From positions 1 to 64,000 of the IMG/VR virus record IMGVR_UViG_3300009695_000004: a DNA stretch of 64,000 nt. One strand, given 5' to 3'. The notes below the pieces were generated by a model. It searched no databases, was not told the origin of the DNA, and saw nothing but the letters and a program-made list of their open reading frames with translations. This document shows positions 1 through 64,000 of the stretch, in pieces; the stretch's first letter is position 1, and every line of letters begins with the position of its first letter. The DNA comes from a virus. The position numbers and the translations under genes are program-made.

Positions 1-123
1 ATCACCCTCGTATGTTCCAACTTCATTATTACATGTGCTACCAATAGGAATTAATGCACCACAATATTCACATCTGTGTAATTTCCTAGTTTTCTTTATT
101 TTTTTACTTTCCCAAAAACTCAT
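1..123 (-). CDS. hypothetical Zn-ribbon protein, N-terminal part (ORF runs off window start)
   Basis: ATG at 123-121 with AGGAGG 11 nt upstream. Reads MSFWESKKIKKTRKLHRCEYCGALIPIGSTCNNEVGTYEGD, open to position 1. Absent from the ORF track because it is open-ended. Confidence 0.45.
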   Translation of the reverse strand, partial: MSFWESKKIKKTRKLHRCEYCGALIPIGSTCNNEVGTYEGD

Positions 124-141
124 AATTACTTATACCTCCTT

Positions 142-160
142 CGCCCTATAATCAAATTGT
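142..160 (-). promoter_or_regulatory. degenerate copy of phage promoter-like motif
   Basis: Sense strand reads ACAATTTGATTATAGGGCG. It ends 18 nt before the ATG at 123, the same spacing as the strong copies. Confidence 0.3.
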
Positions 161-194
161 TCATCAACTCGACATATAAAAGCTAACATTTATT

Positions 195-743
195 CTATGA
201 TTTTATGTACCATCGACCTTCTAGAATCTCTTTTGAAGATACTACATTACCCTCGTTATCCTTAATCTGTTTCCAAAGATTTATGTTTGGAATGTATTCA
301 TATGTAATTTCATTACAATTACTGTATATAATTTCACCATTCTCATATGCTTGTATTGCTTCTAAAAATGGGATTTCCTTATCTTTTTCTCTAATTGTAA
401 ATGGTGACATGGTCAATATGTTCTCCATAAGAATTTCATTAACTACATATTCAATACCATCTTTATCCAATATAAATTCATTAAGTTGAAGTTGTCCACT
501 TTCAATCATTGCTACAATTTGAGAACCTTTATATGCTGGGATAACTTCTACCTCTGAAGCTACTTCATCTTTAAAAGCACCCATTACAGATTCCTCAATG
601 CATACATCGCAACTTACCGTACAATTAGTTGTTAATCCCCAATATTTAGGACAATCCTTACTGTCTTGCAGAAACTTAATCATTTCATCTTTATCCATAC
701 CTTTCGTTACCTCTTGAAATTCTTTAGTACCAATAACTTTCAT
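195..743 (-). CDS. hypothetical protein (182 aa)
   Basis: ORF track. GAGGAGG lies 9 nt upstream of the ATG. Contains the Cys cluster CPKYWGLTTNCTVSCDVC. Confidence 0.6.
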   Translation of the reverse strand: MKVIGTKEFQEVTKGMDKDEMIKFLQDSKDCPKYWGLTTNCTVSCDVCIEESVMGAFKDEVASEVEVIPAYKGSQIVAMIESGQLQLNEFILDKDGIEYVVNEILMENILTMSPFTIREKDKEIPFLEAIQAYENGEIIYSNCNEITYEYIPNINLWKQIKDNEGNVVSSKEILEGRWYIKS

Positions 744-996
744 AACTATATTCCTCCTCTATTTCATAAATTTCAACTTCGTCCTCATCTTCATAACTTC
801 CCCAATATGTGAATCCATCCCAACTACTTGTATAAGCTAGAACAAGTCCTTGACCCCAATAAATATGAGATCCATCACAATCTATAAATCCTCCTTTTCT
901 TACAATGGCCTCAACTCGTCCATCTTCATCACAGAATAGAACCTTAACCCCTTCCATTTTTAATAAATCTTCTTTGAATAATCGTTTTCTTTTCAT
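724..996 (-). CDS. hypothetical protein (90 aa)
   Basis: ORF track. AAGGAGG lies 7 nt upstream of the ATG at 996. Confidence 0.55.
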   Translation of the reverse strand: MKRKRLFKEDLLKMEGVKVLFCDEDGRVEAIVRKGGFIDCDGSHIYWGQGLVLAYTSSWDGFTYWGSYEDEDEVEIYEIEEEYSYESYWY

Positions 997-1028
997 TCCT
1001 CTACCTCCTTAACTTATTTTATATTCTA

Positions 1029-1057
1029 ATTGTAACTTATTACTTTTGATTTGTCAA
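1029..1057 (-). promoter_or_regulatory. sigma-A-like promoter containing the phage motif in its spacer
   Basis: Sense strand is TTGACA, then the 17-nt spacer AATCAAAAGTAATAAGT, then TACAAT. The motif copy is ACAAATCAAAAGTAATAAG. Confidence 0.55.
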
Positions 1058-1081
1058 CAACCTAACGTAAATTCTTTTTCA

Positions 1082-1173
1082 ATTAATATCAATTAATAAA
1101 AATATTAATTCAATAGTTGTATTTTCACCGAAATAATCATATACTATTAATATAAATATTAATTGATATTAAT
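1082..1173. promoter_or_regulatory. parC-like centromere: two arrays of three ATTAAT boxes flanking the par promoter
   Basis: ATTAAT occurs at 1082, 1092 and 1104, and again at 1146, 1158 and 1168, with 10-12 bp phasing. The boxes bracket the TTGTAT-17-TATACT promoter immediately upstream of the ParM-like gene. Confidence 0.55.
1117..1145 (+). promoter_or_regulatory. par operon promoter (sigma-A-like)
   Basis: TTGTAT at 1117-1122, a 17-nt spacer, and TATACT at 1140-1145, about 40 nt upstream of the ParM ATG. Confidence 0.5.
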
Positions 1174-1186
1174 TGGAGGTCTTATT

Positions 1187-2140
1187 ATGAGCAATTTAGA
1201 ACCTATTAAAACCAAACAACCCGTCATCGTTGGTATAGACAATGGATTCTACGGAACTAAGATATATTGTAAAGGTCAAACTATTTATCTACGCAGCCGT
1301 TATGAGCAATCAAATGATACTGTAAATAAGCGAAATACCTATCATTTAGAGCTGAATGGAAAAGACTATATAGTTGGTGAGGGTGCTGGTATAAGTAGCT
1401 TAGATGCAGATAAAACATCAAATGAACTGTATAAAATTATTACTTATGCCGGATTATCAATGCTTTCTAATTACTTAGGTGAATACTTCTATCTCGTTGG
1501 ATCATATCCTTTAAATATCTATAATCAGAATAAAGAACAATTTGCTAATTACTTAAAAGGTGAAGGATTCTTTCAAACTAAACTAGATGGAGAAGATAAA
1601 ACTTTTACTATAATGGATGCTATGACTTTTCCACAAGGAATATCTCATGCTTACAATAATCTAAAACTATTTGATAAGCAAGTTAGAGGAGTATTGGACT
1701 TTGGAGGGCTTACAATTAATTGTGTTATTCTTGATGATCTTAATATTATTCCTGGAACTCCTTTTACCGAAAACTTAGGAAGTATAATTTTATATAATGA
1801 TATTAAGAAAAACCTAGATAAACGATTCAATCAAAATATTCAGCCTTATGAAGTCCCTACTATTATAAAGTCTGGCTTAAAGATTAATGGTAGATTAGAG
1901 CAAGAATCTATATCAATTATTAAATCTACAATTACAGAACATATCTTAAAAATTAAGAAAGCAATGAAGGCTAATAATTGGAATGTAGATTCCTTAGAAT
2001 TATTTATAACTGGCGGAAGCTCCTTAGATTTCCATGATGAATTATTATCAATATTCCCACAAGCAATATTCTCTACCGATCCTGTTAACGATGGTGCAAA
2101 AGGATTGCATAGAATAGGTGAGTTAATGTATAATAATTAA
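1187..2140 (+). CDS. parM: actin-like plasmid segregation ATPase (ParM/StbA family)
   Basis: Actin-fold motifs VGIDNGFYGTKI (phosphate 1), LDFGGLTINCVI (phosphate 2) and FITGGSS (adenosine). The ATG at 1187 follows GGAGG at 1175-1179. The track start at 1163 (TTG) is less likely. Confidence 0.75.
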   Translation: MSNLEPIKTKQPVIVGIDNGFYGTKIYCKGQTIYLRSRYEQSNDTVNKRNTYHLELNGKDYIVGEGAGISSLDADKTSNELYKIITYAGLSMLSNYLGEYFYLVGSYPLNIYNQNKEQFANYLKGEGFFQTKLDGEDKTFTIMDAMTFPQGISHAYNNLKLFDKQVRGVLDFGGLTINCVILDDLNIIPGTPFTENLGSIILYNDIKKNLDKRFNQNIQPYEVPTIIKSGLKINGRLEQESISIIKSTITEHILKIKKAMKANNWNVDSLELFITGGSSLDFHDELLSIFPQAIFSTDPVNDGAKGLHRIGELMYNN

Positions 2141-2146
2141 TAGGTG

Positions 2147-2434
2147 ATGCAAATGAGAAATAAAAGTAATTCTAATTCTAAAAAGATTTTTGATTTAACA
2201 TTATATCCTGATGTTCAAGAGTATTTAGAGAGGCAACCTAATATGACTAAGTACATTGTTGAACTTATACGCAAAGACATGAATAATGCAGAGACTATCG
2301 ACAAGGAAAATATATTTAAAATCATTGAAGAATACTTACAACTTAAAGGTATTAATCCTAGTGAAGTTAAACAAGAAGATATAGATAATGATAAACTTAA
2401 AACTGCTGCATTAAAAATTATGGGTAAAGGTTAA
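2147..2434 (+). CDS. ParR-like ribbon-helix-helix centromere-binding adaptor
   Basis: Small basic protein directly downstream of parM. The segment KKIFDLTLYPDVQEYLERQPNMTKYIVELIRKDM looks like a CopG/RHH fold. The start is ambiguous between GTG 2144, ATG 2147 and ATG 2153. Confidence 0.5.
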   Translation: MQMRNKSNSNSKKIFDLTLYPDVQEYLERQPNMTKYIVELIRKDMNNAETIDKENIFKIIEEYLQLKGINPSEVKQEDIDNDKLKTAALKIMGKG

Positions 2435-2461
2435 GAGAGTAAATTAATACTCTCTTTTTTA
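2434..2461. terminator. rho-independent terminator between convergent genes
   Basis: Stem AGAGAGTA (2434-2441) pairs with TACTCTCT (2448-2455), loop AATTAA, followed by a T-run to 2460. Confidence 0.65.
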
Positions 2462-3040
2462 TATACTTTTATAGAACCAATGATTGTCTATCCTTTTTAC
2501 AAACTTAACATTCTTTATCCACGAAGGCTTAACTATATTTAAATCTACAAAATAAGTCGCATCTCCTACAGGCTTACTTCCGGCCAGAGCATCTTTGGCA
2601 GCTTGCATACATTCCTCTGAAGGTTCTTGATTAAATAGATTTCCATTGATGCCAGAGAATTGACTTTTAGCATAGATTATATCTTCCATTGTGGCATTAC
2701 TATCTTCCATTCTATTAAGTACCACGGAAGCTACAGCTACTTTGTTAGTATACGATTCTGATAATGCTTCAGACTGTACTAGTTTTGCAAGTAGAACTGT
2801 ACTAGTTTTCATATTATCCTCTGTACTAGTAATTTCACCTCCTCTACTGAGCACTTTATCGCTTTTTAAAACAACTGTTTTATTAGGTATAGTAGTGGGT
2901 GTTTCTTCTATTTCGGGCATAATTCCAACTGTTTTTGGTTCATTTATAGTAGTTATTGGTTGTACATTTATCGGTCTGTACGAGTTAGTTTGAGAAATAC
3001 TAACTATAACCAATATTATTACAACCAACATCTTCTTCAT
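2459..3040 (-). CDS. cell wall hydrolase, SleB/CwlJ (Hydrolase_2) family with N-terminal signal/TM segment
   Basis: N-terminus MKKMLVVIILVIVSI is hydrophobic. The C-terminal half (LLAKLVQSEA..VAVASVVLNRMED..AKSQFSG..ATYF) is typical of SleB-type hydrolases. Confidence 0.7.
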   Translation of the reverse strand: MKKMLVVIILVIVSISQTNSYRPINVQPITTINEPKTVGIMPEIEETPTTIPNKTVVLKSDKVLSRGGEITSTEDNMKTSTVLLAKLVQSEALSESYTNKVAVASVVLNRMEDSNATMEDIIYAKSQFSGINGNLFNQEPSEECMQAAKDALAGSKPVGDATYFVDLNIVKPSWIKNVKFVKRIDNHWFYKSI

Positions 3041-3054
3041 TACGTCACTTCCTT

Positions 3055-3073
3055 TATATTACTTTTGATTTGT
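3055..3073 (-). promoter_or_regulatory. phage promoter-like motif
   Basis: Sense strand ACAAATCAAAAGTAATATA. It ends 14 nt before the ATG at 3040. Confidence 0.5.
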
Positions 3074-3879
3074 TATATAATAGGATTCATACAGGCTTCT
3101 CTAAAAGTACATAGATGCTTACAAAAGAATCCGGTATAAGGATTATATCCCATAGGCCACTTTTCAATATTATCTTTATCTGTTATAGAGATTTCAATAA
3201 ATGTATCCATTATATAGTTTTCTAAATCTTCTTTTGCAATTTTATCATACTTTATTTCTATCAATCCCTCTTCATAAGCATCAAGTAAGTTAAGTTTATT
3301 TCTTTCAACTACTGTACCTTTTCTCTTTGCATACTTCAGCATATTAAAATATATCTTAATAGGAATATCTGGATATTGTTTTTCAAGTGCGTATGCATAT
3401 AATACTAATTGTCTTTGTTTGTGCAACATATCTTTAGCACTATACTTACTACTTGTCTTTAAATCGATAATATGAAGTTCTCCATTTAATAAATAAGATA
3501 AATCAATATATCCTCTAACTGTTACTCCCTTTATATCTACTTCAAAATATTGTTCTATCTTTATATTATCTCCTGTCGTTGGTGTAAAGTTTTCAAAGAA
3601 GTGAGTAATACATTCTGTGTAATTACTTTTTACTTTATCGCTTATCCATATAAATCCTAAGATATCAGCAAGTTCTATTGAATCATTAAATTTTTCTAAT
3701 GCACCCATATTTGTTTCTTTACCTTCAATAATACCTTGAGTTAATTCATGACATACAGTTCCTAAATAAGAGTAGATATTATCTCCCCCTCTATTTTTCA
3801 GAACATATGTATTATAGTAACTTCTTTTACAATTATGAAAACTTTCTAGTCTGCTAAAAGAGTATTTTTCCTCACTCAT
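3073..3879 (-). CDS. PD-(D/E)XK exonuclease, Cas4/RecB-like with C-terminal Cys cluster
   Basis: Motifs GTVCHE, GYIDLSY..IIDLKTS and QLVLYAYAL. One N-terminal Cys (C17) plus C-terminal CKHLCTFREAC fits a Cas4/AddB-type Fe-S arrangement. Confidence 0.65.
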   Translation of the reverse strand: MSEEKYSFSRLESFHNCKRSYYNTYVLKNRGGDNIYSYLGTVCHELTQGIIEGKETNMGALEKFNDSIELADILGFIWISDKVKSNYTECITHFFENFTPTTGDNIKIEQYFEVDIKGVTVRGYIDLSYLLNGELHIIDLKTSSKYSAKDMLHKQRQLVLYAYALEKQYPDIPIKIYFNMLKYAKRKGTVVERNKLNLLDAYEEGLIEIKYDKIAKEDLENYIMDTFIEISITDKDNIEKWPMGYNPYTGFFCKHLCTFREACMNPII

Positions 3880-6800
3880 ATATTTCCTCCTTGAATTCGT
3901 ATGTGATCACTCTGAATTTATTCAGCCAATATTCAACTGATCCTTCAATGTCTCTATATATTCGCTTTCCTGTTTCTGGATTTATTTCTCCTGTAAATGT
4001 TTGTTGTGGCTTAGAATCTACTTTTTCTAAATATAGAAAATCTCCTAATTCAAATTCGTTTTTATTAAATTTAGTTGTCCACATTTTAAGGTTTTCACTT
4101 TTACCATCTTTTATTTTATAGAGAGTAATGTTCGTGATTGACTTTAAGACTTCTAATTCTGAAACATAGAATATTTTATCTGAATAAGAAGAATCTATAT
4201 GTGTTATTATTCCTAGGATCTCCTTCTGATTTTTTATAGTTTCATATAAACTCAAAGGTGTATCTTTTATGTCTTTTATGATGTCTCTTAACAAATCCTC
4301 AACTCTTAATTTTGTTATTTTTTTAGCGGTTTCATTTCCATATTGTAAAAGGAATTCTAAAGTTAGTCCTAATCCAAGTGCTTTTTCTTTAAATATTTCC
4401 TTAGCATCTCTTAGTGTGTCATACCATTTTAAAACCTCTAATAGATAATTTATTCCTCCGAACTTCTTGAAATAGTTTAACTTAATGAGCTGAGTTACTA
4501 CAGTTCTATTAATCTTTCCTCCTTTTAGATCATCTAAGAAAATAATAAAATCTTTATAATCCTTCAAGCCCATTTCATACAAAGTAGAGGCAACTCCTTC
4601 TCCAAACCCCTTTATACTAGATAAGTTAGGATATATAACCTTACTTGCTTCATCTACATTTACTTTTCTATTATCTTTTTTAAATTCATAATCTCCTAAT
4701 CTATATCCGAAATGAATCATAGCTTCTTTTACAAGTGCATCAATCTTGTCTTTTTTATTCTTTGCTTGGTAATGGTTGATTGCTACCTCATAGAATTTTG
4801 CAGTATGGTGAGCCTTAAACCATGCTTCGTATGCACTATCCCCTCCCATTGACAAGGCATGTGGAGCATTAAATGAATACCTGGCCGAATCACTGAACAC
4901 TTGCCATACCTTTTCAAAATTATCTAAATTACCTATTTGCTTCAACCAATTAGTTTTTAATGTATTTTCTAGTTTTTCTAATTTCTCTCCTTTTAATTTC
5001 TTTTTACTTATAGCTTTTATTACACCATATGCATCAGCCATAGGAACTCCTAGAAAAGCAAGTATCTTCATTAAATTTTCTTGATATAGCATTAGGTGAA
5101 ATGTGTCTTCTAAAAGATCATCTATAACTGGTTCTCCAGTAGAATAAGGTTCTCTTGCTAAAAAATTTCCAAGAAGAGATTTGAAACCAGGACGAATTCC
5201 CGCTATAAAAGCAGAGCTTTGGGCTAAATTAATAGGTTTATATTGTTTTACTTTTTTTGTAGTAGACTCTTTTTCAACTTGATTAACGCAGCAAGTTATT
5301 CCTTTTGCATAAATATCCCATGTTGCTTTATCTCCATCTATCATTTCTCTTAGTTCATCAAAACTAGGAACTTCTTTTCCTATACTTTTAAATAATTCAT
5401 AAGTCAAATGAACACTATCTACTATAAGAAAATCATTTTTTACATATCCAAATTCATCTAAATATGCTCCATCTATATTGGCACATAACACAAACTTCCC
5501 TGTTGTTTCAGAAGTAGTTCTTATTATTCCAATTTTACGTCTAATGTCACCATCGAATATTAGATATCCACAAGGATGCGCTTTAGCATTGATAGTTATT
5601 CCCTGATACTCTAGACTTTGCATATAAGTTGACATATACTCTTCTGGAATAAAATCTTCAATTAATATAAATTCTTTATCTTCATCATCTGCATACTTCA
5701 TTTTTTCATCATATTTTGTAATGAATTTAGATATTTCATTTGCAGTTTCAGGAAGTACATCATTTGCTCCAGCGTATAATTGCCACGCTGCTTTCTTTTT
5801 TAACTTCTCTATTGAAACCAATGGATAGCAACCATGTTCTCCTATTAATTCTCTCGTTGCTTTTGCAAAAGGCTCTGCTGAAGAAATGTTCCAGTCAATA
5901 TCCGGCATTTGACCACTCAAAACCCTTTCTTTTGTCAAAAATCTTTCTGGATATATCGGTATTTCTGAATTAAATCTATCTATTGTAGTGAATCCTAACA
6001 ATTTATTCACTATAAATGAAGCAGAGCTTCCTCTTGATGTAGTAGTTAATATTCCTCCGTAGTTATCTACTGCGTTATGAACTATTTTATCATTGGTAAG
6101 AAAATAATCTACAACTCCACTATCTACAATTTGCTCAACTTCATAGATAATACCTTTAACTTTTTCACTACTTTTAAGTTTCTCTTTCTTATATCTTTCA
6201 TTAATTATCTTTTTAAATATTACCACTCTCTCTTCATATGTGGTATTTGGATATACACATGGTATTTTAAAACTCCTATCAAAAGTAGTTTCTTCACATT
6301 CATTGATAAAAACATTCGTATTCATCATAGCCATTAGTATTTCTGTATTATTTAGGACACCTTGCTCTTTAAACCTTTTAAATATCTCCTTTCCGTCTGG
6401 AAAATCAAGATACCATCCTTCTTCTTCAGCATAAGTCACGCCTTTATATTTCATAATCTGATCTCTTTTAATACTATTTTCCTGTTTAGAGAAATGAGAA
6501 TCTAATCCGCAGATTAATTGAATATTGTTTTTCTTTGCAATTTCTGATATTCGTTTATTTAATTCCTTTTGGGGAGGGGTATCGTGATTTTGTACCTCTA
6601 AAAAGAAGTTATTACCAAAATGTTTATGAATTTTTAGCCATATTTCTTCTGCATCTTCATACTTCCACCCTGCCACACAGGCTGAGCTAACTATAATATT
6701 CTCTTTAGGAATCTTTAAAAGCAAGTCTAAATCAATTCTTGCCTTGTAATAATATCCTTCCTCATTTGCTAGAGAAAGAGCAAAATTTATATCCTCTCGC

Positions 6801-7162
6801 CCTTCCTCGTTTTTCGCAATTAAGACTATATGACAATTAGTTCTATCCTTTTCAAATCTATCCTTAACCCAATATGCTTCAGTGGAGTGTCTGTATTTTA
6901 ACCCATTCTCTTCTGCTACTTTATAAGTCAAGAATACATTTCCTTGGCTGCCATGCTCACCCCCAAACAGGCACTTTCCGGAATACTCCTGAGTTTTCTT
7001 TGCATAATTCTCAATAGATTCTGCTGAATCAGGACTAAAAACATTCGAGTAATCTGTATGTTTATGATAGTTTTCACAGAGTAATTCTTCCAAATACTCT
7101 TCAGCACTGTATGGAAATTTAAAAGTAAGGGTAGGAATTATCTTTTTTATTAAATCTAGCAC
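3872..7162 (-). CDS. dnaE: DNA polymerase III alpha subunit (DnaE-type, PHP domain)
   Basis: PHP-domain motifs HKHTDYSN and GGEHG. Core motifs RGSSASFIVNKLLGFTTIDR, ERFLTKERVLSGQMPDIDWNIS and FNAPHALSMG. GTG start with AAGGAGG 7 nt upstream. Confidence 0.9.
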   Translation of the reverse strand: MLDLIKKIIPTLTFKFPYSAEEYLEELLCENYHKHTDYSNVFSPDSAESIENYAKKTQEYSGKCLFGGEHGSQGNVFLTYKVAEENGLKYRHSTEAYWVKDRFEKDRTNCHIVLIAKNEEGREDINFALSLANEEGYYYKARIDLDLLLKIPKENIIVSSACVAGWKYEDAEEIWLKIHKHFGNNFFLEVQNHDTPPQKELNKRISEIAKKNNIQLICGLDSHFSKQENSIKRDQIMKYKGVTYAEEEGWYLDFPDGKEIFKRFKEQGVLNNTEILMAMMNTNVFINECEETTFDRSFKIPCVYPNTTYEERVVIFKKIINERYKKEKLKSSEKVKGIIYEVEQIVDSGVVDYFLTNDKIVHNAVDNYGGILTTTSRGSSASFIVNKLLGFTTIDRFNSEIPIYPERFLTKERVLSGQMPDIDWNISSAEPFAKATRELIGEHGCYPLVSIEKLKKKAAWQLYAGANDVLPETANEISKFITKYDEKMKYADDEDKEFILIEDFIPEEYMSTYMQSLEYQGITINAKAHPCGYLIFDGDIRRKIGIIRTTSETTGKFVLCANIDGAYLDEFGYVKNDFLIVDSVHLTYELFKSIGKEVPSFDELREMIDGDKATWDIYAKGITCCVNQVEKESTTKKVKQYKPINLAQSSAFIAGIRPGFKSLLGNFLAREPYSTGEPVIDDLLEDTFHLMLYQENLMKILAFLGVPMADAYGVIKAISKKKLKGEKLEKLENTLKTNWLKQIGNLDNFEKVWQVFSDSARYSFNAPHALSMGGDSAYEAWFKAHHTAKFYEVAINHYQAKNKKDKIDALVKEAMIHFGYRLGDYEFKKDNRKVNVDEASKVIYPNLSSIKGFGEGVASTLYEMGLKDYKDFIIFLDDLKGGKINRTVVTQLIKLNYFKKFGGINYLLEVLKWYDTLRDAKEIFKEKALGLGLTLEFLLQYGNETAKKITKLRVEDLLRDIIKDIKDTPLSLYETIKNQKEILGIITHIDSSYSDKIFYVSELEVLKSITNITLYKIKDGKSENLKMWTTKFNKNEFELGDFLYLEKVDSKPQQTFTGEINPETGKRIYRDIEGSVEYWLNKFRVITYEFKEEIYE

Positions 7163-8175
7163 TCTTTTACCTCCTTAATATAATCATTTACTAATCTTAA
7201 AAACATGTCTTTACCCATATCCGAAGGAGAGTTTTTACTTCCTTTTTCTAATATTTCATTATTTTCATCATAGATATATCCTACTTTTATATTTCTGTGT
7301 CTCAGAAATTGTTGTGTTAATTTTACATTTTTAATACTAATTTCTTCTGGAAGTCCTTCATCTAAGCAATATATGATCTTCTTAGGATTAAGAGATATAA
7401 GTCTTTTTATTTGTCCAGATGATATTTCATTTCTGCCTAGAGAGACACATGTATTTATATAAACCGAATCAAGCTGCAAACAATGCTTTTCCGACTCTCC
7501 TATGTATAAGGCATCACAGTCTACTAAGTCTTTGTAGTTAGTAGAATACCCATATAGTGCGTTTAACTTAGGAAAAGGAATTACAGGAAGCCACCTTGGA
7601 ATACCTTCTTCTTCACCTATGTATCTACCCATAATCCCGATTAGTTCTCCAACATAATTTCTCCAAGGGATTGTTATTCTTTGAGTTAATGAATCCATTC
7701 CTATCTGAAATTTCTTCTGTGTGTCAAAACTTATTCCATCTTTTAGAAATCTCATATTGAATTTATTTAAAAAAGGAACAAGAATATCTTCGTTCAAAAC
7801 ATTACATTGGACTTCCTTATGATTATTTTTCTTTATATTCTTATAAACTCCTCCAAATACACTGTTTGTATTTTTCTTACTGAATGTAAAAGAATCTATT
7901 CCTAATTCACTCTTTATAATATTCAAAATATCAATTAGTTCTAGCTGCCTTTTCTTCATAAGGAATGAAAATAGATCACCATTTGTTCCATTCTTGAAGT
8001 CTTTACAGGAAATATTATCATCAAGTTTAATATTTATTGAAACTCCTTTTCCTTTGTCTGAGTTGCCACAAGAAATACTTGTTCTATGTTTTACTATTTT
8101 ATAAAATCCTAGAGTTTCTAATATGTTTTCTATATGTTCTGGATTACTTAATAAAAGCTCCTTTATTTCTTTCAT
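7156..8175 (-). CDS. Toprim-domain DNA primase-like protein
   Basis: Lies between the helicase and the polymerase. Toprim-like IGESEKHCLQL and YCLDEG acidic motifs. The N-terminal Zn-finger is not clear. Confidence 0.5.
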   Translation of the reverse strand: MKEIKELLLSNPEHIENILETLGFYKIVKHRTSISCGNSDKGKGVSINIKLDDNISCKDFKNGTNGDLFSFLMKKRQLELIDILNIIKSELGIDSFTFSKKNTNSVFGGVYKNIKKNNHKEVQCNVLNEDILVPFLNKFNMRFLKDGISFDTQKKFQIGMDSLTQRITIPWRNYVGELIGIMGRYIGEEEGIPRWLPVIPFPKLNALYGYSTNYKDLVDCDALYIGESEKHCLQLDSVYINTCVSLGRNEISSGQIKRLISLNPKKIIYCLDEGLPEEISIKNVKLTQQFLRHRNIKVGYIYDENNEILEKGSKNSPSDMGKDMFLRLVNDYIKEVKEC

Positions 8176-8198
8176 TTAAATACCTACTTTTGGTTATT

Positions 8199-9203
8199 TT
8201 AACCTGTCAAAATATCATCTAATTGTTGCTTCATTTTTTGTTTTTTAAATTCATAATATTGTTCAGGAGTATTATTACCATACTTATATATCAAATGAAA
8301 CTCTTTATGGATATCTTCTGATAAACATACTCCTAGTCCATATTTGTAATGCAATTTTAAGCATTCTTTATTTATCCTATGAATCTCCAACTCTGTATAA
8401 CAATTCATTTCACTATGTATAGGCAATACTAATTGGGCAATTGTTTCTTGCAATATATCACTAAACCCATAGAGATGATGTATGATGGTGCTATTTATTC
8501 CTGTAATATCACATTTATAATTATATTTTTTTAAACTATCTTGTTTCCAAACAGAGATTTTGGTTCTTAGATGTTCCGCAAGAGAACTTATACCACCTTT
8601 CCAATTGAAATTATTTTCTCCTTTATTTTCTAAATTAGCACATTTACTGCATCCATGCCCTCTGAATACACTATCCCATGTAGTTTCCCATTCATAATTA
8701 TCTATTTTACATTTGAATAAAAGCTTTTCTCTAGCATTTACATATCTTTTACTCAGTAGCTCTATATTTGGATTGATCTCTTTTAATTTTTGTTTAACTT
8801 CTTCGAGGCTCAATGTTATTGTATTCGCACAACTTGGGCATCCATGTCCACTTCTAAGATGGTCGTAAGTAGAAGACCATTTATATTCATCTTTCAAACA
8901 CTTACATAATAATTTATAATCAACTCCTTTATAAATAGTGTCCACTATTTCAATGTTGGGATTAATTTCAAACATATTTTCTTTAACTTGAGTAATATTA
9001 ATTTTGGGACGCCCTGCACATTTAGGACATCCTTTCCCTTTACTTAAATTAGAATAATTAGCATCCCATTCATATGCGTCTATCCTGCATTTACATTTTA
9101 ATTTTGTTGAGTTATTTATATATATTCCATTTAGAATTTCTATATTAGGACTGATAATCTCTATTCTTCTTTTGACTTCGTCTAATGTCAGTCTCTTTAA
9201 CAT
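8199..9203 (-). CDS. free-standing HNH-like homing endonuclease with three tandem Zn-ribbon modules
   Basis: Three repeats of about 70 aa end in GCPKCAG, GCPSCAN and GCSKCAN. C-terminal IHHLYGF...IHKEFH is HNH-like. The ATG at 9203 sits 2 nt after the helicase stop with AGGTG upstream; the track start is GTG 9212. Confidence 0.55.
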   Translation of the reverse strand: MLKRLTLDEVKRRIEIISPNIEILNGIYINNSTKLKCKCRIDAYEWDANYSNLSKGKGCPKCAGRPKINITQVKENMFEINPNIEIVDTIYKGVDYKLLCKCLKDEYKWSSTYDHLRSGHGCPSCANTITLSLEEVKQKLKEINPNIELLSKRYVNAREKLLFKCKIDNYEWETTWDSVFRGHGCSKCANLENKGENNFNWKGGISSLAEHLRTKISVWKQDSLKKYNYKCDITGINSTIIHHLYGFSDILQETIAQLVLPIHSEMNCYTELEIHRINKECLKLHYKYGLGVCLSEDIHKEFHLIYKYGNNTPEQYYEFKKQKMKQQLDDILTG

Positions 9204-9204
9204 T

Positions 9205-10767
9205 CTATACACCTATTCTAATTCTTTTTGGGTAACAGTACGCTACCTCAGAAAAAGTCCCAAGACTACCTATGAATTTATAGAGCATAGCAATTCCAGT
9301 ATCGTTTGAACTTGATCCATTTCTTGTCTTTTCAAAGAAAACAGTCCTGTATGTAGCATCTGTCTCTGGAGTGTAATCTTCTTTCACCCATTTATTTCCA
9401 ATAAGTTTTCTTTGAAATGGATGACAATAAAACTTTTTATTTCCAGAATCGAGTTCCTCAAGAAATGTTGGACGAATTAGAGTCAGGCTCTCTAAAATTT
9501 CTTTCACTTGTTTACTTTGAGAAATGACTGATGCATTTAAAAACAATACATTGTTTAATCCTTCTGCTAATTGAATGTTTGCTAATCCTATAAGATTATA
9601 TTTTTTACATAGAGTATCTAAAGTCCTTGAATCCTTTATAAGTCTAAGGTGATTATTATCTCCTGCTCCTATATCCAACTCACTTTTAAAAGTATCATAA
9701 GCTAGTACATCAAATCCTTCTGTGAGAGCATATTTCCTAACTTTTTTCTTTACTATAGAGATGTCAGCATCACAAATTTGTACGAACTTAAAACTTTTTG
9801 AAAACTTTTCATTCCATACTTTCTGTGCTTTTTTAATCATCTCTCTATCTTCAAGTGTCAATTCTCCTTTATTTTTTAACTTTTTCTTACTTACTTTATA
9901 GTATTTGAAGTATTTCACAAGAATAAGCATCAAGAATTGCATTTTAAATACACTAGACCTTTGTTCGTTTGAGATAATTATTATTTTTCTTCCTCTAAAT
10001 TGAAGTCCCATTAATATCGTGGTCATCATAGTTGTCTTACCCGAACTTGAAAATCCACCTAACATATTTAGTGATTGGGGCATGAGTCCTCCGATTTCAT
10101 TACTCATATAAGAAAACCCCTTCATATTCTCTCCATCTTCTGATTCTCCAAGTATATCAAAAGGAACTCCCGACTCCAATCCTTCTTGTAATCCCTCTAA
10201 ATATTCATCTGTTATCTCTAAATCTCCTTCTTCCAAGACCTTCGTACTATTACCTGTAGAAAACTCATTTATCCTTTGCATATACCACTCAACAACAGAT
10301 TCACTGTCCATTTTTCTAAACAATTTTAAAGGAATTATCTCTTTGCCATCACAATTAATTGGTTTTAATAAATTCATTCCTAAATCATAAAGCTTTAAGA
10401 TTACATTTTCTCTATCCAATACATCAAGATATGCTTCTGCGTTTTTATCATTCATAATATCAATAACGTCTTGAATTGATTGCCATCCGCCTCTTTGTTC
10501 ATATCCATTAGTTACAACTTCTCCACATTCTGAGAAAATTGTAACATCATCTATTACATTAAAATTCTTTTTACGAATATTATTAGCTATTTCAAAGTAG
10601 AATTTGCCATCTTGAGTAATAAAATCAGTTGATTTTAAATTAACTTCATCAAGAGTTAAAATATCTTTAAAAATTATTCCGACAATATTACCCTCGTGCA
10701 TTGCTCTGTTTTCTAATAATTCTTTTGGATATCTTTCTGTGACACCTGTGATAAATATATCATCCAA
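9205..10767 (-). CDS. dnaB: replicative DNA helicase (DnaB-like)
   Basis: Walker A GGFSSSGKTTMMT with a RecA-like C-terminal domain. TTG start with GAGGAGGG upstream. Confidence 0.8.
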   Translation of the reverse strand: MDDIFITGVTERYPKELLENRAMHEGNIVGIIFKDILTLDEVNLKSTDFITQDGKFYFEIANNIRKKNFNVIDDVTIFSECGEVVTNGYEQRGGWQSIQDVIDIMNDKNAEAYLDVLDRENVILKLYDLGMNLLKPINCDGKEIIPLKLFRKMDSESVVEWYMQRINEFSTGNSTKVLEEGDLEITDEYLEGLQEGLESGVPFDILGESEDGENMKGFSYMSNEIGGLMPQSLNMLGGFSSSGKTTMMTTILMGLQFRGRKIIIISNEQRSSVFKMQFLMLILVKYFKYYKVSKKKLKNKGELTLEDREMIKKAQKVWNEKFSKSFKFVQICDADISIVKKKVRKYALTEGFDVLAYDTFKSELDIGAGDNNHLRLIKDSRTLDTLCKKYNLIGLANIQLAEGLNNVLFLNASVISQSKQVKEILESLTLIRPTFLEELDSGNKKFYCHPFQRKLIGNKWVKEDYTPETDATYRTVFFEKTRNGSSSNDTGIAMLYKFIGSLGTFSEVAYCYPKRIRIGV

Positions 10768-10768
10768 T

Positions 10769-11245
10769 TTAACCCTCCTCGTACTCGTCTAAATATTGAG
10801 CAAGACTTTTTTTCTTATCTTTTTTCTTATAGTTTACTTCAGTAGTCTCTACAACTACATTTCTCTCCACTTTGATTTCAACTATATAATCTTTAATATT
10901 ATTTCTTATAATAGTCGTAAAATATTTTATCTTTCCATATTCAGAATTAAAATTTTTTGACATAAATCCATTAATTTGGGGAAGATTATCAGTTAAATAT
11001 CCTAATATTTTCACATAGGTATGTATATTGGATATTTCTGTTAATTCCTTAAAAAGAATTGTATTCGTTGTCTTATCTAGAACTTCCATACATATATCAT
11101 ATACATCTGCTTTTGCTTTCTTTTCTATAATATCATCCAGATACTCCTTCTCATTACAATAATATTGATTCTTGTTATTAATAACTACTTTAAAAGAGCT
11201 ATCTCTTTCATTCTTTTTCTTACATACTTTACAAATTACTAACAT
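10769..11245 (-). CDS. hypothetical protein (158 aa), N-terminal CxxC pairs
   Basis: ORF track. AAGGAGGG RBS. N-terminus contains CKVCKKK...YYCNEKEY. Confidence 0.55.
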   Translation of the reverse strand: MLVICKVCKKKNERDSSFKVVINNKNQYYCNEKEYLDDIIEKKAKADVYDICMEVLDKTTNTILFKELTEISNIHTYVKILGYLTDNLPQINGFMSKNFNSEYGKIKYFTTIIRNNIKDYIVEIKVERNVVVETTEVNYKKKDKKKSLAQYLDEYEEG

Positions 11246-11258
11246 TTATTTCCCTCCT

Positions 11259-11286
11259 TAAAAAAATAAAGGGGAATTTCACCCCT
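11259..11286 (-). terminator. rho-independent terminator
   Basis: Minus strand reads AGGGG-tgaaatt-CCCCT followed by TTATTTTTTT, just downstream of the stop at 11295. Confidence 0.6.
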
Positions 11287-11294
11287 ATATTTGG

Positions 11295-12446
11295 TTATTG
11301 AAGATATTCTAAAACCTTAACAAACATTTCTGTTGGCTTATCGGTGTCTAATTTCTCTGCATTGTAGTCTGCAAATATCTTCTTTATGCCGCTAATTTTA
11401 GTTTTATCTCCGGCTTTTGCTAAATCCTTCATAATTGCTGCTATTTTATTCTTAAGTTCTTCATTCTTAGCCTTGTCTACAACCAGTTCTTCCTTTACAT
11501 CATCCTCAATAAGAATATCTTCTATAGTTTCTTCAATAGGTGCAACTTCTTTCTTAGATACAGGAGTAACTTCCTTTGTATCAGACACTGGCTTTGCATA
11601 GAAATCTACTTGTTTCTGTATTGCGTCCTCAATTGCCTTAATGAAACTATCTGTGGTGAAATCTACTTTTGCATCGATGAATTTAAGATGAGACTTATTA
11701 TCTATTGCATGTTCTTCATCTCTGAAAGCAAGAACTCTCTTTTCACTTTGGATTCTGCCGACCTTCTTATCTTTCTTTGTAAAAGCATCTTTAACAGTTT
11801 GAATATCATTCATTTCTCTTTCGACATAAGCACACCCTACGATAGCAACCCTATCTTTTATCGCATTGTAATACTTTGAATCTAAGTCGGAGGTAGTTAC
11901 TTCATATTCAATATCTGTTTGAGGATCTTTGATATTCTTTTTCTTTGTATGTCCTATAAAAAAAGGACAAATTCCAGCATTTCTTAAAGGGAATATAGTT
12001 CTTATAACTAAATCAACAACCAAGTTTTCTCCTGCCTGGAATCCTCCATATGCTGCCTTAATACTTGCTACTTTCTTTGTTGGATTAGCGTTATTATATT
12101 CAGAAACCATATAGTCTTCTGCTATCCTAAATATTTCATTGGTTGTATCCATCGCAACCATTCTTAATTCTGGATAATCTTCTTTCTTATACTTAACCAA
12201 TAGTTTAATAATTTCAGAAAAGTCCTTCCAATCTTTTGCTACTTCATTAAGTACGTTTCCCATATGTTCCGGTTTTGGCTCTTCCCCCACAGTTAGGAGA
12301 AGAACACCGTCCTCTCCATATAGTTTTTGACCAATTTCTACTGCGGTTGTAGTCTTGCCAATGCCAGCAATTCCATTAAGCATATAACTATAGTCTGCAA
12401 AGCCTGTTGCTACTGTTGTTTTTGAACCAATTTTTCTTCTCTCCAT
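11295..12446 (-). CDS. AAA_24/Sak4-like RecA-family ATPase
   Basis: Walker A GIAGIGKTTT and Walker B-like VAMDTTNE. Start moved to ATG 12446 (AAGAAGGA RBS) because the promoter motif overlaps the track start at 12467. Confidence 0.65.
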   Translation of the reverse strand: MERRKIGSKTTVATGFADYSYMLNGIAGIGKTTTAVEIGQKLYGEDGVLLLTVGEEPKPEHMGNVLNEVAKDWKDFSEIIKLLVKYKKEDYPELRMVAMDTTNEIFRIAEDYMVSEYNNANPTKKVASIKAAYGGFQAGENLVVDLVIRTIFPLRNAGICPFFIGHTKKKNIKDPQTDIEYEVTTSDLDSKYYNAIKDRVAIVGCAYVEREMNDIQTVKDAFTKKDKKVGRIQSEKRVLAFRDEEHAIDNKSHLKFIDAKVDFTTDSFIKAIEDAIQKQVDFYAKPVSDTKEVTPVSKKEVAPIEETIEDILIEDDVKEELVVDKAKNEELKNKIAAIMKDLAKAGDKTKISGIKKIFADYNAEKLDTDKPTEMFVKVLEYLQ

Positions 12447-12464
12447 AAATACAATTCCTTCTTT

Positions 12465-12483
12465 CATATTATATTTGATTTGT
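12465..12483 (-). promoter_or_regulatory. phage promoter-like motif
   Basis: Sense strand ACAAATCAAATATAATATG, immediately after the stop of the upstream gene and 18 nt before ATG 12446. Confidence 0.55.
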
Positions 12484-13700
12484 TACATAAGTCCTGCAAA
12501 AATATCCTCTGAACTATCCTCAGTATCATCTATCTTAGGAGTTTCTTTTAACTCAATGGCTTTGATTACAAAATCAGCATCTTTAAAAATTGTATCTTTT
12601 CTGCCTTTTGTATATCCTTTGCTTACTGTTTCTACTACCATTTTTTCAACCTTATCTCCGTATAAATCCCCACCTAATTCAGCTCTTACATCGTCAAGTG
12701 TCATAACTCCAAGTTCAATCATTTCCTTTTGAAAGTCATTTAGCATTTCTTCTGTAATTTCAACTTTCTGAGATCCATTTAACATCTGTACTTTAACTCC
12801 AATTTCCTTATAACTCTCATCAATAACACTGAATTGGCTAACTAAAAGTTTATGTAGCTTCTCTTTCTTTATATCAATGTCATCGTTTGTTGTATCAAGC
12901 CATACCTCTATTGGAACAGATATTTCTTGCTTTCTATCATTATCATAATTTTTAATAAATCCATTTACTAAAAATCCACCTTTGGCCTCTACTACTGCAT
13001 CCTCTTTAAAGAATATTATTATGTTTGCACTAGATGTTGCTATTGCATCTTTTGCAGCAAGGTATATTCTTGATGGAACTAAGTTCTTACGGAATTTTCC
13101 TTGATACTCTGTCCACTGAATGTCTCCCATAATCTTGAACATTCTATCAGAAAACTTTTCAGAATCTATTAACTTTTTAACAAGTTCAATGAAATCATGC
13201 TCATGTATAAATTCCTTCCTCTTCTTATGGCTATCTGTTAATGCTTTTTCAACATCAGCAAACTCTACTAACTCTAATTCTTTAAGATCATTCTCAGTGA
13301 TACTTCCATCTTTAACTTTTTCTGAAGCCTTTTCTAGTTTATATCTTCTTCCAGGCTCTTCAAGATCAATTACAAACTTTTTAAATTCGGCTACTTGTTC
13401 AATTATCTCAGGTTTATTTCTATCTCCCCATGCAAACTGAACACCCTTACCTTTAATCTTCTCTTCTGTGGTCTTATCTATTCCACCCTTATCTACAGTG
13501 AATACCTTTCCTGTTCCATCTGCTTTATATAAGCTCTTCATTCTTGTAAAATGCCTGTTGCATCCAGCTACAATAGTTGGCTGAAATATCGTAGTAGTAT
13601 ACCCTTTCGCAGAAGTTGTATTTGCGTAGGGCTTGAACTTTTCTGTTTCTTTCACCGTTGTTAGATATCCGATGAACTCAAATGTGTTATTGTTAGCCAT
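12483..13700 (-). CDS. hypothetical replication-module protein (405 aa); possible ssDNA-binding/annealing role
   Basis: ORF track. Lies next to the AAA_24 ATPase, as in Sak4-SSB modules. No diagnostic motif was recognised. Confidence 0.55.
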   Translation of the reverse strand: MANNNTFEFIGYLTTVKETEKFKPYANTTSAKGYTTTIFQPTIVAGCNRHFTRMKSLYKADGTGKVFTVDKGGIDKTTEEKIKGKGVQFAWGDRNKPEIIEQVAEFKKFVIDLEEPGRRYKLEKASEKVKDGSITENDLKELELVEFADVEKALTDSHKKRKEFIHEHDFIELVKKLIDSEKFSDRMFKIMGDIQWTEYQGKFRKNLVPSRIYLAAKDAIATSSANIIIFFKEDAVVEAKGGFLVNGFIKNYDNDRKQEISVPIEVWLDTTNDDIDIKKEKLHKLLVSQFSVIDESYKEIGVKVQMLNGSQKVEITEEMLNDFQKEMIELGVMTLDDVRAELGGDLYGDKVEKMVVETVSKGYTKGRKDTIFKDADFVIKAIELKETPKIDDTEDSSEDIFAGLM

Positions 13701-13725
13701 TAATAAATTCCTCCTCGATTCCTAT

Positions 13726-13744
13726 TATTTTATATTTGTATTGT
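13726..13744 (-). promoter_or_regulatory. phage promoter-like motif (degenerate)
   Basis: Sense strand ACAATACAAATATAAAATA, 25 nt before ATG 13700. Confidence 0.4.
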
Positions 13745-13783
13745 ATAAACTGGCTTGGACACCATTTCATAATCTACTCTCTA

Positions 13784-13812
13784 ATTATACTATATTACTT
13801 TCGTATTGTCAA
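13784..13812 (-). promoter_or_regulatory. sigma-A consensus promoter with phage motif in spacer
   Basis: Sense strand is TTGACA, the 17-nt spacer ATACGAAAGTAATATAG, then TATAAT. Confidence 0.6.
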
Positions 13813-13829
13813 TAAATATTTAAAACTAT

Positions 13830-14126
13830 TTATTCTTCTGAACTCCATCCACAGTTATTACAATAATCTTCCCTAACTTCCTCTTGAACTTCACACCCTT
13901 GGTATTCCACTACCTCATTTAAAATCACTCTTTTATCAAGCAAATTGAAGCAATCAGGGCACATATTATTCTCTCTAGCTTCCTCTATAATCAAATCTTC
14001 TATATCTGATGCTGTAGAAAATGGATAATTATTAATCTGTTCACTGAACGATTTTAGTTCGTCCAGTGTTTCTTTCTTACTTCCATAATGTTTTTCCAAT
14101 GCTTCATATAAATCTTGTACATCCAT
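13830..14126 (-). CDS. hypothetical acidic protein (98 aa) with CPDC...CNNC zinc-ribbon
   Basis: ORF track; co-directional packed array. Confidence 0.5.
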   Translation of the reverse strand: MDVQDLYEALEKHYGSKKETLDELKSFSEQINNYPFSTASDIEDLIIEEARENNMCPDCFNLLDKRVILNEVVEYQGCEVQEEVREDYCNNCGWSSEE

Positions 14127-14128
14127 GC

Positions 14129-14371
14129 CTAATCCTCCATATCCCTATATTCAATTGACAGTAACTCACCTCTCCTTCCAGCGTCATACGCCATTTGTAG
14201 CATGCTAGGTATTAAGTGTATGTCCTGGAAATTACAACCTGTATGATTCTCTTCTGCAAGTCCATCCTCTGCCTCAAATACTGTTTGTCCATCAAATCTA
14301 ATTAATATTTTGTCATCATAACCGTCCGTTTCTAAAGCATCGTAGTCTTTTGATATGTACTCAACTTTCAC
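14129..14371 (-). CDS. hypothetical acidic protein (80 aa)
   Basis: ORF track; 2-nt gap to the upstream gene. Confidence 0.5.
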   Translation of the reverse strand: MKVEYISKDYDALETDGYDDKILIRFDGQTVFEAEDGLAEENHTGCNFQDIHLIPSMLQMAYDAGRRGELLSIEYRDMED

Positions 14372-14389
14372 AATAATCTCCCCCTATTT

Positions 14390-14584
14390 TTAATCTGTAG
14401 TTTCTGCTACTTCTACCGGAACTTCTTCAACATTCATACGCCAATATCTTGCAAATTCATTTGTTTCATTACATATATGTTTAAAGTCTAAACTCTCGCT
14501 GCCTTGAATAGAATTCTTATATCTGAAACATGATTTAGACTTCTCACATTCCTCAGTAATACAAACCATTATTCCTGCCAACAT
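14390..14584 (-). CDS. hypothetical Cys-rich protein (64 aa)
   Basis: ORF track. Confidence 0.45.
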   Translation of the reverse strand: MLAGIMVCITEECEKSKSCFRYKNSIQGSESLDFKHICNETNEFARYWRMNVEEVPVEVAETTD

Positions 14585-14593
14585 ATCACCTCT

Positions 14594-14737
14594 TTAATTA
14601 TCTTGTGATGAAAGCCAATTTAAAAAATCTTTTAACTCTGTTGCAAGTTCATCATTAATAACAGTTTCCTGTTCGGCCTTATTTATAAAGTTTGTTATTG
14701 ATGCAAAGTCAGTTAAGGTTATTCTTGCACTCTTCAT
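14594..14737 (-). CDS. hypothetical protein (47 aa), not in ORF track
   Basis: ATG at 14737 with AAGGAGGAATAGT upstream. Reads MKSARITLTDFASITNFINKAEQETVINDELATELKDFLNWLSSQDN. Length is 144 nt including the stop. Confidence 0.45.
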   Translation of the reverse strand: MKSARITLTDFASITNFINKAEQETVINDELATELKDFLNWLSSQDN

Positions 14738-14755
14738 ACTATTCCTCCTTATTAT

Positions 14756-15001
14756 TTACCATTCCATTTCTCTTTCTGCTAATTCTATAAATTCATCCAT
14801 ATTTATAGAATCTAATAATAACTCTATGTCTGTACCATCGGCACATATTCCCTCTTCTTCCATTTGTTGTGTAATGCATTTTCCTTTTGTTGAGTAATTA
14901 CCACTATGTTGTCTAAACCATGTTTCAGAATATATTTTCCCATTCCATTCAATTGATCTTACGGCAATTTCATCGCTTAATGTTTCTATTGTTAATTTCA
15001 T
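14756..15001 (-). CDS. hypothetical protein (81 aa)
   Basis: ORF track; AAAGGAGGATAAGTT upstream. Confidence 0.5.
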   Translation of the reverse strand: MKLTIETLSDEIAVRSIEWNGKIYSETWFRQHSGNYSTKGKCITQQMEEEGICADGTDIELLLDSINMDEFIELAEREMEW

Positions 15002-15015
15002 AACTTATCCTCCTT

Positions 15016-15037
15016 TATTTTACATTTGAATTGTCAA
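15016..15037 (-). promoter_or_regulatory. phage promoter-like motif
   Basis: Sense strand TTGACAATTCAAATGTAAAATA, ending 14 nt before ATG 15001. Confidence 0.5.
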
Positions 15038-15189
15038 TTGGTTTTTAAATCTGCAACTTCATTATCAATCTCTTCATCTGAACGAAGATCATTTTCATAC
15101 CACTCGTCCAACTTCGTTAATAACTTTGTAGGATATTTTCTTTTTCTAGTTTCCACATCATCCAGAACTTCTATGTAATGTATTACCAA
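15034..15189 (-). CDS. hypothetical protein (51 aa, TTG start), not in ORF track
   Basis: TTG at 15189 follows AAGGAAG. Reads (M)VIHYIEVLDDVETRKRKYPTKLLTKLDEWYENDLRSDEEIDNEVADLKTN. A 12-codon ORF with a strong GGAGGTG RBS overlaps it upstream in another frame. Confidence 0.35.
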   Translation of the reverse strand: MVIHYIEVLDDVETRKRKYPTKLLTKLDEWYENDLRSDEEIDNEVADLKTN

Positions 15190-15262
15190 ATCATCACTTC
15201 CTTAGTGTAAAATTGCTTCATGTATCCACCTCCATGCCCTAAATGTCATAAAACTAGTTACA

Positions 15263-15592
15263 CTAGAGCTTAGTCTCTAGAAAATTCTTAATTGCTTCAT
15301 CCGAGTAACCAAAGGCTTTGCCTAAAATCCAATGTTCAAAACTGGTCTTTGGTTCTTCGGGAAGTAATTTTATTATTTCAAGCATATAATCATCCTTATA
15401 AATCCATATTGTTTTCCATTCAGGTGCAAGATCCTCTGCATATGTTTTTAATCCAAATACATTCCTAATTCTTATACTTATTTCTTCAAAATACCTCTCT
15501 TGGATTGCTTCACACGCACAAAGTTTTCCTTTTTGAATTAAATCACAATATAAATCTATCTTTAGTTTTATAAAATCATTTAACATTTTCAA
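15263..15592 (-). CDS. hypothetical protein (109 aa)
   Basis: ORF track. Confidence 0.5.
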   Translation of the reverse strand: MKMLNDFIKLKIDLYCDLIQKGKLCACEAIQERYFEEISIRIRNVFGLKTYAEDLAPEWKTIWIYKDDYMLEIIKLLPEEPKTSFEHWILGKAFGYSDEAIKNFLETKL

Positions 15593-15637
15593 CCTTCTTT
15601 TTACTTATTTTCTATATTATGTCGCCATTTATTTGTA

Positions 15638-15820
15638 TTATGAAATAATTTTTACTTCCTTGACAACAAAATTATTGTAATCATTAGGATGACGTAATTT
15701 ATAATTCTCTTGACCTAATAACGCCTTATCCATTGATAGATATACAATGTCATCAAGAATATCACTTGTTTCTAATCCTACATTTCCTACATATATTCCT
15801 TTAACAACATATCCTTTCAT
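15638..15820 (-). CDS. hypothetical protein (60 aa)
   Basis: ORF track; GGAGGTAAAA upstream of the ATG. Confidence 0.5.
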   Translation of the reverse strand: MKGYVVKGIYVGNVGLETSDILDDIVYLSMDKALLGQENYKLRHPNDYNNFVVKEVKIIS

Positions 15821-15845
15821 TTTTACCTCCTAAGTCGCAATATAA

Positions 15846-15874
15846 TCAGTAGTCAAGGACTACTTGACAACTGA
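15846..15874 (-). other. leader hairpin between promoter motif and gene
   Basis: TCAGT-A-GTCAAG, loop GACTA, then CTTGAC-A-ACTGA (11 bp with one A-A mismatch). Confidence 0.5.
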
Positions 15875-15894
15875 TTCACACTATTCCCAAAGTA

Positions 15895-15913
15895 CACAAT
15901 ATTTTTGAATTGT
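15895..15913 (-). promoter_or_regulatory. phage promoter-like motif (degenerate)
   Basis: Sense strand ACAATTCAAAAATATTGTG. Confidence 0.35.
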
Positions 15914-15917
15914 GAAA

Positions 15918-16253
15918 CTAAATTATATAACTAATTGATTCCCATAACGCATCACAAAGTTCATTATAGTATTCAGTTTCTTGTCCAGTAGTATAACCCT
16001 GTTTGGGGTTTATGGTTACGCAATATCTACCGCCCTCATTAATTATTTGTTGAGTGTATTTTGTTTTAGATTCAAGTATTTCAATCATTTTACCTATGGT
16101 TATCCTTTCAGCAAGTAACCCTAAATTAAAGTATTCTATACCTTCCTTATCATTTCTAACACAGTTCCCATATTGACCGAATTGTGTTGCGATTCTCTTT
16201 TGCTTTTTAAAATCGAGTATATTTAATTGTTCTACTGTTAAATGTTGCTTCAA
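15918..16253 (-). CDS. hypothetical protein (111 aa)
   Basis: ORF track; GAGGAGGG upstream. Confidence 0.5.
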   Translation of the reverse strand: MKQHLTVEQLNILDFKKQKRIATQFGQYGNCVRNDKEGIEYFNLGLLAERITIGKMIEILESKTKYTQQIINEGGRYCVTINPKQGYTTGQETEYYNELCDALWESISYII

Positions 16254-16316
16254 TATTTTCCCTCCTCAATTCATTTCACACTAAATTCAAATTGTTCATC
16301 TAATAAAATTAATTTT

Positions 16317-17789
16317 TTATTGTAGTCTTGATTTTAGTTCTTCCAGTATTTCTTCACTTGTAAAATTTTTTAGGGTTTTGATAATTACGGGTACTTCTTT
16401 CGATAAAGATAATATAACAAAATCATATCCGTTAAAGTTAGTATCATATCCACTACTTTTATTTTTCAATCCAGTATCACTAATGTTGTATAAAACACCA
16501 TTTTCCTCTGTATAAATTAATCCGCCGGAAAAATTTTTTCTAACAGTTCCTCCATCTTTAACTATATCCTTCGCTACTAATCCCCTTACTACCTGTCCAA
16601 CTTTATACTTTGGTTCTACACTCTTAACTTCTTCCGGTTGAAAGGCTAATTCTATTGCATTTTTTACTCTTAAATATCCCATACTATCTTCTTTCTTTAT
16701 TAATTCAAATTCCTTTAATGTCTTTGGCAATTCTTTAAGGTCTTCTGCCCAATATCCCCAAAGTTCATCCCTTTTAATTTCTTCAATTTTAGTAGCTTGA
16801 AACGTTCCTCCATAAGTTTTCCACATTATATAATCTCCAACCTTAAATCCTATATCTACAATTTTCTTAGGTTCTTTAACTTTGTATTCTTTAGGGAATA
16901 CCACTTTAGTAACATCCCTCATTGATATAACTTGTTCAATATTTCTAAGCTCTCGTGATTCAAGTGCATTTAGTGACTTTGGAATTTCATTAAATCCATC
17001 TCTAAAGTTTCCCCACAAACTTGTGCCCTGTATAGAATTAATTTGGCATATATCATATCTATCACCTTCATTTTTATAAGCCACATAATCTCCAATATTA
17101 AATTCTTCTTCTTTTGGTTCTGCTGCTGTAACGGTTATTTCTTCCCCTGCTATGGTCTTTGGAAATGGATCTTCTCCAAATAATCTTGCAATAGCTATTC
17201 GGCTACCTTCTACCTTACTGTATGTATCCATTTCCTCAGAATGACACCACGAAGTTCCTACATTACCATTTTCATCTTCAGCTATGGTTTGTCTACCTTT
17301 ATATAAAACATTGATTTTAAGAAAGGAATCAGCTTGTTTTAGTGGAGTTTCTTCATATAGTTCGAGGTCTTTAAGTAAGAAGTAATCGCCACTATTTTCG
17401 CTTAATTCCTCTCGTAAAACGTAGCGACCATTTCTATCACTTTTAACTACTACATATAGGTAATCTTGACGATTTTCTCTAGCTCTTCGTATTGCACCTG
17501 AAGAACTAATTGGATCTCCAGCAGATTTTGTCTTAGGCAATTTAACCTTGTCCCCTACTTTAAATTCTCTTGGAGTTTCAACTAATTTAAGCCATTCTGC
17601 ATCCCATCCACTGTCTGCTTCTCCTACATTAAACTCACTATCATTTTTTTCAAGAACTTTAATTGTTATTAATCCGACTGTATTAATTTTAATAATTTCT
17701 GCCTTACCATTATCTAATATACAATTTACTTTTGATCTTGAGCCTGTTACAATATCTCCTACTTTAAACCTAACATTCTTCTTTTCCAT
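16317..17789 (-). CDS. hypothetical protein with five KVGD-type SH3/Tudor-like repeats (490 aa)
   Basis: Repeats are RFKVGDIVTG, EFKVGDKVKL, FNIGDYVAYK, GFKVGDYIMW and KYKVGQVVRG. Start moved to ATG 17789 (GAGGAGAAGGA RBS) because the promoter motif overlaps the track start at 17810. Confidence 0.6.
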   Translation of the reverse strand: MEKKNVRFKVGDIVTGSRSKVNCILDNGKAEIIKINTVGLITIKVLEKNDSEFNVGEADSGWDAEWLKLVETPREFKVGDKVKLPKTKSAGDPISSSGAIRRARENRQDYLYVVVKSDRNGRYVLREELSENSGDYFLLKDLELYEETPLKQADSFLKINVLYKGRQTIAEDENGNVGTSWCHSEEMDTYSKVEGSRIAIARLFGEDPFPKTIAGEEITVTAAEPKEEEFNIGDYVAYKNEGDRYDICQINSIQGTSLWGNFRDGFNEIPKSLNALESRELRNIEQVISMRDVTKVVFPKEYKVKEPKKIVDIGFKVGDYIMWKTYGGTFQATKIEEIKRDELWGYWAEDLKELPKTLKEFELIKKEDSMGYLRVKNAIELAFQPEEVKSVEPKYKVGQVVRGLVAKDIVKDGGTVRKNFSGGLIYTEENGVLYNISDTGLKNKSSGYDTNFNGYDFVILSLSKEVPVIIKTLKNFTSEEILEELKSRLQ

Positions 17790-17807
17790 AATATCCTTCT
17801 CCTCTTT

Positions 17808-17826
17808 CATATTATTTTTGGTTTGT
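17808..17826 (-). promoter_or_regulatory. phage promoter-like motif (degenerate)
   Basis: Sense strand ACAAACCAAAAATAATATG, 18 nt before ATG 17789. Confidence 0.4.
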
Positions 17827-17878
17827 CCTTTTTCTACTAACTTTAAATCCTTTTATTCATTCGATATATTAAGTATAT

Positions 17879-17900
17879 AATATTACTTTAGTATTGTCAA
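17879..17900 (-). promoter_or_regulatory. phage promoter-like motif with TTGACA
   Basis: Sense strand TTGACAATACTAAAGTAATATT. Confidence 0.45.
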
Positions 17901-17960
17901 CATATATTATATTATATTTGTAATTATTTTTAAAGAATATAAAAGGTAGATTCTATTGGA

Positions 17961-18131
17961 TTATTTATTTACTCCTATATTGAAATAATTGCCTTCATCT
18001 AAATCAATAAATTTTCCTATTCCTATTTCAGAAGGATTTATATCATCATATTCATAATCCCAAATATAAAATTTTATTATTGTCTCATCATTAATATCTT
18101 TTAATAATTCTTTTAAATCTTTTGCTTTCAT
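17961..18131 (-). CDS. hypothetical protein (56 aa), not in ORF track
   Basis: ATG at 18131 with AAAGGAG upstream, 3 nt after the stop of the HNH gene. Reads MKAKDLKELLKDINDETIIKFYIWDYEYDDINPSEIGIGKFIDLDEGNYFNIGVNK. Confidence 0.5.
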   Translation of the reverse strand: MKAKDLKELLKDINDETIIKFYIWDYEYDDINPSEIGIGKFIDLDEGNYFNIGVNK

Positions 18132-18134
18132 ATA

Positions 18135-19091
18135 TTACTCCTTTCCTATCATAGAAATAAAATCTTCTTCAGATATAATTGGAACTCCTAAACTCTTAGC
18201 TTTCTGATTTTTGCTTGATGGAGAATTAACGTCATTATTTATAAGATATTCTTCAAATAAATATTTTTGTGGCGCAAATTCTCCAAAATATTTTATTTCC
18301 GCTTTTAATCTAGATGCAATAGCATTTTCCTTATTTTTAAAACTTCCTAAAGTGATACTTTTTTTATTATATTTTATTTGGGAAATCCATTTGTTTTTAA
18401 TATCACTCCAATACACCCCTGTTATTCCGCTTTTATTATTTTTAAATAGATTTCTATTCATGAGATTTTGTTGACGAGTTGATTTACGTAGATTTTCTTT
18501 TTTATTATTTAATGGGTTTTTATCTATGTGGTCTATTTGAAATTTAGTATTAGTATAATTATCAAGTCCTAAAATAACATAATGTAAACTTATAAATCTA
18601 CTACATTCATCAATGTATACCACATACCCATCTTCGTTTAAATGCCATTTATATTTTTTAATTTTATCAATGTCTTCTAAATCGGCTGTTGCCGAAGCTA
18701 TTTTATTAGAATATACATCACGTATAATTATTTCTATAAATTGTTCATTTTCAATGATTTCATTTTTATCATATTTAGTAATTTTTAATACACACTCAAA
18801 TTTATCAAATTGACCTCTATGTTTTGCACACAAATATGTATCTATCTTCTTTACATATGTTACTCTATTATCACCATCACATATATTACATAAGTGTTTA
18901 ACTTTATTGTAGTTATGACTTTTTAATTCTAATAATTTAGACGTTATTAAATGATTATTAATACTTTTTAAATTTCTTAAAATTGTATTTGAAGAACATT
19001 GATATTTTTTCGCTAAAGTTAAACTATTATGTTCAAAAGATAAAAAATCATCTTCCAATTTTTTCAAATCAATAATAATTTTTCTAGACAT
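18135..19091 (-). CDS. HNH (HNH_3) homing endonuclease with AP2 DNA-binding domain
   Basis: HNH motif QIDHIDKNPLNNKKENLRKSTRQQN. AP2 domain SGITGVYWSDIKNKWISQIKYNKKSITLGSF. Abuts the ligase gene. Confidence 0.75.
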   Translation of the reverse strand: MSRKIIIDLKKLEDDFLSFEHNSLTLAKKYQCSSNTILRNLKSINNHLITSKLLELKSHNYNKVKHLCNICDGDNRVTYVKKIDTYLCAKHRGQFDKFECVLKITKYDKNEIIENEQFIEIIIRDVYSNKIASATADLEDIDKIKKYKWHLNEDGYVVYIDECSRFISLHYVILGLDNYTNTKFQIDHIDKNPLNNKKENLRKSTRQQNLMNRNLFKNNKSGITGVYWSDIKNKWISQIKYNKKSITLGSFKNKENAIASRLKAEIKYFGEFAPQKYLFEEYLINNDVNSPSSKNQKAKSLGVPIISEEDFISMIGKE

Positions 19092-21034
19092 TAAATCATA
19101 TCCTTTATAATTTTTAGAAATTCATCTTCATACATAATTTTTACTCCATCTTTTTTTGCTTTATCCTCCTTAGAACTTCCTTTAAGCGAACCGACCACAA
19201 GGATAGATAAACTCTTAGAATATCCTACTGCAAACTCTCCTCCGAGATTCGCAATTATAGATTTTAACTGATCTTTCTTGTATGATGCAAATGTTCCCGT
19301 GCAATATATTTTTTTATCTTTAATTGGATTCTCTGCGATTACCTTAGTCTCCTTAGTTTCAAATTCCAAACATCTTAATAATTCACTGTACATTTCAATA
19401 TTTTCCTCAGTGAGCCATTTATAAATTGAATCGTTCGTTATTTCGCCTATATCTTTTATAGTAGAAAAGTCAAACCAATTTCCTATTGCATCAAATAAAT
19501 CATCTACCGAACCTTTGAAATGATTAGATATATCTTTCGCAGTTCCTTTTCCAACATTTGGTATTCCTAACCCGTATAAGAAATTTTCAAGTTTACATGT
19601 TCTAGAATTGTCAATTGCCTCAATTATTTTATTATAGGACTTTTCTCCAAAGCCTTCTAGCATTATGATGCGATCTTTGTAATATTCCAAATCATATAAA
19701 TCAGGTATAGTTTTTATAAATCCCATATCTATAAATGTTTCTAATATTGCTTCAGATACTCCTAAAATATTCATTGCATCACGACTACAAAAGTGTTCAA
19801 ATTGTGCAATCTTTTTAGAAGGACAATCTGCATTTGTACAGAATAATACTCTGGCAGTTTTTAATAATCTTACCTCAGTTTTATCTCCACAAACAGGGCA
19901 TACTTCTGGAATTTTCTCTGTATTACTTCTAGTTAAATTCCCTGTAATTTTAGGGATCACATCATTAGCTTTAATTAAAGTAACTGTGTCCCCTTGTCCT
20001 AATTGTAGTTCCTCAAAGTAATCTACATTATGTAAAGTGGCTCGTTCAATTTCACTTCCTGAGACATCACATGGTTGGAATATTCCTATAGGGTTGAGTT
20101 GACCCGTCCGAGAAGTTCTCCATTCGGTTGTAATATATTCTGTTTCAGATACTTCATCATAAAATTTAAAAGCAATTGCATTCAGAGGATGATGTGAAGT
20201 CTCACCCAAACTCTTACCATATGCAATATCATTATATTTTAAAACCTCACCATCTATGGGTATGCCTTCTATTGCAGCGATATCTTTCATATCACCAATA
20301 ATTTCCTCATCTATGTCTTCTACAATCTTGTATGGAATTGTTTCAAATCCTTGACTATTCAAAAACTCAAACTGATCCTCAACTGTTTCTAAATCTTTTT
20401 CACAAGTTAGAATATTAAACGCTAAAAAATTAACAAATCTTTCGCTACATATTTTAGAGTCAAGTTGTCTTACTGAACCGGCTACTAGATTCCTGGAGTT
20501 TTTATACTTACCATTTTCTTTATAATTTATAAACTTAAAATCTTTATTATATATAACAGCTTCTCCAGCTAATTTCAAATAGCCTTCATAATTTATCTTC
20601 AAAGGAATATTCTTAAAAGTTCTTACATTATGAGTTATATCCTCGCCAATAGTAGAATTTCCCCTAGTACTACCTTGAATAAGTTCTCCATTATTATAAA
20701 TTAATTCACAGGTGAGGCCGTCACCCTTTAACATAAGAACACATTTTTCTCCTCCGGTAAATCTGTGTAAGTCGTTAACGGATTTAGTTTTATCAAGAGA
20801 TTTTAGTGGAATAGAATGTGTTACCTTCTGGAGTTTTGATATAACTTCATATCCTACATTTTGAGTCGAGCTTTCTGATAATATAAATCCTGTCTCTATT
20901 TCTAATGCCTTCAATTCATCTTGTAGGCGATCAAATTCCTTATCCGTCATTATGATATCACTTGTATTATAGTAAGTGTCACTGGCCTTATTTAGTAGTT
21001 CTGTCAGTTTCCTTATTCTTTCTATTTTATTAAT
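19091..21034 (-). CDS. ligA: NAD-dependent DNA ligase LigA, probable non-ATG (ATT) start
   Basis: KxDG adenylation site MLKGDG, Zn finger CPVCGD...CTNADCPSK, plus HhH and BRCT regions. The reading frame stays open upstream of the track ATG (20950) and encodes INKIERIRKLTELLNKASDTYYNTSDII, which looks like domain Ia. GGAGGAG lies at 21041-21047 and only ATT/ATA codons are available as starts. Confidence 0.8.
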   Translation of the reverse strand: MNKIERIRKLTELLNKASDTYYNTSDIIMTDKEFDRLQDELKALEIETGFILSESSTQNVGYEVISKLQKVTHSIPLKSLDKTKSVNDLHRFTGGEKCVLMLKGDGLTCELIYNNGELIQGSTRGNSTIGEDITHNVRTFKNIPLKINYEGYLKLAGEAVIYNKDFKFINYKENGKYKNSRNLVAGSVRQLDSKICSERFVNFLAFNILTCEKDLETVEDQFEFLNSQGFETIPYKIVEDIDEEIIGDMKDIAAIEGIPIDGEVLKYNDIAYGKSLGETSHHPLNAIAFKFYDEVSETEYITTEWRTSRTGQLNPIGIFQPCDVSGSEIERATLHNVDYFEELQLGQGDTVTLIKANDVIPKITGNLTRSNTEKIPEVCPVCGDKTEVRLLKTARVLFCTNADCPSKKIAQFEHFCSRDAMNILGVSEAILETFIDMGFIKTIPDLYDLEYYKDRIIMLEGFGEKSYNKIIEAIDNSRTCKLENFLYGLGIPNVGKGTAKDISNHFKGSVDDLFDAIGNWFDFSTIKDIGEITNDSIYKWLTEENIEMYSELLRCLEFETKETKVIAENPIKDKKIYCTGTFASYKKDQLKSIIANLGGEFAVGYSKSLSILVVGSLKGSSKEDKAKKDGVKIMYEDEFLKIIKDMI

Positions 21035-21068
21035 AATAATCTCCTCCTTTAAAAATAAGGTTTTATTT

Positions 21069-21087
21069 TACACTGTATTTGAAATGT
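21069..21087 (-). promoter_or_regulatory. phage promoter-like motif (degenerate)
   Basis: Sense strand ACATTTCAAATACAGTGTA, upstream of the ligase RBS. Confidence 0.3.
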
Positions 21088-21090
21088 AAA

Positions 21091-21336
21091 TTAATCAATA
21101 TGTTTTTCAATAGAATTTTTTATTTCCAATAATGAAGCATAAGCAGTTTCTCCTAATTTTTTTATGCTGTATTCATTTCTATCTTTGAAATTTGCGGTTT
21201 CGATTAAATCAACTACCAATTGGAAAACAAGTTCTGTATGTTCATCTAAGTTGTTTGAACGTTTTTCATCAATATCACTATCTCCATATGGTTCTATACT
21301 TCCTATTAATTTTTTAACCACCTCATATATAGTCAT
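21091..21336 (-). CDS. hypothetical protein (81 aa)
   Basis: ORF track, with the start moved to ATG 21336, which follows GAAGGAGG. Confidence 0.5.
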   Translation of the reverse strand: MTIYEVVKKLIGSIEPYGDSDIDEKRSNNLDEHTELVFQLVVDLIETANFKDRNEYSIKKLGETAYASLLEIKNSIEKHID

Positions 21337-21392
21337 ATAAATTACCTCCTTCACCTTAACTTCATATTGTCTATTGCATTAAATCTAAGCTT

Positions 21393-21578
21393 TTAAACTA
21401 TTCTTGATTTTTGTTCTATGATATCTACGCCAACAAACAAATGAACTTTTTCATAATACTGTTTATAATATCTCTGTCTTTCTAAAGAGTATTCAATATC
21501 CTCAGTATCTATCACTTCAAGCATTATAGGAAATCCAGTTTCTAGAGAGCAAATTACATCAACGGTTTGATATTTCAT
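21393..21578 (-). CDS. hypothetical protein (61 aa)
   Basis: ORF track. Confidence 0.45.
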   Translation of the reverse strand: MKYQTVDVICSLETGFPIMLEVIDTEDIEYSLERQRYYKQYYEKVHLFVGVDIIEQKSRIV

Positions 21579-21621
21579 GTTAGTTTCTCCTTTCTATTGA
21601 TATACAATATAGTCATATTAT

Positions 21622-21852
21622 TTATTTAAGTAATTCAATAACATCTTTATATGTTTTAACATCTGTCTTTGTTACTTTTATAATATTACTAAGACCTTCC
21701 ATAATTTCTACTTTATATCCTTTTCCGTATTTACTGATATATATTATTTTACTCCAATCTCCATTTACTATTTTAAAAGAGAATGATTTTTCGCCCCAGT
21801 AATTTTTAGGAGCATATTCACTTTTAAGTAGGAATTGATATATTCTATTCAT
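21622..21852 (-). CDS. hypothetical protein (76 aa)
   Basis: ORF track, with the start moved to ATG 21852, which overlaps the upstream stop (ATGAATAG) after GAGGAAG. Confidence 0.5.
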   Translation of the reverse strand: MNRIYQFLLKSEYAPKNYWGEKSFSFKIVNGDWSKIIYISKYGKGYKVEIMEGLSNIIKVTKTDVKTYKDVIELLK

Positions 21853-22528
21853 GCTTTTCTTCCTCAGTATTATTCTTCCAATCGCAATACTTTTGGCACT
21901 CTTCTTTAGTTTTAAAATATGTATGGTAAGTTTCAACCTTTTCAAACTCTAAGCCATCTTTATATATCATTTTTGCGTAGTTACTGCTATCATATGAATA
22001 ATATTCATCATCTTTACCTTCACGATTGATTCTATACCACGCACTAATCGTTCTATCATCTCTATCAACTTTGAATTCTGTGCAAATATGTTCTTCCGGT
22101 TCATAAACCATTTTACTAGTATTGCATGCACAAGTTTCTTTTATTTTGTTTCCTTGTGGAGAGATGAATTCAATTTCTCTTTTAACATTACACTTGTTAC
22201 ATTTAGGAGATTTAACAGCTATCGTATCGGCTCTATACATTATAACTTCAAAATCTTTCATAAGAGTAGATAATTTTTCTTGCCTTACTGTTCTCATTAG
22301 ATTTTTCTTCTCATTTTCTAACGATCTTTCTCTATCTCTAATTTTACTTTCCATATCTTTCAAAACTTTATTCTCAGCTTTTAAATTTTCATTGTCTCTC
22401 TTAATATTGTCAAGTTGATACTTTACAGATACCAACAAAGCATCTTTCATTTTCTCTATATACTCCATTAAAATATCATCTGCTATACTTGGTTCATAAT
22501 ATGGTTCATCATCGCCTTCATAATACAT
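21845..22528 (-). CDS. hypothetical coiled-coil protein with Cys cluster (227 aa)
   Basis: ORF track. Contains CNKCNVKREIEFISPQGNKIKETCAC. Confidence 0.55.
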   Translation of the reverse strand: MYYEGDDEPYYEPSIADDILMEYIEKMKDALLVSVKYQLDNIKRDNENLKAENKVLKDMESKIRDRERSLENEKKNLMRTVRQEKLSTLMKDFEVIMYRADTIAVKSPKCNKCNVKREIEFISPQGNKIKETCACNTSKMVYEPEEHICTEFKVDRDDRTISAWYRINREGKDDEYYSYDSSNYAKMIYKDGLEFEKVETYHTYFKTKEECQKYCDWKNNTEEEKHE

Positions 22529-22560
22529 ATAATTTCCTCCTTTAATATGATAATTATTTA

Positions 22561-22773
22561 TTATTTTCTCTTTATAAAAAATGTATCTATTGCTTCTTCT
22601 TTGTCAAGCTGGTAAAAATGCTTGTCGCCACCGTTGTTGTATAAACTAAATATTTCTATTAAATAATATTGATTGTCATCTCCGTCCAATGGTGGAACAA
22701 ATATTATCTTCATTCTTACTGTATCAGAACCCCTAGAATGTTTAAATTTATCGCCTATATTATATTTAGACAT
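22561..22773 (-). CDS. hypothetical protein (70 aa)
   Basis: ORF track; GGGAGGAG upstream. Confidence 0.5.
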   Translation of the reverse strand: MSKYNIGDKFKHSRGSDTVRMKIIFVPPLDGDDNQYYLIEIFSLYNNGGDKHFYQLDKEEAIDTFFIKRK

Positions 22774-22801
22774 TTATACTCCTCCCGATAAAATTCTCTT
22801 T

Positions 22802-22954
22802 TTATTTTGCCAGTTCTAGTATTCTTTCTTCAATATTTTTTAAGGATATCAGAGTTTCTTCTTCTACTTCTGTATCGTCTCCGAATAAGTATAAATTAAA
22901 GCAATTCACTTTATATAGTTTTAATAACTGTTTTATTTCTTCAAGCCTTTCCAT
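22802..22954 (-). CDS. hypothetical protein (50 aa)
   Basis: ORF track, with the start moved to ATG 22954, which follows AAGGAGG and lies 1 nt after the upstream stop. Confidence 0.45.
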   Translation of the reverse strand: MERLEEIKQLLKLYKVNCFNLYLFGDDTEVEEETLISLKNIEERILELAK

Positions 22955-22955
22955 A

Positions 22956-23174
22956 TTATGCCTCCTTAACTTTTTTAAGTTCACTAAACCCACACCAGTC
23001 ATTTTGGTCACAATTTTTACAAGAAACTTCTGCACACAATTTATGATCTTCCCTCTGTTTCTTCTCTATTCTCATTCTCTCTGCCCATCTATCAGCTCTC
23101 CCTGCTGCTACACACAGCGAAAATACAGATACCATAGTAATTAATGCAAATATCCCCAATAGTATAATCTTCAT
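22956..23174 (-). CDS. hypothetical membrane protein (72 aa, N-terminal TM)
   Basis: The segment MKIILLGIFALITMVSVFSLCVAAG is hydrophobic; AGGAGGAATATCGAG upstream. Confidence 0.5.
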   Translation of the reverse strand: MKIILLGIFALITMVSVFSLCVAAGRADRWAERMRIEKKQREDHKLCAEVSCKNCDQNDWCGFSELKKVKEA

Positions 23175-23209
23175 CTCGATATTCCTCCTATTTTATATTC
23201 TTATTGTAA

Positions 23210-23374
23210 TTATCCAGATTCTTTTATAACCTGAGAAAACTCAATCCACAACTCACCTTCCTTTTCTATGTTGAATTTACCTGATATCATCATGGCTTTA
23301 TGTATCTCCTTTTCTTTATCTGAGTTGTATTCATAAAACCATGATTTTAAGATACGTACATTTATAAGTTTCAT
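23210..23374 (-). CDS. hypothetical protein (54 aa), not in ORF track
   Basis: ATG at 23374 after GAGGTGA. Reads MKLINVRILKSWFYEYNSDKEKEIHKAMMISGKFNIEKEGELWIEFSQVIKESG. Confidence 0.5.
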   Translation of the reverse strand: MKLINVRILKSWFYEYNSDKEKEIHKAMMISGKFNIEKEGELWIEFSQVIKESG

Positions 23375-23401
23375 TCTGCTCACCTCAATTGTTAGTCTAA
23401 T

Positions 23402-23420
23402 TATATTATATTTGATTTGT
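23402..23420 (-). promoter_or_regulatory. phage promoter-like motif (perfect consensus)
   Basis: Sense strand ACAAATCAAATATAATATA, 27 nt before ATG 23374. Confidence 0.6.
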
Positions 23421-23437
23421 CTTTGGTTGTCAATATA

Positions 23438-23812
23438 TTAATTAATAAATCCTTCATTCCTATAAGCTAGTATCAGGTACTCATATAATATAGCAACATT
23501 TGCTCCCTTATAATAGCCTTCTGACACCATATAACCCACCAATTGCTCAATGGCATCCTGTAGCCTTAGTATGTATTCTTCTGCATCTGTGAGCCTTATT
23601 TCTGTATCAGTTTTAACTACCTCAAAACAAGTCACAGGGTACTGATATGCATTTCCAGAACTATCTATTATTGTATATCTTGGTTCTGTTACTCTTTTAC
23701 CATCAGTTATATACATTAAACATTCTGGTTCAAATTTTATTACCTCATACACTTTCCCTATTTCAATATGCCAGAAATCTCCTTCACAATCATTTATACA
23801 TTTAATTATCAT
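23438..23812 (-). CDS. hypothetical protein (124 aa)
   Basis: ORF track; GGAGGAAAATT upstream. Confidence 0.55.
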   Translation of the reverse strand: MIIKCINDCEGDFWHIEIGKVYEVIKFEPECLMYITDGKRVTEPRYTIIDSSGNAYQYPVTCFEVVKTDTEIRLTDAEEYILRLQDAIEQLVGYMVSEGYYKGANVAILYEYLILAYRNEGFIN

Positions 23813-23850
23813 AATTTTCCTCCAATCTGTATTAGTTTTTATTTATAATC

Positions 23851-23869
23851 TGTATTACTTTTGAATTGT
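23851..23869 (-). promoter_or_regulatory. phage promoter-like motif
   Basis: Sense strand ACAATTCAAAAGTAATACA. Confidence 0.45.
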
Positions 23870-23882
23870 TATTACTATAAAC

Positions 23883-24086
23883 TCAGTTTTTTATTAAACA
23901 ATTATCAATTAAATCATCTAGCACAAAACCACTATTTTTATATTCTTTACAAAGTTCATCATATTCCTTTTGCTCTTCTCCATAAGTAAAAATATTCATA
24001 GCGTGAATCCTAATATTATATATTGCTTCACCTACTGTACTTAATTCACAATTTTTTCCTATTTCTAATGCAGTTTGTAATTTCAT
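23883..24086 (-). CDS. hypothetical protein (67 aa)
   Basis: ORF track; AAGGAGGAAATT upstream. Confidence 0.5.
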   Translation of the reverse strand: MKLQTALEIGKNCELSTVGEAIYNIRIHAMNIFTYGEEQKEYDELCKEYKNSGFVLDDLIDNCLIKN

Positions 24087-24099
24087 AATTTCCTCCTTC

Positions 24100-24261
24100 T
24101 TAATGTGAACTTCTTATTATATCTTGATAAACCTCATCCATTGCTTCATCTTGCTCTTTGTAATATTCCTCTAATATTTCTTTAGCTCTCTCGAATGAAA
24201 TATTATTAAGTTTTGCAAAATCCCTTATATCCTTTACTATATAATCAGAGTCTATTTCCAT
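24100..24261 (-). CDS. hypothetical protein (53 aa), not in ORF track
   Basis: ATG at 24261 after GGAGGGATATATT. Reads MEIDSDYIVKDIRDFAKLNNISFERAKEILEEYYKEQDEAMDEVYQDIIRSSH. Confidence 0.5.
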   Translation of the reverse strand: MEIDSDYIVKDIRDFAKLNNISFERAKEILEEYYKEQDEAMDEVYQDIIRSSH

Positions 24262-24290
24262 AATATATCCCTCCTTTTAAAAAGACTGTT

Positions 24291-24728
24291 TTATTGGATA
24301 ACTCCATCCCATTGATTGAATAGTTCTTTGTTGATCTTAAGTGATTCAGTTTCATATTTCTTTTGCTCTAATTCTTTTTTATGATTAAATTCATATCCTT
24401 CAATACACTCTGAAATAATCTTTACATAGTCATACTTAAAGGTTTCTAAGTCAACTCTAATTGAATCGATTAACTTGTCCCGATGTTTTCCATTTTTCTT
24501 AAATGCTCTTTTATAAAAATTACAGTCAGTTCCTTCATTAAATCTTGTATGATCATAAACTACTTCTGCATAATATTTATTACCCATTTTTGATACCACT
24601 GGAAACTTACTCACGTTATACTTTTTTGATATTTTATTTCTATTTCTACTATCATCTACATTCGCTTCTATAATACCTATCACTCCCAAAATAACAACCG
24701 TTAACATAATAAAACTTAATATATCCAT
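24291..24728 (-). CDS. hypothetical membrane-anchored protein (145 aa)
   Basis: N-terminal TM segment ILSFIMLTVVILGVIGII; GAGGAGGAATGT upstream. Confidence 0.55.
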   Translation of the reverse strand: MDILSFIMLTVVILGVIGIIEANVDDSRNRNKISKKYNVSKFPVVSKMGNKYYAEVVYDHTRFNEGTDCNFYKRAFKKNGKHRDKLIDSIRVDLETFKYDYVKIISECIEGYEFNHKKELEQKKYETESLKINKELFNQWDGVIQ

Positions 24729-24777
24729 AATACATTCCTCCTCTTAATTATTTTATATAAAAATCTTCTTTTATTAG

Positions 24778-25011
24778 TTAACATATTGGTGTTAGGCATG
24801 TTCTACAGTGTGTACTACATCCAATCTCTTCTTGTGCGGGATGTAGAGTAACTGTAAATTCTCCTTTATTTAATAGTTCCCATATACCTTTAAGACTATT
24901 AAATTCTAGGACTAACTTATTTCCATCTCTTGACATATTCATTTCAAATTCCTTGTCCATGATTACTCCAATGCATGTTCTCCTACCACTTACTTTTAAT
25001 ATTGCTTTCAT
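24778..25011 (-). CDS. hypothetical protein (77 aa)
   Basis: ORF track; AAAGGAGGAACTATT upstream. Confidence 0.5.
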   Translation of the reverse strand: MKAILKVSGRRTCIGVIMDKEFEMNMSRDGNKLVLEFNSLKGIWELLNKGEFTVTLHPAQEEIGCSTHCRTCLTPIC

Positions 25012-25026
25012 AATAGTTCCTCCTTT

Positions 25027-25395
25027 CTATATTATATCTTTTAATATTCTTGGTTTGTAGAATGTATTCTTCTTTAAATCCAGTTCTTGAAGTTCTACGT
25101 CAAGTTCCAACTGCTGCAATTGTTTAAGAATGGCAGATATTTTTATGTTTCCCGTTACTTTTTGAATCGTTGTCAGTTCTAACTTGATCCTACTTCTTTC
25201 AATTCTATTATCTTTAATCTTCTTAGCATAGAAATATCCATCTGCGGCGTTAAATTTGGAATTTTCAAGAATATGCAAAATATCTTGCTCTATTAAATCA
25301 CACCTTGATAACTCTTTACTTAATGAATTATATTCTGCATTTACTTCTTGATAAGATGCTATTAGATTTTTTAATATTTGACTTGCCTTACACAT
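25027..25395 (-). CDS. hypothetical coiled-coil protein (122 aa)
   Basis: ORF track, with the start moved to ATG 25395, 8 nt after GGGG(TG). Confidence 0.5.
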   Translation of the reverse strand: MCKASQILKNLIASYQEVNAEYNSLSKELSRCDLIEQDILHILENSKFNAADGYFYAKKIKDNRIERSRIKLELTTIQKVTGNIKISAILKQLQQLELDVELQELDLKKNTFYKPRILKDII

Positions 25396-25420
25396 TACCA
25401 TCACCCCTTTTATATTATAC

Positions 25421-25439
25421 TTTAATTGTAATTTATTAT
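25421..25439 (-). promoter_or_regulatory. phage promoter-like motif
   Basis: Sense strand ACAATTAAAGTATAATATA, 25 nt before ATG 25395. Confidence 0.45.
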
Positions 25440-25487
25440 ATTCGATTAGATGTTGAAACTTTTAGTATATTCTATTAAATCAATAAT

Positions 25488-26081
25488 TTATGCTATATTC
25501 TCAACTACCGCCCTAACAACATTAATATTAAGTAATCCGCAAAGCAAATAATTTATATAACCATCTTGCAATACATTTTCTTTGTCAATTACAATGTATT
25601 TATCAAATTTTTTATTAACTTTATAGTAGTCTAATTTAATTTGAATTTTATCCAAAGAAGGCTGTGTTTCCTTAAATGAATCCTGAATTATTATATCTTT
25701 AACATTAATATAAATTTTTTCTTTATTTAATTCATTACATCTTGTTTGTGCTTCTTCCTTTGTTAAGAACAAATTACTATCTGCTCTATTCAAATGACTA
25801 AATCCACAACAACCTTTATATTTTACAGATATATCCTCGTTGCTATTTATACTGATTTTAGTTGTTGAAATGATAAATGGTTCGTTACAAACTATACTGA
25901 TTTGTTTATTTGATGTAAATTTACCAATTCCCATACATTCTGGACATTTCATATCCTTATCGTTGTATTTGATTGTCTTTTTGCCTTCGCATATCGGACA
26001 CATTTTTTCTATTTTTGTTTGTTTTGTTGTGTAAACAACATCCTCTTTTTGAAATTTTACTGATATTTCTAATATTTTCAT
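25488..26081 (-). CDS. hypothetical protein with DnaJ-type CxxCxGxG zinc finger (197 aa)
   Basis: Contains CPICEGKKT...CPECMGIGKF. Confidence 0.55.
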   Translation of the reverse strand: MKILEISVKFQKEDVVYTTKQTKIEKMCPICEGKKTIKYNDKDMKCPECMGIGKFTSNKQISIVCNEPFIISTTKISINSNEDISVKYKGCCGFSHLNRADSNLFLTKEEAQTRCNELNKEKIYINVKDIIIQDSFKETQPSLDKIQIKLDYYKVNKKFDKYIVIDKENVLQDGYINYLLCGLLNINVVRAVVENIA

Positions 26082-26097
26082 AATTTATCTCTCCATT

Positions 26098-26116
26098 CGT
26101 ATTATATTTGATTTGT
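26098..26116 (-). promoter_or_regulatory. phage promoter-like motif
   Basis: Sense strand ACAAATCAAATATAATACG, 16 nt before ATG 26081. Confidence 0.55.
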
Positions 26117-26862
26117 TAATTTAATTGACTAATATCTAAAGTATCAATAAAGGCATGAACTTTGCTAAAACTAGAAACTGCAATATCTTCCCATTTATAT
26201 ACCATATACTCTTTGAATACTTTATCTTTAGCTTTTATATATGTCTGACTTTTAGCATCAATATTTCTACCATATATTTCACTTAGTTTATCTTTCAAAG
26301 TGCTAGATAAAACTTTTGTATTTCTATCTCTAAATCCTATCATGTCGGCAGTCTGATCTATTTGTAAGTCTTTTGAATTAAGACTATCTTTCACGAACTC
26401 TTCCATTCTGTCTATAGCACCAAACATACCCTGTACAACTTGATTAGTTAGTTGCATACTCTTAGCTAAGTCTAATAAATATACATCTTTACTAGAAATT
26501 CCAGGAGCTACATAACCTCCTGTCTTACGAATTGCTGGAAGAACATCTTCGGTTACCCACTTTCTAAATTCTCTGCCATTTTTTGTTTTAGATTCTAATA
26601 TAAAATCATATAGCATTACTTCATTCAGATACGTTGCACCATCATGTTGCAACCCTGTAATAGCCCCATTCATCATAACTTTGTCAATTCTATCTTCCAT
26701 GATTTGTGTATATTCTCTACCTTTTGAAAGTCTGGTTCTTGTATATCCTAGTGCTGCACCAGTAGAATATAATTCAAATAATATTTCTCCATCTTTTCCT
26801 TGTGCTAGTTTGACATCTTTTCCTTCAAACTTTTTAGCTAGAATTGTTAATCCTGTTTCCAT
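26116..26862 (-). CDS. Bro-N / KilAC-type phage antirepressor
   Basis: Bro-N-like FEGKDVKLAQGKDGEILFELYSTGAALGYTR, and FRKWVTEDVLPAIRKTGGY, which is typical of antirepressor C-terminal regions. Confidence 0.7.
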   Translation of the reverse strand: METGLTILAKKFEGKDVKLAQGKDGEILFELYSTGAALGYTRTRLSKGREYTQIMEDRIDKVMMNGAITGLQHDGATYLNEVMLYDFILESKTKNGREFRKWVTEDVLPAIRKTGGYVAPGISSKDVYLLDLAKSMQLTNQVVQGMFGAIDRMEEFVKDSLNSKDLQIDQTADMIGFRDRNTKVLSSTLKDKLSEIYGRNIDAKSQTYIKAKDKVFKEYMVYKWEDIAVSSFSKVHAFIDTLDISQLN

Positions 26863-26908
26863 AATAATATCAATCTCCTTCGTTTATTATTTTATAATCT
26901 AAATATAC

Positions 26909-26930
26909 TATATTATATTACAATTGTCAA
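26909..26930 (-). promoter_or_regulatory. sigma-A-like promoter with phage motif
   Basis: Sense strand TTGACAATTGTAATATAATATA followed by TATATT at 17-nt spacing from TTGACA. Confidence 0.5.
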
Positions 26931-26949
26931 TATATTCTAAAAATATTAT

Positions 26950-27087
26950 TTATATTTTATGTCTAATCTCAAAGTCAAGTATATCTGTAACTTCATCTAT
27001 ATCGTCAATTTCTTTGTCACCATTCAAGGTTTCGCTTATCCACACTATCATTTCTACATTTGCAAATACTTTTGCTTTATATTTCAT
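26950..27087 (-). CDS. hypothetical protein (45 aa), not in ORF track
   Basis: ATG at 27087 after AAAGGAG. Reads MKYKAKVFANVEMIVWISETLNGDKEIDDIDEVTDILDFEIRHKI. Confidence 0.45.
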   Translation of the reverse strand: MKYKAKVFANVEMIVWISETLNGDKEIDDIDEVTDILDFEIRHKI

Positions 27088-27119
27088 TATATACTCCTTT
27101 CATTATTAAAATCTTAATT

Positions 27120-27257
27120 CTATTCAATTCCATACTTATTTAAGATTGTTGCTATTTCTTCTTGTCTTCTGCAACCACGACAACCATAGTTTTCTCCATC
27201 ACAATCTTGACAAATAATAGCTAATAATTCTTGTATTAATTTTTCAATATTTTCCAT
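27120..27257 (-). CDS. hypothetical Cys-rich protein (45 aa), not in ORF track
   Basis: ATG at 27257 after AAAGGTGA. Reads MENIEKLIQELLAIICQDCDGENYGCRGCRRQEEIATILNKYGIE. Confidence 0.45.
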   Translation of the reverse strand: MENIEKLIQELLAIICQDCDGENYGCRGCRRQEEIATILNKYGIE

Positions 27258-27310
27258 CTACAGATTCACCTTTCCTTATAAAATGATTGTTTTAAAATCT
27301 AGTTATATTT

Positions 27311-27329
27311 TATTATATATTTGAATTGT
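27311..27329 (-). promoter_or_regulatory. phage promoter-like motif
   Basis: Sense strand ACAATTCAAATATATAATA. Confidence 0.5.
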
Positions 27330-27333
27330 GCAA

Positions 27334-27678
27334 CTATATACTATTACAACTAAGAACATTATTAGGATTATTGTCGGTAATAGTTTTAGGTATCTTTTTA
27401 CTTTGTGAGCAATGGATAGCTAAGCTATTGTTTATTATTCCATCAATATAAATACACTCTCCAAGGTCATCTAGCTCATTTAAATGACTACAGCCATTTG
27501 GTACAACATAATACTTGCATTTCTTTTTTAGTCTCATATTGTTCAATTCTAATCTTCCTTTTTCTATGCAATTGGTACAAATGTAGCCTTCATTGCTCTC
27601 GTTATCTATAATTTCCTTGAATAATTTTAATCCTTTTACTTGTACTCTCTGACAAAGAATACATTCATTTTCCTTCAT
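27334..27678 (-). CDS. hypothetical Cys-rich protein (114 aa)
   Basis: ORF track; AAAGGAGAAATTT upstream. Contains CILCQ...CTNC. Confidence 0.55.
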   Translation of the reverse strand: MKENECILCQRVQVKGLKLFKEIIDNESNEGYICTNCIEKGRLELNNMRLKKKCKYYVVPNGCSHLNELDDLGECIYIDGIINNSLAIHCSQSKKIPKTITDNNPNNVLSCNSI

Positions 27679-27741
27679 AAATTTCTCCTTTCAATCTTTC
27701 GTCATATATTCAAAGCAATCCCTATTTTTGAATTGCGACTA

Positions 27742-27891
27742 TTAGTTTATATTAATAACCAACATAATCTTTATAAAAACAAAATCTTTTTGTTGTAAAC
27801 ACGTAGGACAACACAGAGGCTTTGCTTTGTTTACTTCTGTTGCAAAATGATTTTCACAACCCCTACACCAATAAAAAGCTAATTTATCCAT
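27742..27891 (-). CDS. hypothetical Zn-ribbon protein (49 aa), not in ORF track
   Basis: ATG at 27891 after GAAGGAG. Reads MDKLAFYWCRGCENHFATEVNKAKPLCCPTCLQQKDFVFIKIMLVININ. Confidence 0.45.
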   Translation of the reverse strand: MDKLAFYWCRGCENHFATEVNKAKPLCCPTCLQQKDFVFIKIMLVININ

Positions 27892-27923
27892 TATAAATAC
27901 TCCTTCTTTTTAAAAATTGCATA

Positions 27924-28139
27924 TCACTTCAATTCGTTTTCTCTCATTATGTCTGTGATATCTACACCTAATATACTTATAGTTGAATGTACTTCTAACG
28001 CCTTAGTATTCATTCTTTTTTTGTTGCCGTTACTCCATTTTACATCAGCCCAAGTACAATCTTTAGCCACTCTTCTTACAGTTCCGTATGTTGGCGGAAA
28101 CCCAACACAAGTAACCCAATCAGACTTTTTAATATTCAT
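27924..28139 (-). CDS. hypothetical protein (71 aa)
   Basis: ORF track; AAAGGAGATAATTT upstream. Confidence 0.5.
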   Translation of the reverse strand: MNIKKSDWVTCVGFPPTYGTVRRVAKDCTWADVKWSNGNKKRMNTKALEVHSTISILGVDITDIMRENELK

Positions 28140-28174
28140 AAATTATCTCCTTTCAAATTCACACTATATTCATT

Positions 28175-28393
28175 TTAAGCATGTGAATTAATAAAACTAT
28201 TAATCATATCTTCCAGTGCTATTAAGGCCTCATTATATGCCTTTAGTTGAGACTTATCCTCTGAAGATGCTACGAACCCACTTGGAAGATGCTTAATCTC
28301 TACAATCCTTATTACATCATCTCCTATATATCTTTGCCTAAGATCAATTCTCATGTCTTCTTCTTTAATGAAGTCGCTTTTATATTTATCCAT
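28175..28393 (-). CDS. hypothetical protein (72 aa)
   Basis: ORF track; AAGGAGAAATA upstream. Confidence 0.5.
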   Translation of the reverse strand: MDKYKSDFIKEEDMRIDLRQRYIGDDVIRIVEIKHLPSGFVASSEDKSQLKAYNEALIALEDMINSFINSHA

Positions 28394-28409
28394 TATTTCT
28401 CCTTATAAA

Positions 28410-28751
28410 TTATTCTTTGTAATAACTATCTCCATTTTCTGATAATTTATATTTATATTTCATTGCTATATAATCCATAACATCACATGCGTTATCTGAT
28501 TCTTTATCTAAATTTACATTAGACTCATTCTTATCAATTTGAGATCCTTTTATAAATACCCACATATTTATTCTATCAGAAACTTCTACTTCGGCGACAA
28601 CTAAATCGTTATTCAATCTCAATGATATAACGCTATCTTCATCACTATTATTAAATGACTCAAGAGAATAACCCTTTTCAATTAAAATTTTTGTTAACTC
28701 TAATACCTCTGGTAAATTACTTACATCTTCAAAGTTTTTAATATTTTTCAT
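28410..28751 (-). CDS. hypothetical acidic protein (113 aa)
   Basis: ORF track, with the start moved to ATG 28751 after AAGGAGG. Confidence 0.5.
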   Translation of the reverse strand: MKNIKNFEDVSNLPEVLELTKILIEKGYSLESFNNSDEDSVISLRLNNDLVVAEVEVSDRINMWVFIKGSQIDKNESNVNLDKESDNACDVMDYIAMKYKYKLSENGDSYYKE

Positions 28752-28780
28752 AATCAAATCCTCCTTATAAAATATCGTTT

Positions 28781-29266
28781 TTATATATAGATATTAATAT
28801 CTCCTGATCTTAATTTTTCTAGACTTTCCTTTGCTAACCTTAACTCATTAGTTTTATATTTAATGCTACTTTCAATTTCCTCGATTTTATATTTCAATAC
28901 TTCTTCCATTTTAGCAGAAGACCTTTCAGCACCTTTTCTTTTATAATATTCTTTATAACATTGATGTTGCGTAGATAAGTTAAACAAATCTTCATCTGCA
29001 TAATAATCAAATTTATATTTTTCAATCTTCTCTATATCATCATAATTACAAACAAAAGTTAATTCTCCTTGTTCTAATGCTTTTTCTAGTGTAAAAGTTT
29101 TATTCTCTGTACCTGAACTCCAATATGTATCTTCTAAATACAGTTCTCCATTTCGTCTTTGCCTAACAACTAATTGCCCATCGAAACAATGATCTGACAT
29201 AAATATTTTCTCTCTCCATATCTTATTATAGTTAAACTCATATACATCATTTAATTTTAATTCCAT
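28781..29266 (-). CDS. hypothetical protein (161 aa)
   Basis: ORF track; GGAGGAGTAGTA upstream. Confidence 0.55.
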   Translation of the reverse strand: MELKLNDVYEFNYNKIWREKIFMSDHCFDGQLVVRQRRNGELYLEDTYWSSGTENKTFTLEKALEQGELTFVCNYDDIEKIEKYKFDYYADEDLFNLSTQHQCYKEYYKRKGAERSSAKMEEVLKYKIEEIESSIKYKTNELRLAKESLEKLRSGDINIYI

Positions 29267-29513
29267 TACTACTCCTCCAGTATTTTATATTTTGATTGTA
29301 GACAATATATTTGAATTGTTCATCAAACTTGTCTTCTTTTGGCATTTCCCTCATCCAACAGGCATTGCAACCTATTTTCTTGGAATCTTTTTCTGTTTGG
29401 CAATTGTAATGTTCTTCTAATCCATAAGATTTTGGACATACAGGGGCTAAACATGGTATCATTAGCTTAAATCCTGATTTTTCTAATTGTTTTACTTTTT
29501 CTAAAAATGTCAT
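29247..29513 (-). CDS. hypothetical Cys-rich protein (88 aa)
   Basis: ORF track. Its 3' end contains the two promoter motif copies for the next gene. Confidence 0.45.
   Translation of the reverse strand: MTFLEKVKQLEKSGFKLMIPCLAPVCPKSYGLEEHYNCQTEKDSKKIGCNACWMREMPKEDKFDEQFKYIVYNQNIKYWRSSNGIKIK
29281..29319 (-). promoter_or_regulatory. two tandem phage promoter-like motifs
   Basis: Sense strand ACAATTCAAATATATTGTC (29319-29301) and ACAATCAAAATATAAAATA (29299-29281). The latter ends 14 nt before ATG 29266. Confidence 0.45.
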
Positions 29514-29577
29514 AAATCCCCTTTCTTATATTCGCACTATTTTCAAATGGTTCATCAACATAAATCTTTGATTTTAA

Positions 29578-29754
29578 CTATAAAGTCTTTAACCAATCTT
29601 CTTTCTCTTTATCATTTACCATTTCTTTACAATGCTTTACCGTTACATTCTCAAAACCATATTTCTTTCTGTAGGTAACTAAGTTACACATTAAAGCGTA
29701 TTCGTTATAACACATGTTGACTAATTTGTTATTGACGTATATTCGATGTTCCAT
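29578..29754 (-). CDS. hypothetical protein (58 aa)
   Basis: ORF track, with the start moved to ATG 29754 after GGAGG. Confidence 0.45.
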   Translation of the reverse strand: MEHRIYVNNKLVNMCYNEYALMCNLVTYRKKYGFENVTVKHCKEMVNDKEKEDWLKTL

Positions 29755-29779
29755 GACTACCTCCATTCAAAACTTGATT

Positions 29780-30133
29780 TTATTCATTAATTATTTCTTG
29801 TATTCTCTTTAACTTATTTAGGTTTAAATTTAGTCGTCCATACGAATTAAAAACTTTTCTCAATTCCCTGTTTATTTTATCTGATTCTTCTTCATCTAAT
29901 ATTTCTTGAATTGAAAAGTATAACGACCATTTACAACCATAATTACTAGTCTGTCTGTTGTCCTCTTTGTCAAATTTTAATTCCCAAAAACTATCTTCTT
30001 TATTATTCACATAAAAATATTTTCTGCCTATTTTAGTAATTTTCCATTCTTCAATATGGTTCATAATATCGTCTTTTATATATCCAGCATTATCGCCTAT
30101 TGGTTTTAGATATACTGTTTGGTTAATTACCAT
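29780..30133 (-). CDS. hypothetical protein (117 aa)
   Basis: ORF track; GGAAGGAGTTATAAA upstream. Confidence 0.55.
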   Translation of the reverse strand: MVINQTVYLKPIGDNAGYIKDDIMNHIEEWKITKIGRKYFYVNNKEDSFWELKFDKEDNRQTSNYGCKWSLYFSIQEILDEEESDKINRELRKVFNSYGRLNLNLNKLKRIQEIINE

Positions 30134-30171
30134 TTTATAACTCCTTCCAATAAATTAACATTTTTAATAGA

Positions 30172-30363
30172 TTATTTAACTTCAGCTTTTAAACAATCCT
30201 TACATCTTTCATAGGCGTGCATGTCAAAATCATAATTTAATACTTCTCCAAAAAATCTACATTGGCCATATCCGCTATTAAGCTTTTTACATGCTAAGAA
30301 ACAACTTGATCCACTACAATGGATATGTGTTGGATTTCCCTCCAATTCAATTATAAGTTTCAA
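30172..30363 (-). CDS. hypothetical Cys-rich protein (63 aa, TTG start)
   Basis: ORF track; AAGGAGG 7 nt upstream of the TTG. Confidence 0.5.
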   Translation of the reverse strand: MKLIIELEGNPTHIHCSGSSCFLACKKLNSGYGQCRFFGEVLNYDFDMHAYERCKDCLKAEVK

Positions 30364-30365
30364 AC

Positions 30366-30530
30366 CTATACCTCCTTATTCGCTATTAACCTTTCTTCCT
30401 CTTTTTCAAAGAACTCAATGATTTTTATTGATTTTTGAACTACTTCCTTTTCCATTCCTTTCGTTGTCCTTTTACCTTCTTGATTATAATAAGCATTAAG
30501 TAATTCTCCAATAACTTCACTTCTTTTCAT
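30366..30530 (-). CDS. hypothetical protein (54 aa), not in ORF track
   Basis: ATG at 30530 after AAAGGAGG. Reads MKRSEVIGELLNAYYNQEGKRTTKGMEKEVVQKSIKIIEFFEKEEERLIANKEV. Confidence 0.55.
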   Translation of the reverse strand: MKRSEVIGELLNAYYNQEGKRTTKGMEKEVVQKSIKIIEFFEKEEERLIANKEV

Positions 30531-30561
30531 TATAAACCTCCTTTCATATAAATTTCCTGTT

Positions 30562-30720
30562 TTATGCCCAATCTAAATGAACATATTCTTCTCCTATATA
30601 ATCCTTATCAATCTTTACATATGCTACTTCACAAGCACCAAAATCAAATTTCACTTTTAGTTCTCCAAGTCCTTCATCTTTAAGCTTTTGTAATTCTATT
30701 ATCAATTTATTTACATTCAT
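30562..30720 (-). CDS. hypothetical protein (52 aa), not in ORF track
   Basis: ATG at 30720 after GGGAGGAG. Reads MNVNKLIIELQKLKDEGLGELKVKFDFGACEVAYVKIDKDYIGEEYVHLDWA. Confidence 0.55.
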   Translation of the reverse strand: MNVNKLIIELQKLKDEGLGELKVKFDFGACEVAYVKIDKDYIGEEYVHLDWA

Positions 30721-30761
30721 ATATATCTCCTCCCATTTAAAATGAACTTTTTATATTATAT

Positions 30762-30911
30762 TTATCTCACAACCTCTAATCCTATAAACGCTAATAACTT
30801 ATCATACTTACCTTCAACAACACTTGCTCGACTTAAATTATATGCCGGATATATAGTTGTATCTACAAACCTAATCTCCAGAAATGTAAAGTCTAATTTA
30901 ATCTTTAACAT
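30762..30911 (-). CDS. hypothetical protein (49 aa), not in ORF track
   Basis: ATG at 30911 after AAGGAAAGGAAAG. Reads MLKIKLDFTFLEIRFVDTTIYPAYNLSRASVVEGKYDKLLAFIGLEVVR. Confidence 0.45.
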   Translation of the reverse strand: MLKIKLDFTFLEIRFVDTTIYPAYNLSRASVVEGKYDKLLAFIGLEVVR

Positions 30912-30985
30912 AATTCTTTCCTTTCCTTACTAAATTATTTATTAACCATTAAAATTTATCATTTATTTCTATATATTAAGTTTAT

Positions 30986-31007
30986 TATATTATATTAGGT
31001 TTGTCAA
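30986..31007 (-). promoter_or_regulatory. phage promoter-like motif with TTGACA
   Basis: Sense strand TTGACAAACCTAATATAATATA, nearly identical to the copy at 42786-42804. Confidence 0.5.
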
Positions 31008-31077
31008 TAGATTACAACAATTTCCATAGATATAATTATTGCAGCAAAGCTTTTATACTCTACTGCATTTCCTTCCA

Positions 31078-32016
31078 TTATATTACTCCATGCTTTATGT
31101 TTGCCAAGTTTTTGTACCAAACAAGTGATTGCTTACTTTTTAAATTAAATAATCCTAATATAGTTTCATCATCAAAATATTCACGATTTTCAGGTGTTAG
31201 CATATAAACTATTTTACTTCTTCTTATATCTTCCATTGTCAAATTATCCACGTCTATACCTTCACAACTAATATCGTTATTCTTAAAAATCTTATGCAAT
31301 GTATCTCCAGGATTATTTAGAAAATCTTCTTTCTTACCTTTTCCAACATTTACAGGCTTAACTAAATATTCAGAACTTCGATAGGACATCCTCTTATATA
31401 CATTATTTTTTGTGGTAACTACGTAATACATTTCTTTCATACATTTTCTAATATCCTCTACGATTTCAAAATCTTCAATTCTTACTATTCTTCTAGTATT
31501 CAAAAATAATATTGCAATATTTTCTCCTTCATCATTTTTGGAGAACTTAATCATATCATTTTTTAACATTTTGATTTCTTCATTTGTAAGACTCGACCAT
31601 GCTAATTCAAACATTAATTTATCTCTTACGTTCAACTCTTCTGCTCCGTCCATCTTAGATAACTGATTTTTAATATTCATATACTGGCTATAATTTAATG
31701 TAAGATTGAGAATTCCTTTAATATCTATAAGATTTTCCATGTTCAATTTTTCTGTATCAAAATTTTCAATATTACAATTCTCTTTTTCGCAAATATATTC
31801 TACAAATCTTCGTACAACAGATGCATATTTATTTAAACTCGATGGTGATATCGCTTTATAAGATTTTAAATAATTAGATATATCTTTTTGATTCCAATCC
31901 AATACAGACTTCTCAATTATTTTTTCAAATTTAATAACTTTATTCAATATAAATCCAATTTCTACTTCATCGTTAGAATCATTTAAAAAACTTTTTAAAT
32001 ATTTATTTGTTAACAT
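31078..32016 (-). CDS. tyrosine-recombinase-like protein with degenerate catalytic residues
   Basis: SAM-like N-terminus (DISNYLKSYKAISPSSLNKYASVVRRFVEYI). RDKLMFELAWSSLTNEEI resembles box I but lacks the catalytic Arg. TMEDIRRS replaces HxxR, and the C-terminus retains VWY. Confidence 0.4.
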   Translation of the reverse strand: MLTNKYLKSFLNDSNDEVEIGFILNKVIKFEKIIEKSVLDWNQKDISNYLKSYKAISPSSLNKYASVVRRFVEYICEKENCNIENFDTEKLNMENLIDIKGILNLTLNYSQYMNIKNQLSKMDGAEELNVRDKLMFELAWSSLTNEEIKMLKNDMIKFSKNDEGENIAILFLNTRRIVRIEDFEIVEDIRKCMKEMYYVVTTKNNVYKRMSYRSSEYLVKPVNVGKGKKEDFLNNPGDTLHKIFKNNDISCEGIDVDNLTMEDIRRSKIVYMLTPENREYFDDETILGLFNLKSKQSLVWYKNLANIKHGVI

Positions 32017-32033
32017 TTTTAATCGCTACCCTT

Positions 32034-32543
32034 CTATAATTGATAATATGATTTAACTAATTTTTTATCTGCAATAAATGCTTTATTGTGTGTGGTAATT
32101 CCACTCTTCATATATTTTATATACAATTCATTAATATCGTCTTCTGGCGATTCAATTAAAGTAAAATGGTTTGTAACTCTTGTTAGTTCTTTCAATATAG
32201 TATTTTCTTTTTTCATTTCATTTATCATCATTTCATTTTGTTTCAATTGCTTTCTAAGTTCTTCTATTTCCTTTTTAAGATTGGTTGAATTATCAATATT
32301 ATTTTTGATTTCTGTTGTAGTATCTTTAGCAGTGTTTAATTCACTTGCAAATGCTGCAATTAAGTTATCTATTGCTTCTTCCCTTATTCCCTCTAATTCT
32401 CCATTAATAATCTTTTGAGATAGTATCTTGGCTTTAATGACATCATCGGTACGCTGAAGGGTGTTTACAATTTTATTGATTTTTATTTGTTGATTGTCTT
32501 CTGATTCGACAATTAAACTATACAAGTATTCTCGCTTATCCAT
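32034..32543 (-). CDS. hypothetical coiled-coil protein (169 aa)
   Basis: ORF track; lies between the two recombinase-like genes. Confidence 0.55.
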   Translation of the reverse strand: MDKREYLYSLIVESEDNQQIKINKIVNTLQRTDDVIKAKILSQKIINGELEGIREEAIDNLIAAFASELNTAKDTTTEIKNNIDNSTNLKKEIEELRKQLKQNEMMINEMKKENTILKELTRVTNHFTLIESPEDDINELYIKYMKSGITTHNKAFIADKKLVKSYYQL

Positions 32544-32633
32544 TTTATTCTCTCCTTTTTATTTTGCTTATTGATTTTATATTACTACAATTCTAATGTA
32601 ATGTAAATACCAAAATTTGGTTTGTTGAATGAT

Positions 32634-33527
32634 TTATGATATTATGCTATTCATTATACTATTATTTGCCTGTTTTATCATCTGTTTTTCATCTACTTGT
32701 ACGTATATTTGAGTTGTTGATAAACTTGCATGACCTAGAATTTCTTGAAGTGTTCTTAAATCCATCCCGTTCTGGAAGCTGTTTGTAGCGAATGAGTGTC
32801 TTAAGAGATGTACCAACATATCAGAATCACCTTGTGGATTAACACCGGATTTCTCCATTGCTATTCTTACCATGCTTTGAATTGATGTCTTATCCATCCT
32901 GGACTTCCTTTCACTTAAGAATAAAGCATTTTCACCTTTTACATTAGCTCTTACCTTCATATACTCTTGCAATAAGAAGTTTATTTGTTCACTCATATAC
33001 ATAGTACGTTCTTTATTACCCTTCCCTATTATTTGAGTGACTTCTTTACCTACTATGTCAATATTCAGATCAACAACCTCGCTCAATCTCATTCCAGTAT
33101 TAAGTATCAACAGTATTATTGTTTTGTCTCTTACAGCATTTCTGGGACTAACACTCTCCAATAACTTTTTGCATTGCTCGATGTTGAGATATTTTGCTTT
33201 TCTCTTTGGTATTTTAGGTTTGTCATCTTTGTCTAGTTCGAACATAACATTTTTATTAATCACCTTGATCTTTACTAAATAAGTGAAGAAGTTCGTCAAC
33301 GCACACAACTTCCTTCTTATAGCTGCTGCTGCATTGGTGTCCTTTAGATAGTACATGAAATTATATATGTGAGTTACTTGAATCTTTTTAGCATTAGTCT
33401 TATTAATTTCAAATTCCTTTTCCTTCATGTAATTACAGAACACACTTACATTGCTTTGATATCCCTTTACGCTTTCCTCACTTTTAGTAAGAGATAAGTA
33501 TTTTACATAATCTGTTATTAAATTCAT
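32634..33527 (-). CDS. tyrosine recombinase/integrase, XerC/XerD-like
   Basis: Complete catalytic signature: RDKTIILLILNTGMRLSEV, GKGNKERTMYM, VHLLRHSFAT and LGHASLSTTQIY. Confidence 0.85.
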   Translation of the reverse strand: MNLITDYVKYLSLTKSEESVKGYQSNVSVFCNYMKEKEFEINKTNAKKIQVTHIYNFMYYLKDTNAAAAIRRKLCALTNFFTYLVKIKVINKNVMFELDKDDKPKIPKRKAKYLNIEQCKKLLESVSPRNAVRDKTIILLILNTGMRLSEVVDLNIDIVGKEVTQIIGKGNKERTMYMSEQINFLLQEYMKVRANVKGENALFLSERKSRMDKTSIQSMVRIAMEKSGVNPQGDSDMLVHLLRHSFATNSFQNGMDLRTLQEILGHASLSTTQIYVQVDEKQMIKQANNSIMNSIIS

Positions 33528-33547
33528 TTCTTACACCCCCAAATTTC

Positions 33548-33655
33548 TCATGACATTAAAAATTTGATTGTCTTATATAATTGTGCTGCTCCAAATAATA
33601 CTAAACCTATCAACCAACCAAACCCATAACAGCATCCGAATAATAAATAAATCAT
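33548..33655 (-). CDS. hydrophobic micropeptide (35 aa), not in ORF track
   Basis: ATG at 33655 after GTAGGAGGAG. Reads MIYLLFGCCYGFGWLIGLVLFGAAQLYKTIKFLMS. Confidence 0.4.
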   Translation of the reverse strand: MIYLLFGCCYGFGWLIGLVLFGAAQLYKTIKFLMS

Positions 33656-33674
33656 AATTTAACTCCTCCTACTA

Positions 33675-33693
33675 TATATTATATTCATTTTAT
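33675..33693 (-). promoter_or_regulatory. phage promoter-like motif (degenerate 5' half)
   Basis: Sense strand ATAAAATGAATATAATATA, 19 nt before ATG 33655. Confidence 0.35.
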
Positions 33694-33728
33694 CATATTT
33701 TATACACATTTAGTAAATTATTTTTATA

Positions 33729-34028
33729 TCAGTTTAATGTAGTACAAACTTTTGTTAATCGTGTTCTTTTATTTATTATTCCTATCCCATGTTTATCGTG
33801 TGAATTTATACATTTAAACACATTGCTTAATGTCTCATGTTTTTTATGAGAGTGCATATATGCGTTACCTCTAGTATTTTCATGATATAGTTCTATTGCG
33901 TGTCTCTCATAATCCATATTTACTATATACCATGTAGCTCTATAGCTTTTAATTCTAATGTAACATCCTATCTCATCATAGGTAAATCCATACTTTCTAC
34001 ATAAGTTATTCAATAATTCTTTATTCAT
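33729..34028 (-). CDS. hypothetical His-rich protein (99 aa)
   Basis: ORF track; AAAGGAGATGTAAGAT upstream. Confidence 0.5.
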   Translation of the reverse strand: MNKELLNNLCRKYGFTYDEIGCYIRIKSYRATWYIVNMDYERHAIELYHENTRGNAYMHSHKKHETLSNVFKCINSHDKHGIGIINKRTRLTKVCTTLN

Positions 34029-34090
34029 ATCTTACATCTCCTTTGTGTTTTTAGCAAAAAGAAAGGAATAGAAATTTTCCTCTCTACTCC

Positions 34091-34315
34091 TCATTCTATA
34101 TAGTATGTTGTCCCACATATATTATATTTCATTTCTAAACACGTTGCCGTAAGTTCTCCTACTATATAAGTACCATCGGATTTCATAACATATCGGTCTC
34201 CCTCTAATTCTTCTATGATAGTATCATTTATTTCCTCTGCGTCTTCTGTTGTGCATCCTAACACCAGTAAATCCATTAATATTGATTCTTCTGTTAACTT
34301 GTAAATTTTAATCAT
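34091..34315 (-). CDS. hypothetical protein (74 aa)
   Basis: ORF track; a weak hairpin (AGGAA/TTCCT, 34064-34081) plus T-run lies downstream. Confidence 0.5.
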   Translation of the reverse strand: MIKIYKLTEESILMDLLVLGCTTEDAEEINDTIIEELEGDRYVMKSDGTYIVGELTATCLEMKYNICGTTYYIE

Positions 34316-34450
34316 TTTTTAATACCCCCATTTATAAACTTTTGTAGATTTTAACCATTATTATAATTTAACTATGCGCTTGACCATATATAATATCAAA
34401 CCTTCTTTCTTTTTACTTCATAAGTATACGAACAACCGTTCTTTAAATTT

Positions 34451-34479
34451 AGTATACTACCGGATAATTGAATTGTCAA
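34451..34479 (-). promoter_or_regulatory. sigma-A consensus promoter
   Basis: Sense strand is TTGACA, the 17-nt spacer ATTCAATTATCCGGTAG, then TATACT. A roughly 130-nt leader runs to ATG 34315. Confidence 0.55.
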
Positions 34480-34500
34480 ACATTTCTTTTTTATTTTATT

Positions 34501-34761
34501 TTAGTATTCTTCGGGTAATAATACCGTTGTTGAGGATCTATCGGCTTCCGTTATTATCCAGAAAGTTATACCATCTTTGCTCTCGTATACACTTAATATT
34601 CTATCATTATTTACAAGAGCTTCATCATTAGCCTCAGCGTCTTCTGGTTCTACTAATCCCCAATCTCCTATACGATGTCTATCTAATGCCATAATTAATT
34701 CTTCTCTTGATATTACTTGCTCGACCATCTTCGTCATAACTGTTGTTCCAAGTTTAAACAT
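34501..34761 (-). CDS. small conserved protein with GDWG...ITEADRS.TT.LLPEEY signature
   Basis: I recall the signature RHRIGDWG...WIITEADRSSTTVLLPEEY from small proteins on plasmids and ICEs. The family name was not recalled and the function is unknown. Confidence 0.55.
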   Translation of the reverse strand: MFKLGTTVMTKMVEQVISREELIMALDRHRIGDWGLVEPEDAEANDEALVNNDRILSVYESKDGITFWIITEADRSSTTVLLPEEY

Positions 34762-34822
34762 AATAATTTCTCCTTATTATTAGTATAATGTTTCCACTGT
34801 CCTATTTTTGGTACTACTGAGA

Positions 34823-34969
34823 TTATTTAAATTTAATATTTTTACACCTATATTCTTCTCCGGTCTTTAGAGTTACAAGTACATCGTTGTTGACTGCTAT
34901 AACTGCCCACACATCTTTCTCTTTTAGTTCTATATTCTCATCTTTATCAAGATCATATAACTTTATCAT
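34823..34969 (-). CDS. hypothetical protein (48 aa), not in ORF track
   Basis: ATG at 34969 after GAGGTGA. Reads MIKLYDLDKDENIELKEKDVWAVIAVNNDVLVTLKTGEEYRCKNIKFK. Confidence 0.45.
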   Translation of the reverse strand: MIKLYDLDKDENIELKEKDVWAVIAVNNDVLVTLKTGEEYRCKNIKFK

Positions 34970-35169
34970 TGAATCACCTCTATTCAATTAGTTGACAATA
35001 GTATTAAAATTTATACACCTCCTTTTTCTATTTCAATTAGAGAAAATAATATTTTAATCAATCTTCTAATAACACATAAAATAATGAGTAAAAATATACA
35101 TGAGTTAGATTCCATTGAATTATCCTCCTAATATTACTGTGATGTACTATTTACTTTAAACTTGTTCTT

Positions 35170-35505
35170 TTATTGTAGTAACGCATATACTTCTGGAATT
35201 AATTCTTTTTGTCTTCTGGTCAATATAGTTCCTAACCAACCGATTGTTTTAGGAAAATCTATAGTGTACGAATATGAATGATCTTGATATTGTTCTACAG
35301 TATAACACCATGATATATCTTTAGTATCTTTTCTAAAATCAGAATAGTTATGAACGAATATTTTATACTTTTCTTTTCCTACTATAACAATGAATGTTTC
35401 ATTATTGATTTTTGTATAAGACACCAGATGATATTTATTAAAATTTTCTTCATACTCTCCAGTAGGTAATAAATCATTTTCTTTTAACATTTCCGATAAT
35501 TGCAT
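35170..35505 (-). CDS. hypothetical protein (111 aa)
   Basis: ORF track. Confidence 0.5.
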   Translation of the reverse strand: MQLSEMLKENDLLPTGEYEENFNKYHLVSYTKINNETFIVIVGKEKYKIFVHNYSDFRKDTKDISWCYTVEQYQDHSYSYTIDFPKTIGWLGTILTRRQKELIPEVYALLQ

Positions 35506-35524
35506 TTTTAATACACATCCTTTA

Positions 35525-35543
35525 TATATTATATTGATTTAAA
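35525..35543 (-). promoter_or_regulatory. phage promoter-like motif (degenerate)
   Basis: Sense strand TTTAAATCAATATAATATA, 19 nt before ATG 35505. Confidence 0.35.
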
Positions 35544-35552
35544 ATCGTACGT

Positions 35553-35720
35553 TTATTGTATTTTTAATTTTTTAATTTCAATTTTAGGATTGCCTATATA
35601 TTGTACTTCTTTAGGATAATATTTTCTTTTATAATTTTCAGCTTGCTCTAATGTTTCAAAGGTTTTAACTATATATTTTCTTATAAAATCAGTTATCCAT
35701 ATCACATATGGTTCTTTCAT
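35553..35720 (-). CDS. hypothetical protein (55 aa), not in ORF track
   Basis: ATG at 35720. Reads MKEPYVIWITDFIRKYIVKTFETLEQAENYKRKYYPKEVQYIGNPKIEIKKLKIQ. Confidence 0.4.
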   Translation of the reverse strand: MKEPYVIWITDFIRKYIVKTFETLEQAENYKRKYYPKEVQYIGNPKIEIKKLKIQ

Positions 35721-35750
35721 TTTTCACATCCTTCTTATAAATTTATTATT

Positions 35751-36152
35751 TTATCTTAACAATGCATTATTCCATATATTTATTGCTCCATCTTTATTTG
35801 AAGCTTCTTCAATGTATTTTGATTCAGCTACGATATAAAATAATTCTTTATTTGTAAATTCTCTAAAAGGTAAAGGAAGTTCTATATTTTTAATAACTCT
35901 TTTTCTTTTTTCTTCTTTATACTTTGTTAGTTCTTCCAGTGCATTTTTAAACCTGCTAAACTTTGCATAGTCTTTACTTATAGTAATTAAAAATATACCT
36001 TCTTTTTCTAACTCACATATAAGATTATTAATATCAAATTTAATAAGATCCAAATTAACACCAGATAGAGAATATTTACATTCTGAATAATTTTCAATAT
36101 AATTTAAATTACTATTTAAATATTCTTTCCGTTCTTTTTTAGTTTCTAACAT
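35751..36152 (-). CDS. hypothetical protein (133 aa)
   Basis: ORF track, with the start moved to ATG 36152 after GAAGGGGTG. Confidence 0.5.
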   Translation of the reverse strand: MLETKKERKEYLNSNLNYIENYSECKYSLSGVNLDLIKFDINNLICELEKEGIFLITISKDYAKFSRFKNALEELTKYKEEKRKRVIKNIELPLPFREFTNKELFYIVAESKYIEEASNKDGAINIWNNALLR

Positions 36153-36191
36153 TATTACACACCCCTTCTTTAATCTCATAAATTCTTTAAT

Positions 36192-36479
36192 TTAGATGAA
36201 TTTACTTGTATAAACTTTATGCAATTGGCTATACATTTCTTTAATAGAAATAATCCTTTCTACATACATATTAAGAATTATTATATAAGCTATTAACATA
36301 TTATTAGTAATACCATAACTATAAATTGGTTTAGGTAGTGATCCATCCTTAAACATTCTTTGTCCTTCTATATAGTCCTGAAATATGATGTTTTTATTAT
36401 TCAATGTGTCAGTATGTTTGATTATTTCAAAATTTCCTACGCTGCAATATAATACTTCTTCAAACTTTTTATATTCCAT
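36192..36479 (-). CDS. hypothetical protein (95 aa)
   Basis: ORF track; AAGAGGTGTATTAA upstream. Confidence 0.5.
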   Translation of the reverse strand: MEYKKFEEVLYCSVGNFEIIKHTDTLNNKNIIFQDYIEGQRMFKDGSLPKPIYSYGITNNMLIAYIIILNMYVERIISIKEMYSQLHKVYTSKFI

Positions 36480-36516
36480 TTAATACACCTCTTTCATATT
36501 TAAGCTTATAGCTCTA

Positions 36517-36544
36517 CACGTTATACCCTTTAATATATAACGTG
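36517..36544 (-). other. leader hairpin between promoter motif and gene
   Basis: CACGTTATA pairs with TATAACGTG (9-bp perfect stem, 10-nt loop). Confidence 0.5.
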
Positions 36545-36577
36545 CTCGTCTTAATCTTCAAAGACTCGAAGGAGCTT

Positions 36578-36596
36578 TATTTTATATTTGAATTAT
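36578..36596 (-). promoter_or_regulatory. phage promoter-like motif
   Basis: Sense strand ATAATTCAAATATAAAATA. Confidence 0.4.
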
Positions 36597-36796
36597 ATTA
36601 ATTTTAACCTCTTATTAATTAACTTTAATTCATCACTAAAGAATTTTATCTGACCTATGTTATTATTCTTAGTATGGTATTCTATTGCGTTCTTAGTATA
36701 TGATATTCTGTTCAGTAATTCTTTTTTAGATGCATTCATAACACTATGATAAGCTTGAGATCCTATATAGTCACACTCAATGTAATTATAGTTCAT
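36593..36796 (-). CDS. hypothetical protein (67 aa)
   Basis: ORF track; ATGA overlap with the upstream ORF. Confidence 0.5.
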   Translation of the reverse strand: MNYNYIECDYIGSQAYHSVMNASKKELLNRISYTKNAIEYHTKNNNIGQIKFFSDELKLINKRLKLI

Positions 36797-37002
36797 TGTA
36801 CCACCTCCTGAAGTTCTCTTTTTCTACTATATATCTTTACATTTTGTTTACCTATAACACTATTTTTATGACAGATCAATTTATTATTTAAATATAGCCT
36901 ATTATCTTCTAATGTTAAAACTGTATTTACTGGTACTAATATTTCAAAACCTATTTCAATTTCTTTTGTTACAATGTATTTTCTATTTGTCATTTTTAAC
37001 AC
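36793..37002 (-). CDS. hypothetical protein (69 aa)
   Basis: ORF track; AAGGAGTGTTAAAA upstream. Confidence 0.5.
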   Translation of the reverse strand: MLKMTNRKYIVTKEIEIGFEILVPVNTVLTLEDNRLYLNNKLICHKNSVIGKQNVKIYSRKRELQEVVQ

Positions 37003-37077
37003 TCCTTATAAAATTTAGTTTTTAATTCAAATATTTTTGAACAAATTAATAATTTGCTTGAGTTTATTTGTAAAGAA

Positions 37078-37107
37078 AAAGGAATATATATTTTTATACA
37101 TTCCTTT
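37078..37107 (-). terminator. rho-independent terminator
   Basis: AAAGGAATATAT pairs with ATACATTCCTTT (one mismatch), followed on the minus strand by TTTCTTT, just downstream of the stop at 37112. Confidence 0.55.
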
Positions 37108-37111
37108 AAGC

Positions 37112-37264
37112 TTATAGTATTACATTTTTTCTTTCTTCTTCACATAAGATTATAAATTTACCTTCATACTTGCCAGCAAAATATGATCTTGCCTTTGTAA
37201 AACTTGTTGTCTCTATACTGTCAAAATAGCATCCCTCAGCATTTATTAATTGATATTTTTTCAT
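37112..37264 (-). CDS. hypothetical protein (50 aa), not in ORF track
   Basis: ATG at 37264 after GAAGGAGA. Reads MKKYQLINAEGCYFDSIETTSFTKARSYFAGKYEGKFIILCEEERKNVIL. Confidence 0.5.
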   Translation of the reverse strand: MKKYQLINAEGCYFDSIETTSFTKARSYFAGKYEGKFIILCEEERKNVIL

Positions 37265-37345
37265 TTTTAAAATCTCCTTCTCATTTGACTATTTTTATTA
37301 TAACATTATTTGTAATTTACATACAATTAAAATTCAGGTTTTAAA

Positions 37346-37507
37346 TTATTCTTCTTGTCTTACTGGTTCATAATTTCTCAATGCTTCAATTCTAGTAATG
37401 ATAAGATCGTTATTGTCTCCATGAGCAAATAATTGTAATGTTGCTTTATCCTCAGATATAATTGCATAGTAAGTTTTGCCAGTTAAAGTATTTTTTAATT
37501 CTAACAT
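37346..37507 (-). CDS. hypothetical protein (53 aa)
   Basis: ORF track, with the start moved to ATG 37507 after GGAGGTGAAAAA. Confidence 0.5.
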   Translation of the reverse strand: MLELKNTLTGKTYYAIISEDKATLQLFAHGDNNDLIITRIEALRNYEPVRQEE

Positions 37508-37539
37508 TTTTTCACCTCCGGTATATTTTAATTGTTCTT

Positions 37540-37668
37540 TTATTCTGTTTCTAAACATTCTTCTATAAGTTTTAGTAAATCTATTCTTGAATCTAATAAA
37601 TCAATATCGGTTAAATTTTCTAAAGCTCCTTTAATTTCGTTGAGATTATTTAATAATAATTCATTCAT
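37540..37668 (-). CDS. hypothetical protein (42 aa), not in ORF track
   Basis: ATG at 37668 after GGAGGCAAAGAAAA. Reads MNELLLNNLNEIKGALENLTDIDLLDSRIDLLKLIEECLETE. Confidence 0.45.
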   Translation of the reverse strand: MNELLLNNLNEIKGALENLTDIDLLDSRIDLLKLIEECLETE

Positions 37669-37681
37669 TTTTCTTTGCCTC

Positions 37682-37807
37682 CTATTTATATAATATTGAG
37701 AATTCAAAGATATTAAGAATAACTATAGATGATATAACCAGATAAATAATATATGATACAATACCGTAAAATCTTTCTTTGTCTTTTATTCTTATATGTT
37801 TCTGCAT
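37682..37807 (-). CDS. hydrophobic small protein (41 aa)
   Basis: ORF track, with the start moved to ATG 37807 after CAGGAGGTGAGAAG. TM segment FYGIVSYIIYLVISSIVILNIF. Confidence 0.45.
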   Translation of the reverse strand: MQKHIRIKDKERFYGIVSYIIYLVISSIVILNIFEFSILYK

Positions 37808-37995
37808 CTTCTCACCTCCTGGAAATATTAATATATTATTATTGGTTAAAGGTTTATACCTTCTATAACACATTAAATTATGAGGAATACTATTACACGC
37901 CTTACCCTCTTTAATGCATTATACAAGCTATAAAAGCCTGTTTTTATGTATTGTTATCTCTCAGAATAACGTTAATACATATTATATTATTATTG

Positions 37996-38262
37996 TTACA
38001 TTACTATTATTTTAATGATAATTTTCTCCAGTGATCTTAGGATTATATTTTTATTTAACTTTTTAGCCTCTATTACATGTTGTTTTAACTCCTCAGCTAC
38101 TTCTTGAATTTCTTCTAAACATGTTGTATAATCTTCTTTGTTAAAGTCTACATCGTCATTGTAAAATTCTCTTATAGCTTCTGCAATTTCCGGCTCTAAT
38201 AAGTCTAAACAATCTTTAATATTATTTACTATTTCTATTTTGTTATTATGATTTATAACCAT
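37996..38262 (-). CDS. hypothetical acidic protein (88 aa)
   Basis: ORF track. Confidence 0.5.
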   Translation of the reverse strand: MVINHNNKIEIVNNIKDCLDLLEPEIAEAIREFYNDDVDFNKEDYTTCLEEIQEVAEELKQHVIEAKKLNKNIILRSLEKIIIKIIVM

Positions 38263-38273
38263 TTTTACACTTC

Positions 38274-38295
38274 CTTATTATTATTCGATTGTCAA
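38274..38295 (-). promoter_or_regulatory. phage promoter-like motif with TTGACA
   Basis: Sense strand TTGACAATCGAATAATAATAAG; overlaps the 3' end of the upstream ORF. Confidence 0.4.
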
Positions 38296-38574
38296 AGTTA
38301 AGATATTGATATTGTTGTTAATGCTACATTTATTTTGAAAGAATTTAAATTCAATATGTTGCTCTTTACCTCCATAATAGTCACATAATACTTTATTATT
38401 TCTTCTATCAAACTTTATACTATCACTTATGACAGTACCGTCAATAATTTTACTAATGTAATTTTCTGCGTATGTTATGCATAGTTCTCTTTGTTCTTTA
38501 GATGTCATTTTCTCATTGCCTCTAGCTTCATCATAAAATTTTAATAACCTTTTGAGTTCTCTTAATTCGTTCAT
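38281..38574 (-). CDS. hypothetical protein (97 aa)
   Basis: ORF track. Confidence 0.5.
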   Translation of the reverse strand: MNELRELKRLLKFYDEARGNEKMTSKEQRELCITYAENYISKIIDGTVISDSIKFDRRNNKVLCDYYGGKEQHIEFKFFQNKCSINNNINILTLTIE

Positions 38575-38894
38575 TACTGGATCACTTCTCTTTCATATAA
38601 TGTATTCCATTTTTCTTTTAGGTAATACTCCGGAATGATATAACCTTTTTTAATAATCTTTTTGTAAGTATCTATAGTTATGTCAATACAATCTGTATTT
38701 GTTAGCATAGTCATATTTTTATAATTATCATAATGTTGTCTATTCTTCTCTTTCTCACTTTTAGATAATATATATCTAAGGCCTATAAAGTTATTATCAT
38801 AATCAATAGCGACATAAATTTTCTTATTAAATGCATCTTTGATATTTTCATCAATTAATTTACGATATCCATTATCTAATATTATTTTGCTCAT
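38574..38894 (-). CDS. hypothetical protein (106 aa)
   Basis: ORF track. Confidence 0.5.
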   Translation of the reverse strand: MSKIILDNGYRKLIDENIKDAFNKKIYVAIDYDNNFIGLRYILSKSEKEKNRQHYDNYKNMTMLTNTDCIDITIDTYKKIIKKGYIIPEYYLKEKWNTLYEREVIQ

Positions 38895-38940
38895 TTACAA
38901 TCATTCCTTTTTTATTAATAGTAGGTTATATAAAACCTCT

Positions 38941-38989
38941 AAAATGTATTTTTTATTGGATATGCAGCAAGTGCAGAAAAATACATTTT
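38941..38989 (-). other. 13-bp perfect-stem hairpin in leader
   Basis: AAAATGTATTTTT (38941-38953) pairs with AAAAATACATTTT (38977-38989), 23-nt loop. Lies between the motif at 39002-39020 and ATG 38894. Confidence 0.55.
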
Positions 38990-39001
38990 ACAAGTATCAA
39001 G

Positions 39002-39020
39002 CCTATTATATTTGATTTAT
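39002..39020 (-). promoter_or_regulatory. phage promoter-like motif
   Basis: Sense strand ATAAATCAAATATAATAGG. Confidence 0.45.
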
Positions 39021-39043
39021 TACAATAGGCTTGAATTGATTTA

Positions 39044-39235
39044 TTATAGAACTATACTGAATAGCATTTCATTATTATTGTTTACATGCTGAGTTAATAA
39101 ACTTCCTTCTAGGATTGATCCTCCAGTTTTCTTAGCTTTTTCTATTGCGTTTAATACTTGTCTTTCATTTCTTCCATTACCTTCTACTAATATTCTTATC
39201 ATTTCCTTTTCTGTTTTATTTCTGAATGCTCTCAT
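39044..39235 (-). CDS. hypothetical protein (63 aa)
   Basis: ORF track; AAGAGGTGAAATAAA upstream. Confidence 0.5.
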   Translation of the reverse strand: MRAFRNKTEKEMIRILVEGNGRNERQVLNAIEKAKKTGGSILEGSLLTQHVNNNNEMLFSIVL

Positions 39236-39236
39236 T

Positions 39237-39365
39237 TTATTTCACCTCTTTGTTATTAATAATATTGAATATTCTTTGTATATCACTGGTTAAATTATAA
39301 CTTTGAAATACTGTATATTTTGTCTTTGAATCTGCTATGATTGAGTTTAAATTTGTTATTATCAT
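39237..39365 (-). CDS. hypothetical protein (42 aa), not in ORF track
   Basis: ATG at 39365. Reads MIITNLNSIIADSKTKYTVFQSYNLTSDIQRIFNIINNKEVK. The RBS is weak. Confidence 0.35.
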   Translation of the reverse strand: MIITNLNSIIADSKTKYTVFQSYNLTSDIQRIFNIINNKEVK

Positions 39366-39385
39366 TTTAAAAACACATCCTTTTA

Positions 39386-40402
39386 TTATGCTACATTCAT
39401 TAGATACATAACGTACTTTTTAGCCTCCGACAATGTTCCTGTTGATTTCATACTATGCACTTCTATACCATCTTTATATATTCTAAATGCTCCCCAATTA
39501 TTAATTATTTCATATTCTTTCAATGTATGACTTGTTACACTCCACATTCTATCTGTTATGGTATTTATGTTTCCTACTCCATCAATAGGAATATCTTTTT
39601 TAATTCTTTTGAATGTTAATACCTCACCTACATTTTTTAAATTTTCATCAATTGCAGCTTTTATTATTTGTTCTTTTTCTTGTTTTTCTTGATACTTAAA
39701 AGCTTTTATTTTAGCATTAAATTCATCAATTAAACTATATAAATTCATTGACATATTATTCAATTGTTCTTGTTTCTTATTGTATCTACTAACATTTAAG
39801 CCACCTCTACCAGTTACCATCCAAGATGGATTATTAGCTTTATGTGATAATACTTTTATATATTGTTCGTGATATTTCTTTTTAAAGCTCTGTAAATAAG
39901 TTTTTGCTTTATATTCTGTATAATTGTTACACCCTGATTTTACAAGCTCTATAATATCATTGTTAGCACTTAATAGAGTGTCTTGTAGTTCTTGTTGATG
40001 ATCTATAGGTGTATTTCTTATAAATGCGTTATCATTTTCAGTTCTACTTAATTCTTTAGATACTAAATAAGTTTCTATATCTTCAATATTTATATTTGGA
40101 TAAATTGCATTATTTTTTTCTTGTTGTGATTCTTGCTTTTCTTCTTTCTTAGTCTCTACTTCTTCTTTAGTTAAAGTTACTCCTATACTTCCATTACTTG
40201 TAAAGCCCATCTTTTCAGCAAATTTAATAGCTCTATAATAACCACTTTTTTCTCGTGATACCCATGCTTTAGCTTTACCAGAAAATAAGAATATACTTTT
40301 TATTTCTGCTTTTGTTGCTCCATCTAAATTTTGATATTCCTCTTTATTAAATTGTAATTCAAGTCTTGAAGTTTCATTATTGATAATATAAGTTTTATTC
40401 AT
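39386..40402 (-). CDS. hypothetical protein (338 aa)
   Basis: ORF track; AAAGGTGGTTATATAA upstream. No motif was recognised with confidence. Confidence 0.6.
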   Translation of the reverse strand: MNKTYIINNETSRLELQFNKEEYQNLDGATKAEIKSIFLFSGKAKAWVSREKSGYYRAIKFAEKMGFTSNGSIGVTLTKEEVETKKEEKQESQQEKNNAIYPNINIEDIETYLVSKELSRTENDNAFIRNTPIDHQQELQDTLLSANNDIIELVKSGCNNYTEYKAKTYLQSFKKKYHEQYIKVLSHKANNPSWMVTGRGGLNVSRYNKKQEQLNNMSMNLYSLIDEFNAKIKAFKYQEKQEKEQIIKAAIDENLKNVGEVLTFKRIKKDIPIDGVGNINTITDRMWSVTSHTLKEYEIINNWGAFRIYKDGIEVHSMKSTGTLSEAKKYVMYLMNVA

Positions 40403-40471
40403 TTATATAACCACCTTTTAAAATTTAGTAATACATGATATTACTTTATATAGATTACAATGTACTTATGT

Positions 40472-40490
40472 AATATTATTTTAGTATTGT
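40472..40490 (-). promoter_or_regulatory. phage promoter-like motif (degenerate)
   Basis: Sense strand ACAATACTAAAATAATATT, similar to the copy at 17879-17897. Confidence 0.35.
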
Positions 40491-40519
40491 ACATTGTAAG
40501 TATTAAAAGTATTCAAATA

Positions 40520-40684
40520 TTATTTTATTTCTTTAATAGTTAAGTTTGTGATATGCTCGTAATTATCATAAATCTTTACTTTTAAATTTGTTTCGTTTGA
40601 TGCTTCTATAGTCTCAGATATATTATAAAATTTTCCTATTGCATTTAATTTTCTCCCTTTAAATTTTACTAGATATTTATTCAT
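40520..40684 (-). CDS. hypothetical protein (54 aa), not in ORF track
   Basis: ATG at 40684. Reads MNKYLVKFKGRKLNAIGKFYNISETIEASNETNLKVKIYDNYEHITNLTIKEIK. Confidence 0.45.
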   Translation of the reverse strand: MNKYLVKFKGRKLNAIGKFYNISETIEASNETNLKVKIYDNYEHITNLTIKEIK

Positions 40685-40791
40685 TTTTACATTACCTACC
40701 TTTTATTATTATTTTTTATTTGTCTTTAATCCTGGAAAATTGATAAGAATATTTTAATATGACCTTTGCAGCATTTCACATAATTAATTTT

Positions 40792-41232
40792 TTAAGCCAC
40801 TTGTAAAAGTTGTTCTATCCAATATTCATCAATTACCCTGTCAGAGTAACTATTGATGTATTCTATAACTTTTCTTATATCTTCTAATGTTATCTTTTCT
40901 TTGTTAAAATCTGCTATAACTTGATTGTAATTATTACCTAATATGTCATAGATAATTAAAAATTGTTTATATGTGAATGGATTATGTTTATAAAGTTCTA
41001 TTCTAATATTATGTTTTATATCGTTTATTTTTTCTTGTTCTTTTATAGTTTTATTCATTTCAATTCTAGGATCAATCATACTTGATTCTTTTACTTTTTC
41101 ATCTAATGCTATCAAATATAAATCATATTCTCTTTTATCTTTCTTTAACTGGTTATATTTTTTTACACTACCATAACAACACTTTATTAATTGCCTGTCA
41201 TAATTTGTTAAAGGTTTCATAATTTTTATCAT
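40792..41232 (-). CDS. hypothetical protein (146 aa)
   Basis: ORF track. Confidence 0.55.
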   Translation of the reverse strand: MIKIMKPLTNYDRQLIKCCYGSVKKYNQLKKDKREYDLYLIALDEKVKESSMIDPRIEMNKTIKEQEKINDIKHNIRIELYKHNPFTYKQFLIIYDILGNNYNQVIADFNKEKITLEDIRKVIEYINSYSDRVIDEYWIEQLLQVA

Positions 41233-41498
41233 TCCTTTTTAAGTTATTAGAATAAATAAATATTCTAGAATGCACACAAACGATGTCATATAAATTTTAT
41301 GTGCATATATACAATATTAGCGATTCATTCTATATTATTAATTGTAAACACCTCCTATAATTGATTGAGTAGAAATTTGTTATCAATTTAGTAAACATAC
41401 ATGTATCGTTAATGGTATACATATATTTGTATTTATTTTAATATATTTATATTTTTTCACGTTCTCACCTCCTTAGTAATTAAAATAAATCTTTTATA

Positions 41499-41780
41499 TT
41501 AACGGTTATAAATCATAAAATCATATGTTTCAATTTGCAGTTTCTCAGCTAGTTTATACATAATTTCCATTAAGGTTTTATGTTTCTTACAGGTGTATTC
41601 AGTTTCTAATACCTCTAATTTTTTAGTAACATTATAATAAAAACCTTCATGTATATTTTTCTGATAAGTGGCTATTAATTTTCTATTGACTATATAGCCA
41701 TATTCGTCATATTTTATTAAAAAATATTGAATAGCATTGTCGCTTCTTACTTGATTAATTTTAATATAATTTATATTCAT
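41499..41780 (-). CDS. hypothetical protein (93 aa)
   Basis: ORF track. Confidence 0.5.
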   Translation of the reverse strand: MNINYIKINQVRSDNAIQYFLIKYDEYGYIVNRKLIATYQKNIHEGFYYNVTKKLEVLETEYTCKKHKTLMEIMYKLAEKLQIETYDFMIYNR

Positions 41781-41847
41781 TGTTATTTTACACCTTCCTT
41801 TTACTGGTTTATTTTGTACTATTTATCATTCCTTTTTATTTATTATT

Positions 41848-42078
41848 TTAAAATAATATTACTTGTTTAATATCTTCATAATTTATTGTTATTAGTTTGT
41901 TATTCGAATCAATTAGAATATTGTTTGTATTTAGTTCAACGTCTGTACAATTGTAATTTGTGTTGTCTGTTAATATTATTTTTAGATACTTACAGATATT
42001 TGATTCTTTTTTATAATTAAAGTCAAAAATTGATTTTATTACTTGTTTTCTTATTTTTGAAATTTTTGGATTGTTCAT
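41848..42078 (-). CDS. hypothetical protein (76 aa)
   Basis: ORF track; AAAGGAGACTAAATAAAA upstream. Confidence 0.5.
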   Translation of the reverse strand: MNNPKISKIRKQVIKSIFDFNYKKESNICKYLKIILTDNTNYNCTDVELNTNNILIDSNNKLITINYEDIKQVILF

Positions 42079-42164
42079 TTTTATTTAGTCTCCTTTTTAT
42101 ATTTGATATATGTAATTTAAATTCTAAAATAAAAATATAATTTTATCAGCTACGATATTATTTT

Positions 42165-42395
42165 CTATTTGTATAAGTTTATCCATACATAACATTCATT
42201 TTCTTCTATCCATTCAAAACTTGTATAGCATCCACAGTCTTGAACTTCATCAATTTTACATATATTGTCGCCCTCTGTCATCCAATTTAAAAAGTCTTCA
42301 TCATTAGTATTTTTTAATATTTTATTCCATTTCTTTGTAATAGTCTCTATTGATTTTCCTTTTATAGTAGCATCTAATTGTTTGTATAATTTCAT
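42165..42395 (-). CDS. hypothetical protein (76 aa), first gene of leftward arm
   Basis: ORF track, with the start moved to ATG 42395, 9 nt after AAAGGA. The track start is GTG 42413. Confidence 0.5.
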   Translation of the reverse strand: MKLYKQLDATIKGKSIETITKKWNKILKNTNDEDFLNWMTEGDNICKIDEVQDCGCYTSFEWIEENECYVWINLYK

Positions 42396-42785
42396 TTTCT
42401 TCATTCCTTTCACTGGTTTATTTCTTAGCTGATTATTATATTCTTATTTTAGAATTTAAAGAAGGGTAATTTTAGTAATGTCTCAGTTACCCTTCTTATT
42501 ATATTCTATTTGTTCACACCTTTTTATATCTATTATTTCCTTTACTGCTTATGCCAAACGGAATACTATTGAAGTGGTATTTGTTTTTAGTGCTCCAACC
42601 TACCTAATTTATAGTTGATATAAAAAGCTTTATTCAGTTTTCAAATAACTACTTTTAGCTATAAATCGTAGAGCCCATAAACTACGATATCACAGAATGT
42701 AGACACACATTACAGATAAGTGGAACTTTAAGGAGTTCAACCCATAAGGCACGATTTATTTACTAACCTTATGTATTTATTATAA
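42396..42785 (-). ncRNA. long structured 5' leader or stand-alone RNA ending in a strong hairpin
   Basis: Lies downstream of two tandem leftward promoter motifs. No ORF is present. Hairpins are ATCGTAG/CTACGAT, GAACT/AGTTC, and an 11-bp stem at 42459-42497. Confidence 0.35.
42459..42497. terminator. 11-bp perfect-stem hairpin (terminator/attenuator candidate)
   Basis: AAGAAGGGTAA (42459-42469) pairs with TTACCCTTCTT (42487-42497), 17-nt loop. The flanks are only moderately U-rich. Confidence 0.5.
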
Positions 42786-42804
42786 CATATTATATTAGGT
42801 TTGT
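42786..42804 (-). promoter_or_regulatory. phage promoter-like motif (leftward arm entry)
   Basis: Sense strand ACAAACCTAATATAATATG. Confidence 0.5.
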
Positions 42805-42815
42805 ATATAGTTTTA

Positions 42816-42834
42816 TATAATATATTTGATTTAT
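42816..42834 (-). promoter_or_regulatory. phage promoter-like motif (leftward arm entry, second copy)
   Basis: Sense strand ATAAATCAAATATATTATA. Confidence 0.45.
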
Positions 42835-42844
42835 AATTGTTAAC

Positions 42845-43310
42845 AATTTATGAACGTTATCAGGTAATTGATCCAATGTCGGAATTATTAGTTATGCATT
42901 AGAATTTCATTGAATGTATAAGTTATTGTATATCAATGTATAATTGTATGTGTTTATGCATAGAATTTTATAGAATGGTATGTTTAAAGGGTTTATGATA
43001 TCGATTGTGTTAAATATACATTAGTATACATTGATGAATGTATATAGCTGATTGTTTATGATATAGTTGAATTGTAGAATTTTATTAGATACGATAAATT
43101 GATATGCATTATTAGTTTATTGTATGGATATTATTGGGTATTGATTGTTAATATATATTAGTGATATAGTAGGAATTAAATCAGGGATATGAGGATATAA
43201 TCATATGACTTGTATATACATGTATAGAGTTGTATAGTGTTTCATATAGTACATTTTACTTTTGACACTAAAAAGTTTATAAGTGAATGATCATTCATTT
43301 TAGATATACA
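42845..43310. other. C-depleted (top strand) repeat-rich tract
   Basis: I counted 10 C in 42901-43200. Degenerate direct repeats are present, e.g. TTATGCATTAGAATTTCATTGAATG (42893) versus TTATGCATAGAATTTTATAGAATGG (42953). No ORFs. Confidence 0.7.
43284..43297. repeat. 14-bp perfect palindrome TGAATGATCATTCA
   Basis: Read directly from the sequence. Confidence 0.7.
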
Positions 43311-43320
43311 ATATTACTTT

Positions 43321-43352
43321 ACTAACTAAATAGTTTACTAACTAAATAGTTT
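43321..43352. repeat. perfect 16-bp tandem direct repeat ACTAACTAAATAGTTT x2
   Basis: Read directly: copies at 43321-43336 and 43337-43352. Confidence 0.85.
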
Positions 43353-43403
43353 GATTGTCAAAGTAATAATGTCATATTGATTATATCGTTATTGCCAGTA
43401 AAG

Positions 43404-43570
43404 TTATCCACAGGCTAATAAGTTATCCACATTTAATCCACAAGTATTTGTAGTTTGTTCATTAATTGTTCATTAGTTATCCACAGATATTGTATGGTTA
43501 TCCACAGTTTTATGTAAGTTATAAACAAGTTATCCACAGATTATATGACTTATCCACAGAGTTATCCACA
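43404..43570 (+). promoter_or_regulatory. DnaA-box cluster (7 perfect TTATCCACA plus 1 TAATCCACA, all same orientation)
   Basis: Perfect boxes at 43404-12, 43423-31, 43477-85, 43498-506, 43530-38, 43550-58 and 43562-70. The variant is at 43434-42. Confidence 0.85.
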
Positions 43571-43959
43571 GGTAAAATACTCATAAATGAAAAAATGCAT
43601 CTTGTATAATTGAACAAAGTAAACATTTTACTATCATATAGTTATTGAAACTACATTACGTAAATATCAATGTCATAATTACCCTGTCCACATATTCACC
43701 TACTAAACATAGATATTTTACCCTAAACACTAGATTAAACATATATTTCATTGAATGTTTTTAGTGAATATGACACAAATATAGTCATATCAACGTACTA
43801 CAGGGTATTAAAACAAGCCTATTTTGCAGCAAACTAGTGAATTAGCCATATAAATTACAAGGATCATAGACCAGGGGCGTGTATTACGTTCAGCCAGTTC
43901 CGGGGTTTTTGAAATTTGGGCGTGCCTCACTAACGTCATTACCCTATCAAAAAATCACT

Positions 43960-45000
43960 TCCGTAACAATAATTTAAACATTATTTTCATAAATCCATCC
44001 TCCAATTTAAACATATTTTATAAATTCAAAACCTCAAATTCCTACAAAAATTCCTCAAATCCTAACCTTCCATCGCAAATAATACGAATCTAACAATCAA
44101 TTTCCTTCCTCTTTCTTCCAATATCTCACAAATTCATCTCAACAAAATTCAATTCCGTTATCCCCTATCGTAAACACTATCGTATTACCTTCAAAATCCC
44201 TTCCCAAATCTCATCAAAACTCACATAATATCACCTAATATATCCCATATCTCACTCAATCTCATACAATTCTACCTCATTCTCATCTGATCTCATAACG
44301 GTCAATATACTAAAACAATCCCAAACCCTATCACGGGGAGTACATTTACTTCAGAAATTATATCTTCCATATATACCCTACTACCTTCTAAAATTCACTA
44401 CACTAAATTCTCTATCTCACAGCAACAAAATCATATCCTTTTCATTAAGTTTCACAACCAATACTATCATACCTATTCGCAACTTCTAATCAACCTATAC
44501 TAAAATAAGCCACTTTATTAGTACAATTTCATCACACTGCTATTGGAGGGGCATACACTTACATCTCAACTACAATTCTCCATACCCTACCTATACCTTC
44601 CTAAAAAACATCACATCTTCTATCCCCCCTACTCCAACTCAACAAAACAACACCAATTTCCTCTCAAATTTTCACTAACCCAATTCTACCTATTCCATAG
44701 AACTATTTAATCCTGCTCTAAATAACCTACTTTTTTAGGACAATTCTATATCCTGAACCTGTCTCTACTAATATACTACATTCGGCAGCAATAATAAATC
44801 TACATCCTAATATCCTCTGGACTATATCTAAATAACATAAAATTCTTCCTAACAAAATAACTCCATTCTCATACCCTACACTAAATCAATCAAAATCACC
44901 TCTAAAAACGATTCTACCTCCTAGCCATACAAATATACTCCTAACCCTACTTTCGTTTAACCTTGCTCTAAATATAGCTACGTTTATAAGGATATTCTTT
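43960..45000. other. G-depleted (top strand) tract of degenerate 200-250-bp repeats
   Basis: I counted roughly 45 G in about 1040 nt, with abundant C. Several 60-nt lines have no G at all. Recurrent units include CTCTAAATAACCTACTTTTTTAGGACAATTC (44716) versus CTCTAAATATAGCTACGTTTATAAGGATATTC (44966), and ATACCCTAC at 44375, 44583 and 44870. No ORFs. Confidence 0.8.
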
Positions 45001-45022
45001 ACTAGAAATATATTTTACTATT

Positions 45023-45041
45023 ACAATCAGAATATAATATA
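45023..45041 (+). promoter_or_regulatory. phage promoter-like motif (rightward arm entry)
   Basis: ACAATCAGAATATAATATA. Confidence 0.5.
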
Positions 45042-45057
45042 TATTTATGAATACCTA

Positions 45058-45086
45058 TTGACAATACGAATATAATATAATATACT
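45058..45086 (+). promoter_or_regulatory. sigma-A consensus promoter with phage motif in spacer
   Basis: TTGACA, the 17-nt spacer ATACGAATATAATATAA, then TATACT. A roughly 190-nt leader runs to the rep ATG. Confidence 0.6.
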
Positions 45087-45282
45087 TATGAGTGATATAG
45101 AAAATACATTACAGAACATAGCAGAGAAAGGCGAACGCCGTCTGAGTGTTGCAAGAATAACATTACTATACATAAGAAAGGAGGAAACTAATAAGAAAAC
45201 AAAAACATTACGCTCACGACTTCAGGCGTGAAAAGAGTTACTTCAGTAACGATACTATTAGAACAACAGAAAGGAGGATCAT

Positions 45283-45726
45283 ATGAAGAAAGAACCAATA
45301 GAACATAAACCTACTCTAAAGGAAATACTACTTGACGATAGTAATGGATTCATACCACTACCAAGACAATTAATTACCATCCTAGGATTCAATGCAACAG
45401 GCTTACTAGTAGAACTATATGATAGATATGATTACTATAGTTCACAGCAATCACTAAATACCTATGGAGAATTTTTCTATACAGTCAATGATATTGAAAT
45501 CAATACAGGACTATCGAGGAGAGAACAAACCACATCTATCAAAATACTAAAGGAATACAATTTCATAGAAAGAATTATATCACGCGATATGCCACCAAAA
45601 AGATATTTCCTCATGAATAGTAATATCACACACCTCCTAAAGAATATCTATAAGAAAGCAGAAGAGAAGAAATCTAACATCATCGAAAGAAACAAAACTG
45701 AAATAGAACGAATGTTAGGAACATAA
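45283..45726 (+). CDS. winged-helix replication initiator-like protein (RepA_N/DnaD-like)
   Basis: IPLPRQLITILGFNATGLLVELYDRYDYYS...FYTVNDIEINTGLSRREQTTSIKILKEYNFIERI resembles RepA_N initiators of Firmicutes plasmids. GAAAGGAGG RBS. Iterons and palindromes lie immediately downstream. Confidence 0.45.
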   Translation: MKKEPIEHKPTLKEILLDDSNGFIPLPRQLITILGFNATGLLVELYDRYDYYSSQQSLNTYGEFFYTVNDIEINTGLSRREQTTSIKILKEYNFIERIISRDMPPKRYFLMNSNITHLLKNIYKKAEEKKSNIIERNKTEIERMLGT

Positions 45727-45780
45727 TTTCCCATATATTTCCCAGAAAAGCACATGTCTTCGGAATATAGTTTTTGATTA

Positions 45781-45828
45781 TAGTTATTGATATATAGTTA
45801 TTAGTAATAGTTATTAGTATTAGTTATT
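45781..45828 (+). repeat. four TAGTTATT iterons at 13-14 bp spacing
   Basis: Copies at 45781, 45795, 45808 and 45821. Confidence 0.75.
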
Positions 45829-45834
45829 AATAGC

Positions 45835-45937
45835 AGTGCGTTTCGCACTAATTAATTGGTACGTTTCGTGCGTTATTTACGTGCGTTTCGCACTAATCAT
45901 ACGTGCATATCGCACTAATCTTACGTACGTTTCGTAC
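45835..45937. repeat. five phased 13-15-bp palindromes GTRCGTTTCGYAC (operator/iteron/centromere-like)
   Basis: AGTGCGTTTCGCACT at 45835-49, GTACGTTTCGTGC at 45859-72, GTGCGTTTCGCAC at 45881-93, GTGCATATCGCAC at 45903-15, GTACGTTTCGTAC at 45925-37. Centres are 21-24 bp apart. Confidence 0.8.
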
Positions 45938-46091
45938 CAATTGGACTCCCTAGAGGGCTAAGAGGATATAGGTTGAAGAAATAAGGCTATGACTAAGAGC
46001 TTGTAAATGAAATATTACATAAAAATTAAGAAGACCTCTATAAAGATTATTAGAATTATAGACAAATTATATAACAATGAATAAGTATTAA

Positions 46092-46409
46092 TTATATTCA
46101 TGTTGTAATTGCAGAGCTACTAATGCATATGGTGAGAAATCTGCTATAGCATATCTACTTAACAGATTCTTAAATCCACTTGATAAAGGATTCTTTGAAG
46201 ATAAAGGTATTTCTATTGATGAAGATTTATGGGCTTTGAGTGAACTCATACAATTCATCTGGAGAAGTAGGATCAGAAATGATAAAAGTATTAATATTTA
46301 TATCCCAAATAGTCGTATGAGAATGCTGTTTAAAAATTACCTTGAAAATAACCTTGGGAAATCAGAAGTCCCAAATCAATTTTTAGATGGCTCAACCATG
46401 CGTGTTTGA
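46092..46409 (+). pseudogene. start-less C-terminal gene fragment (helicase-like C-terminus?)
   Basis: An open frame from the TAA at 46089 to the TGA at 46407-09 has no usable start. It reads ...AYGEKSAIAYLLNRFLNPLDKGFFEDKGISIDEDLWALSELIQFIWRSRIRNDKSINIYIPNSRMRMLFKNYLENN... The composition is protein-like. The family assignment is from memory only. Confidence 0.45.
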
Positions 46410-46587
46410 AGGGTGTACCCCTTAAAAGAAAATTTTATATAAAAAGAGAGTAAAAGAGAGGTTAAATTGACTATAATTTATTACTATTTTCTATAGATTA
46501 TTGCAGAGAAAGGAGAACATAATTGAAGGGCATAATTATCTTCTCTACGACTTACGTCGAACTTGTATAAATATATTTAACTTCTTA

Positions 46588-46616
46588 TTGACAATTCAAA
46601 AGTAATATGATATAGT
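46588..46616 (+). promoter_or_regulatory. sigma-A consensus promoter with phage motif in spacer
   Basis: TTGACA, the 17-nt spacer ATTCAAAAGTAATATGA, then TATAGT. Confidence 0.6.
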
Positions 46617-46644
46617 TATAGTAATAGGTTTATTTTACTTCTAC

Positions 46645-46663
46645 ACAATTCAAATATAATATA
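46645..46663 (+). promoter_or_regulatory. phage promoter-like motif (perfect)
   Basis: ACAATTCAAATATAATATA. Confidence 0.55.
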
Positions 46664-46744
46664 TGAAAAGAAGTAATCAGAAGCTATCATGAATCTGTCC
46701 GAAGTATTTGGGGAAAGTGTGTTCGTATAAAGGAGGTAGTATTA

Positions 46745-46921
46745 ATGAAATGTCCATCATGTAATAAAGAAATGAAGCAAATAGCAGTAGATACTTTTTC
46801 TTTTGAAAATTCTATGGTAATGGCAGAAGAATGTTGGTGTGAATGTGGAGTTGTATATCAGTTCTCATGCGGAGCAGAAAGATATATGAAAGATGGAGAA
46901 GAAATTAATTTCAACTTATGA
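46745..46921 (+). CDS. hypothetical Zn-ribbon protein (58 aa), not in ORF track
   Basis: ATG after AAAGGAGGTAGTATTA. Reads MKCPSCNKEMKQIAVDTFSFENSMVMAEECWCECGVVYQFSCGAERYMKDGEEINFNL. Confidence 0.55.
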   Translation: MKCPSCNKEMKQIAVDTFSFENSMVMAEECWCECGVVYQFSCGAERYMKDGEEINFNL

Positions 46922-46938
46922 AAGGAGGAAATATCAAT

Positions 46939-47100
46939 TTGAATATAATAATGTTTCTCACAGGTATAACAATAGGAATGTTTTTAATTCCAATAATTAA
47001 AGAAGTTAAGTATCACATTGATTTTAAATTTAGCATTATAAAAGATCCAGTAGAATTTATCAAAGATGTACTAGATAGAACATTTACTGGAGGTTATTAA
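46939..47100 (+). CDS. small membrane protein (53 aa)
   Basis: ORF track frame. The TTG at 46939 lies 9 nt after GGAGGA. TM segment IIMFLTGITIGMFLIPII. The track start is ATG 46918. Confidence 0.5.
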   Translation: MNIIMFLTGITIGMFLIPIIKEVKYHIDFKFSIIKDPVEFIKDVLDRTFTGGY

Positions 47101-47123
47101 TAAATAATATTAAGGAGGAAATT

Positions 47124-47255
47124 ATGAACCAAAACGAACTAATAGAGAAAATTATTTACTGGATATATGACGAAAGAGTTGAATTAACCGATCCAGAGAA
47201 AACCATCAGACAAATTAAAACTAAATTGAAGGAGGACAAGCATGTTAAATTATAA
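47124..47255 (+). CDS. hypothetical protein (43 aa), not in ORF track
   Basis: ATG after AAGGAGGAAATT. Reads MNQNELIEKIIYWIYDERVELTDPEKTIRQIKTKLKEDKHVKL. Confidence 0.5.
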   Translation: MNQNELIEKIIYWIYDERVELTDPEKTIRQIKTKLKEDKHVKL

Positions 47256-47745
47256 AACAGAATTTGTCGTTAAATTTGAAAAAGATTACAATGGTAAAAC
47301 ATATAACGTTGAGGATAATTATTTAAGTTGCAGAAATAAATCTAAAATATGGAGATATGACTCATCCACCCTAGTATTCGAATCATCCAGAAGACCTAAA
47401 CTTAAGAAAATTGACAAGCTCACAGGTAAAGTAATATTCGATCACACATACTTATTTCTAGAAGTAATCGATACAGATGCAGAACGTTTAATCTACTTTA
47501 AAGAAGAGAATTTTGATTTAGTAAAAGACCTATTTAAAGTTCGTGTTAGACGTAAAATGTCAGAGGAACAGAAAGTTGCTGCCAGAAAGAGATTACAAGA
47601 ATATAGAAATAATATAGGAATTACTGCTGATATTACCGAGGAAGATTTAGAAGAAGAAATTAATAATATCGAAGAACTTAATGATAACAATGATGAGGAA
47701 ATGGATATTGAGGGTGAGATAGAAACGGAAGAGTTTGAAGATTAA
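47242..47745 (+). CDS. hypothetical protein with acidic C-terminal tail (167 aa)
   Basis: ORF track; GAAGGAGG RBS. Confidence 0.6.
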   Translation: MLNYKTEFVVKFEKDYNGKTYNVEDNYLSCRNKSKIWRYDSSTLVFESSRRPKLKKIDKLTGKVIFDHTYLFLEVIDTDAERLIYFKEENFDLVKDLFKVRVRRKMSEEQKVAARKRLQEYRNNIGITADITEEDLEEEINNIEELNDNNDEEMDIEGEIETEEFED

Positions 47746-47887
47746 AAATGTGCTAAAAACCAACTGTTTGAACGTCAGAATCGTCCAAGCTAGTAGTTAA
47801 GGTACATTTGTATTCCTAACAAATTTAAAACGAATTATGCCCTATTTTATGTTCGGTAGACACAAATAAAATTTAAGGAGGATTATT

Positions 47888-48205
47888 ATGGAAAATGATA
47901 ATTTAATATTTAAAACAAAGATATGGAGATGTGGATGTCTGGAAGTTAAGTTATATTTATTGGAAAGAGGTTATTGTGGCATTTCATTTCCTCAGTATTT
48001 AGAGAAAGAGAAATGTATTAAGTTGATTAGTGAAAGTAAATATGAGGTTGAGAGTGTTGTAGATTGTACGGATATATTTAGAAAGGAAGAAAGATTGACG
48101 TTTAAGGTTGTTGTGAATATTGTTGGTGTCGATGGGAATTGGGAATGTATTTCTGAAGAATGTGACGTAGATGAAGGGGACGAGGTATGCGAAGACAGAA
48201 ATTAA
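47888..48205 (+). CDS. hypothetical Cys-rich acidic protein (105 aa)
   Basis: ORF track; AAGGAGG RBS. Confidence 0.55.
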   Translation: MENDNLIFKTKIWRCGCLEVKLYLLERGYCGISFPQYLEKEKCIKLISESKYEVESVVDCTDIFRKEERLTFKVVVNIVGVDGNWECISEECDVDEGDEVCEDRN

Positions 48206-48348
48206 AGGATGATTTTGAGGGATATTGGTGTGAATATGAGTTGGCTGAGGATATCAATTTTTATGAAAAAGAATATATGGAAACGATGAGGGATTATATT
48301 GAATTTTATGAGTTGCAAAGTTGGGAAGAAATGCTGGTTCGGAATTAG
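48187..48348 (+). CDS. hypothetical acidic protein (53 aa), not in ORF track
   Basis: ATG at 48187. Reads MRRQKLKDDFEGYWCEYELAEDINFYEKEYMETMRDYIEFYELQSWEEMLVRN. Ends 3 nt before the promoter motif at 48352. Confidence 0.45.
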   Translation: MRRQKLKDDFEGYWCEYELAEDINFYEKEYMETMRDYIEFYELQSWEEMLVRN

Positions 48349-48351
48349 GCG

Positions 48352-48370
48352 ACAAATCGAATATAATATA
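48352..48370 (+). promoter_or_regulatory. phage promoter-like motif
   Basis: ACAAATCGAATATAATATA, 21 nt before the TTG at 48392. Confidence 0.55.
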
Positions 48371-48391
48371 TACAGAGGAGGAATAGTATAT

Positions 48392-49120
48392 TTGGAGGAA
48401 AGATATGGTGTAATATATAAAATTACAAATATCCTTAATGACAAAGTTTATATAGGACAAACAATTAAGAGAGGCGGATTTGACTCTAGATATCATGGAA
48501 GCGTCGAGAAGACACACAACTCTCACCTAAGAAGGTCTATAGAAAAATATGGCAAAGAAAATTTTGAAATAGATAAAGAATTATACATAGCTTATTCTAA
48601 AGATGAACTCAACAATAAAGAGTTAGAATTTATAAAATTATATAAAAGTAATGATTATAATTATGGATATAACATAAAAGTTGGAGGAGACAACATAGGC
48701 AAAATTGAAGGTAAAAATAGAGCTGATATATTATTAAGACAAGGGAGCTGCATTATATGTAGGACTACCTATGAGATATTTTTATCCTTTACGGATGCGA
48801 GTGAAAAATATAATATAGGAACTGAACAAATAAGGAAACAATGCAATGGGCTCACTAATTTTAGAAAAGAAACTTTTTATAACAAAGAACTTAATACGTT
48901 TTTAGAATTCGAATATTATGATCATGTCAAAAAGGGAATTAGAAAACCAGTCATTTGTTGTAATACTAAGGAAATATTTAAAAATTGCAAATGTATTTCT
49001 GAAAAATATGATTTCATAATTAGAGAAAGTCTTAGGAGTGCATTATATCGTAGTCAAAAATATGAAAAGAATGGACTTGAATTTATGTATTTATATCATT
49101 GGGTGATTGAAAACTATTAG
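48392..49120 (+). CDS. GIY-YIG homing endonuclease
   Basis: N-terminal YGVIYKITNILNDKVYIGQT...R...YGKENF...E is GIY-YIG. The TTG at 48392 lies 9 nt after GGAGGA. The track N-terminal extension from 48299 overlaps the promoter motif and another ORF. Confidence 0.75.
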   Translation: MEERYGVIYKITNILNDKVYIGQTIKRGGFDSRYHGSVEKTHNSHLRRSIEKYGKENFEIDKELYIAYSKDELNNKELEFIKLYKSNDYNYGYNIKVGGDNIGKIEGKNRADILLRQGSCIICRTTYEIFLSFTDASEKYNIGTEQIRKQCNGLTNFRKETFYNKELNTFLEFEYYDHVKKGIRKPVICCNTKEIFKNCKCISEKYDFIIRESLRSALYRSQKYEKNGLEFMYLYHWVIENY

Positions 49121-49121
49121 T

Positions 49122-49140
49122 ACAATTCGAATATAACATA
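49122..49140 (+). promoter_or_regulatory. phage promoter-like motif
   Basis: ACAATTCGAATATAACATA, 24 nt before the start at 49165. Confidence 0.5.
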
Positions 49141-49164
49141 AGTATTGGAGGGATTATTATAGCA

Positions 49165-51786
49165 TTGAATAAGCAAATTCATATATATAGTGTAGATACT
49201 AGTGCGTTTTATAACGAAGCCGAAATGATAATCCATAGAAGATTAAGCAAATTGTATTCCTATAAAAAAGAGTTGATTCGCAAACGAGATAAATTTAAAG
49301 TTGTATTTGTTAATGAAAAATGGAAAATAAATATAAAAAAGCGTATCAGACAGTCTAGTTTGGCAATTAAAAATACAAAGCAAGGTTTATATGTAAAATT
49401 TGGAGAAAATATTGGTATAAGAAATCTCAATGAAAAATCTTTAAATAAATATAATATAATTTCAATGTTCGACTCCAGTTTAACTAGATTAATGAAAATA
49501 CCAATAAATACTATTACAGAAGATATTATAGTTGTTCAAACATATTTCTTTGAAGTTATAAAAGATATTATTATAAATGGGTTTACCTCTAAAGGAGAAA
49601 GATATGTTTGCTTCACCGCTAGTGCAGGACAAATAAGAACAAAGAAAACTGTATTCATAAAAGAAAAAGTTCTGAAAGAACATATAAATGCTATTACCTG
49701 TGGACTGAGCCTAGAAGAGATAAACAGGCATGGAGGAGTTAATGTAAATAAATACTTAGCATACTTAGCCTTATGCAATTCAGCTACAGATGAATGGGAA
49801 GGATTTGATATAACTAAAACAATAGTTGTAGAAGATATGGATACCGAAGTTCCTGGAATTGTAGATTTTATTGATGATAAGACTTATGAAATTAAAAGAA
49901 CTCCTATGGAGATACCTATTTCACATACAGATGGGTGTGGGGTTATGTTGCCTAGCAAATATAAGAAGTCAAGAATGGCTAGACTACCCTGGATTAAAGG
50001 ACTTTTAGTCCCTATGCCCTTTGATAAGTTTATTCGTGAAAAATCTAAGGAAACAGGAGTATATTGTGGGATAATACAAGATATTTATGGAAAAGAACAT
50101 GATATTCTAAAAGAAAAAATTGAAGTTATATTTACCAGAAGTCAATTTAAGATGGCGAAGTATTATGATTCGTGGGAACAATATAAAGAGAACTTTATTA
50201 AATTTGGTTGTCAATCATGTAAATGTAATGAGGAAGAAGATATTTTCAGTGAGGCTAAATTGAATTACCAGATGCTACAAACCTTAATAGATATGGAGGT
50301 TCATGAATTAAAGCCTGTTATTAAAAAAACTAAATACAATATCATAAATATTGGCAAAGATAGAAAAACAATGTTGAAGGTGTTGGGTGTTGTGGCATCT
50401 AATATAAATAAGAACTATATTCAACAAGCATTAGAGATATATCCTGAATTATTGAATGATACCTATAGTAAAGAAATATTAAAACAAGTTAAAAAGAGTT
50501 TAGTTAAAGAAGGAAGATCTGGTAAATTAGATTTAGGCAAAAACGGAATATATACTTTTATCATTCCAGATTTATATGCTTTCTGTGAATATCTATTTCT
50601 TGGAATTAAAAATCCGGAAGGAATACTTAAGAGTACAGATGTTTATTGCAGTCTTTATAAAGATTCTCCTAAGTTGGACTGTCTAAGATCTCCTCATTTA
50701 TTTTTAGAGCACGCAGTTAGAAACAATGTTATAGACAAAGAGAAAGATAGATGGTTTATTACAAGTGGACTATATACAAGCTGTCACGATATGATCAGTA
50801 AAGTGTTAATGTTTGACAATGATGGTGATAAATCCCTATTATGTGCAGACACTACTATAATTACAGTTGCTGAAAGGAATATGAAAGATATTGTTCCCTT
50901 GTATTATAATATGGCTAAAGCTCCTGCGAAAGAAATAAACAACGAGGTTATATATGAAGGATTAAAGGCAGCATATACGGGAGGTAACATAGGTTTATAT
51001 AGTAATAATATAACAAAGATATGGAATAGCGAGAATATTAACCTTGAAGCAGTAAAATTATTATGTATGGAAAATAACTTTACAATTGATTATGCTAAGA
51101 CATTGTACAAGCCTAAAAGACCATCTGATAAACAGGAGTTAATTACTAATTATACCAAATCTAAAGTTCCAAGATTCTTCATTTACGCAAAAGATAAAGA
51201 AAAGGATAAAGTTGAAAAGGCCAATAATAGTACAGTAAATAAATTACTAAAAATGATTCCAAACCCTAATATTAATTTTAAGAATATGAAGTTGGGTGAA
51301 TTTGATTTTAAAATGTTAATGAAGAATAATGATGTTGAATTAGATGAAGTTATTATTAAAAAATATACGAAATTGGATTTAAAGAAACATTTTATGTTGA
51401 GTTCACATGATGAAGAATCTAATAATATGTGTTATTTATATCAGGATATTAAAAATCAAATATTAGAAGTTAATAGTGATATTAATTATGTAACAGATGT
51501 GTTGGTTAGGTATTTATATGAAGAAAAAAAATCTAGTTTCAAAACTACTTTATGGGAATGTTTTGGAGATATTATGGTTAAAAATTTAAAAAGGAATATT
51601 CCTAATGGTTTTGAAGATGGGTATATGTTGTGTGAAATATGTGGGGATAGAATTGAAGATAGTTGCAGCACTAAAAAATATTGTGAAAAATGTGCCAAAG
51701 AACAATGGAAAGAGCAAGTTAAACTAAATATGAGAGAATATCGTAAGAGAATCGTTATAAAACGAACCGAGTCTGTTAACCCTTGA
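49165..51786 (+). CDS. YonO-like single-subunit two-barrel RNA polymerase (RdRP/beta-prime-like DxDGD motif)
   Basis: MFDNDGDKS (D-N-D-G-D at 50815-50829) matches the universal Mg-binding DxDGD/NADFDGD motif. FTASAGQIRTKKTVF (49612-) resembles the SQLR-type motif of the RdRP/YonO family. At 873 aa it is similar in size to SPbeta YonO. C-terminal Zn ribbon CEICGD...CEKC. Confidence 0.6.
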   Translation: MNKQIHIYSVDTSAFYNEAEMIIHRRLSKLYSYKKELIRKRDKFKVVFVNEKWKINIKKRIRQSSLAIKNTKQGLYVKFGENIGIRNLNEKSLNKYNIISMFDSSLTRLMKIPINTITEDIIVVQTYFFEVIKDIIINGFTSKGERYVCFTASAGQIRTKKTVFIKEKVLKEHINAITCGLSLEEINRHGGVNVNKYLAYLALCNSATDEWEGFDITKTIVVEDMDTEVPGIVDFIDDKTYEIKRTPMEIPISHTDGCGVMLPSKYKKSRMARLPWIKGLLVPMPFDKFIREKSKETGVYCGIIQDIYGKEHDILKEKIEVIFTRSQFKMAKYYDSWEQYKENFIKFGCQSCKCNEEEDIFSEAKLNYQMLQTLIDMEVHELKPVIKKTKYNIINIGKDRKTMLKVLGVVASNINKNYIQQALEIYPELLNDTYSKEILKQVKKSLVKEGRSGKLDLGKNGIYTFIIPDLYAFCEYLFLGIKNPEGILKSTDVYCSLYKDSPKLDCLRSPHLFLEHAVRNNVIDKEKDRWFITSGLYTSCHDMISKVLMFDNDGDKSLLCADTTIITVAERNMKDIVPLYYNMAKAPAKEINNEVIYEGLKAAYTGGNIGLYSNNITKIWNSENINLEAVKLLCMENNFTIDYAKTLYKPKRPSDKQELITNYTKSKVPRFFIYAKDKEKDKVEKANNSTVNKLLKMIPNPNINFKNMKLGEFDFKMLMKNNDVELDEVIIKKYTKLDLKKHFMLSSHDEESNNMCYLYQDIKNQILEVNSDINYVTDVLVRYLYEEKKSSFKTTLWECFGDIMVKNLKRNIPNGFEDGYMLCEICGDRIEDSCSTKKYCEKCAKEQWKEQVKLNMREYRKRIVIKRTESVNP

Positions 51787-51943
51787 TATGACTGGTTTGT
51801 AGGGATTTAAATTATTTATATTTTTATCAGTATGACTATAAACCTAGTGATATAGCCATTCTTATTAAAGTTGTTCAAAAACACGATAGTCTATAAAGGA
51901 GAATGAACTATATTTACACAAAAACAGAGATTTATTTTTCCCA

Positions 51944-51962
51944 ACAATTCTAAAATAATATG
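51944..51962 (+). promoter_or_regulatory. phage promoter-like motif (degenerate)
   Basis: ACAATTCTAAAATAATATG, followed by a hairpin (GTGGT 51965-69 pairing with ACCAC 51999-52003) and a T-run. Confidence 0.35.
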
Positions 51963-52017
51963 CGGTGGTTACATAGGGCGGAAATTCCTTCTGTCCTTAC
52001 CACATTATTTTTTAATA

Positions 52018-52036
52018 ACAATTCAAATATAATATA
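52018..52036 (+). promoter_or_regulatory. phage promoter-like motif (perfect)
   Basis: ACAATTCAAATATAATATA, 26 nt before the start at 52063. Confidence 0.55.
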
Positions 52037-52062
52037 TAAAAATTTATAGGACGAAAGGTTGA

Positions 52063-53505
52063 TTGTATGTGAGTAAGAACAAAGATAACGAAGTAAGTGT
52101 TCAATTTATAGGAAACTCTGCAATAGATGTCACAGGTTCAGCAGTCCTAATAACATTTATGAATAAAACATATTTAATAGAATGTGGTAGCGTCCAAGGA
52201 TATAGTCCTGACAAATGCTATACAATCAACAGTCAGTTAATTAGTAGTATAGATGTTAATAAATTAGAAGTAATCTGGCTTTGCCATAACCATAATGATC
52301 ACATTGGCATGATCCCTGGCGTAGTTAGAAAAGAAGGATTTCACGCAGATATATTTTGTACGCACGAAACTGTAAGCTTAAGTAAAATAATGCTGCTTGA
52401 TGCTTCTCATATAATAGGTAAGGAAGCTGAAATTCTAAGTAAAACTAAAAAAGTATCTCCTTTATATAAAGATGAAGATGTTTTGAAAGCTTGCGACTTC
52501 ATGAGAGGTTGCGATATTGGAGTAACATATAAAATCAATGATAATGTATCTTTTAAATTACATAATAATAATCATTGCTTAGGAGCAAGTCAACTGGAGG
52601 TATTTTTTAAGAAAAGTAATAATACGATTAAAAAGTTAGTTTATACCTCAGATTTAGGAAGCACATTAAATAAGCATAAACCATTTGTAACAAAACTTGA
52701 AAAGGTTACACAAGGGAATGTCACAGTTTTAGAGGGCACGTATGGTAAAAAAGACAGAAGTTTTACTTCTAAAGATGTCTATGATGAAAAAGAAGATTTA
52801 AAAAATAAGATAAAATTAATAATTGCAGGCGGAGGTAAGGTTTTACTCCCAACCTTTAGTTTTTCAAGAACGCAGGAAGTATTAGTGGACATGTATAATA
52901 TGTTTCACGATGATCCAGACTTTGGAGATACACCAGTTATAATAGATTCTAAATTATCTGTAAATATCACAAATTGTTATAAGGATATATTAAAAGATAA
53001 GAATCTAAAATTAATTGAAACGGTTACTGCTTGGAAAAACGTAGAATTGAATAAAGATTTTGAAGGAACTAAAATGATTATAGCGAGCAGTGAACCTTGC
53101 ATAATTCTCTCAAGTCAAGGATTTTGTGATGCGGGAAGGTCACAATTATATGCAAAGAATTTTTTAACAAATCCTAAAGATGCGATATTATTCGTGGGAT
53201 ATTGTCCTGCAAATAGTGTCGGAGGAAGAGTTCAATCAAATAAACAAGGTGGAACAGTAAAGATATGTGGACTAGATTATGTAAAAAGTTGTTTTGTTAA
53301 ATCTTATAGGACGTACTCTTCTCACGCACAGAATAAGGAATTGGTTGATTATATTACGTCAGTGAATAGCGAACAGGTTATAATTCATCATTCTGATAAA
53401 GCCGCTAAAGAAGAATTGATTAAAGATGCAAAAGAAGCATTAAGTAAGGTTTGCAAGACAACGAAAGTTATTGGTAGTACAAGGAATATGGAATTTTTTT
53501 TATAG
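52063..53505 (+). CDS. metallo-beta-lactamase fold beta-CASP nuclease (RNase J/CPSF73/SNM1-like)
   Basis: HNHNDHIG (HxHxDH), TSDLGS, EGTYG (motif A), YSSHAQNKEL (motif B) and IIHHSD (motif C). The start is TTG 52063 or GTG 52069. Confidence 0.75.
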   Translation: MYVSKNKDNEVSVQFIGNSAIDVTGSAVLITFMNKTYLIECGSVQGYSPDKCYTINSQLISSIDVNKLEVIWLCHNHNDHIGMIPGVVRKEGFHADIFCTHETVSLSKIMLLDASHIIGKEAEILSKTKKVSPLYKDEDVLKACDFMRGCDIGVTYKINDNVSFKLHNNNHCLGASQLEVFFKKSNNTIKKLVYTSDLGSTLNKHKPFVTKLEKVTQGNVTVLEGTYGKKDRSFTSKDVYDEKEDLKNKIKLIIAGGGKVLLPTFSFSRTQEVLVDMYNMFHDDPDFGDTPVIIDSKLSVNITNCYKDILKDKNLKLIETVTAWKNVELNKDFEGTKMIIASSEPCIILSSQGFCDAGRSQLYAKNFLTNPKDAILFVGYCPANSVGGRVQSNKQGGTVKICGLDYVKSCFVKSYRTYSSHAQNKELVDYITSVNSEQVIIHHSDKAAKEELIKDAKEALSKVCKTTKVIGSTRNMEFFL

Positions 53506-53524
53506 ACAATTCAAATATAATATA
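53506..53524 (+). promoter_or_regulatory. phage promoter-like motif (perfect)
   Basis: ACAATTCAAATATAATATA, directly after the stop of the MBL gene. Confidence 0.55.
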
Positions 53525-53636
53525 AGGGCGATGTTGCGAAACAGCAGTAAGACCTTATAATAGAGAATATAATAATGTCGAGATGACACAATTCAATGTT
53601 CTCCTTTTATTAATCAAATTTAAAAGGAGGATTTTT

Positions 53637-54299
53637 ATGGAAGAAACTAAATTATTATTGAAAAAATCTGGGCGATTATGGGTTAATGAATATTATAATA
53701 AAGAAGATTATATTTTATTAAAAATGTTCAGAAAAGATTTAACAGAATCTTATGATGTATTAATTGATAAATGTGATTTTGAAAAGGTTTCACAATGTCA
53801 ATGGTATGGATTTATGAATAGGAAAAATTCACACTTAAAGAATATAATACAAATTTTATGGATGGTAGAAATAGAAGGTAAAAGAATTGTATATAACATA
53901 TATCAATGGATATTAGATACAAAATATAAAGATATAATGATTGATCATAAAAATACAAATAGGTTGGATAATAGGAGAAATAATTTAAGAATGTCTAATC
54001 CTGTTGAGAACGCTATAAATCAAACATATAACGGCTATAACTATGATAAAAAAACTAAAAGATATTTGTCTAGGATTAAATGTTTTGATAAACAGGTTAA
54101 TATAGGTAGATATGATACTGAATTGGAAGCCGAAATAATATATTTAAAAGCAAATATATTACTAGGATATGATAAAATCTCACAATATCATAACGATAGG
54201 ATTAATGAACTAGGTATAAATTTAACAGAGGAAGATTATAAAAATAAATACATAACCAAACTTATAAATTTAAAAAATTTATCAACAAATCAAATATAA
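53637..54299 (+). CDS. HNH (HNH_3) homing endonuclease with AP2 domain
   Basis: MIDHKNTNRLDNRRNNLRMSN (HNH) and GYNYDKKTKRYLSRIKCFDKQVNIGRYDT (AP2). The ATG at 53637 follows AAAGGAGGA. The track start is 53583. Confidence 0.75.
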   Translation: MEETKLLLKKSGRLWVNEYYNKEDYILLKMFRKDLTESYDVLIDKCDFEKVSQCQWYGFMNRKNSHLKNIIQILWMVEIEGKRIVYNIYQWILDTKYKDIMIDHKNTNRLDNRRNNLRMSNPVENAINQTYNGYNYDKKTKRYLSRIKCFDKQVNIGRYDTELEAEIIYLKANILLGYDKISQYHNDRINELGINLTEEDYKNKYITKLINLKNLSTNQI

Positions 54300-54303
54300 A
54301 ATA
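54285..54303 (+). promoter_or_regulatory. phage promoter-like motif
   Basis: ACAAATCAAATATAAAATA; overlaps the HNH stop codon and lies 26 nt before ATG 54330. Confidence 0.45.
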
Positions 54304-54329
54304 AAAGGAAATAAAGGAGAGATATTATT

Positions 54330-54518
54330 ATGGTAAAAACTGAGAAATCAGAAATAATCAAAATTAGTGCAAAAGGAATATTGGTGTCTGTAGATTCTCT
54401 TGGAATTAAAGTTAAGGACGTAAAAGAAGGCACAATTGACACAATTCTATTTTTAGATGTTATGGCACTAATTGGTAAAGAAATTACAATTGCAATTCAG
54501 AATAAGGAAGAAGTTTAA
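54330..54518 (+). CDS. hypothetical protein (62 aa)
   Basis: ORF track; AAAGGAGAG RBS. Confidence 0.55.
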   Translation: MVKTEKSEIIKISAKGILVSVDSLGIKVKDVKEGTIDTILFLDVMALIGKEITIAIQNKEEV

Positions 54519-54544
54519 CTAAGGAAATAAAGGGAGGTCAGAGG

Positions 54545-55765
54545 GTGATAAATGAACTTGAAATACGTGAGGGTGAAACGCCTTTAGAACATCATAAACG
54601 ATTAGTATTTGGAAAGTTATTAGATAAAAGTTTATCAGATCAAGATTATACTGAATTATCTAAATATGTATACAATCAAGAATTATCTTCAGATGTTTGC
54701 AGAAGAGAAATGTATGGTTCTAAATATACTTTGAAGTTGATGGAACAAAATACATTGAAAGCTGAACCTAAAAGTCACCTTTCAGAAATAAGAGAGAAAG
54801 TTGGAGAACTTGACATTATAAAACGTCAAATCCAACTTGAAAAAAGTGAATTAAAGAAAATGAAAAATGAAATTGTAAAGTCAATATCTGTTTCTGACGA
54901 CCTTAAACAATATATGGATGACATTAATTTTCAAGTTAGTATTCCTGAGTATTGCAGCATTCCTATAGATGAAATTAGTCAGTATGAAATGATTCTTCAT
55001 ATCACAGATTTTCACATAGGATATGTTATAAATGACTGCAAAGGTAACTATTATAGCTTTGAAATTGCAAATCAGAGAATAGATAAATTGATTAGTGAAT
55101 GTTACAAATATATTGAAATGTATAATATCAAGAAGATTTATTTGGTAAATACTGGAGACGTAATAGAACACATTAGTATGCGTGCTAATCAATCGCAATT
55201 CTGTGAATTTAATCAATCAAAACAGATCAATAAAGCAATTGAAATAATTTATAGACTTATGGTTGCTCTATGTAAATTCTGCGATGTTGAATATGATTCT
55301 ATTTATGGCAATCACGATAGAATGAATGGTGATAAAAAAGCAAACTTAGATGGTGATAATGCAGAAGTTATTATTAGAGAACAGTTGGGTAAATATGTTG
55401 AGATTAGTAAGAACGCAAGAGCAAAGGTTATAGATAGAAAGTCTACAGATAAAGAAATCATAAAAGTAATCAATGGAGTAAATTGTAAATTTGTTCATGG
55501 AGAAGATAAGTCTAATGATGGCAGACAATTTATAAAGAGTGAAATATCTATGGATAATCAATTCTATACGCTTCTGTTTAAAGGCCACTTACATAATTTC
55601 AAACTAGAAAGTGAGAATAATGGAAGATATATTATTAGCACCGGATGTCTTAGTGGATACAATGATTATTCTGTAAACTTTGGTTGTACAAGCCTTCCAT
55701 CACAAACAATAGTTATTGTGGCAGAAGGTAAAGTTGAATTAATTAAGGATGTTCAGTTAAATTAA
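54545..55765 (+). CDS. calcineurin-like metallophosphoesterase (Mre11/SbcD-like fold) with about 150-aa N-terminal extension
   Basis: HITDFHIG, NTGDVIEH, YGNHDRM and FKGHLHNF motifs in canonical order. GTG start after AGGGAGG. Confidence 0.7.
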   Translation: MINELEIREGETPLEHHKRLVFGKLLDKSLSDQDYTELSKYVYNQELSSDVCRREMYGSKYTLKLMEQNTLKAEPKSHLSEIREKVGELDIIKRQIQLEKSELKKMKNEIVKSISVSDDLKQYMDDINFQVSIPEYCSIPIDEISQYEMILHITDFHIGYVINDCKGNYYSFEIANQRIDKLISECYKYIEMYNIKKIYLVNTGDVIEHISMRANQSQFCEFNQSKQINKAIEIIYRLMVALCKFCDVEYDSIYGNHDRMNGDKKANLDGDNAEVIIREQLGKYVEISKNARAKVIDRKSTDKEIIKVINGVNCKFVHGEDKSNDGRQFIKSEISMDNQFYTLLFKGHLHNFKLESENNGRYIISTGCLSGYNDYSVNFGCTSLPSQTIVIVAEGKVELIKDVQLN

Positions 55766-55789
55766 AAGGAAAGTAAGAGAGGTGTCATT

Positions 55790-56422
55790 ATGAAAGCAAA
55801 TTGGGATATATTTTTCGAACCAGAGGTAAGAGATTTAACAAAATTACATTTACCTGACCCCGAAACATTAGATTATTATGAAAGAATCTTAAATAGGGAA
55901 ATATCTTGGAATTGTGAAATTGATGATAGTTTAATTGACTTTTCATTGATGATAATTAAATGGAATAGACAAGATAAAGGTATACCTATTGAAGATAGAA
56001 AACCTATAAAAGTATTGATAAACTCTGATGGTGGCGAGCTTGTAGCAGTTATGAATTTCATAAATACAATGCAGCTTTCTAAAACACCTGTATGGACAAT
56101 AGGTATGGGTAAAACATATTCCGCAGGTGGATTAATGTTATTGGCTGGCACTAAAGGACATAGATACATATTTCAAGATACTACTGCTTTAATTCATGCA
56201 GGATCTACAGGAGCTATGGGAAATACCGACAAAGTATTGGATAACTTTGAATTTACACAAAAACAAGAAAAAAGAGTTAAGGAATTCGTAGTTGCCAATA
56301 CAAAGATAACTGATAAATTATTTACAAAGAATTATAGAAAAGATTGGTGGTTAATGTCCGAGGAAATAATTTCATTGGGTGTGGCCGACAAGATTATAAC
56401 TGATTTGGACGAAATATTTTAA
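55790..56422 (+). CDS. clpP: ClpP-family serine protease
   Basis: INSDGGELVAVMNFINTM, GKTYSAGGLMLLAG (Ser), ALIHAGS (His) and LGVADKII (Asp region). Confidence 0.8.
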   Translation: MKANWDIFFEPEVRDLTKLHLPDPETLDYYERILNREISWNCEIDDSLIDFSLMIIKWNRQDKGIPIEDRKPIKVLINSDGGELVAVMNFINTMQLSKTPVWTIGMGKTYSAGGLMLLAGTKGHRYIFQDTTALIHAGSTGAMGNTDKVLDNFEFTQKQEKRVKEFVVANTKITDKLFTKNYRKDWWLMSEEIISLGVADKIITDLDEIF

Positions 56423-56459
56423 TATAGGGTTGCTACCATAGCAGAAGGAGATAAGGATT

Positions 56460-56678
56460 ATGTGTGAATGTTCAGAGTGTTGTAGTGCGGAAGAATTTGA
56501 AGAAGAAGAATTAACTCAGGAAGAAGTAGTTTCTCTATCTTTAGAGATGATAGAAGATGGAGAATGTCTTAAGTGTACTTTAGATACTATTTTCGAATAT
56601 GCTTATTCATTAGGCAAAAGAGATTTAGCAAGAGAATCGAGAGACTTTTATCAAGATGTTTTAGATGAAGAAGAGTAG
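56460..56678 (+). CDS. hypothetical highly acidic protein (72 aa)
   Basis: ORF track; GAAGGAGATAAGGATT RBS. Confidence 0.55.
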   Translation: MCECSECCSAEEFEEEELTQEEVVSLSLEMIEDGECLKCTLDTIFEYAYSLGKRDLARESRDFYQDVLDEEE

Positions 56679-57073
56679 ATAGAAATTTAAGGGAAATCTG
56701 TGATTACTATAGGAAGTGTTATATAGACGTATATAACGGGATACACAGACATGTGCTTAGAGGTGTTAGTAGCACAAAATAAAGGATACTGAGTAAGTGA
56801 AACAGGCAGACACTTCGCTTGATGCAAACTAACCTATATGGATTGTGTGTCGAGTCTTAAAAATAGTTTGATTGGATTATCAGACTGAGTTATGCGAGAA
56901 TGCCACCTCGCCTTATCCTTTATAGTATGATTATAAACCCACTTTCCAGTATATTTCTTAGTATACTCTCTTAAAGAGTGCGGGAGTTAAGGTGCTGATT
57001 GTTCAGTGACACAAGGGTCTTTATAATTTATATCTTTATGGAGCTAAAGGCTCGAAATAATAATCTTTGGGAT

Positions 57074-57247
57074 AAAACTAAATTAAGTAGTGGCGGAATA
57101 TTTACCATCGTGGTAATAGTAGACGCTAGATTGATTAACATTAGAAACTATCGAGGTGTAATTCCTATAACGCCTTTGGAGTTGATCACCATTGACTGCG
57201 TAAGGTTTTCATGTTGGGTGCAAATCCCTACCTACTTAATCAGTTTT
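57074..57247 (+). ncRNA. structured module A closed by long-range helix
   Basis: ATTAAGTAG (57082-90) pairs with CTACTTAAT (57232-40), extended by AAAAC (57074-78) with GTTTT (57243-47). The interior starts TGGCGGAATAT. Confidence 0.45.
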
Positions 57248-58517
57248 AAAATTTAAGAGGTAGTTTAGGCATATATTTATATGTTTATCTACAGCCTTCC
57301 ATGATTGCAAGTGGAAGTTTATAATAGTGCGAAAACACTTTAAATATGGAGATAGCAGAAGCAGTCTCCTTCTGTACCTAGAGACAATAAATACATAGGT
57401 TAGTAGGCTTGGTTAGAGTCTCAGAACTAATCTGCTTCTATGGGTGTTAGTGTAACGATAGCACACCTTCAAAGGATACGTAGAACACGTTTGACTCGTG
57501 TACATCCTAATAATATTATTTTAAAAGAAGATTTTCTCATAGAGCGTGAGAAATTAAAAATAAAGAAAGCTCAATTATAAGATTTAGTTGTAGAACGCAA
57601 CTAAGTAAAAATAAAGAAAGTTCAATAGAAGAATGTTTTATAGCAGACGTAAGGTCAAACAAAAGACTGTTGAGGATCGGAAATGTTCCCGACACGCTAT
57701 CTATATTGATAGTTAACAGGTATGTAGGAAGTGCAGCCCTACCAACAGTCTAATTCTATGTAAGCTATATACCTATTCGCACCTAGAAGCCTGTGCGAGG
57801 ACGATGATAAGGGGAAACATCTAAAACCCTATAGCAAAAAATCTATAATACTAGGCAATATAGGTTTAATCTTATTTATATTACAAGGTGTATCCAGCCT
57901 TCGAAAATGGAAACTTTAAATTCATGCCATACACCAAGGGGCTTTGTACCTTGGCTATTTAGTCCGATAAGGACAAAAGTTGCACGAGTAATGACGATAG
58001 TTAACAAAGTGTAATGAAGGTAATACAACAGTTCGGAGATTACCTTTGAGACGGGAACTCCTTAAAAACGCCTAGGGAATCGCAGCGCAAATAGGAAAGG
58101 TCTAAAGTGTTTTGCGATAAACATACACTTATAGATTTATCTCACTTCTTTAAATAACAGTTCTCTCAAGCCTCTGTTTATAATGCTATTATAATTAAGC
58201 GTAACAATGAGAGCCAGAAATTTATATTTTGATAGCGACATAAATCATGTGGTTTATGTGGTTTAGGAGGAGGATTATTTTCTAATATTAACTTAAAGTT
58301 AGTGTATCTGTTGAGATACTAGCCTTTGTTACTTTATGCGATAAATTAAAGTAAATAGTATGTCGCTACTCGATATGCGACTAATAAAAGGTCGAGTTCA
58401 AATGTTGTAATCTATGGAGAGTCCCTACCATATAGTGGGAAACTTTAAACTCAAGTTCTTTAAATTTAGTTATAAATTCTTTATATATGAAGACTTTCGT
58501 ACTATTGTTAAAGAACT

Positions 58518-58636
58518 AATAAGTAGTGGCGAAATATAAACGCATGACACCTACGACTTGACTACTTTCTAGAGGTAGAGATTAGGTGATTAAACAATCA
58601 AGTCCTGCAAAGGTGAAAGTCCTTTGTCTACTTATT
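58518..58636 (+). ncRNA. structured module B, paralogue of module A
   Basis: AATAAGTAG (58518-26) pairs with CTACTTATT (58628-36). Relative to module A, one base pair is swapped U-A to A-U on both strands. The interior starts TGGCGAAATAT. Inner hairpin CAAAGG/CCTTTG. Confidence 0.45.
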
Positions 58637-58862
58637 CTTAAAATATTATGACTCATTTATATTTAGTAAGCCAAAGGGCATACACAATCATACAAACTTC
58701 CATGAACGACTAACTACATTGGATTTGTTGTTCTAAAAAAGTAGAGAGGTGTTTAGAAGTGCTTAGATTGCCAAATGGTCGAAGCTACCTCGATACTAGC
58801 CTGAGTTTGGGTTTGTAGGGCTCAAAAGGTTTTGCTGCTTTCCGAAAAAGCAGATTTAATAT

Positions 58863-58937
58863 GCTGATATGACTCAACGGTAGAGTAGCACACTTGTAAT
58901 GTGCAAGTTGTAGGTTCAAATCCTATTGTCAGCTCCA
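58863..58937 (+). tRNA. trnT: tRNA-Thr (anticodon UGU) with encoded CCA
   Basis: Folded manually. Acceptor GCTGATA/TGTCAGC (one G-U), D stem ACTC/GAGT, anticodon stem GCACA/TGTGC, loop CTTGTAA, T stem GTAGG/CCTAT, T loop TTCAAAT, discriminator T, then CCA. Confidence 0.9.
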
Positions 58938-58944
58938 GGAGCTT

Positions 58945-58976
58945 TGGTGATGGTACTCCGTTAATAACAATCACCA
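58945..58976 (+). terminator. possible terminator hairpin after tRNA
   Basis: TGGTGAT pairs with ATCACCA (7 bp, 18-nt loop), followed by CCCCCTTATATTT. The U-run is poor. Confidence 0.3.
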
Positions 58977-59051
58977 CCCCCTTATATTTAGAATAATGCA
59001 CATTTTAAAAGGTGTCTATTGTTAAGGTGTTTATTCTTGTGGATATAACTA

Positions 59052-59070
59052 ACAAATCAAATATAATATA
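59052..59070 (+). promoter_or_regulatory. phage promoter-like motif (perfect), upstream of packaging genes
   Basis: ACAAATCAAATATAATATA, 17 nt before GTG 59088. Confidence 0.55.
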
Positions 59071-59087
59071 TAAAGGAGAGATTTACT

Positions 59088-59963
59088 GTGGGTGTAGCAT
59101 CTGTAAGTAAAAAGTGTCCGTTATGTGGCGACAATAAAAAATTTGAGTCTTATTACAGCCATAGAGATAACTCAAAAGAACATGGAAGAGACGTAATCTG
59201 CAAGATTTGCAGTAAAACCATGGCGTCTTCTAAAGAAGGAATGATGAGATATTGTAGTACCAATTCAAGAAGGTTTGATGAAGTTCTTTGGAAGTGGGCT
59301 GAAGATAAAATAACATTGAAACTTAAAGAAGATATTGAACACAACTCATTGAGTGAAGATAAGAAGAAAAAGATACTCAATGAAAAAATAGCGAGTGCTT
59401 ATTTTGGTCAGATGAATCAAGTTAATTGGTATGCGTTTATTCCGGATAGTTCGGTGGACATTAAAGAGCTAAAAGCTGATTTAGAGGATGAAGAATACGA
59501 CAATACTCCTATTAAGAAGAGAAAAGAACGAAAAACATATTCTTTAAAATGGGCAGGAGATTTTACAGCAGAAGAAATTATTTATTTAGAGGATCAATAT
59601 AAGAAAGCACAAGATCAATATGATCTTAAGACTGGAAATGATTTTGAGTATGCTATGAATGTTGCAGTTGCTGGATTGATAGTTCGTAAAAATCGAAATG
59701 GATATTTAAATGGAGAAAATGGAGCGGATAAAAGATATAAAGAGGCGGTAGCAATTTATGACTCTTTGTGTACAAGTTCTAAATTTAACCAGAAGACACG
59801 CTCGACCAACGATACCGCTGGCTTAGGGTCTCTAAGTGAAATTGTAGCAAAATTAGAACAAACAGGATTTCTTCAGAAGAAAATTATATTTGAAGATGAT
59901 AGTATTGAGAAGGTTAACGCCGATTTACGTCATGTTTTAAGCAGCGTAGGTGGTGACAGTTAA
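59088..59963 (+). CDS. putative terminase small subunit / DNA-binding protein with N-terminal Zn ribbon
   Basis: Assigned by its position directly upstream of, and overlapping, the large terminase gene. Contains CPLCGD...CKIC. GTG start after AAAGGAGAG. Confidence 0.4.
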   Translation: MGVASVSKKCPLCGDNKKFESYYSHRDNSKEHGRDVICKICSKTMASSKEGMMRYCSTNSRRFDEVLWKWAEDKITLKLKEDIEHNSLSEDKKKKILNEKIASAYFGQMNQVNWYAFIPDSSVDIKELKADLEDEEYDNTPIKKRKERKTYSLKWAGDFTAEEIIYLEDQYKKAQDQYDLKTGNDFEYAMNVAVAGLIVRKNRNGYLNGENGADKRYKEAVAIYDSLCTSSKFNQKTRSTNDTAGLGSLSEIVAKLEQTGFLQKKIIFEDDSIEKVNADLRHVLSSVGGDS

Positions 59964-61720
59964 TGGCAGTAAACTATTCTAAAAAGAAACAAAATAAACA
60001 GTTTAGAACAGATATTAATGGAGATAGTCCAGATAGCCACAACGTTGTCAAGCAGTCTAGCCTTGAAAATCCTGAAGAATGGGAAAAGCAAATTTTATTC
60101 TGGAGAAGTCATTTAGATATTTTCATAGAAGATTATTTTTCTACTCCTGAAAGACCAGTTGAACTTAAAGATGTTCAGAAAGTTGTTGCAAGGAATTGTG
60201 GAAATTGTACGAATGTAATTGATATAGAATCACGTTCTTATGGTAAGACATGGAAGATGGCGTGGATATTGAGTGCCCTGAGCATTTTATACAGCGACAA
60301 TCGTATTTTGGTAGTTTCTGGTAATGTTAGCCAAGCCATGCTCGTAGCAAATTATATTAGAGATATTGCGAATGTTAATGTCAATTTTGCTAGGGAAATA
60401 CACCTACCTGTGAGAATTGCGAAGGATGGAGCTACAGTTAAATTTAAAAATAATTCTACAATAATATGCAAAGCCATGGAAAAAGATGGTAAGAACATAG
60501 TTGGGTTGCGGGAAAAAATAATTTATATTGACGAAAGTTGGCTTATAAAATCTACTGTAATTCAGAAGGCTTTAAGACCAATGTTGTCATACACCCGTGA
60601 TGTTGCAAGAGAACAAAATTTTGAAGATTTTGATTCGAAATTATTTGAAACATCATCAGCATATTTGAAAACATGTGATTTATATAAAAGATTTACAGAT
60701 AATGTTAACGACATGAAAAAAGGTAATACGAATAAGTTTGCATGTGCTTTAAATTATGAATCGGGAATTAGAACTGGTATTATTAAAAAAACATTTGTGG
60801 AAGAAGAAAAAAGCAATATGCTTGAAAGTTTATTTAGCATGGAATATGGTGCGATTTTCATTGGGAATCAGAATGGTTCATTCTTTCCATATGACCTTAC
60901 AGAGCCTTGTAGGAATATGAAATTTATGGAATTAAAGCAACCTGCTCATTCAAAATCAAGATATATACTTTCATTAGATGTAGCCACTTCTGAAAAAGAC
61001 GGCGCAGATAATGCTAGTTTATTGGTGACAAAATTCATTGAAAAAAGTGATGGAACTTTTCATAAATATGCAGTCCACATGAAAACATTTCACGGATATG
61101 CTCAAGAAAAACTTGCAGAAGAAGTAAGAAAAACTTGTATTAGGTTTCCTAACATAGAGTCAACTATTATTGACGGAAATGCTATCGGCGAAGGAGTCGT
61201 AAGTTTACTAAATTTTCCTTATGTGTGTGACAATGTAGAGTATAAGCCTTTTGTAAGAGATGATATTGGGTACACTGGTACTAATGCAATTCCCATTGTT
61301 AGATTTTTTCGTGGAAGTAATGATATCAATAATAGAATGGTTACAAAAACTAAATTGTATTTTGAAAACGGAACATTGCATCTACCTATTCCCTCTTCCG
61401 AGGCAAGAAGATTACAAGATGATACTTTCGATGGTTCAAATAAAAATGATAAAGCAAAACCAAGAGAGTTATTAATTGAAGAAATAACAATGTACTTTGA
61501 AGCTGATAAATTACAATTTGAACTTTCTACGATAATTCCTAAACTTACAACAAAGGGATCAACTTTTTATGAAACGGCTTTGACTACACAACATAATGAT
61601 AGATGTTCTTCCCTTTGGATGGCTATGGATTATATTTCACAGTTAGAGGAGAAGAACAGAGAAAGTTATAATAATAATACTGAAGGTATGTGTATGGGCA
61701 TAGCAATGACTTGGAATTAA
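59963..61720 (+). CDS. terL: terminase large subunit
   Basis: Walker A-like SRSYGKTWKMAW, Walker B IIYIDES, and a C-terminal nuclease-like LDVATSEKDGADNASLLV. ATG overlaps the upstream stop (TAATG). Confidence 0.75.
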   Translation: MAVNYSKKKQNKQFRTDINGDSPDSHNVVKQSSLENPEEWEKQILFWRSHLDIFIEDYFSTPERPVELKDVQKVVARNCGNCTNVIDIESRSYGKTWKMAWILSALSILYSDNRILVVSGNVSQAMLVANYIRDIANVNVNFAREIHLPVRIAKDGATVKFKNNSTIICKAMEKDGKNIVGLREKIIYIDESWLIKSTVIQKALRPMLSYTRDVAREQNFEDFDSKLFETSSAYLKTCDLYKRFTDNVNDMKKGNTNKFACALNYESGIRTGIIKKTFVEEEKSNMLESLFSMEYGAIFIGNQNGSFFPYDLTEPCRNMKFMELKQPAHSKSRYILSLDVATSEKDGADNASLLVTKFIEKSDGTFHKYAVHMKTFHGYAQEKLAEEVRKTCIRFPNIESTIIDGNAIGEGVVSLLNFPYVCDNVEYKPFVRDDIGYTGTNAIPIVRFFRGSNDINNRMVTKTKLYFENGTLHLPIPSSEARRLQDDTFDGSNKNDKAKPRELLIEEITMYFEADKLQFELSTIIPKLTTKGSTFYETALTTQHNDRCSSLWMAMDYISQLEEKNRESYNNNTEGMCMGIAMTWN

Positions 61721-61751
61721 TAAAACAACCTTATAATTAGGAGGTGACTAT

Positions 61752-63260
61752 ATGTCAAGAAGTAAAAAGAAAACAGCAATTGCACAGAAACAAGTGAAAC
61801 ATATTCAAGTAGTAATCCCAGAATATTCTCTTGGATTCGATATGAAATCATATCAAGGAGATGGGGGTAAACCTATTACTGTATATGAAAATAGATATTC
61901 ATCTAATGGTGATGTTAAAGGTTACAATGTCGATCAGATTTTAAAAAATAAACAAGATAATATATATAAAATATTTGAACTTTGTAATTATTATGTTGAT
62001 GCAGACCCAATATATGGAAACGCAATAAAAAAGATATTAACTCCATTCTCATTATCTGGATGGAAACTTATGGGTGCATCTGAAAAAATAAAGCAAAAGT
62101 ATATGGATTATTTTGAATCAGTGGGGATTTTCGATTTGCTTAGGGATTCATTTTATGATCTGAATCTATATGAAAATTGTTATATTTATGATAGGGGTAA
62201 CTGGTTTGATATATTCCCTCCTCATAGAATCAGAGTTAGTTCTATAGGTATTAATGGTGAACCTGTACTAGAATATAAGATTGCAGAATTTGGAAATAGA
62301 AATTATACAATTGCAAAAGAAGGATTTATAAATACCCTATTGAAACAATATGAGGGATACCCTCCTGAAATACTCGATGGAATAAAAATGGGTACTTTAT
62401 GGGTGCAATTGTCACCTGATAATTGTTATTCCTTGCAAGGTGTAAAATCTCGTTGGGAAAAATATTGTATTCCATTTATAAGTTCATGTCTAAAATCTTT
62501 TTCAAATAAAAATCTAATTGGAGATTTTGAAAACAGCCAATTATCAGCAGGAATGAAGCCATTTCTACATGTTAAGGTAGGCTCAGAACGTGTTATGCCT
62601 TCTCCTTCTCCAGATATCTTAAAAGATGTTGGACTGATATTTCGTAATGCAATTAATGGTTATCCATTAGCAATAACTTCACACGTGGTTTCTGCAAATT
62701 GGGTTTCAACCGATACTAAAAATATGTTTGATAAAGCAAAATATGACGAAGTTAATACTTCTATTTTGGCGAGTTGTGGTTTAAGTGCAATAATTGTAAC
62801 AGGAGATTCCACTGGTTCTAACTTCGCAAGTGCAACAATTAATGTATCTGTTGCTGAAAAAAAAATTTCTGCTAATCAAAAGAATGTTGCAGAATTTCTA
62901 AAGAAGATTATGAAAAAAAGAGCAATAGAATGGAGAATCGCAGAAAATAAAGTTCCAACTTTTGTATTTGACAAAGTATCAATTCAAGATGATCAAACTA
63001 TGAAAGATGAAGTATTGAAATTATTTCAAAGTGGACTTACCTCATATGCTACAACTATTAATACTCTCGGCTATGACTACGACCAAGAAAAAGAACGCAA
63101 GAAAAAAGAAAAGTCAGATGGAGATAAAGAAATATTTGAAGTGCCAGCATCTTTTAATACTCAAGCAAAAGGAGATAATGGTGGAGGTGCACCAGAAGTT
63201 CCGGGTGCGAACAAGGATTCAAGCGCCACAGGAAAACAACCAAAGCCTAGTACAGCTTGA
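61752..63260 (+). CDS. putative portal protein
   Basis: 502 aa, immediately after terL. Low-complexity basic/Gly-rich C-terminal tail. Assigned by synteny and size only. Confidence 0.5.
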   Translation: MSRSKKKTAIAQKQVKHIQVVIPEYSLGFDMKSYQGDGGKPITVYENRYSSNGDVKGYNVDQILKNKQDNIYKIFELCNYYVDADPIYGNAIKKILTPFSLSGWKLMGASEKIKQKYMDYFESVGIFDLLRDSFYDLNLYENCYIYDRGNWFDIFPPHRIRVSSIGINGEPVLEYKIAEFGNRNYTIAKEGFINTLLKQYEGYPPEILDGIKMGTLWVQLSPDNCYSLQGVKSRWEKYCIPFISSCLKSFSNKNLIGDFENSQLSAGMKPFLHVKVGSERVMPSPSPDILKDVGLIFRNAINGYPLAITSHVVSANWVSTDTKNMFDKAKYDEVNTSILASCGLSAIIVTGDSTGSNFASATINVSVAEKKISANQKNVAEFLKKIMKKRAIEWRIAENKVPTFVFDKVSIQDDQTMKDEVLKLFQSGLTSYATTINTLGYDYDQEKERKKKEKSDGDKEIFEVPASFNTQAKGDNGGGAPEVPGANKDSSATGKQPKPSTA

Positions 63261-63278
63261 TAAATCAAATATAATATC
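63260..63278 (+). promoter_or_regulatory. phage promoter-like motif
   Basis: ATAAATCAAATATAATATC, 18 nt before ATG 63297. Confidence 0.45.
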
Positions 63279-63296
63279 AAATTAAGGAGATAAGGA

Positions 63297-63476
63297 ATGA
63301 AGAAACATTTAGTTTTTAACAATCATTGCGCAGGATGGATGATGACTCAGAATTTTATTCTTCAAGATATATCAAAAAGAAATAAAGGTAATACAGATTT
63401 AAATGTCTATGTTTTTAATGAAACAGAAGATTTTTTAAACAAACTCAATGAATATAAGCGGTTGCTTAAAGGGTGA
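63297..63476 (+). CDS. hypothetical protein (59 aa), not in ORF track
   Basis: ATG after AAGGAGATAAGGA. Reads MKKHLVFNNHCAGWMMTQNFILQDISKRNKGNTDLNVYVFNETEDFLNKLNEYKRLLKG. Confidence 0.5.
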   Translation: MKKHLVFNNHCAGWMMTQNFILQDISKRNKGNTDLNVYVFNETEDFLNKLNEYKRLLKG

Positions 63477-63522
63477 CTGCTTTTATTATATCAAATTTTA
63501 AAAATCAAAGGAGAAATGTATT

Positions 63523-64000
63523 ATGTTATTAACGACAGAAGTGGCAGTAAAATTAGGTAAAAAAACAGATTCATATTACGAATCTAAAGGGTACATTATA
63601 CCAAAGGAATATGATAAAAGGCATCATAGATGGCATGTTAAAGAAGGAACAACTCTTAAAATAAAAGTGAATGATTTATTATCTAATAGTAAAATTACCG
63701 TTGAAGCTTTATGTGATTACTGTAAAGAAGAGCATATATTTACAACATATCAAGGATTTAATAGAGGTAGACACGAAATTGATAAAGATTGTTGTTTATC
63801 TTGTAAATTTTTAAAACAACAAGATATTATTAGAAATAGATATGGTGTAGATTTCCCATCACAAACTCCAGGCACAGGCACTAAAATAAAAGAAGCTTTG
63901 AGAAAAGATTTTACAATAATACAAGAGGCTTTTATAAAAAGTAATTTTAAATTATTATCTACTGAAAAAGAATATGAAAACGCAGATTCTATATTAAGGT
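63523..64000 (+). CDS. putative homing-endonuclease-like protein, N-terminal part (runs off window end)
   Basis: ATG after AAAGGAGAAATGTATT. Reads MLLTTEVAVKLGKKTDSYYESKGYIIPKEYDKRHH...CDYCKEEH...CCLSCKF...FKLLSTEKEYENADSILR. The module style resembles the Zn-ribbon repeats of the 8199-9203 endonuclease. Open to the window end. Confidence 0.4.
   Translation, partial: MLLTTEVAVKLGKKTDSYYESKGYIIPKEYDKRHHRWHVKEGTTLKIKVNDLLSNSKITVEALCDYCKEEHIFTTYQGFNRGRHEIDKDCCLSCKFLKQQDIIRNRYGVDFPSQTPGTGTKIKEALRKDFTIIQEAFIKSNFKLLSTEKEYENADSILR

Follow-up and report, generated by a model that had tools for sequence, protein, structure and literature searches.

The window, the whole 64,000-nt stretch of DNA from an SPbeta-like phage analysed here (positions 1 to 64,000 of IMG/VR record IMGVR_UViG_3300009695_000004), carries many copies of a 19-base motif and, on the minus strand, a putative lysogeny module whose genes and control elements are as follows.

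31078-32016, minus strand: 312-aa candidate reader of the motif, remotely SroF/MrpR/YopR-like, integrase fold (Pfam, BLASTP, hhalign, AF2, Foldseek)
32034-32543, minus strand: 169-aa gene in the sroE/yopQ position by gene order
32634-33527, minus strand: tyrosine integrase in the sroD/yopP position (PF00589, E 5e-37)
34091-34315, minus strand: 74-aa ORF that follows the LexA-box promoter, a candidate for a Sar-like antirepressor
34430-34479, minus strand: TTGACA-N17-TATACT promoter (34479-34451), then a LexA-type box GAACGGTTGTTC (34441-34430)

The motif, which stands before phage genes in about 50 copies, is real. Searching with ACAAWTCAAATATAATATA at up to 3 mismatches gave 38 matches where 1.18 were expected and none of 100 shuffles exceeded 4; an iterated weight matrix at a threshold of at least 15 bits gave 50 raw positions, equal to 48 non-overlapping copies, where Markov-1 controls gave 0.4. 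The same consensus, ACAAwTCAAATATAATATA, was recovered by an unseeded EM search of gene-upstream regions, and once the motif had been masked no second repeated motif was left in intergenic DNA. These results bear out a sequence-only reading that had reported more than 40 copies, with perfect ones at 23402, 46645, 52018, 53506 and 59052. The 48 copies are listed below; class A denotes copies in a TTGACA-N17-TAnnnT arrangement, class B copies that adjoin a Shine-Dalgarno sequence (SD), and class C other intergenic copies, for example 38-74 nt from a start codon.

1015-1033, minus: class B, 19.3 bits, 18 nt to start; T+ACAAT is the -10 of the 1036 promoter
1036-1054, minus: class A (TTGACA-N17-TACAAT), 20.1 bits
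3055-3073, minus: class B, 21.7 bits, 14 nt to start, overlaps upstream stop codon
12465-12483, minus: class B, 24.1 bits, 18 nt to start, overlaps upstream stop codon
13726-13744, minus: class B, 20.2 bits, 25 nt to start, 65 nt downstream of 13791
13791-13809, minus: class A (TTGACA-N17-TATAAT), 19.6 bits
15016-15034, minus: class B, 21.6 bits, TTG without a second -10, 14 nt to start
15895-15913, minus: class C, intergenic, 17.4 bits, 74 nt to start
17808-17826, minus: class B, 21.6 bits, 18 nt to start
17879-17897, minus: class A (TTGACA-N17-TATACT), 16.1 bits
17903-17921, minus: class C, 19.6 bits, immediately upstream of the 17879 promoter
23189-23207, minus: class B, 17.0 bits, SD from +1, 14 nt to start
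23402-23420, minus: perfect, class B, 23.9 bits, only copy with TTGACA 17 nt upstream of the internal TATAAT
23851-23869, minus: class C, 19.0 bits, 38 nt to start
25411-25429, minus: class B, 17.7 bits, 9 nt to start
26098-26116, minus: class B, 20.9 bits, 16 nt to start, overlaps upstream stop codon
26909-26927, minus: class A (TTGACA-N17-TATATT), 19.9 bits
27311-27329, minus: class C, 19.7 bits, 53 nt to start
29281-29299, minus: in the 3' end of the upstream ORF, 18.2 bits, 14 nt before next start
29301-29319, minus: tandem with 29281, 16.9 bits
30986-31004, minus: class A (TTGACA-N17-TAAACT), 21.4 bits, 74 nt downstream of the repressor-like gene
32295-32313, minus: weak, doubtful, within the 169-aa gene, 17.6 bits, lacks conserved C2 (AGAA...)
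32587-32605, plus: only strong anti-oriented copy, between integrase and 169-aa gene, 19.1 bits
34118-34136, minus: doubtful, in the 3' end of the 74-aa ORF, 18.1 bits, lacks C2 and C7
34492-34510, minus: weak, just upstream of the LexA-box promoter, 15.2 bits
36578-36596, minus: class C, 19.3 bits
37978-37996, minus: class C, 17.8 bits, overlaps upstream stop codon
39002-39020, minus: class C, 17.7 bits
40472-40490, minus: class C, 17.1 bits
40705-40723, minus: class B, 15.3 bits, 20 nt to start
42154-42172, minus: class C, 17.9 bits
42495-42513, minus: class C, left-arm head, 19.0 bits
42786-42804, minus: left-arm head, 21.6 bits, TATAAT 17 nt after ACA, -35 is TATACA
42816-42834, minus: tandem with 42786, 17.7 bits
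43057-43075, minus: weak, divergent region, 15.7 bits
45023-45041, plus: right-arm head, 19.7 bits, upstream of the 45061 promoter
45061-45079, plus: class A (TTGACA-N17-TATACT), 21.7 bits
46591-46609, plus: class A (TTGACA-N17-TATAGT), 22.3 bits
46645-46663, plus: perfect, 24.2 bits, 54 nt downstream of the 46591 promoter copy
48352-48370, plus: class B, 23.7 bits, 21 nt to start of a GIY-YIG-like gene
49122-49140, plus: class B, 21.9 bits, 24 nt before the YonO-like RNA polymerase gene
51944-51962, plus: after the RNA polymerase gene, 22.0 bits
52018-52036, plus: perfect, class B, 24.2 bits, 26 nt to start of a 480-aa hydrolase-like gene
53506-53524, plus: perfect, 24.2 bits, starts directly after upstream stop codon
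54285-54303, plus: 22.2 bits, 26 nt before yonK-like and exonuclease genes, overlaps upstream stop (TAA is motif positions 13-15)
59052-59070, plus: perfect, class B, 23.9 bits, 17 nt before the yonG-like/terminase/portal block
60450-60468, plus: weak, within the terminase gene, probably chance, 15.3 bits
63260-63278, plus: class B, 19.1 bits, overlaps portal stop codon, 18 nt to next start

The weight-matrix scan of both strands, which had been proposed as a check, revealed a strong orientation bias and an intergenic excess rather than the frequency expected from base composition. Forty-seven of the 48 copies follow the direction of transcription of their arm (binomial p = 3e-13), 34 of them being minus-strand copies located left of about 43 kb and 13 plus-strand copies beyond 45 kb, for which earlier counts were about 30 and 13; 42 of the 48 are centred in non-coding DNA, which makes up 20% of the window (p = 2e-23). 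The earlier claim that the motif is always oriented with the downstream gene therefore stands for all copies but one, the strong plus-strand copy at 32587-32605. That copy overlaps a possible minus-strand TTTACA-N17-TAATAT promoter. Copies precede replication genes, the RNA polymerase gene and packaging genes alike, as had been noted, and a cluster of them occupies the divergent gene-free region at 42.5-45.1 kb.

The motif often fills the interval between the stop codon of one gene and the ribosome-binding site of the following gene. About 17 copies adjoin an SD, which in about two thirds of these begins no more than 5 nt past the motif end (sequences read by eye). Such placement, directly 5' of the SD on the sense strand and often filling the stop-to-SD gap, could suggest a function at the RNA level, with the motif as a 5'-leader or intercistronic element ahead of the ribosome-binding site that serves as a translational enhancer, a processing site or the binding site of a translational regulator. 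We consider this highly improbable, in any of these forms. An end 14-27 nt before the start codon, reported earlier for the strong copies, is a pattern seen (at 9-27 nt) in only about 17 copies, about 19 others lie 34-660 nt from any start codon, and some cluster where there are no genes; class A copies sit in promoter spacers, ahead of the predicted start, and so would not be transcribed by their own promoter; and the counterpart in SPbeta is a DNA site bound by MrpR (PMC10516654).

TTG directly precedes the motif in 9 copies, and in seven of these a hexamer matching TATAAT at 4 or more of 6 positions lies exactly 17 nt after TTGACA (TACAAT, TATAAT, TATACT twice, TATATT, TAAACT and TATAGT), such that these class A copies form the -35 end and the spacer of canonical TTGACA-N17-TAnnnT promoters. 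The sigma-A subset described earlier is thus a real class, although it comprises 7 promoters among 9 TTG copies and not about ten. TTG is absent from the other 39 of 48 copies. Their best -35 match averages 2.69/6, compared with 2.63/6 at random intergenic positions (p = 0.41), and AA stands where an extended -10 would have TG; no conserved -35 was seen upstream of the motif. The observation that a -35 hexamer is usually missing at 17 nt holds, 23402 being the only copy with TTGACA there.

These data bear on the possibility that all copies constitute one phage-specific family of host sigma-A promoters, class B being -10-only promoters that use the internal TATAAT, which we judge unlikely, and equally doubtful is assistance by a phage activator or sigma appropriator reading ACAAWTCAAA. 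The consensus does contain a perfect TATAAT, the seven undoubted TTGACA-N17-TAnnnT promoters are the right arm's best sigma-70-type matches, and copy 23402 has TTGACA at the correct distance from the internal hexamer. TATAAT or TATAAA is present in 13 of 18 SD-abutting versus 3 of 7 class A copies, which is a trend only. The perfect internal TATAAT, best kept in SD-abutting copies, suggests selection for promoter activity and speaks against a repressor reading of the motif. Against the promoter family stand the background-level -35 and missing TG of the 39 non-TTG copies, and the fact that the best-conserved positions (T13, A14, A17, T18, C2 and C7) differ from the -10 hexamer at 11-16. With the SD so close behind the motif, initiation by sigma-A at the internal TATAAT would put the transcript start inside the SD for most abutting copies. 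No sigma-factor or known appropriator domain was found among the 40 ORFs, covering part of the window, that were screened against Pfam.

Conservation ends abruptly at positions 1 and 19, and the motif is asymmetric, with only 6 of 19 positions matching its own reverse complement. A sharply bounded, asymmetric 19-mer that lacks TTG or a -35 in 39 of 48 copies supports the earlier proposal of a phage-specific reader beyond the needs of sigma-A. The window encodes such a candidate, an SroF/MrpR/YopR-like integrase-fold protein, by remote assignment. The 312-aa protein matches PF22822 (MrpR_N_CB) at E 1.6e-4, below the curated cutoff, aligns collinearly with YopR by BLASTP at E 0.006, has 16-22% sequence identity to YopR overall, and gives an hhalign E value of 1.9e-4 over 187 columns at a probability of 48%. 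Its AF2 model (pLDDT 87.8) has YopR, SroF-DNA (TM 0.64), MrpR and SroF-Sar as its top six Foldseek matches, with Cre and XerH lower, and at the catalytic Arg-I position it has an invariant Trp/Ser where MrpR has Val/Ser. The order integrase, ~170-aa gene and SroF-like gene parallels that of SPbeta yopP-yopQ-yopR and recurs in relatives L047 and L050 (~165-170 aa for the middle gene). The LexA-box promoter likewise has a homologue in relative L046, carrying GAACACACGTTC, and the 74-aa ORF has a 78-aa homologue there in the same context (38% identity, E 3e-9), while comparison of the 74-aa ORF with YopT found no similarity; a LexA box at a conserved promoter before a conserved small ORF in both genomes fits regulation of a Sar antirepressor.

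Relatives of this protein read long asymmetric boxes scattered over SPbeta-like genomes, SPBRE and Phi3TRE (PMC10516654; bioRxiv 10.1101/2025.11.27.690993). SroF binds in monomeric form, recognising 24 of the 26 bp of an asymmetric, multi-copy, genome-wide box (bioRxiv 10.1101/2025.11.27.690993), and the 10 ChAP-seq targets of MrpR coincide exactly with the SPBRE sites (PMC10516654). In SPBc2 we read SPBRE as (TAG)ACAAATACAAAWAATATGTATA; all copies are co-oriented, several form TAGACA-N17-TATAAT, several adjoin an SD, and paired copies are separated by 64 and 68 nt. The window's boxes share this architecture in their 5' half, placement and pairing (close pairs 65, 71 and 54 nt apart), but the motif is not the same: the likeness is limited to ACAAAT.CAAATA and could partly reflect promoter context and AT-richness, and on SPbeta our weight matrix did not rank SPBRE sites at the top (best 8.8 bits, gapped). 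Among relatives, L047 (repressor 54% identical) has 11 co-oriented variants ACAATTnAAAAATAATATA, and L029 and L019 have ACAATTCAAnnATAATATT copies, TTGACA and TAGACA forms among them. Dense boxes were absent from the 21 kb seen of L046 (repressor 49% identical), which counts against a repressor reading.

A third possibility is that the phage's YonO-type polymerase, a single-chain RNA polymerase, uses the motif as its promoter, by itself or together with a phage factor, with a T7-like start at or just past the motif's 3' end and the SD opening the transcript. A long, polar, sharply bounded 19-mer does resemble the promoters of single-polymerase phages, for the ~17 SD-adjoining copies a start at the motif end is a better fit than one set by sigma-A, the right arm holds the best-conserved copies, which surround and follow the polymerase gene and precede exonuclease, terminase and portal genes, and the sequence of the YonO promoter is not yet known (PMC5467207). 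We nevertheless think it quite unlikely. SPbeta YonO serves a single late operon and affects only the 37 late genes, with one start site in the yonN-yonK gap (PMC5467207), and that gap holds neither SPBRE nor the window motif, the SPBRE-type boxes all being outside the YonO-dependent late cluster. The window's boxes also precede early and replication genes and the yonO homologue itself, seven lie within the untranscribed spacer of canonical sigma-A promoters, and Clostridium phage D-1873, whose YonO is 61% identical, lacks the motif in 42 kb. Of the three readers named earlier, a phage RNA polymerase, a sigma factor or appropriator, and a global repressor, the polymerase is not supported, and the SroF/MrpR/YopR-like gene and the long boxes of its family favour the repressor.

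The motif is, in our view, probably the asymmetric box of a monomeric, phage-encoded repressor of the SroF/MrpR/YopR type with the integrase fold of an inactive tyrosine recombinase, for which 31078-32016 is the candidate gene, and a comparable degree of confidence attaches to its being the counterpart of SPbeta SPBRE and phi3T Phi3TRE. We infer that the 312-aa protein binds the box and blocks both initiation and elongation. Seven or eight copies, the putative operators, are built into canonical host sigma-A promoters, the ACA of the box completing TTGACA and the rest filling the 17-nt spacer with the -10 next, such that bound repressor would block initiation. The ~40 others, in short gaps between co-transcribed genes, with the polarity of transcription and often 50-70 nt downstream of an operator copy, would be stoperator-like, and repressor bound there would stop escaped or read-through RNA polymerase, as at the stoperators of Cluster A mycobacteriophages. 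The boxes match mycobacteriophage operator/stoperator networks in how dense, intergenic and strictly polar they are; the monomeric repressor of mycobacteriophage L5 has more than 20 polar intergenic sites (PMC9283540). SPbeta differs in that its 134 kb hold ~12 boxes and its late operon is free of them, versus ~48 in 64 kb here including the packaging region, and because of this difference in density and location a stoperator role would exceed anything shown for SroF-type repressors. Release may come from a small antirepressor expressed from the LexA-controlled promoter (34479-34430). Co-oriented copies at 32295 and 34118, both without the conserved C2, lie within this lysogeny/SOS module and count against the repressor reading. 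If the repressor reading is true, both prophage arms, including the YonO-type RNA polymerase and packaging genes, would be silenced, and the dormant virus would be kept silent by a master repressor of its own.

A 19-nt box, ACAATTCAAATATAATATA, recurs on both arms of the window. The pattern ACAAWTCAAATATAATATA has 38 matches with at most three mismatches where 1.18 are expected, and a weight matrix that was seeded from the best copies and then iterated found 50 positions at or above the cut-off of 15 bits, compared with 0.4 in Markov controls. These positions represent 48 non-overlapping copies, roughly one per 1.3 kb of the window. The many-copy motif of the sequence-only reading is thus real, and the coordinates it listed for perfect copies are right. 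Naive k-mer searching de novo was too noisy in this AT-rich DNA, and an unseeded EM search of the regions upstream of called genes, used instead, gave the same consensus. The box has 19 conserved positions and sharp edges, with information content at background right outside positions 1-19, and it is non-palindromic, the consensus equalling its own reverse complement at 6 of 19 positions. When the box was masked, the only second repeated motif to emerge from the window's intergenic DNA was the Shine-Dalgarno (SD) sequence; no other candidate operator is present in the window.

Scanning both strands with the matrix revealed a strong orientation bias. All copies except one (47/48) point in the direction of the genes, lying on the minus strand left of approximately 43 kb and on the plus strand right of 45 kb, and the change of orientation coincides with the GC-skew switch. 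Non-coding DNA makes up 20% of the window and holds the centres of 42 of the 48 copies. The earlier statement that no copy is in the wrong orientation does not hold, as one strong copy, 32587-32605 (+), is anti-oriented. Between the arms, at the GC-skew switch, is an ORF-free, divergent region (43100-45000) with motif clusters on either side, at 42495-43075 (-) and 45023-45079 (+); this region could be an origin or control region.

Seven copies, which we term class A, are part of complete promoters in which the ACA of the motif completes TTGACA, the rest of the motif forms the 17-nt spacer and a -10 hexamer follows (TACAAT, TATAAT, TATACT twice, TATATT, TAAACT or TATAGT). No sigma-70-type matches on the right-arm coding strand are better than these, and 39-203 nt separate the copies from the start codon that follows. 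A sigma-A subset of about ten had been proposed; nine copies in all are preceded by TTG, and a good -10 stands exactly 17 nt after TTGACA in seven. Reading every copy as a sigma-A promoter and nothing else would explain seven or eight copies but leave the others unexplained. The canonical -35/-10 spacing of 16-18 nt is found in the seven and in copy 23402 only, and alignment of the copies revealed no conserved -35 upstream of the motif. In copies other than class A, without TTG, the -35 match to the internal TATAAT averages 2.69 of 6 positions versus 2.63 at random intergenic positions (p = 0.41), in agreement with the earlier remark that a -35 hexamer is usually missing at 17 nt, and the extended -10 TG positions read AA.

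Approximately 17 further copies are squeezed between the stop codon of the upstream gene and the SD sequence of the next. The motif ends 9-27 nt before the start codon in these, so that the earlier placement of 14-27 nt applies to this group and not to the other copies. Some of the upstream stop codons share a base with motif position 1, or are the TAA at motif positions 13-15. Read by eye, the SD sequence begins no more than 5 nt from the motif end in roughly two thirds of the group, which means that a sigma-A start 6-8 nt past the internal hexamer would fall on or inside the SD sequence. Action at the RNA level is improbable, given that class A copies precede their predicted start sites and that many other copies are far from any start codon. 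Operator-type and downstream copies are often paired, 54-71 nt apart (13791/13726, 17879/17808 and 46591/46645).

The phage, uncultured and of roughly 29% GC, has SPbeta and Clostridium botulinum phage D-1873 as distant relatives, and no near-identical relatives turned up when 18-20 kb were compared by megablast with phage and plasmid collections. Its YonO-type RNA polymerase is 61% identical to that of D-1873 and 51% identical to that of SPbeta. Past the polymerase gene the layout is SPbeta-like, with a small ORF, an exonuclease, a non-coding stretch, a yonG-like gene, terminase and portal, and the replication genes are on the left arm. As the sequence-only reading had it, the motif precedes replication, RNA polymerase and packaging genes alike, that is, early and late genes. 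Other features of the window are as follows.

1163-2140, plus strand: actin-like ALP/ParM protein, 325 aa (PF17989, E 2e-19)
8199-9203, 18135-19091, 48392-49120 and 53637-54299: homing-endonuclease-like genes amid core genes, the four entries also including a CapR/zinc-finger protein
55790-56422: ClpP-like protease gene, late region
57529-57579 and 57580-57630, plus strand: two tandem 6A RNAs
57665-57750, plus strand: skipping-rope RNA
58863-58937, plus strand: tRNA-Thr(UGU)

The ALP/ParM gene and a 93-aa ORF (1187-2434, +) are the only sizeable plus-strand genes of the left arm; together they look like a plasmid-partition module, which hints at an extrachromosomal prophage, and D-1873 has a TubZ-like gene. 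The 325-aa ORF was also considered as a YopR homologue, having the same length as YopR, and was rejected since it has no similarity to YopR and is actin-like instead. The homing-endonuclease-like set comprises a weak GIY-YIG match just before yonO and HNH_3 genes after yonO and beside the ligase gene; the CapR/zinc-finger protein resembles SPbeta YomD. The RNAs at 57529-58937 sit in an ORF-poor, higher-GC stretch (56.4-59.0 kb) just before the packaging genes, which by its position recalls SPbeta's non-coding gap containing the YonO start site.

T7-type 23-nt promoters and the T4 late TATAAATA are short phage-specific promoters, and the box is like them in being compact, polar, highly conserved and placed before many genes near the ribosome-binding site. 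It could accordingly be asked whether the 19-mer is the promoter of the YonO-type single-chain RNA polymerase, or serves doubly as a lytic promoter and lysogenic repressor box. The geometry would fit a T7-like start at the 3' end of the motif, placing the SD sequence at the 5' end of some 17 transcripts. We nevertheless regard this as improbable. In SPbeta, the late operon is the only one that YonO transcribes, and it does so from a single start in the yonN-yonK gap (PMC5467207); the primer-extension primers put that start within SPBc2 ~60330-60573. The gap has no match to the window motif or to SPBRE, the SPbeta repressor element described below, whose sites are all outside the late cluster. 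In the window, replication genes and even the polymerase gene have the motif ahead of them. The box differs from the T7 and T4 late promoters in that the analysis connects it with neither a polymerase nor a sigma factor, and the only mapped YonO start region is without it. No homology to the SPbeta P_YONO region or non-coding gap was found in the window, its 56.4-59.1 kb stretch included. Forrest et al. noted an unannotated non-coding RNA in the yonN-yonK gap, and we observed there an Rfam match to DUF3800-VIII RNA (47.5 bits) at 9410-9475 (-) of the SPBc2 locus L042, equivalent to SPBc2 ~59409-59474.

The distribution of the box among relatives also bears on the polymerase. Two loci with YonO 68-72% identical to the window's, L029 and L019, carry ACAATTCAAnnATAATATT copies, with TTGACA and TAGACA forms among them and with sites that closely flank the polymerase gene on both sides. 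The 19 kb of L047, which has a repressor 54% identical to the candidate described below, contain 11 co-oriented copies of ACAATTnAAAAATAATATA. Box variants occur only in these three of the loci examined; the box is absent from D-1873 and approximately 30 Bacillus, Paenibacillus and other YonO-encoding loci, and thus the motif does not track YonO. Four relatives of the repressor-like protein (P0004-P0007), on short contigs, have lone promoter-like copies past the repressor gene with differing 3' halves, a co-variation of box and repressor that is suggestive only. No sigma factor or appropriator was found among the 40 ORFs screened against Pfam. The proposal of a phage-specific reader is partly supported: of the candidates named for it, a global repressor is the most likely, and the YonO-like RNA polymerase and a sigma factor or appropriator are not favored.

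The candidate reader is a 312-aa protein encoded at 31078-32016 (-). In Pfam its match to MrpR_N_CB is sub-threshold (E 1.6e-4); BLASTP aligns it collinearly with YopR (E 0.006), and the hhalign match spans 187 columns (E 1.9e-4, probability 48%). Neither the protein nor its family profile matched YopR among PDB sequences, where YopR was found by the fold search only, and tblastn against the phage collection returned no match. The AlphaFold (AF2) model has a pLDDT of 87.8, and its six best Foldseek matches in the PDB, with E values from 3e-8 to 4e-7, are YopR (8bj6, 8bpz), DNA-bound phi3T SroF (9rd5, TM 0.64), MrpR (8a0a) and the SroF-Sar complex (9rgl), with Cre, the Tn1549 integrase and XerH ranking below them. 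Judged from this model, the window probably encodes an SroF/MrpR/YopR-type integrase-fold protein, for which sequence support is weak. The catalytic Arg-I position is occupied by invariant Trp140/Ser141 in the protein's family and by Val137/Ser138 in MrpR; a conserved Glu is retained in the family, and the other catalytic positions are not reliably alignable. The gene order of bona fide integrase, 169-aa gene and 312-aa gene resembles yopP-yopQ-yopR and recurs in relatives.

The anti-oriented copy lies within this operon, where it overlaps a possible minus-strand promoter, TTTACA-N17-TAATAT, and it may be an autoregulation site. The only two co-oriented copies inside the lysogeny/SOS module, 32295-32313 (-) and 34118-34136 (-), begin AGAA rather than ACAA and so lose C2, the most informative position; 34118-34136 has lost C7 as well. 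Both may be decayed, non-binding sites. The module also contains the following elements.

34479-34451, minus strand: TTGACA-N17-TATACT promoter
34441-34430, minus strand: LexA-type box GAACGGTTGTTC, right after the promoter and the window's only GAAC-N4-GTTC
34091-34315, minus strand: 74-aa ORF, downstream of the LexA-type box

A homologous arrangement is found in L046, a relative whose repressor is 49% identical: upstream of its repressor gene, at 8640-8932, are homologues of the promoter and of the small ORF (78 aa, 38% identical to the 74-aa ORF), together with a GAACACACGTTC box. The 74-aa ORF has no detectable similarity to YopT/Sar. It is a candidate SOS-controlled antirepressor, and by analogy the LexA-box module would match Sar, the antirepressor that LexA controls in SPbeta and phi3T, in its logic.

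SPBRE, the SPbeta repeated element, is the motif of the SPbeta master repressor MrpR (= YopR = SroF), which has ten target genes by ChAP-seq (PMC10516654). The SPBc2 regions upstream of yonP, yonT and yonX have ACAAATACAAATAATATGTATA in common, and scanning the SPBc2 genome located 12-14 copies of this SPBRE-type element, all co-oriented with the downstream gene and situated at exactly the ten ChAP-seq target genes. Several form TAGACA-N17-TATAAT, several abut the SD sequence (yonX, yopV and yopM), and two pairs are 64 and 68 nt apart. The scan therefore identifies three things that the window motif and SPBRE have in common: the 5' half, the polarity and the three kinds of placement. Both are long, asymmetric, AT-rich boxes that begin ACAAAT.CAAATA and are oriented with the downstream gene; in both, some copies provide a promoter with its -35 end and its spacer (in SPBRE, (T)AGACA-N17-TATAAT), others abut the SD sequence and pairs are about 65 nt apart. 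One SPbeta copy precedes the yonP-yonO RNA polymerase operon, and SPbeta likewise encodes its integrase-fold repressor downstream of an integrase gene (PMC10516654). The two boxes are not the same motif, however, as their 3' halves differ. The 134 kb of SPbeta hold approximately 12 copies, and the late operon is free of them, whereas the window has about 48 in 64 kb, packaging genes included. The repressors are only about 16-22% identical, and the host lineage also differs, the window having ~29% GC, an uncultured metagenomic source and its closest YonO in Clostridium phage D-1873. When the window matrix was applied to SPbeta, SPBRE sites scored at most 8.8 bits and did not rank first, with or without a 1-nt gap. 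Because the matrix does not single out SPBRE, we claim resemblance and shared architecture rather than identity.

The phi3T box is unrelated in sequence, and box sequences differ between SroF repressor types (bioRxiv 10.1101/2025.11.27.690993), so the mismatch with SPBRE does not exclude the SroF/MrpR family. A single SroF molecule occupies each box and reads 24 of its 26 bp (bioRxiv 10.1101/2025.11.27.690993), which accounts for the length and asymmetry of such boxes. The phi3T repressor, a monomer with an integrase fold, thus clamps a single long and asymmetric box, a role for which the window protein is a candidate, SroF-DNA (9rd5) being its best DNA-bound structural match, and in both phages a small ORF close to the repressor gene has a LexA-type box ahead of it. 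The differences are that Phi3TRE (CAGTAATTTTATTTTTATTCTTAATG) is unrelated to the window box, that the small ORF has no detectable similarity to YopT/Sar and that we saw no arbitrium genes in the window.

We propose that the candidate repressor binds the box, that operator copies inside sigma-A promoters would block initiation, and that the many polar intergenic copies may act as stoperators, as in Cluster A mycobacteriophages. There (L5 gp71, TipsytheTRex) a monomer reads more than 20 asymmetric sites, found at an early promoter and in numerous small gaps between genes, with orientation strictly tracking transcription; the repressor stops elongation only in the transcription-oriented direction, and a block of both initiation and elongation has been proposed (PMC9283540). 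The window boxes are likewise asymmetric, predominantly co-oriented and located in short intergenic gaps, and several fill the space between the upstream stop codon and the SD sequence. The Cluster A repressor, in contrast, consists of an HTH plus a stoperator domain, while the candidate has an integrase fold, and no gp71-type repressor was found among the 40 ORFs screened. Cluster A sites are also 13 bp and GC-rich, in phages without their own RNA polymerase. The likeness is one of analogy and not membership, and the elongation block is predicted from it. An operator and stoperator function would account for the asymmetry, the polarity, the intergenic position, the missing -35, the pairs and the presence before early and late genes. 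Against a stoperator function, the SPbeta late operon has no boxes, and we know of no SroF-type repressor that blocks elongation. On balance, we lean towards the element being an unusually dense, stoperator-like new variant of the SPBRE/SroF box system.

If this is right, the recently described SroF/MrpR system of integrase-fold repressors in SPbeta-like Bacillus phages also operates in a distant lineage that is uncultured, low in GC and related through its YonO polymerase to toxin-converting Clostridium botulinum phages. An SroF/MrpR-type repressor would then run genome-wide, polar, stoperator-like silencing, with boxes before late genes, an architecture so far found only with the unrelated monomeric repressors of Cluster A mycobacteriophages, and this would be a case of convergence. 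The 19-bp sequence and the 312-aa protein are both well defined, and the clean division into promoter-overlapping and intergenic sites bears on how a monomeric clamp would stop RNA polymerases, the YonO-type enzyme included.

Follow-up and report, generated by a model that had tools for sequence, protein, structure and literature searches.

Why should a non-coding gap in a phage genome carry, on the two sides of a cluster of DnaA boxes, tracts whose strand compositions are mirror images of each other, the left one nearly devoid of C and the right one nearly devoid of G? The gap lies in a stretch of 64,000 nucleotides (hereafter the window, from whose first letter coordinates are counted), and its source is a ~122-kb SPβ-like/clostridial phage that encodes the YonO RNA polymerase. 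The yonO homologue, with 51–61% identity, occupies 49165–51786, and the gene order of SPβ is kept: yonO at 49165, a yonJ-like exonuclease gene at 54545, the terminase gene at 59963 and the portal gene at 61752. Recombination enzymes are also encoded by the phage, namely an exonuclease (phrog_284, 2e-70) and a Sak4-type protein (AAA_24, 8e-15). The ORF-poor gap (42414–45282) separates divergent gene arms, on the minus strand to the left and on the plus strand to the right, and its position at the head of the yonO arm makes it the counterpart of the gap between yonR and yonP in SPβ. As argued below from comparison with related phages, the tracts are on balance probably the polar flanks of a conserved packaging-start or genome-terminus module.

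Two tracts of opposite strand composition and the elements around them

Within its best boundaries, the left tract (42845–43225) is C-poor and G/T-rich on the plus strand (A130 C19 G71 T161, GC skew +0.58), and the right tract (43940–45000, plus strand) is C-enriched and G-poor (A379 C299 G46 T337, GC skew −0.73), with 714 nt of balanced composition separating them. A previous description made without database searches, the sequence-only reading, had counted 10 C in 42901–43200, which was reproduced exactly (A104 C10 G58 T128), and its estimate of about 45 G in 43960–45000 is close to the actual count (A370 C293 G46 T332, GC skew −0.73), with six 60-nt lines in the right tract having no G, as it had remarked. 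It had also described correctly the mirror polarity, the placement between divergent promoters and the lack of ORFs, none of at least 60 aa being present between 42414 and 45282. The right tract is the lowest-G kilobase in the 64-kb window, and four G-free runs within it (148, 111, 106 and 89 nt) are longer than any elsewhere in the 64 kb; at the window-wide G frequency, the probability of 46 or fewer G in 1041 nt is 5e-20, and no stretch of that length outside the region has fewer than 68 G. The corresponding probability for the left tract, 10 or fewer C in 300 nt, is 7e-13, but right-arm coding stretches fall to 11–12 C per 300 nt, and what sets the left tract apart is therefore not the size of its skew but that it is non-coding and differs in sign from its arm. 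Both tracts, indeed, have a skew contrary in sign to that of the gene arm on their side. The minus strand of the left tract is predicted to be nearly unstructured, with a minimum free energy (MFE) of −2 to −6 per 120 nt, and the plus strand of the right tract has a predicted MFE of ~0 in most 120-nt windows. Decayed genes were rejected as an explanation because ORFs are lacking and coding DNA does not reach so extreme a skew. Another ORF-poor, C-rich stretch of the window, at 30134–31077, holds small genes with ribosome-binding sites.

The right tract is built from degenerate direct repeats, as the sequence-only reading had proposed, with five to six units of ~210–290 nt each. TACCCTA anchors these units (five of its six copies in the window lie there, all on the plus strand), which have in common CTCTAAATA..TTAGGACAATTC blocks and G islands and show a mean column identity of 46% in their alignment (A1). 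The last 110 nt of the tract are ~80% conserved (alignment A2) in the relative L036, in which the neighbouring protein has 72% identity, and a weak AA/TT periodicity of 11–12 nt is detectable. The repetition proposed for the left tract, in units of ~60 bp, is present but weak. A search for an iteron or Chi-like oligomer common to both tracts found nothing beyond composition: TGAGAT (eight copies) and TAGGGT (six copies) are limited to the right tract, and known Chi sequences are absent from the tracts. Because no G-rich oligomer is common to both, this phage has no Chi-like array. The right tract seems to break short-read assemblies, and all contigs of the relative with the 72% identical protein end within it. 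Concerning the roles suggested earlier, the exclusion of palindromic restriction sites containing a G:C pair is arithmetically true but not specific, and synthesis that does not need dGTP near the origin finds no support; 1 kb would not rescue a 122-kb genome.

To the left of the tracts is the leftward early promoter region (42770–42834, minus strand; TATACA-17-TATAAT at 42807–42779), which is an inverted copy of the right-hand one, the inverted repeats I1, I2 and I5 pairing 42770–42820 with 45022–45084, and which resembles a family at 45058(+), 30983(−) and 13788(−). Between the tracts, an A+T-rich spacer (43226–43403), a candidate unwinding or operator region, contains a 16-nt tandem repeat, TTTACTAACTAAATAG, in 2.2 copies with 100% match (43318–43352) and an imperfect palindrome (inverted repeat I3, 43308–43372). 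It is followed by the DnaA-box cluster (43404–43570, plus strand; repeat families D1–D5), with eight co-oriented boxes, seven of them perfect (TTATCCACA) and one with a single mismatch, and then by the central block, unit U0 (43571–43939, plus strand), which is balanced (G53/C64, skew −0.09) and ends in a G-rich head motif (43875–43894); further copies of this motif lie in the right tract at 44335–44354 and 44548–44566. Beyond the right tract are tandem rightward early promoters (45023–45086, plus strand; direct repeat D7), including TTGACA-17-TATACT at 45058–45086 with 11 of 12 matches, and the rightward promoter is kept in L036. The product of the first sizeable gene of the right arm (45283–45726, plus strand) is 147 aa long and weakly resembles DnaD-like helicase loaders and O-like replication initiators (phrog_186, 9e-6; phrog_428, 3e-5; phrog_9773, 1e-3), and it has no match in Pfam, NCBIfam or PDB.

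Four metagenome contigs carry the same 147-aa protein, and they are 100% identical across the region and therefore offer no variation to learn from; the protein as a query found nothing in viral or genome contigs. Assemblies of the phage are circularly permuted relative to each other, with contig L029 beginning at 43581, and the contigs do not define its ends. No close DNA relatives were detected by a near-identity search of the phage collection or a distant search of the plasmid collection, and the matches from a distant search of the phage collection were limited to the DnaA boxes of lactococcal 949-group phages. A homologue search with the 76-aa protein of the left flank led to unrelated phages. 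The BUCT083 record is circular, and Enterocloster phage records are without annotated termini.

Mirror skew around the packaging start of related phages

The region between yonR and yonP of SPβ, phi3T and Goe11–14 is a "pac-site" region (Fink & Zahler 1982; Kohm et al., bioRxiv 10.1101/2021.11.22.469490). The opening point of the SPβ genome was placed in this gap by restriction mapping and PhageTerm; the authors interpreted their data as headful packaging from a pac site, which counts against the explanation favored here, and offered no explanation for the sharp 250-bp block (bioRxiv 10.1101/2021.11.22.469490). Psychrobacillus phage Perkons (MT325768) is described as having 264-bp short direct terminal repeats with termini determined from reads (PMC13245101), and these repeats sit in the gap corresponding to that of the window, upstream of the yonO arm. 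In L025, our SPβ locus, the pac fragment of 251 bp known from the literature maps to 9074–9324, and its flanks were taken as L025 8860–9073 and 9325–9665. The sequence-only reading had left it to related phages to decide whether the skew is conserved, and the outcome favors a real feature, as mirror skew is present in SPβ, L021, L024, L013 and Perkons. The GC skews of the C-poor flank, the block and the G-poor flank are, in this order, +0.42, 0.01 and −0.58 in SPβ; +0.84, 0.00 and −0.54 in L021; +0.77, 0.03 and −0.47 in L024; +0.33, 0.02 and −0.72 in L013; and +0.58, about −0.1 and −0.73 in the window. Perkons, in which the block is the terminal repeat, has +0.63 on one side and −0.39 to −0.51 on the other, and c-st has the same polarity in a weak form. 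In three-letter make-up (G 4–5%, C 25–28%), there is hardly any difference among the tracts of Perkons, L162 and the present phage. Flank strand skew is not mentioned in the accessible portions of the text and supplement of Kohm et al. or of PMC13245101.

What is conserved appears to be polarity rather than sequence: on both sides, the strand with its 3′ end at the block is rich in G and has hardly any C, and the strand with its 5′ end there has hardly any G. The left flanks of L021 and L024, for example, cannot be aligned to that of SPβ over ~170 nt and yet are more C-poor. Since the tracts are real and the mirror pattern surrounds the mapped packaging start or ends of relatives, the gap is most likely a genome-end region and not a quirk of a DnaA-dependent origin, and the central block at 43571–43939 is by analogy a candidate counterpart of the 251-bp pac block of SPβ and the 264-bp terminal repeat of Perkons. 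The site of the module is not fixed in the wider group, because L030, L038 and L034, which have 68–69% identity in the 147-aa protein, have neither DnaA boxes nor tracts at this junction; among relatives sharing that protein, the tract end is retained only in L036 (72%).

A short motif also links the window with SPβ. The pattern GGGGN{4,9}TTACATCT, derived from SPβ and L013 alone, has one match in the window against 0.01 expected (44548, plus strand, inside the right tract), and its matches among 246 loci are confined to SPβ-like phages and copies of the window. The fuller head motif, GGGG..TA.A.TTTACATCT, is present as well, with weaker copies at 43875 and 44335, although the best copy (44548) lies within the tract and not at the head of the block. 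The head motif and a ..CTACTTT.TTA.GA.A.T block are common to the window, SPβ and L013 (alignment A3), in which GGGGCGTGTATTACGTTCAG of the central block aligns with the head motif of SPβ and L013, and the G-poor tract begins ~50 nt past the head motif in the window as in SPβ. An nhmmer profile made from the tracts of SPβ, L021, L024 and L013 found nothing significant in the window (best E = 2.4, 44161–44186), and homology therefore depends on position, composition and one short motif. The conserved 19-mer TTTAAYCYTGCTCTAAATA was sought in collections of viral, metagenome and genome sequences, and all matches were at chance level except that in L071, a contig identical with L037. Two other likenesses were discarded: that of the tract-confined motif ACCCT.CACTAAA to T7/T3-type promoters was judged coincidental, no gene for a T7-like RNA polymerase having been seen in the window, and ATCTGTT of the SPβ block was rejected as a T7 RNA polymerase pause signal because it is not kept in phi3T.

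The vicinity of the SPβ pac block to the counterparts of the tracts would also suit terminase-recognition arms, that is, arrays bound by the small terminase or an accessory protein like SPP1 pacL/pacR or lambda cosB/cosQ, with the skew as a by-product of oriented motifs. The blocks conserved from unit to unit (TACCCTA, CTCTAAATA..TTAGGACAATTC and the head motif), the ~80% conservation of the last unit in L036 despite a neighbouring protein of only 72% identity, the weak AA/TT periodicity and the short-repeat arrays that adjoin the terminal repeat of T7 all point the same way. However, G is excluded also from the poorly conserved parts of units whose mean column identity is 46%, the left flanks of L021 and L024 kept composition while their sequence diverged, and the two tracts have no motif in common beyond composition. 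Packaging in one direction, moreover, would not predict mirror polarity, and we regard this explanation as improbable.

The polarity might instead be a neutral footprint, left if strands ending 3′ at the block stay single-stranded for long and suffer C-to-T and A-to-G deamination, as does the H strand of vertebrate mitochondria, in which case the skew would be functionless. The three-letter composition of the tracts, with G at 4–5% on one strand, is like that of neutral sites in mitochondrial DNA, the polarity fits exposure of the 3′-ending strand, and T exceeds A on the G-rich strands of the window. The A/T asymmetry is, however, reversed in SPβ and L013, and the tracts are enriched in C (28–34%) with G+C no lower than in their surroundings, have sharp boundaries at the block edge and contain conserved sequence blocks, all of which make such a footprint very improbable.

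A role at the RNA level was considered in two forms: outward transcription would give C-rich, G-free, unstructured RNA acting as a very strong Rho-utilisation (rut) site or as an insulator, and inward transcription G-rich RNA for R-loop priming, as in ColE1, T4 oriF and mitochondria. A textbook rut site is C-rich, G-poor and unstructured RNA of ~80 nt or more, and the right tract, if transcribed rightward, has that composition (C 28%, G 4.4%, a C/G ratio of 6.4 and a predicted MFE of ~0 over 1 kb). A G-rich non-template strand favors R-loops, but the G-rich strand here is only 28% G. Promoter-like sites are suitably placed for both forms (outward, 43361–43332(−) and 43610–43637(+); inward, 45064–45036(−)), but such matches occur in the region at chance level (23 found versus 23.8 expected), and the inward candidate is not kept in L036. 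A structured RNA was rejected, as Rfam covariance models gave no match in 42300–45400 at E ≤ 1 and none at gathering thresholds, and folding z-scores of the central region are unremarkable. Nor would an RNA role, which we consider quite improbable, explain the bracketing of a packaging block in five other phages.

DnaA boxes and a possible replication origin

The sequence-only reading had centered the pattern on the DnaA boxes, in the frame of an origin. This frame is probably wrong: the pattern of the relatives is centered on a packaging block or terminal repeat, relatives with the skew have zero to four boxes, and L030 and L038 have neither boxes nor tracts. DnaA-like boxes (one to four) do occur on the same side of the pac block in relatives as in the window, with AGTGGATAA 13 nt from the pac block in SPβ, TGTGGATAG 4 nt from the terminal repeat in Perkons and four boxes in L013, and the boxes of the window (TTATCCACA on the yonO-sense strand) are oriented opposite to those in SPβ and L013, a point against a common module.

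A bidirectional DnaA origin would nevertheless make sense of several features if the G-free strands served as lagging-strand templates for the two outgoing forks, with structure-free tracks for the 5′ to 3′ replicative helicase and many start sites for primase, and the C-free strands were unprimable by primases of the CTA/CCC type. Eight co-oriented perfect or near-perfect boxes in 167 bp adjoin an A+T-rich spacer, a DnaD/O-like gene is next door, and the cumulative GC-skew minimum of the window falls at the gap. Firmicute and clostridial primases initiate at CTA, TTA or CCC (PMC5204125), a specificity that counts in favor of such an origin: no trinucleotide of the G-free strand is more enriched than CTA (52 versus 33.9 expected), which is enriched in all seven comparable tracts, and CTA plus CCC number 69 on the G-free strand against nine on the other. 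L162 and phiL47, in addition, have DnaA boxes within 2-kb repeat-rich non-coding gaps. TTA sites are, however, frequent on the C-free strands (40 and 23), the phage carries its own primase-like gene, the skew along the arms is confounded with gene orientation, and inspection by eye of the sequence beside the boxes found no DnaA-trio or trinucleotide-repeat array. SPβ, L021, L024 and Perkons, moreover, show the same skew with no box or one imperfect box, centered on the packaging block, and only L162 has mirror skew among ~48 phage loci with at least four DnaA boxes, so that a general rule by which phage DnaA-box clusters have mirror-skewed flanks was rejected. Taken together, these points leave an origin as the reason for the skew rather unlikely.

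A possible genome-end module and its likeness to known systems

If the tracts are the flanks of a packaging-start or genome-terminus module, this module, read in the sense of the yonO arm, would consist of a C-poor flank, one or more DnaA-type boxes, a balanced block, a G-poor flank and the early promoter of the yonO arm. The balanced block of ~250–370 bp would be where the packaged genome starts and ends. In the present phage, the right flank would have reached 1.06 kb as a ~210-bp unit, in which the G-rich head motif is included, was duplicated in tandem and degenerated, and the DnaA boxes would have been multiplied to eight.

The conserved polarity might be explained by processing of the ends. 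An end or break in the block, whether after injection, at the tail of a rolling circle or at a concatemer junction, may be resected 5′ to 3′, which would remove the G-free strand and leave a C-free, G-rich 3′ tail. Such a tail could form neither G:C hairpins nor pairs with the tail from the opposite end, and it would be a loading zone for a RecA-type recombinase, whose filament would grow 5′ to 3′ over the terminal block and drive its annealing or invasion, with circularisation, the formation of concatemers or starts of recombination-dependent replication as the result. The adjacent DnaA boxes could recruit the helicase-loading pathway of the host. RecA prefers G/T-rich DNA, but an excess of T over A on the G-rich strand is seen in the window and not in SPβ or L013, which counts against an argument from this preference. 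The identity of the module and an explanation by end processing, taken together, come slightly short of an even proposition, and the specific steps of resection and recombinase loading are a tentative proposal that we hold to be doubtful. More speculative, and in our estimation unlikely, is the extension of these ideas to a "bacteriophage telomere-like" design in SPβ-like and related Firmicute phages, in which selection would act on strand polarity whatever the sequence, structure-free tails would load the recombinase, DnaA would couple end joining or invasion to helicase loading, and the terminus and the replication start would be one module.

The mapping study located the packaging start in SPβ-like phages and gave no explanation for its sharp 250-bp block. 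The composition-level polarity spans phages of the Bacillus, Psychrobacillus and Clostridium types and is kept despite sequence divergence. With SPβ genetics, the protection, joining and replication of genome ends could be studied for Firmicute phages of the short-terminal-repeat or pac type, a possible role of host DnaA at phage genome ends becomes testable, and mirror skew could serve as a mark of termini in metagenomic phage contigs of the SPβ-like group.

Comparison with known systems places the gap nearest to that of SPβ, in which a non-coding gap between divergent arms likewise has a balanced block, a C-poor flank and a G-poor flank on the yonO side, with a DnaA-like box next to this block and the head motif GGGG..TTACATCT. 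The flanks are, however, 0.2–0.35 kb in SPβ versus 0.38 and 1.06 kb in the window, the head motif has one copy versus three, there is one imperfect DnaA-type box versus eight, and no significant similarity exists at the profile level. Perkons is also a YonO phage with a non-coding gap upstream of the yonO arm, and its polarity and make-up are near those of the window (G103/C23 in the 450 nt inside the right repeat, G15/C46 in the 300 nt inside the left one), but its termini are read-determined whereas that of the window is a candidate by analogy, its DnaA-like boxes are single and imperfect, and its tracts are shorter. T7 has degenerate short direct repeats just inside its terminal repeat, arrays reportedly named SRL and SRR by Dunn & Studier 1983, and its left end is C-rich and G-poor on the plus strand (C71/G28 over 161–400); the array of the right end is nevertheless in the same orientation and hence lacks mirror polarity, the units are 7–8 bp versus ~210 bp, and T7 belongs to an unrelated phage family with an unrelated polymerase. 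Origins in which repeat arrays flank the DnaA boxes, such as P1 oriR (incC/incA), RK2 oriV and oriC, resemble the gap in having a DnaA-box cluster, an A+T-rich stretch and direct repeats up to the promoter of a putative initiator gene. They differ in their iterons of 17–22 bp versus degenerate units of ~210 bp, with no common short iteron found in the two tracts, and in that the skew pattern recurs in relatives nearly without boxes. The G-free strand of the tracts has the composition of rut sites. Finally, the orientation of the G-rich strand is that in which a nuclease coming from the center would read Chi; no G-rich oligomer is repeated across the two tracts, but L162, an analogue that points to DNA ends, has a true array there. 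Its Chi sequences, six to eight in number (GCTGGTGG or GNTGGTGG), all have the strand and orientation that would be active for such a nuclease.

Composition and genomic setting of the tracts

The strand asymmetry of the two tracts is real and exceeds ordinary skew. The base numbers of the sequence-only reading were reproduced on recount, with 10 C against 58 G in 42901-43200 and 46 G against 293 C in 43960-45000. Optimal limits are 42845-43225 for the C-poor left tract (GC skew +0.58) and 43940-45000 for the G-poor right tract (GC skew -0.73), and 714 compositionally balanced nucleotides separate them. No other kilobase of the window has as little G as the right tract (46 G; the runner-up outside the region has 68), which also holds the window's four longest G-free runs (148, 111, 106, and 89 nt) and is depleted in G with a binomial P of 5e-20 given the G frequency of the whole window. 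In the left tract the bias is milder, and 11-12 C per 300 nt is also reached by some coding stretches of the right arm; the left tract is distinguished by being non-coding and by a skew sign opposite to that of its own arm. No ORF of at least 60 aa was found in 42414-45282. An 11-codon ORF (MKIMFKLLLRK; 43960-43995, minus strand), which may well have arisen by chance, faces the DnaA boxes from the box-proximal end of the right tract; it has a perfect GGAGG ribosome-binding site, spaced by 8 nt.

The DnaA boxes, seven perfect and one near-perfect copy of TTATCCACA, lie at 43404-43570 in a single orientation. Roughly five degenerate direct units, each 210-290 nt long, make up the right tract. 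They are anchored by TACCCTA (five of the six window copies fall within the tract, all on the plus strand), have CTCTAAATA..TTAGGACAATTC blocks in common, and carry nearly all their G in islands rich in that base (43875, 44335, and 44545); this flank has grown by degenerate duplication of a unit of ~210 nt. Folding predictions leave the G-poor strands free of structure, and no Chi-like repeated oligomer was found in the window. Such a composition would fit a role as RNA, either as a rut-like loading zone for Rho or in R-loop priming, but promoters occur only at chance level and Rfam gives no match. A neutral footprint of pure deamination is unlikely because the tracts are enriched in C (28-34%) rather than poor in G+C, because the A/T asymmetry is inconsistent between phages, and because conserved sequence blocks exist within the tract.

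The phage, ~122 kb with 29% G+C, is kin to Bacillus SPβ and to Clostridium botulinum phages, and four metagenome contigs carry it with 100% identity across the region. Its YonO-type single-chain RNA polymerase (49165-51786) is 61% identical to that of phage D-1873 and 51-52% to that of SPβ, and is followed by exonuclease, Clp protease, terminase, and portal genes in the SPβ order. The yonO match is split in two pieces in several SPβ-like phages. Homing-endonuclease genes are located directly upstream of yonO (GIY-YIG type, 48299-49120), after a beta-CASP gene (HNH type, 53583-54299), and next to the NAD-dependent ligase gene (HNH type, 18135-19091), where the C-terminal end of the product also matches a ligase family. 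The left arm encodes a PolC-like polymerase, a DnaB-like helicase, a DnaG-like primase, a Sak4-type AAA_24 protein, the NAD ligase, and two tyrosine recombinases (31078-32016 and 32634-33527, both minus strand). The window yielded no recognisable partition gene; a 68% relative (by the neighbouring 147-aa protein) has one of ParM/ALP type (L030 3135-4007) and D-1873 has TubZ, and the recombinases, together with these genes of relatives, are compatible with a plasmid-prophage lifestyle in the group. A strong, near-identical promoter family, TTGACAA.C.AATATAATATAATA, heads several operons (45058-45082 on the plus strand; 30983-31007, 13788-13812, and 42779-42807 on the minus strand), and its two copies on either side of the non-coding gap form an inverted repeat.

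Further downstream, a 1.8-kb ORF-free gap before the terminase and portal genes contains two 6A RNAs in tandem and one skipping-rope RNA (Rfam), with tRNA-Thr after them (57529-57750 and 58863-58937). The matching place is occupied in SPβ by a DUF3800-VIII RNA, immediately before yonK (L025 14381-14446), and in D-1873 by a drum RNA (L001 20650-20757), so that the YonO-dependent late operon is headed by differing structured RNA motifs. YonO has been reported to begin late transcription near SPβ yonK, at "an unannotated non-coding RNA".

Counterparts at packaging starts and genome ends

In SPβ-like phages, the point of genome opening and the packaging start lie between yonR and yonP (bioRxiv 10.1101/2021.11.22.469490), and this non-coding gap, which heads the yonO arm, is the positional counterpart of the gap in the window. 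The 251-bp "pac-site fragment" printed in the supplement of that report maps exactly to 9074-9324 of the SPβ locus (L025). When read in the direction of the yonO arm, this block (skew 0.01) lies between a C-poor flank of +0.42 (G46/C19) and a G-poor flank of -0.58 (G25/C94). Corresponding values for C-poor flank, block, and G-poor flank are +0.84 (G67/C6), 0.00, and -0.54 in the related phage L021, +0.77, 0.03, and -0.47 in the related phage L024, and +0.33, 0.02 (275 nt), and -0.72 (305 nt) in L013, a phage whose YonO is 61% identical. In L021 and L024, the left flank cannot be aligned to that of SPβ over ~170 nt, yet is more C-poor. In phage Perkons, the terminal repeats, determined with PhageTerm (PMC13245101), sit in the corresponding gap of the yonO arm; the 264-bp repeat lies between a C-poor flank (G103/C23 over 450 nt) and a G-poor flank (G15/C46 over 300 nt). 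Phage c-st has the same polarity in weak form. The conserved trait is the polarity itself: on either side of the block, G is plentiful and C scarce in the strand whose 3′ end meets the block, and G is scarce in the strand that has its 5′ end there.

A sequence profile built from the SPβ and L013 tracts gave no significant match to the window (E=2.4), so that the case for homology is founded on position, composition, layout, and a short motif. In SPβ (GGGGGTATATTTACATCTAA) and L013 (GGGGGGATATTTTACATCTAA), this G-rich head motif lies in the block, ~50 nt before the onset of the G-poor tract, and alignment A3 places GGGGCATACACTTACATCTC, GGGGAGTACATTTACTTCAG, and GGGGCGTGTATTACGTTCAG of the window's G islands as its counterparts. 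The pattern GGGGN{4,9}TTACATCT, derived from SPβ and L013 alone, matches the window once against 0.01 expected, on the plus strand of the right tract, and among 246 loci its matches are limited to SPβ-like phages and copies of the window's phage. If the tracts were terminase-binding arms, the conserved blocks would be accounted for, but neither the exclusion of G from unconserved sequence nor the mirror polarity would be explained.

DnaA boxes and the distribution of the module

The sequence-only reading had placed the tracts around the DnaA boxes, near an origin, and had listed a dGTP-sparing role among several possible ones. As origin flanks, the G-free strands would be lagging-strand templates of forks departing the DnaA boxes, and they do carry 69 CTA/CCC primase start sites against nine on the other strand (start specificity as reported in PMC5204125). 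The same skew, however, is present where DnaA boxes are few or absent, so that the DnaA-centred frame is probably wrong. The dGTP-centred frame is probably wrong as well. A DnaA-like box lies 13 nt from the pac fragment in SPβ (L025 9052-9060) and 4 nt from the terminal repeat in Perkons (record 136535-136543; L237), which makes such boxes look like a regular component of the module. L013 has four beside its block (3321-3362), along with two head motifs 255 nt apart. In the window, the boxes are amplified to eight and, compared with SPβ and L013, oppositely oriented. The placements in SPβ, Perkons, and L013 hint that host DnaA binds next to genome ends in the SPβ-like group.

A general rule that phage DnaA-box clusters have mirror-skewed flanks was rejected, since only L162 (IMGVR_UViG_3300038312_000142) among ~48 IMG/VR loci with at least four boxes showed the mirror skew. 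The proteins of L162 are unrelated to those of the window's phage. Its 2.1-kb non-coding gap between divergent arms has a C-poor left flank (G123/C23) and, as its right flank, a tandem repeat low in G; the window, Perkons, and L162 are nearly alike in the base make-up of the G-poor strand (G 4-5%, C 25-28%). Immediately adjoining its nine DnaA boxes, a 16-nt tandem repeat at 10171-10303 contains GCTGGTGG six times in perfect form and GNTGGTGG twice, always on the same strand; neither was found elsewhere in the 11.3-kb locus. GCTGGTGG is the E. coli-type Chi, here in DNA of 31% G+C. The sites are oriented as a nuclease that enters from the centre would read them, and this Chi array points to DNA-end metabolism at such sites.

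The neighbouring 147-aa protein, which weakly resembles DnaD-like and O-like replication proteins, has just eleven relatives among 5.8 billion proteins. In the 72% relative, the final 110 nt of the right tract are retained at ~80% identity, and every contig of this relative (L036 1-110, L037/L071) ends inside the G-poor tract. In the 68-69% relatives, the intergenic region is short and has neither DnaA boxes nor tracts, so that the module is gained or lost as a whole. One contig of the window's own phage (L029) begins at 43581, 11 nt past the last DnaA box, and contig L028 begins at 42499. Contig edges near the tract may reflect either repeats at which assembly broke off or a genuine edge of coverage.

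A probable polar flank of genome ends

We consider that the tracts are probably the polar flanks of the packaging-start or terminus module of an SPβ-like phage, in which case the balanced nucleotides at 43571-43939 would be the candidate equivalent of the pac block or the terminal repeat. How such flanks might work can be sketched tentatively, although the scheme as a whole is rather doubtful. A DNA end within the block might be resected 5′ to 3′; the phage encodes an exonuclease and a Sak4/RecA-like protein. Resection would strip the G-free strand and expose the C-free, G-rich one. The exposed tail could form no G:C hairpins and could not pair with the tail of the other end. A RecA-type filament might then nucleate on it, extend 5′ to 3′ across the terminal block, and promote annealing or invasion of the block, leading to circularisation, concatemers, or recombination-dependent replication, while DnaA beside the block could recruit the helicase-loading pathway.

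The polarity of the flanks is that of a telomere, and the left end of T7, just inside the terminal repeat, is also C-rich and G-poor. Like L162, lactococcal phage phiL47 has a repeat-rich 2.2-kb gap with DnaA boxes, but its skew is only weak. No mention of a composition-level polarity was found in the consulted parts of published accounts of SPβ-like pac or terminus regions.
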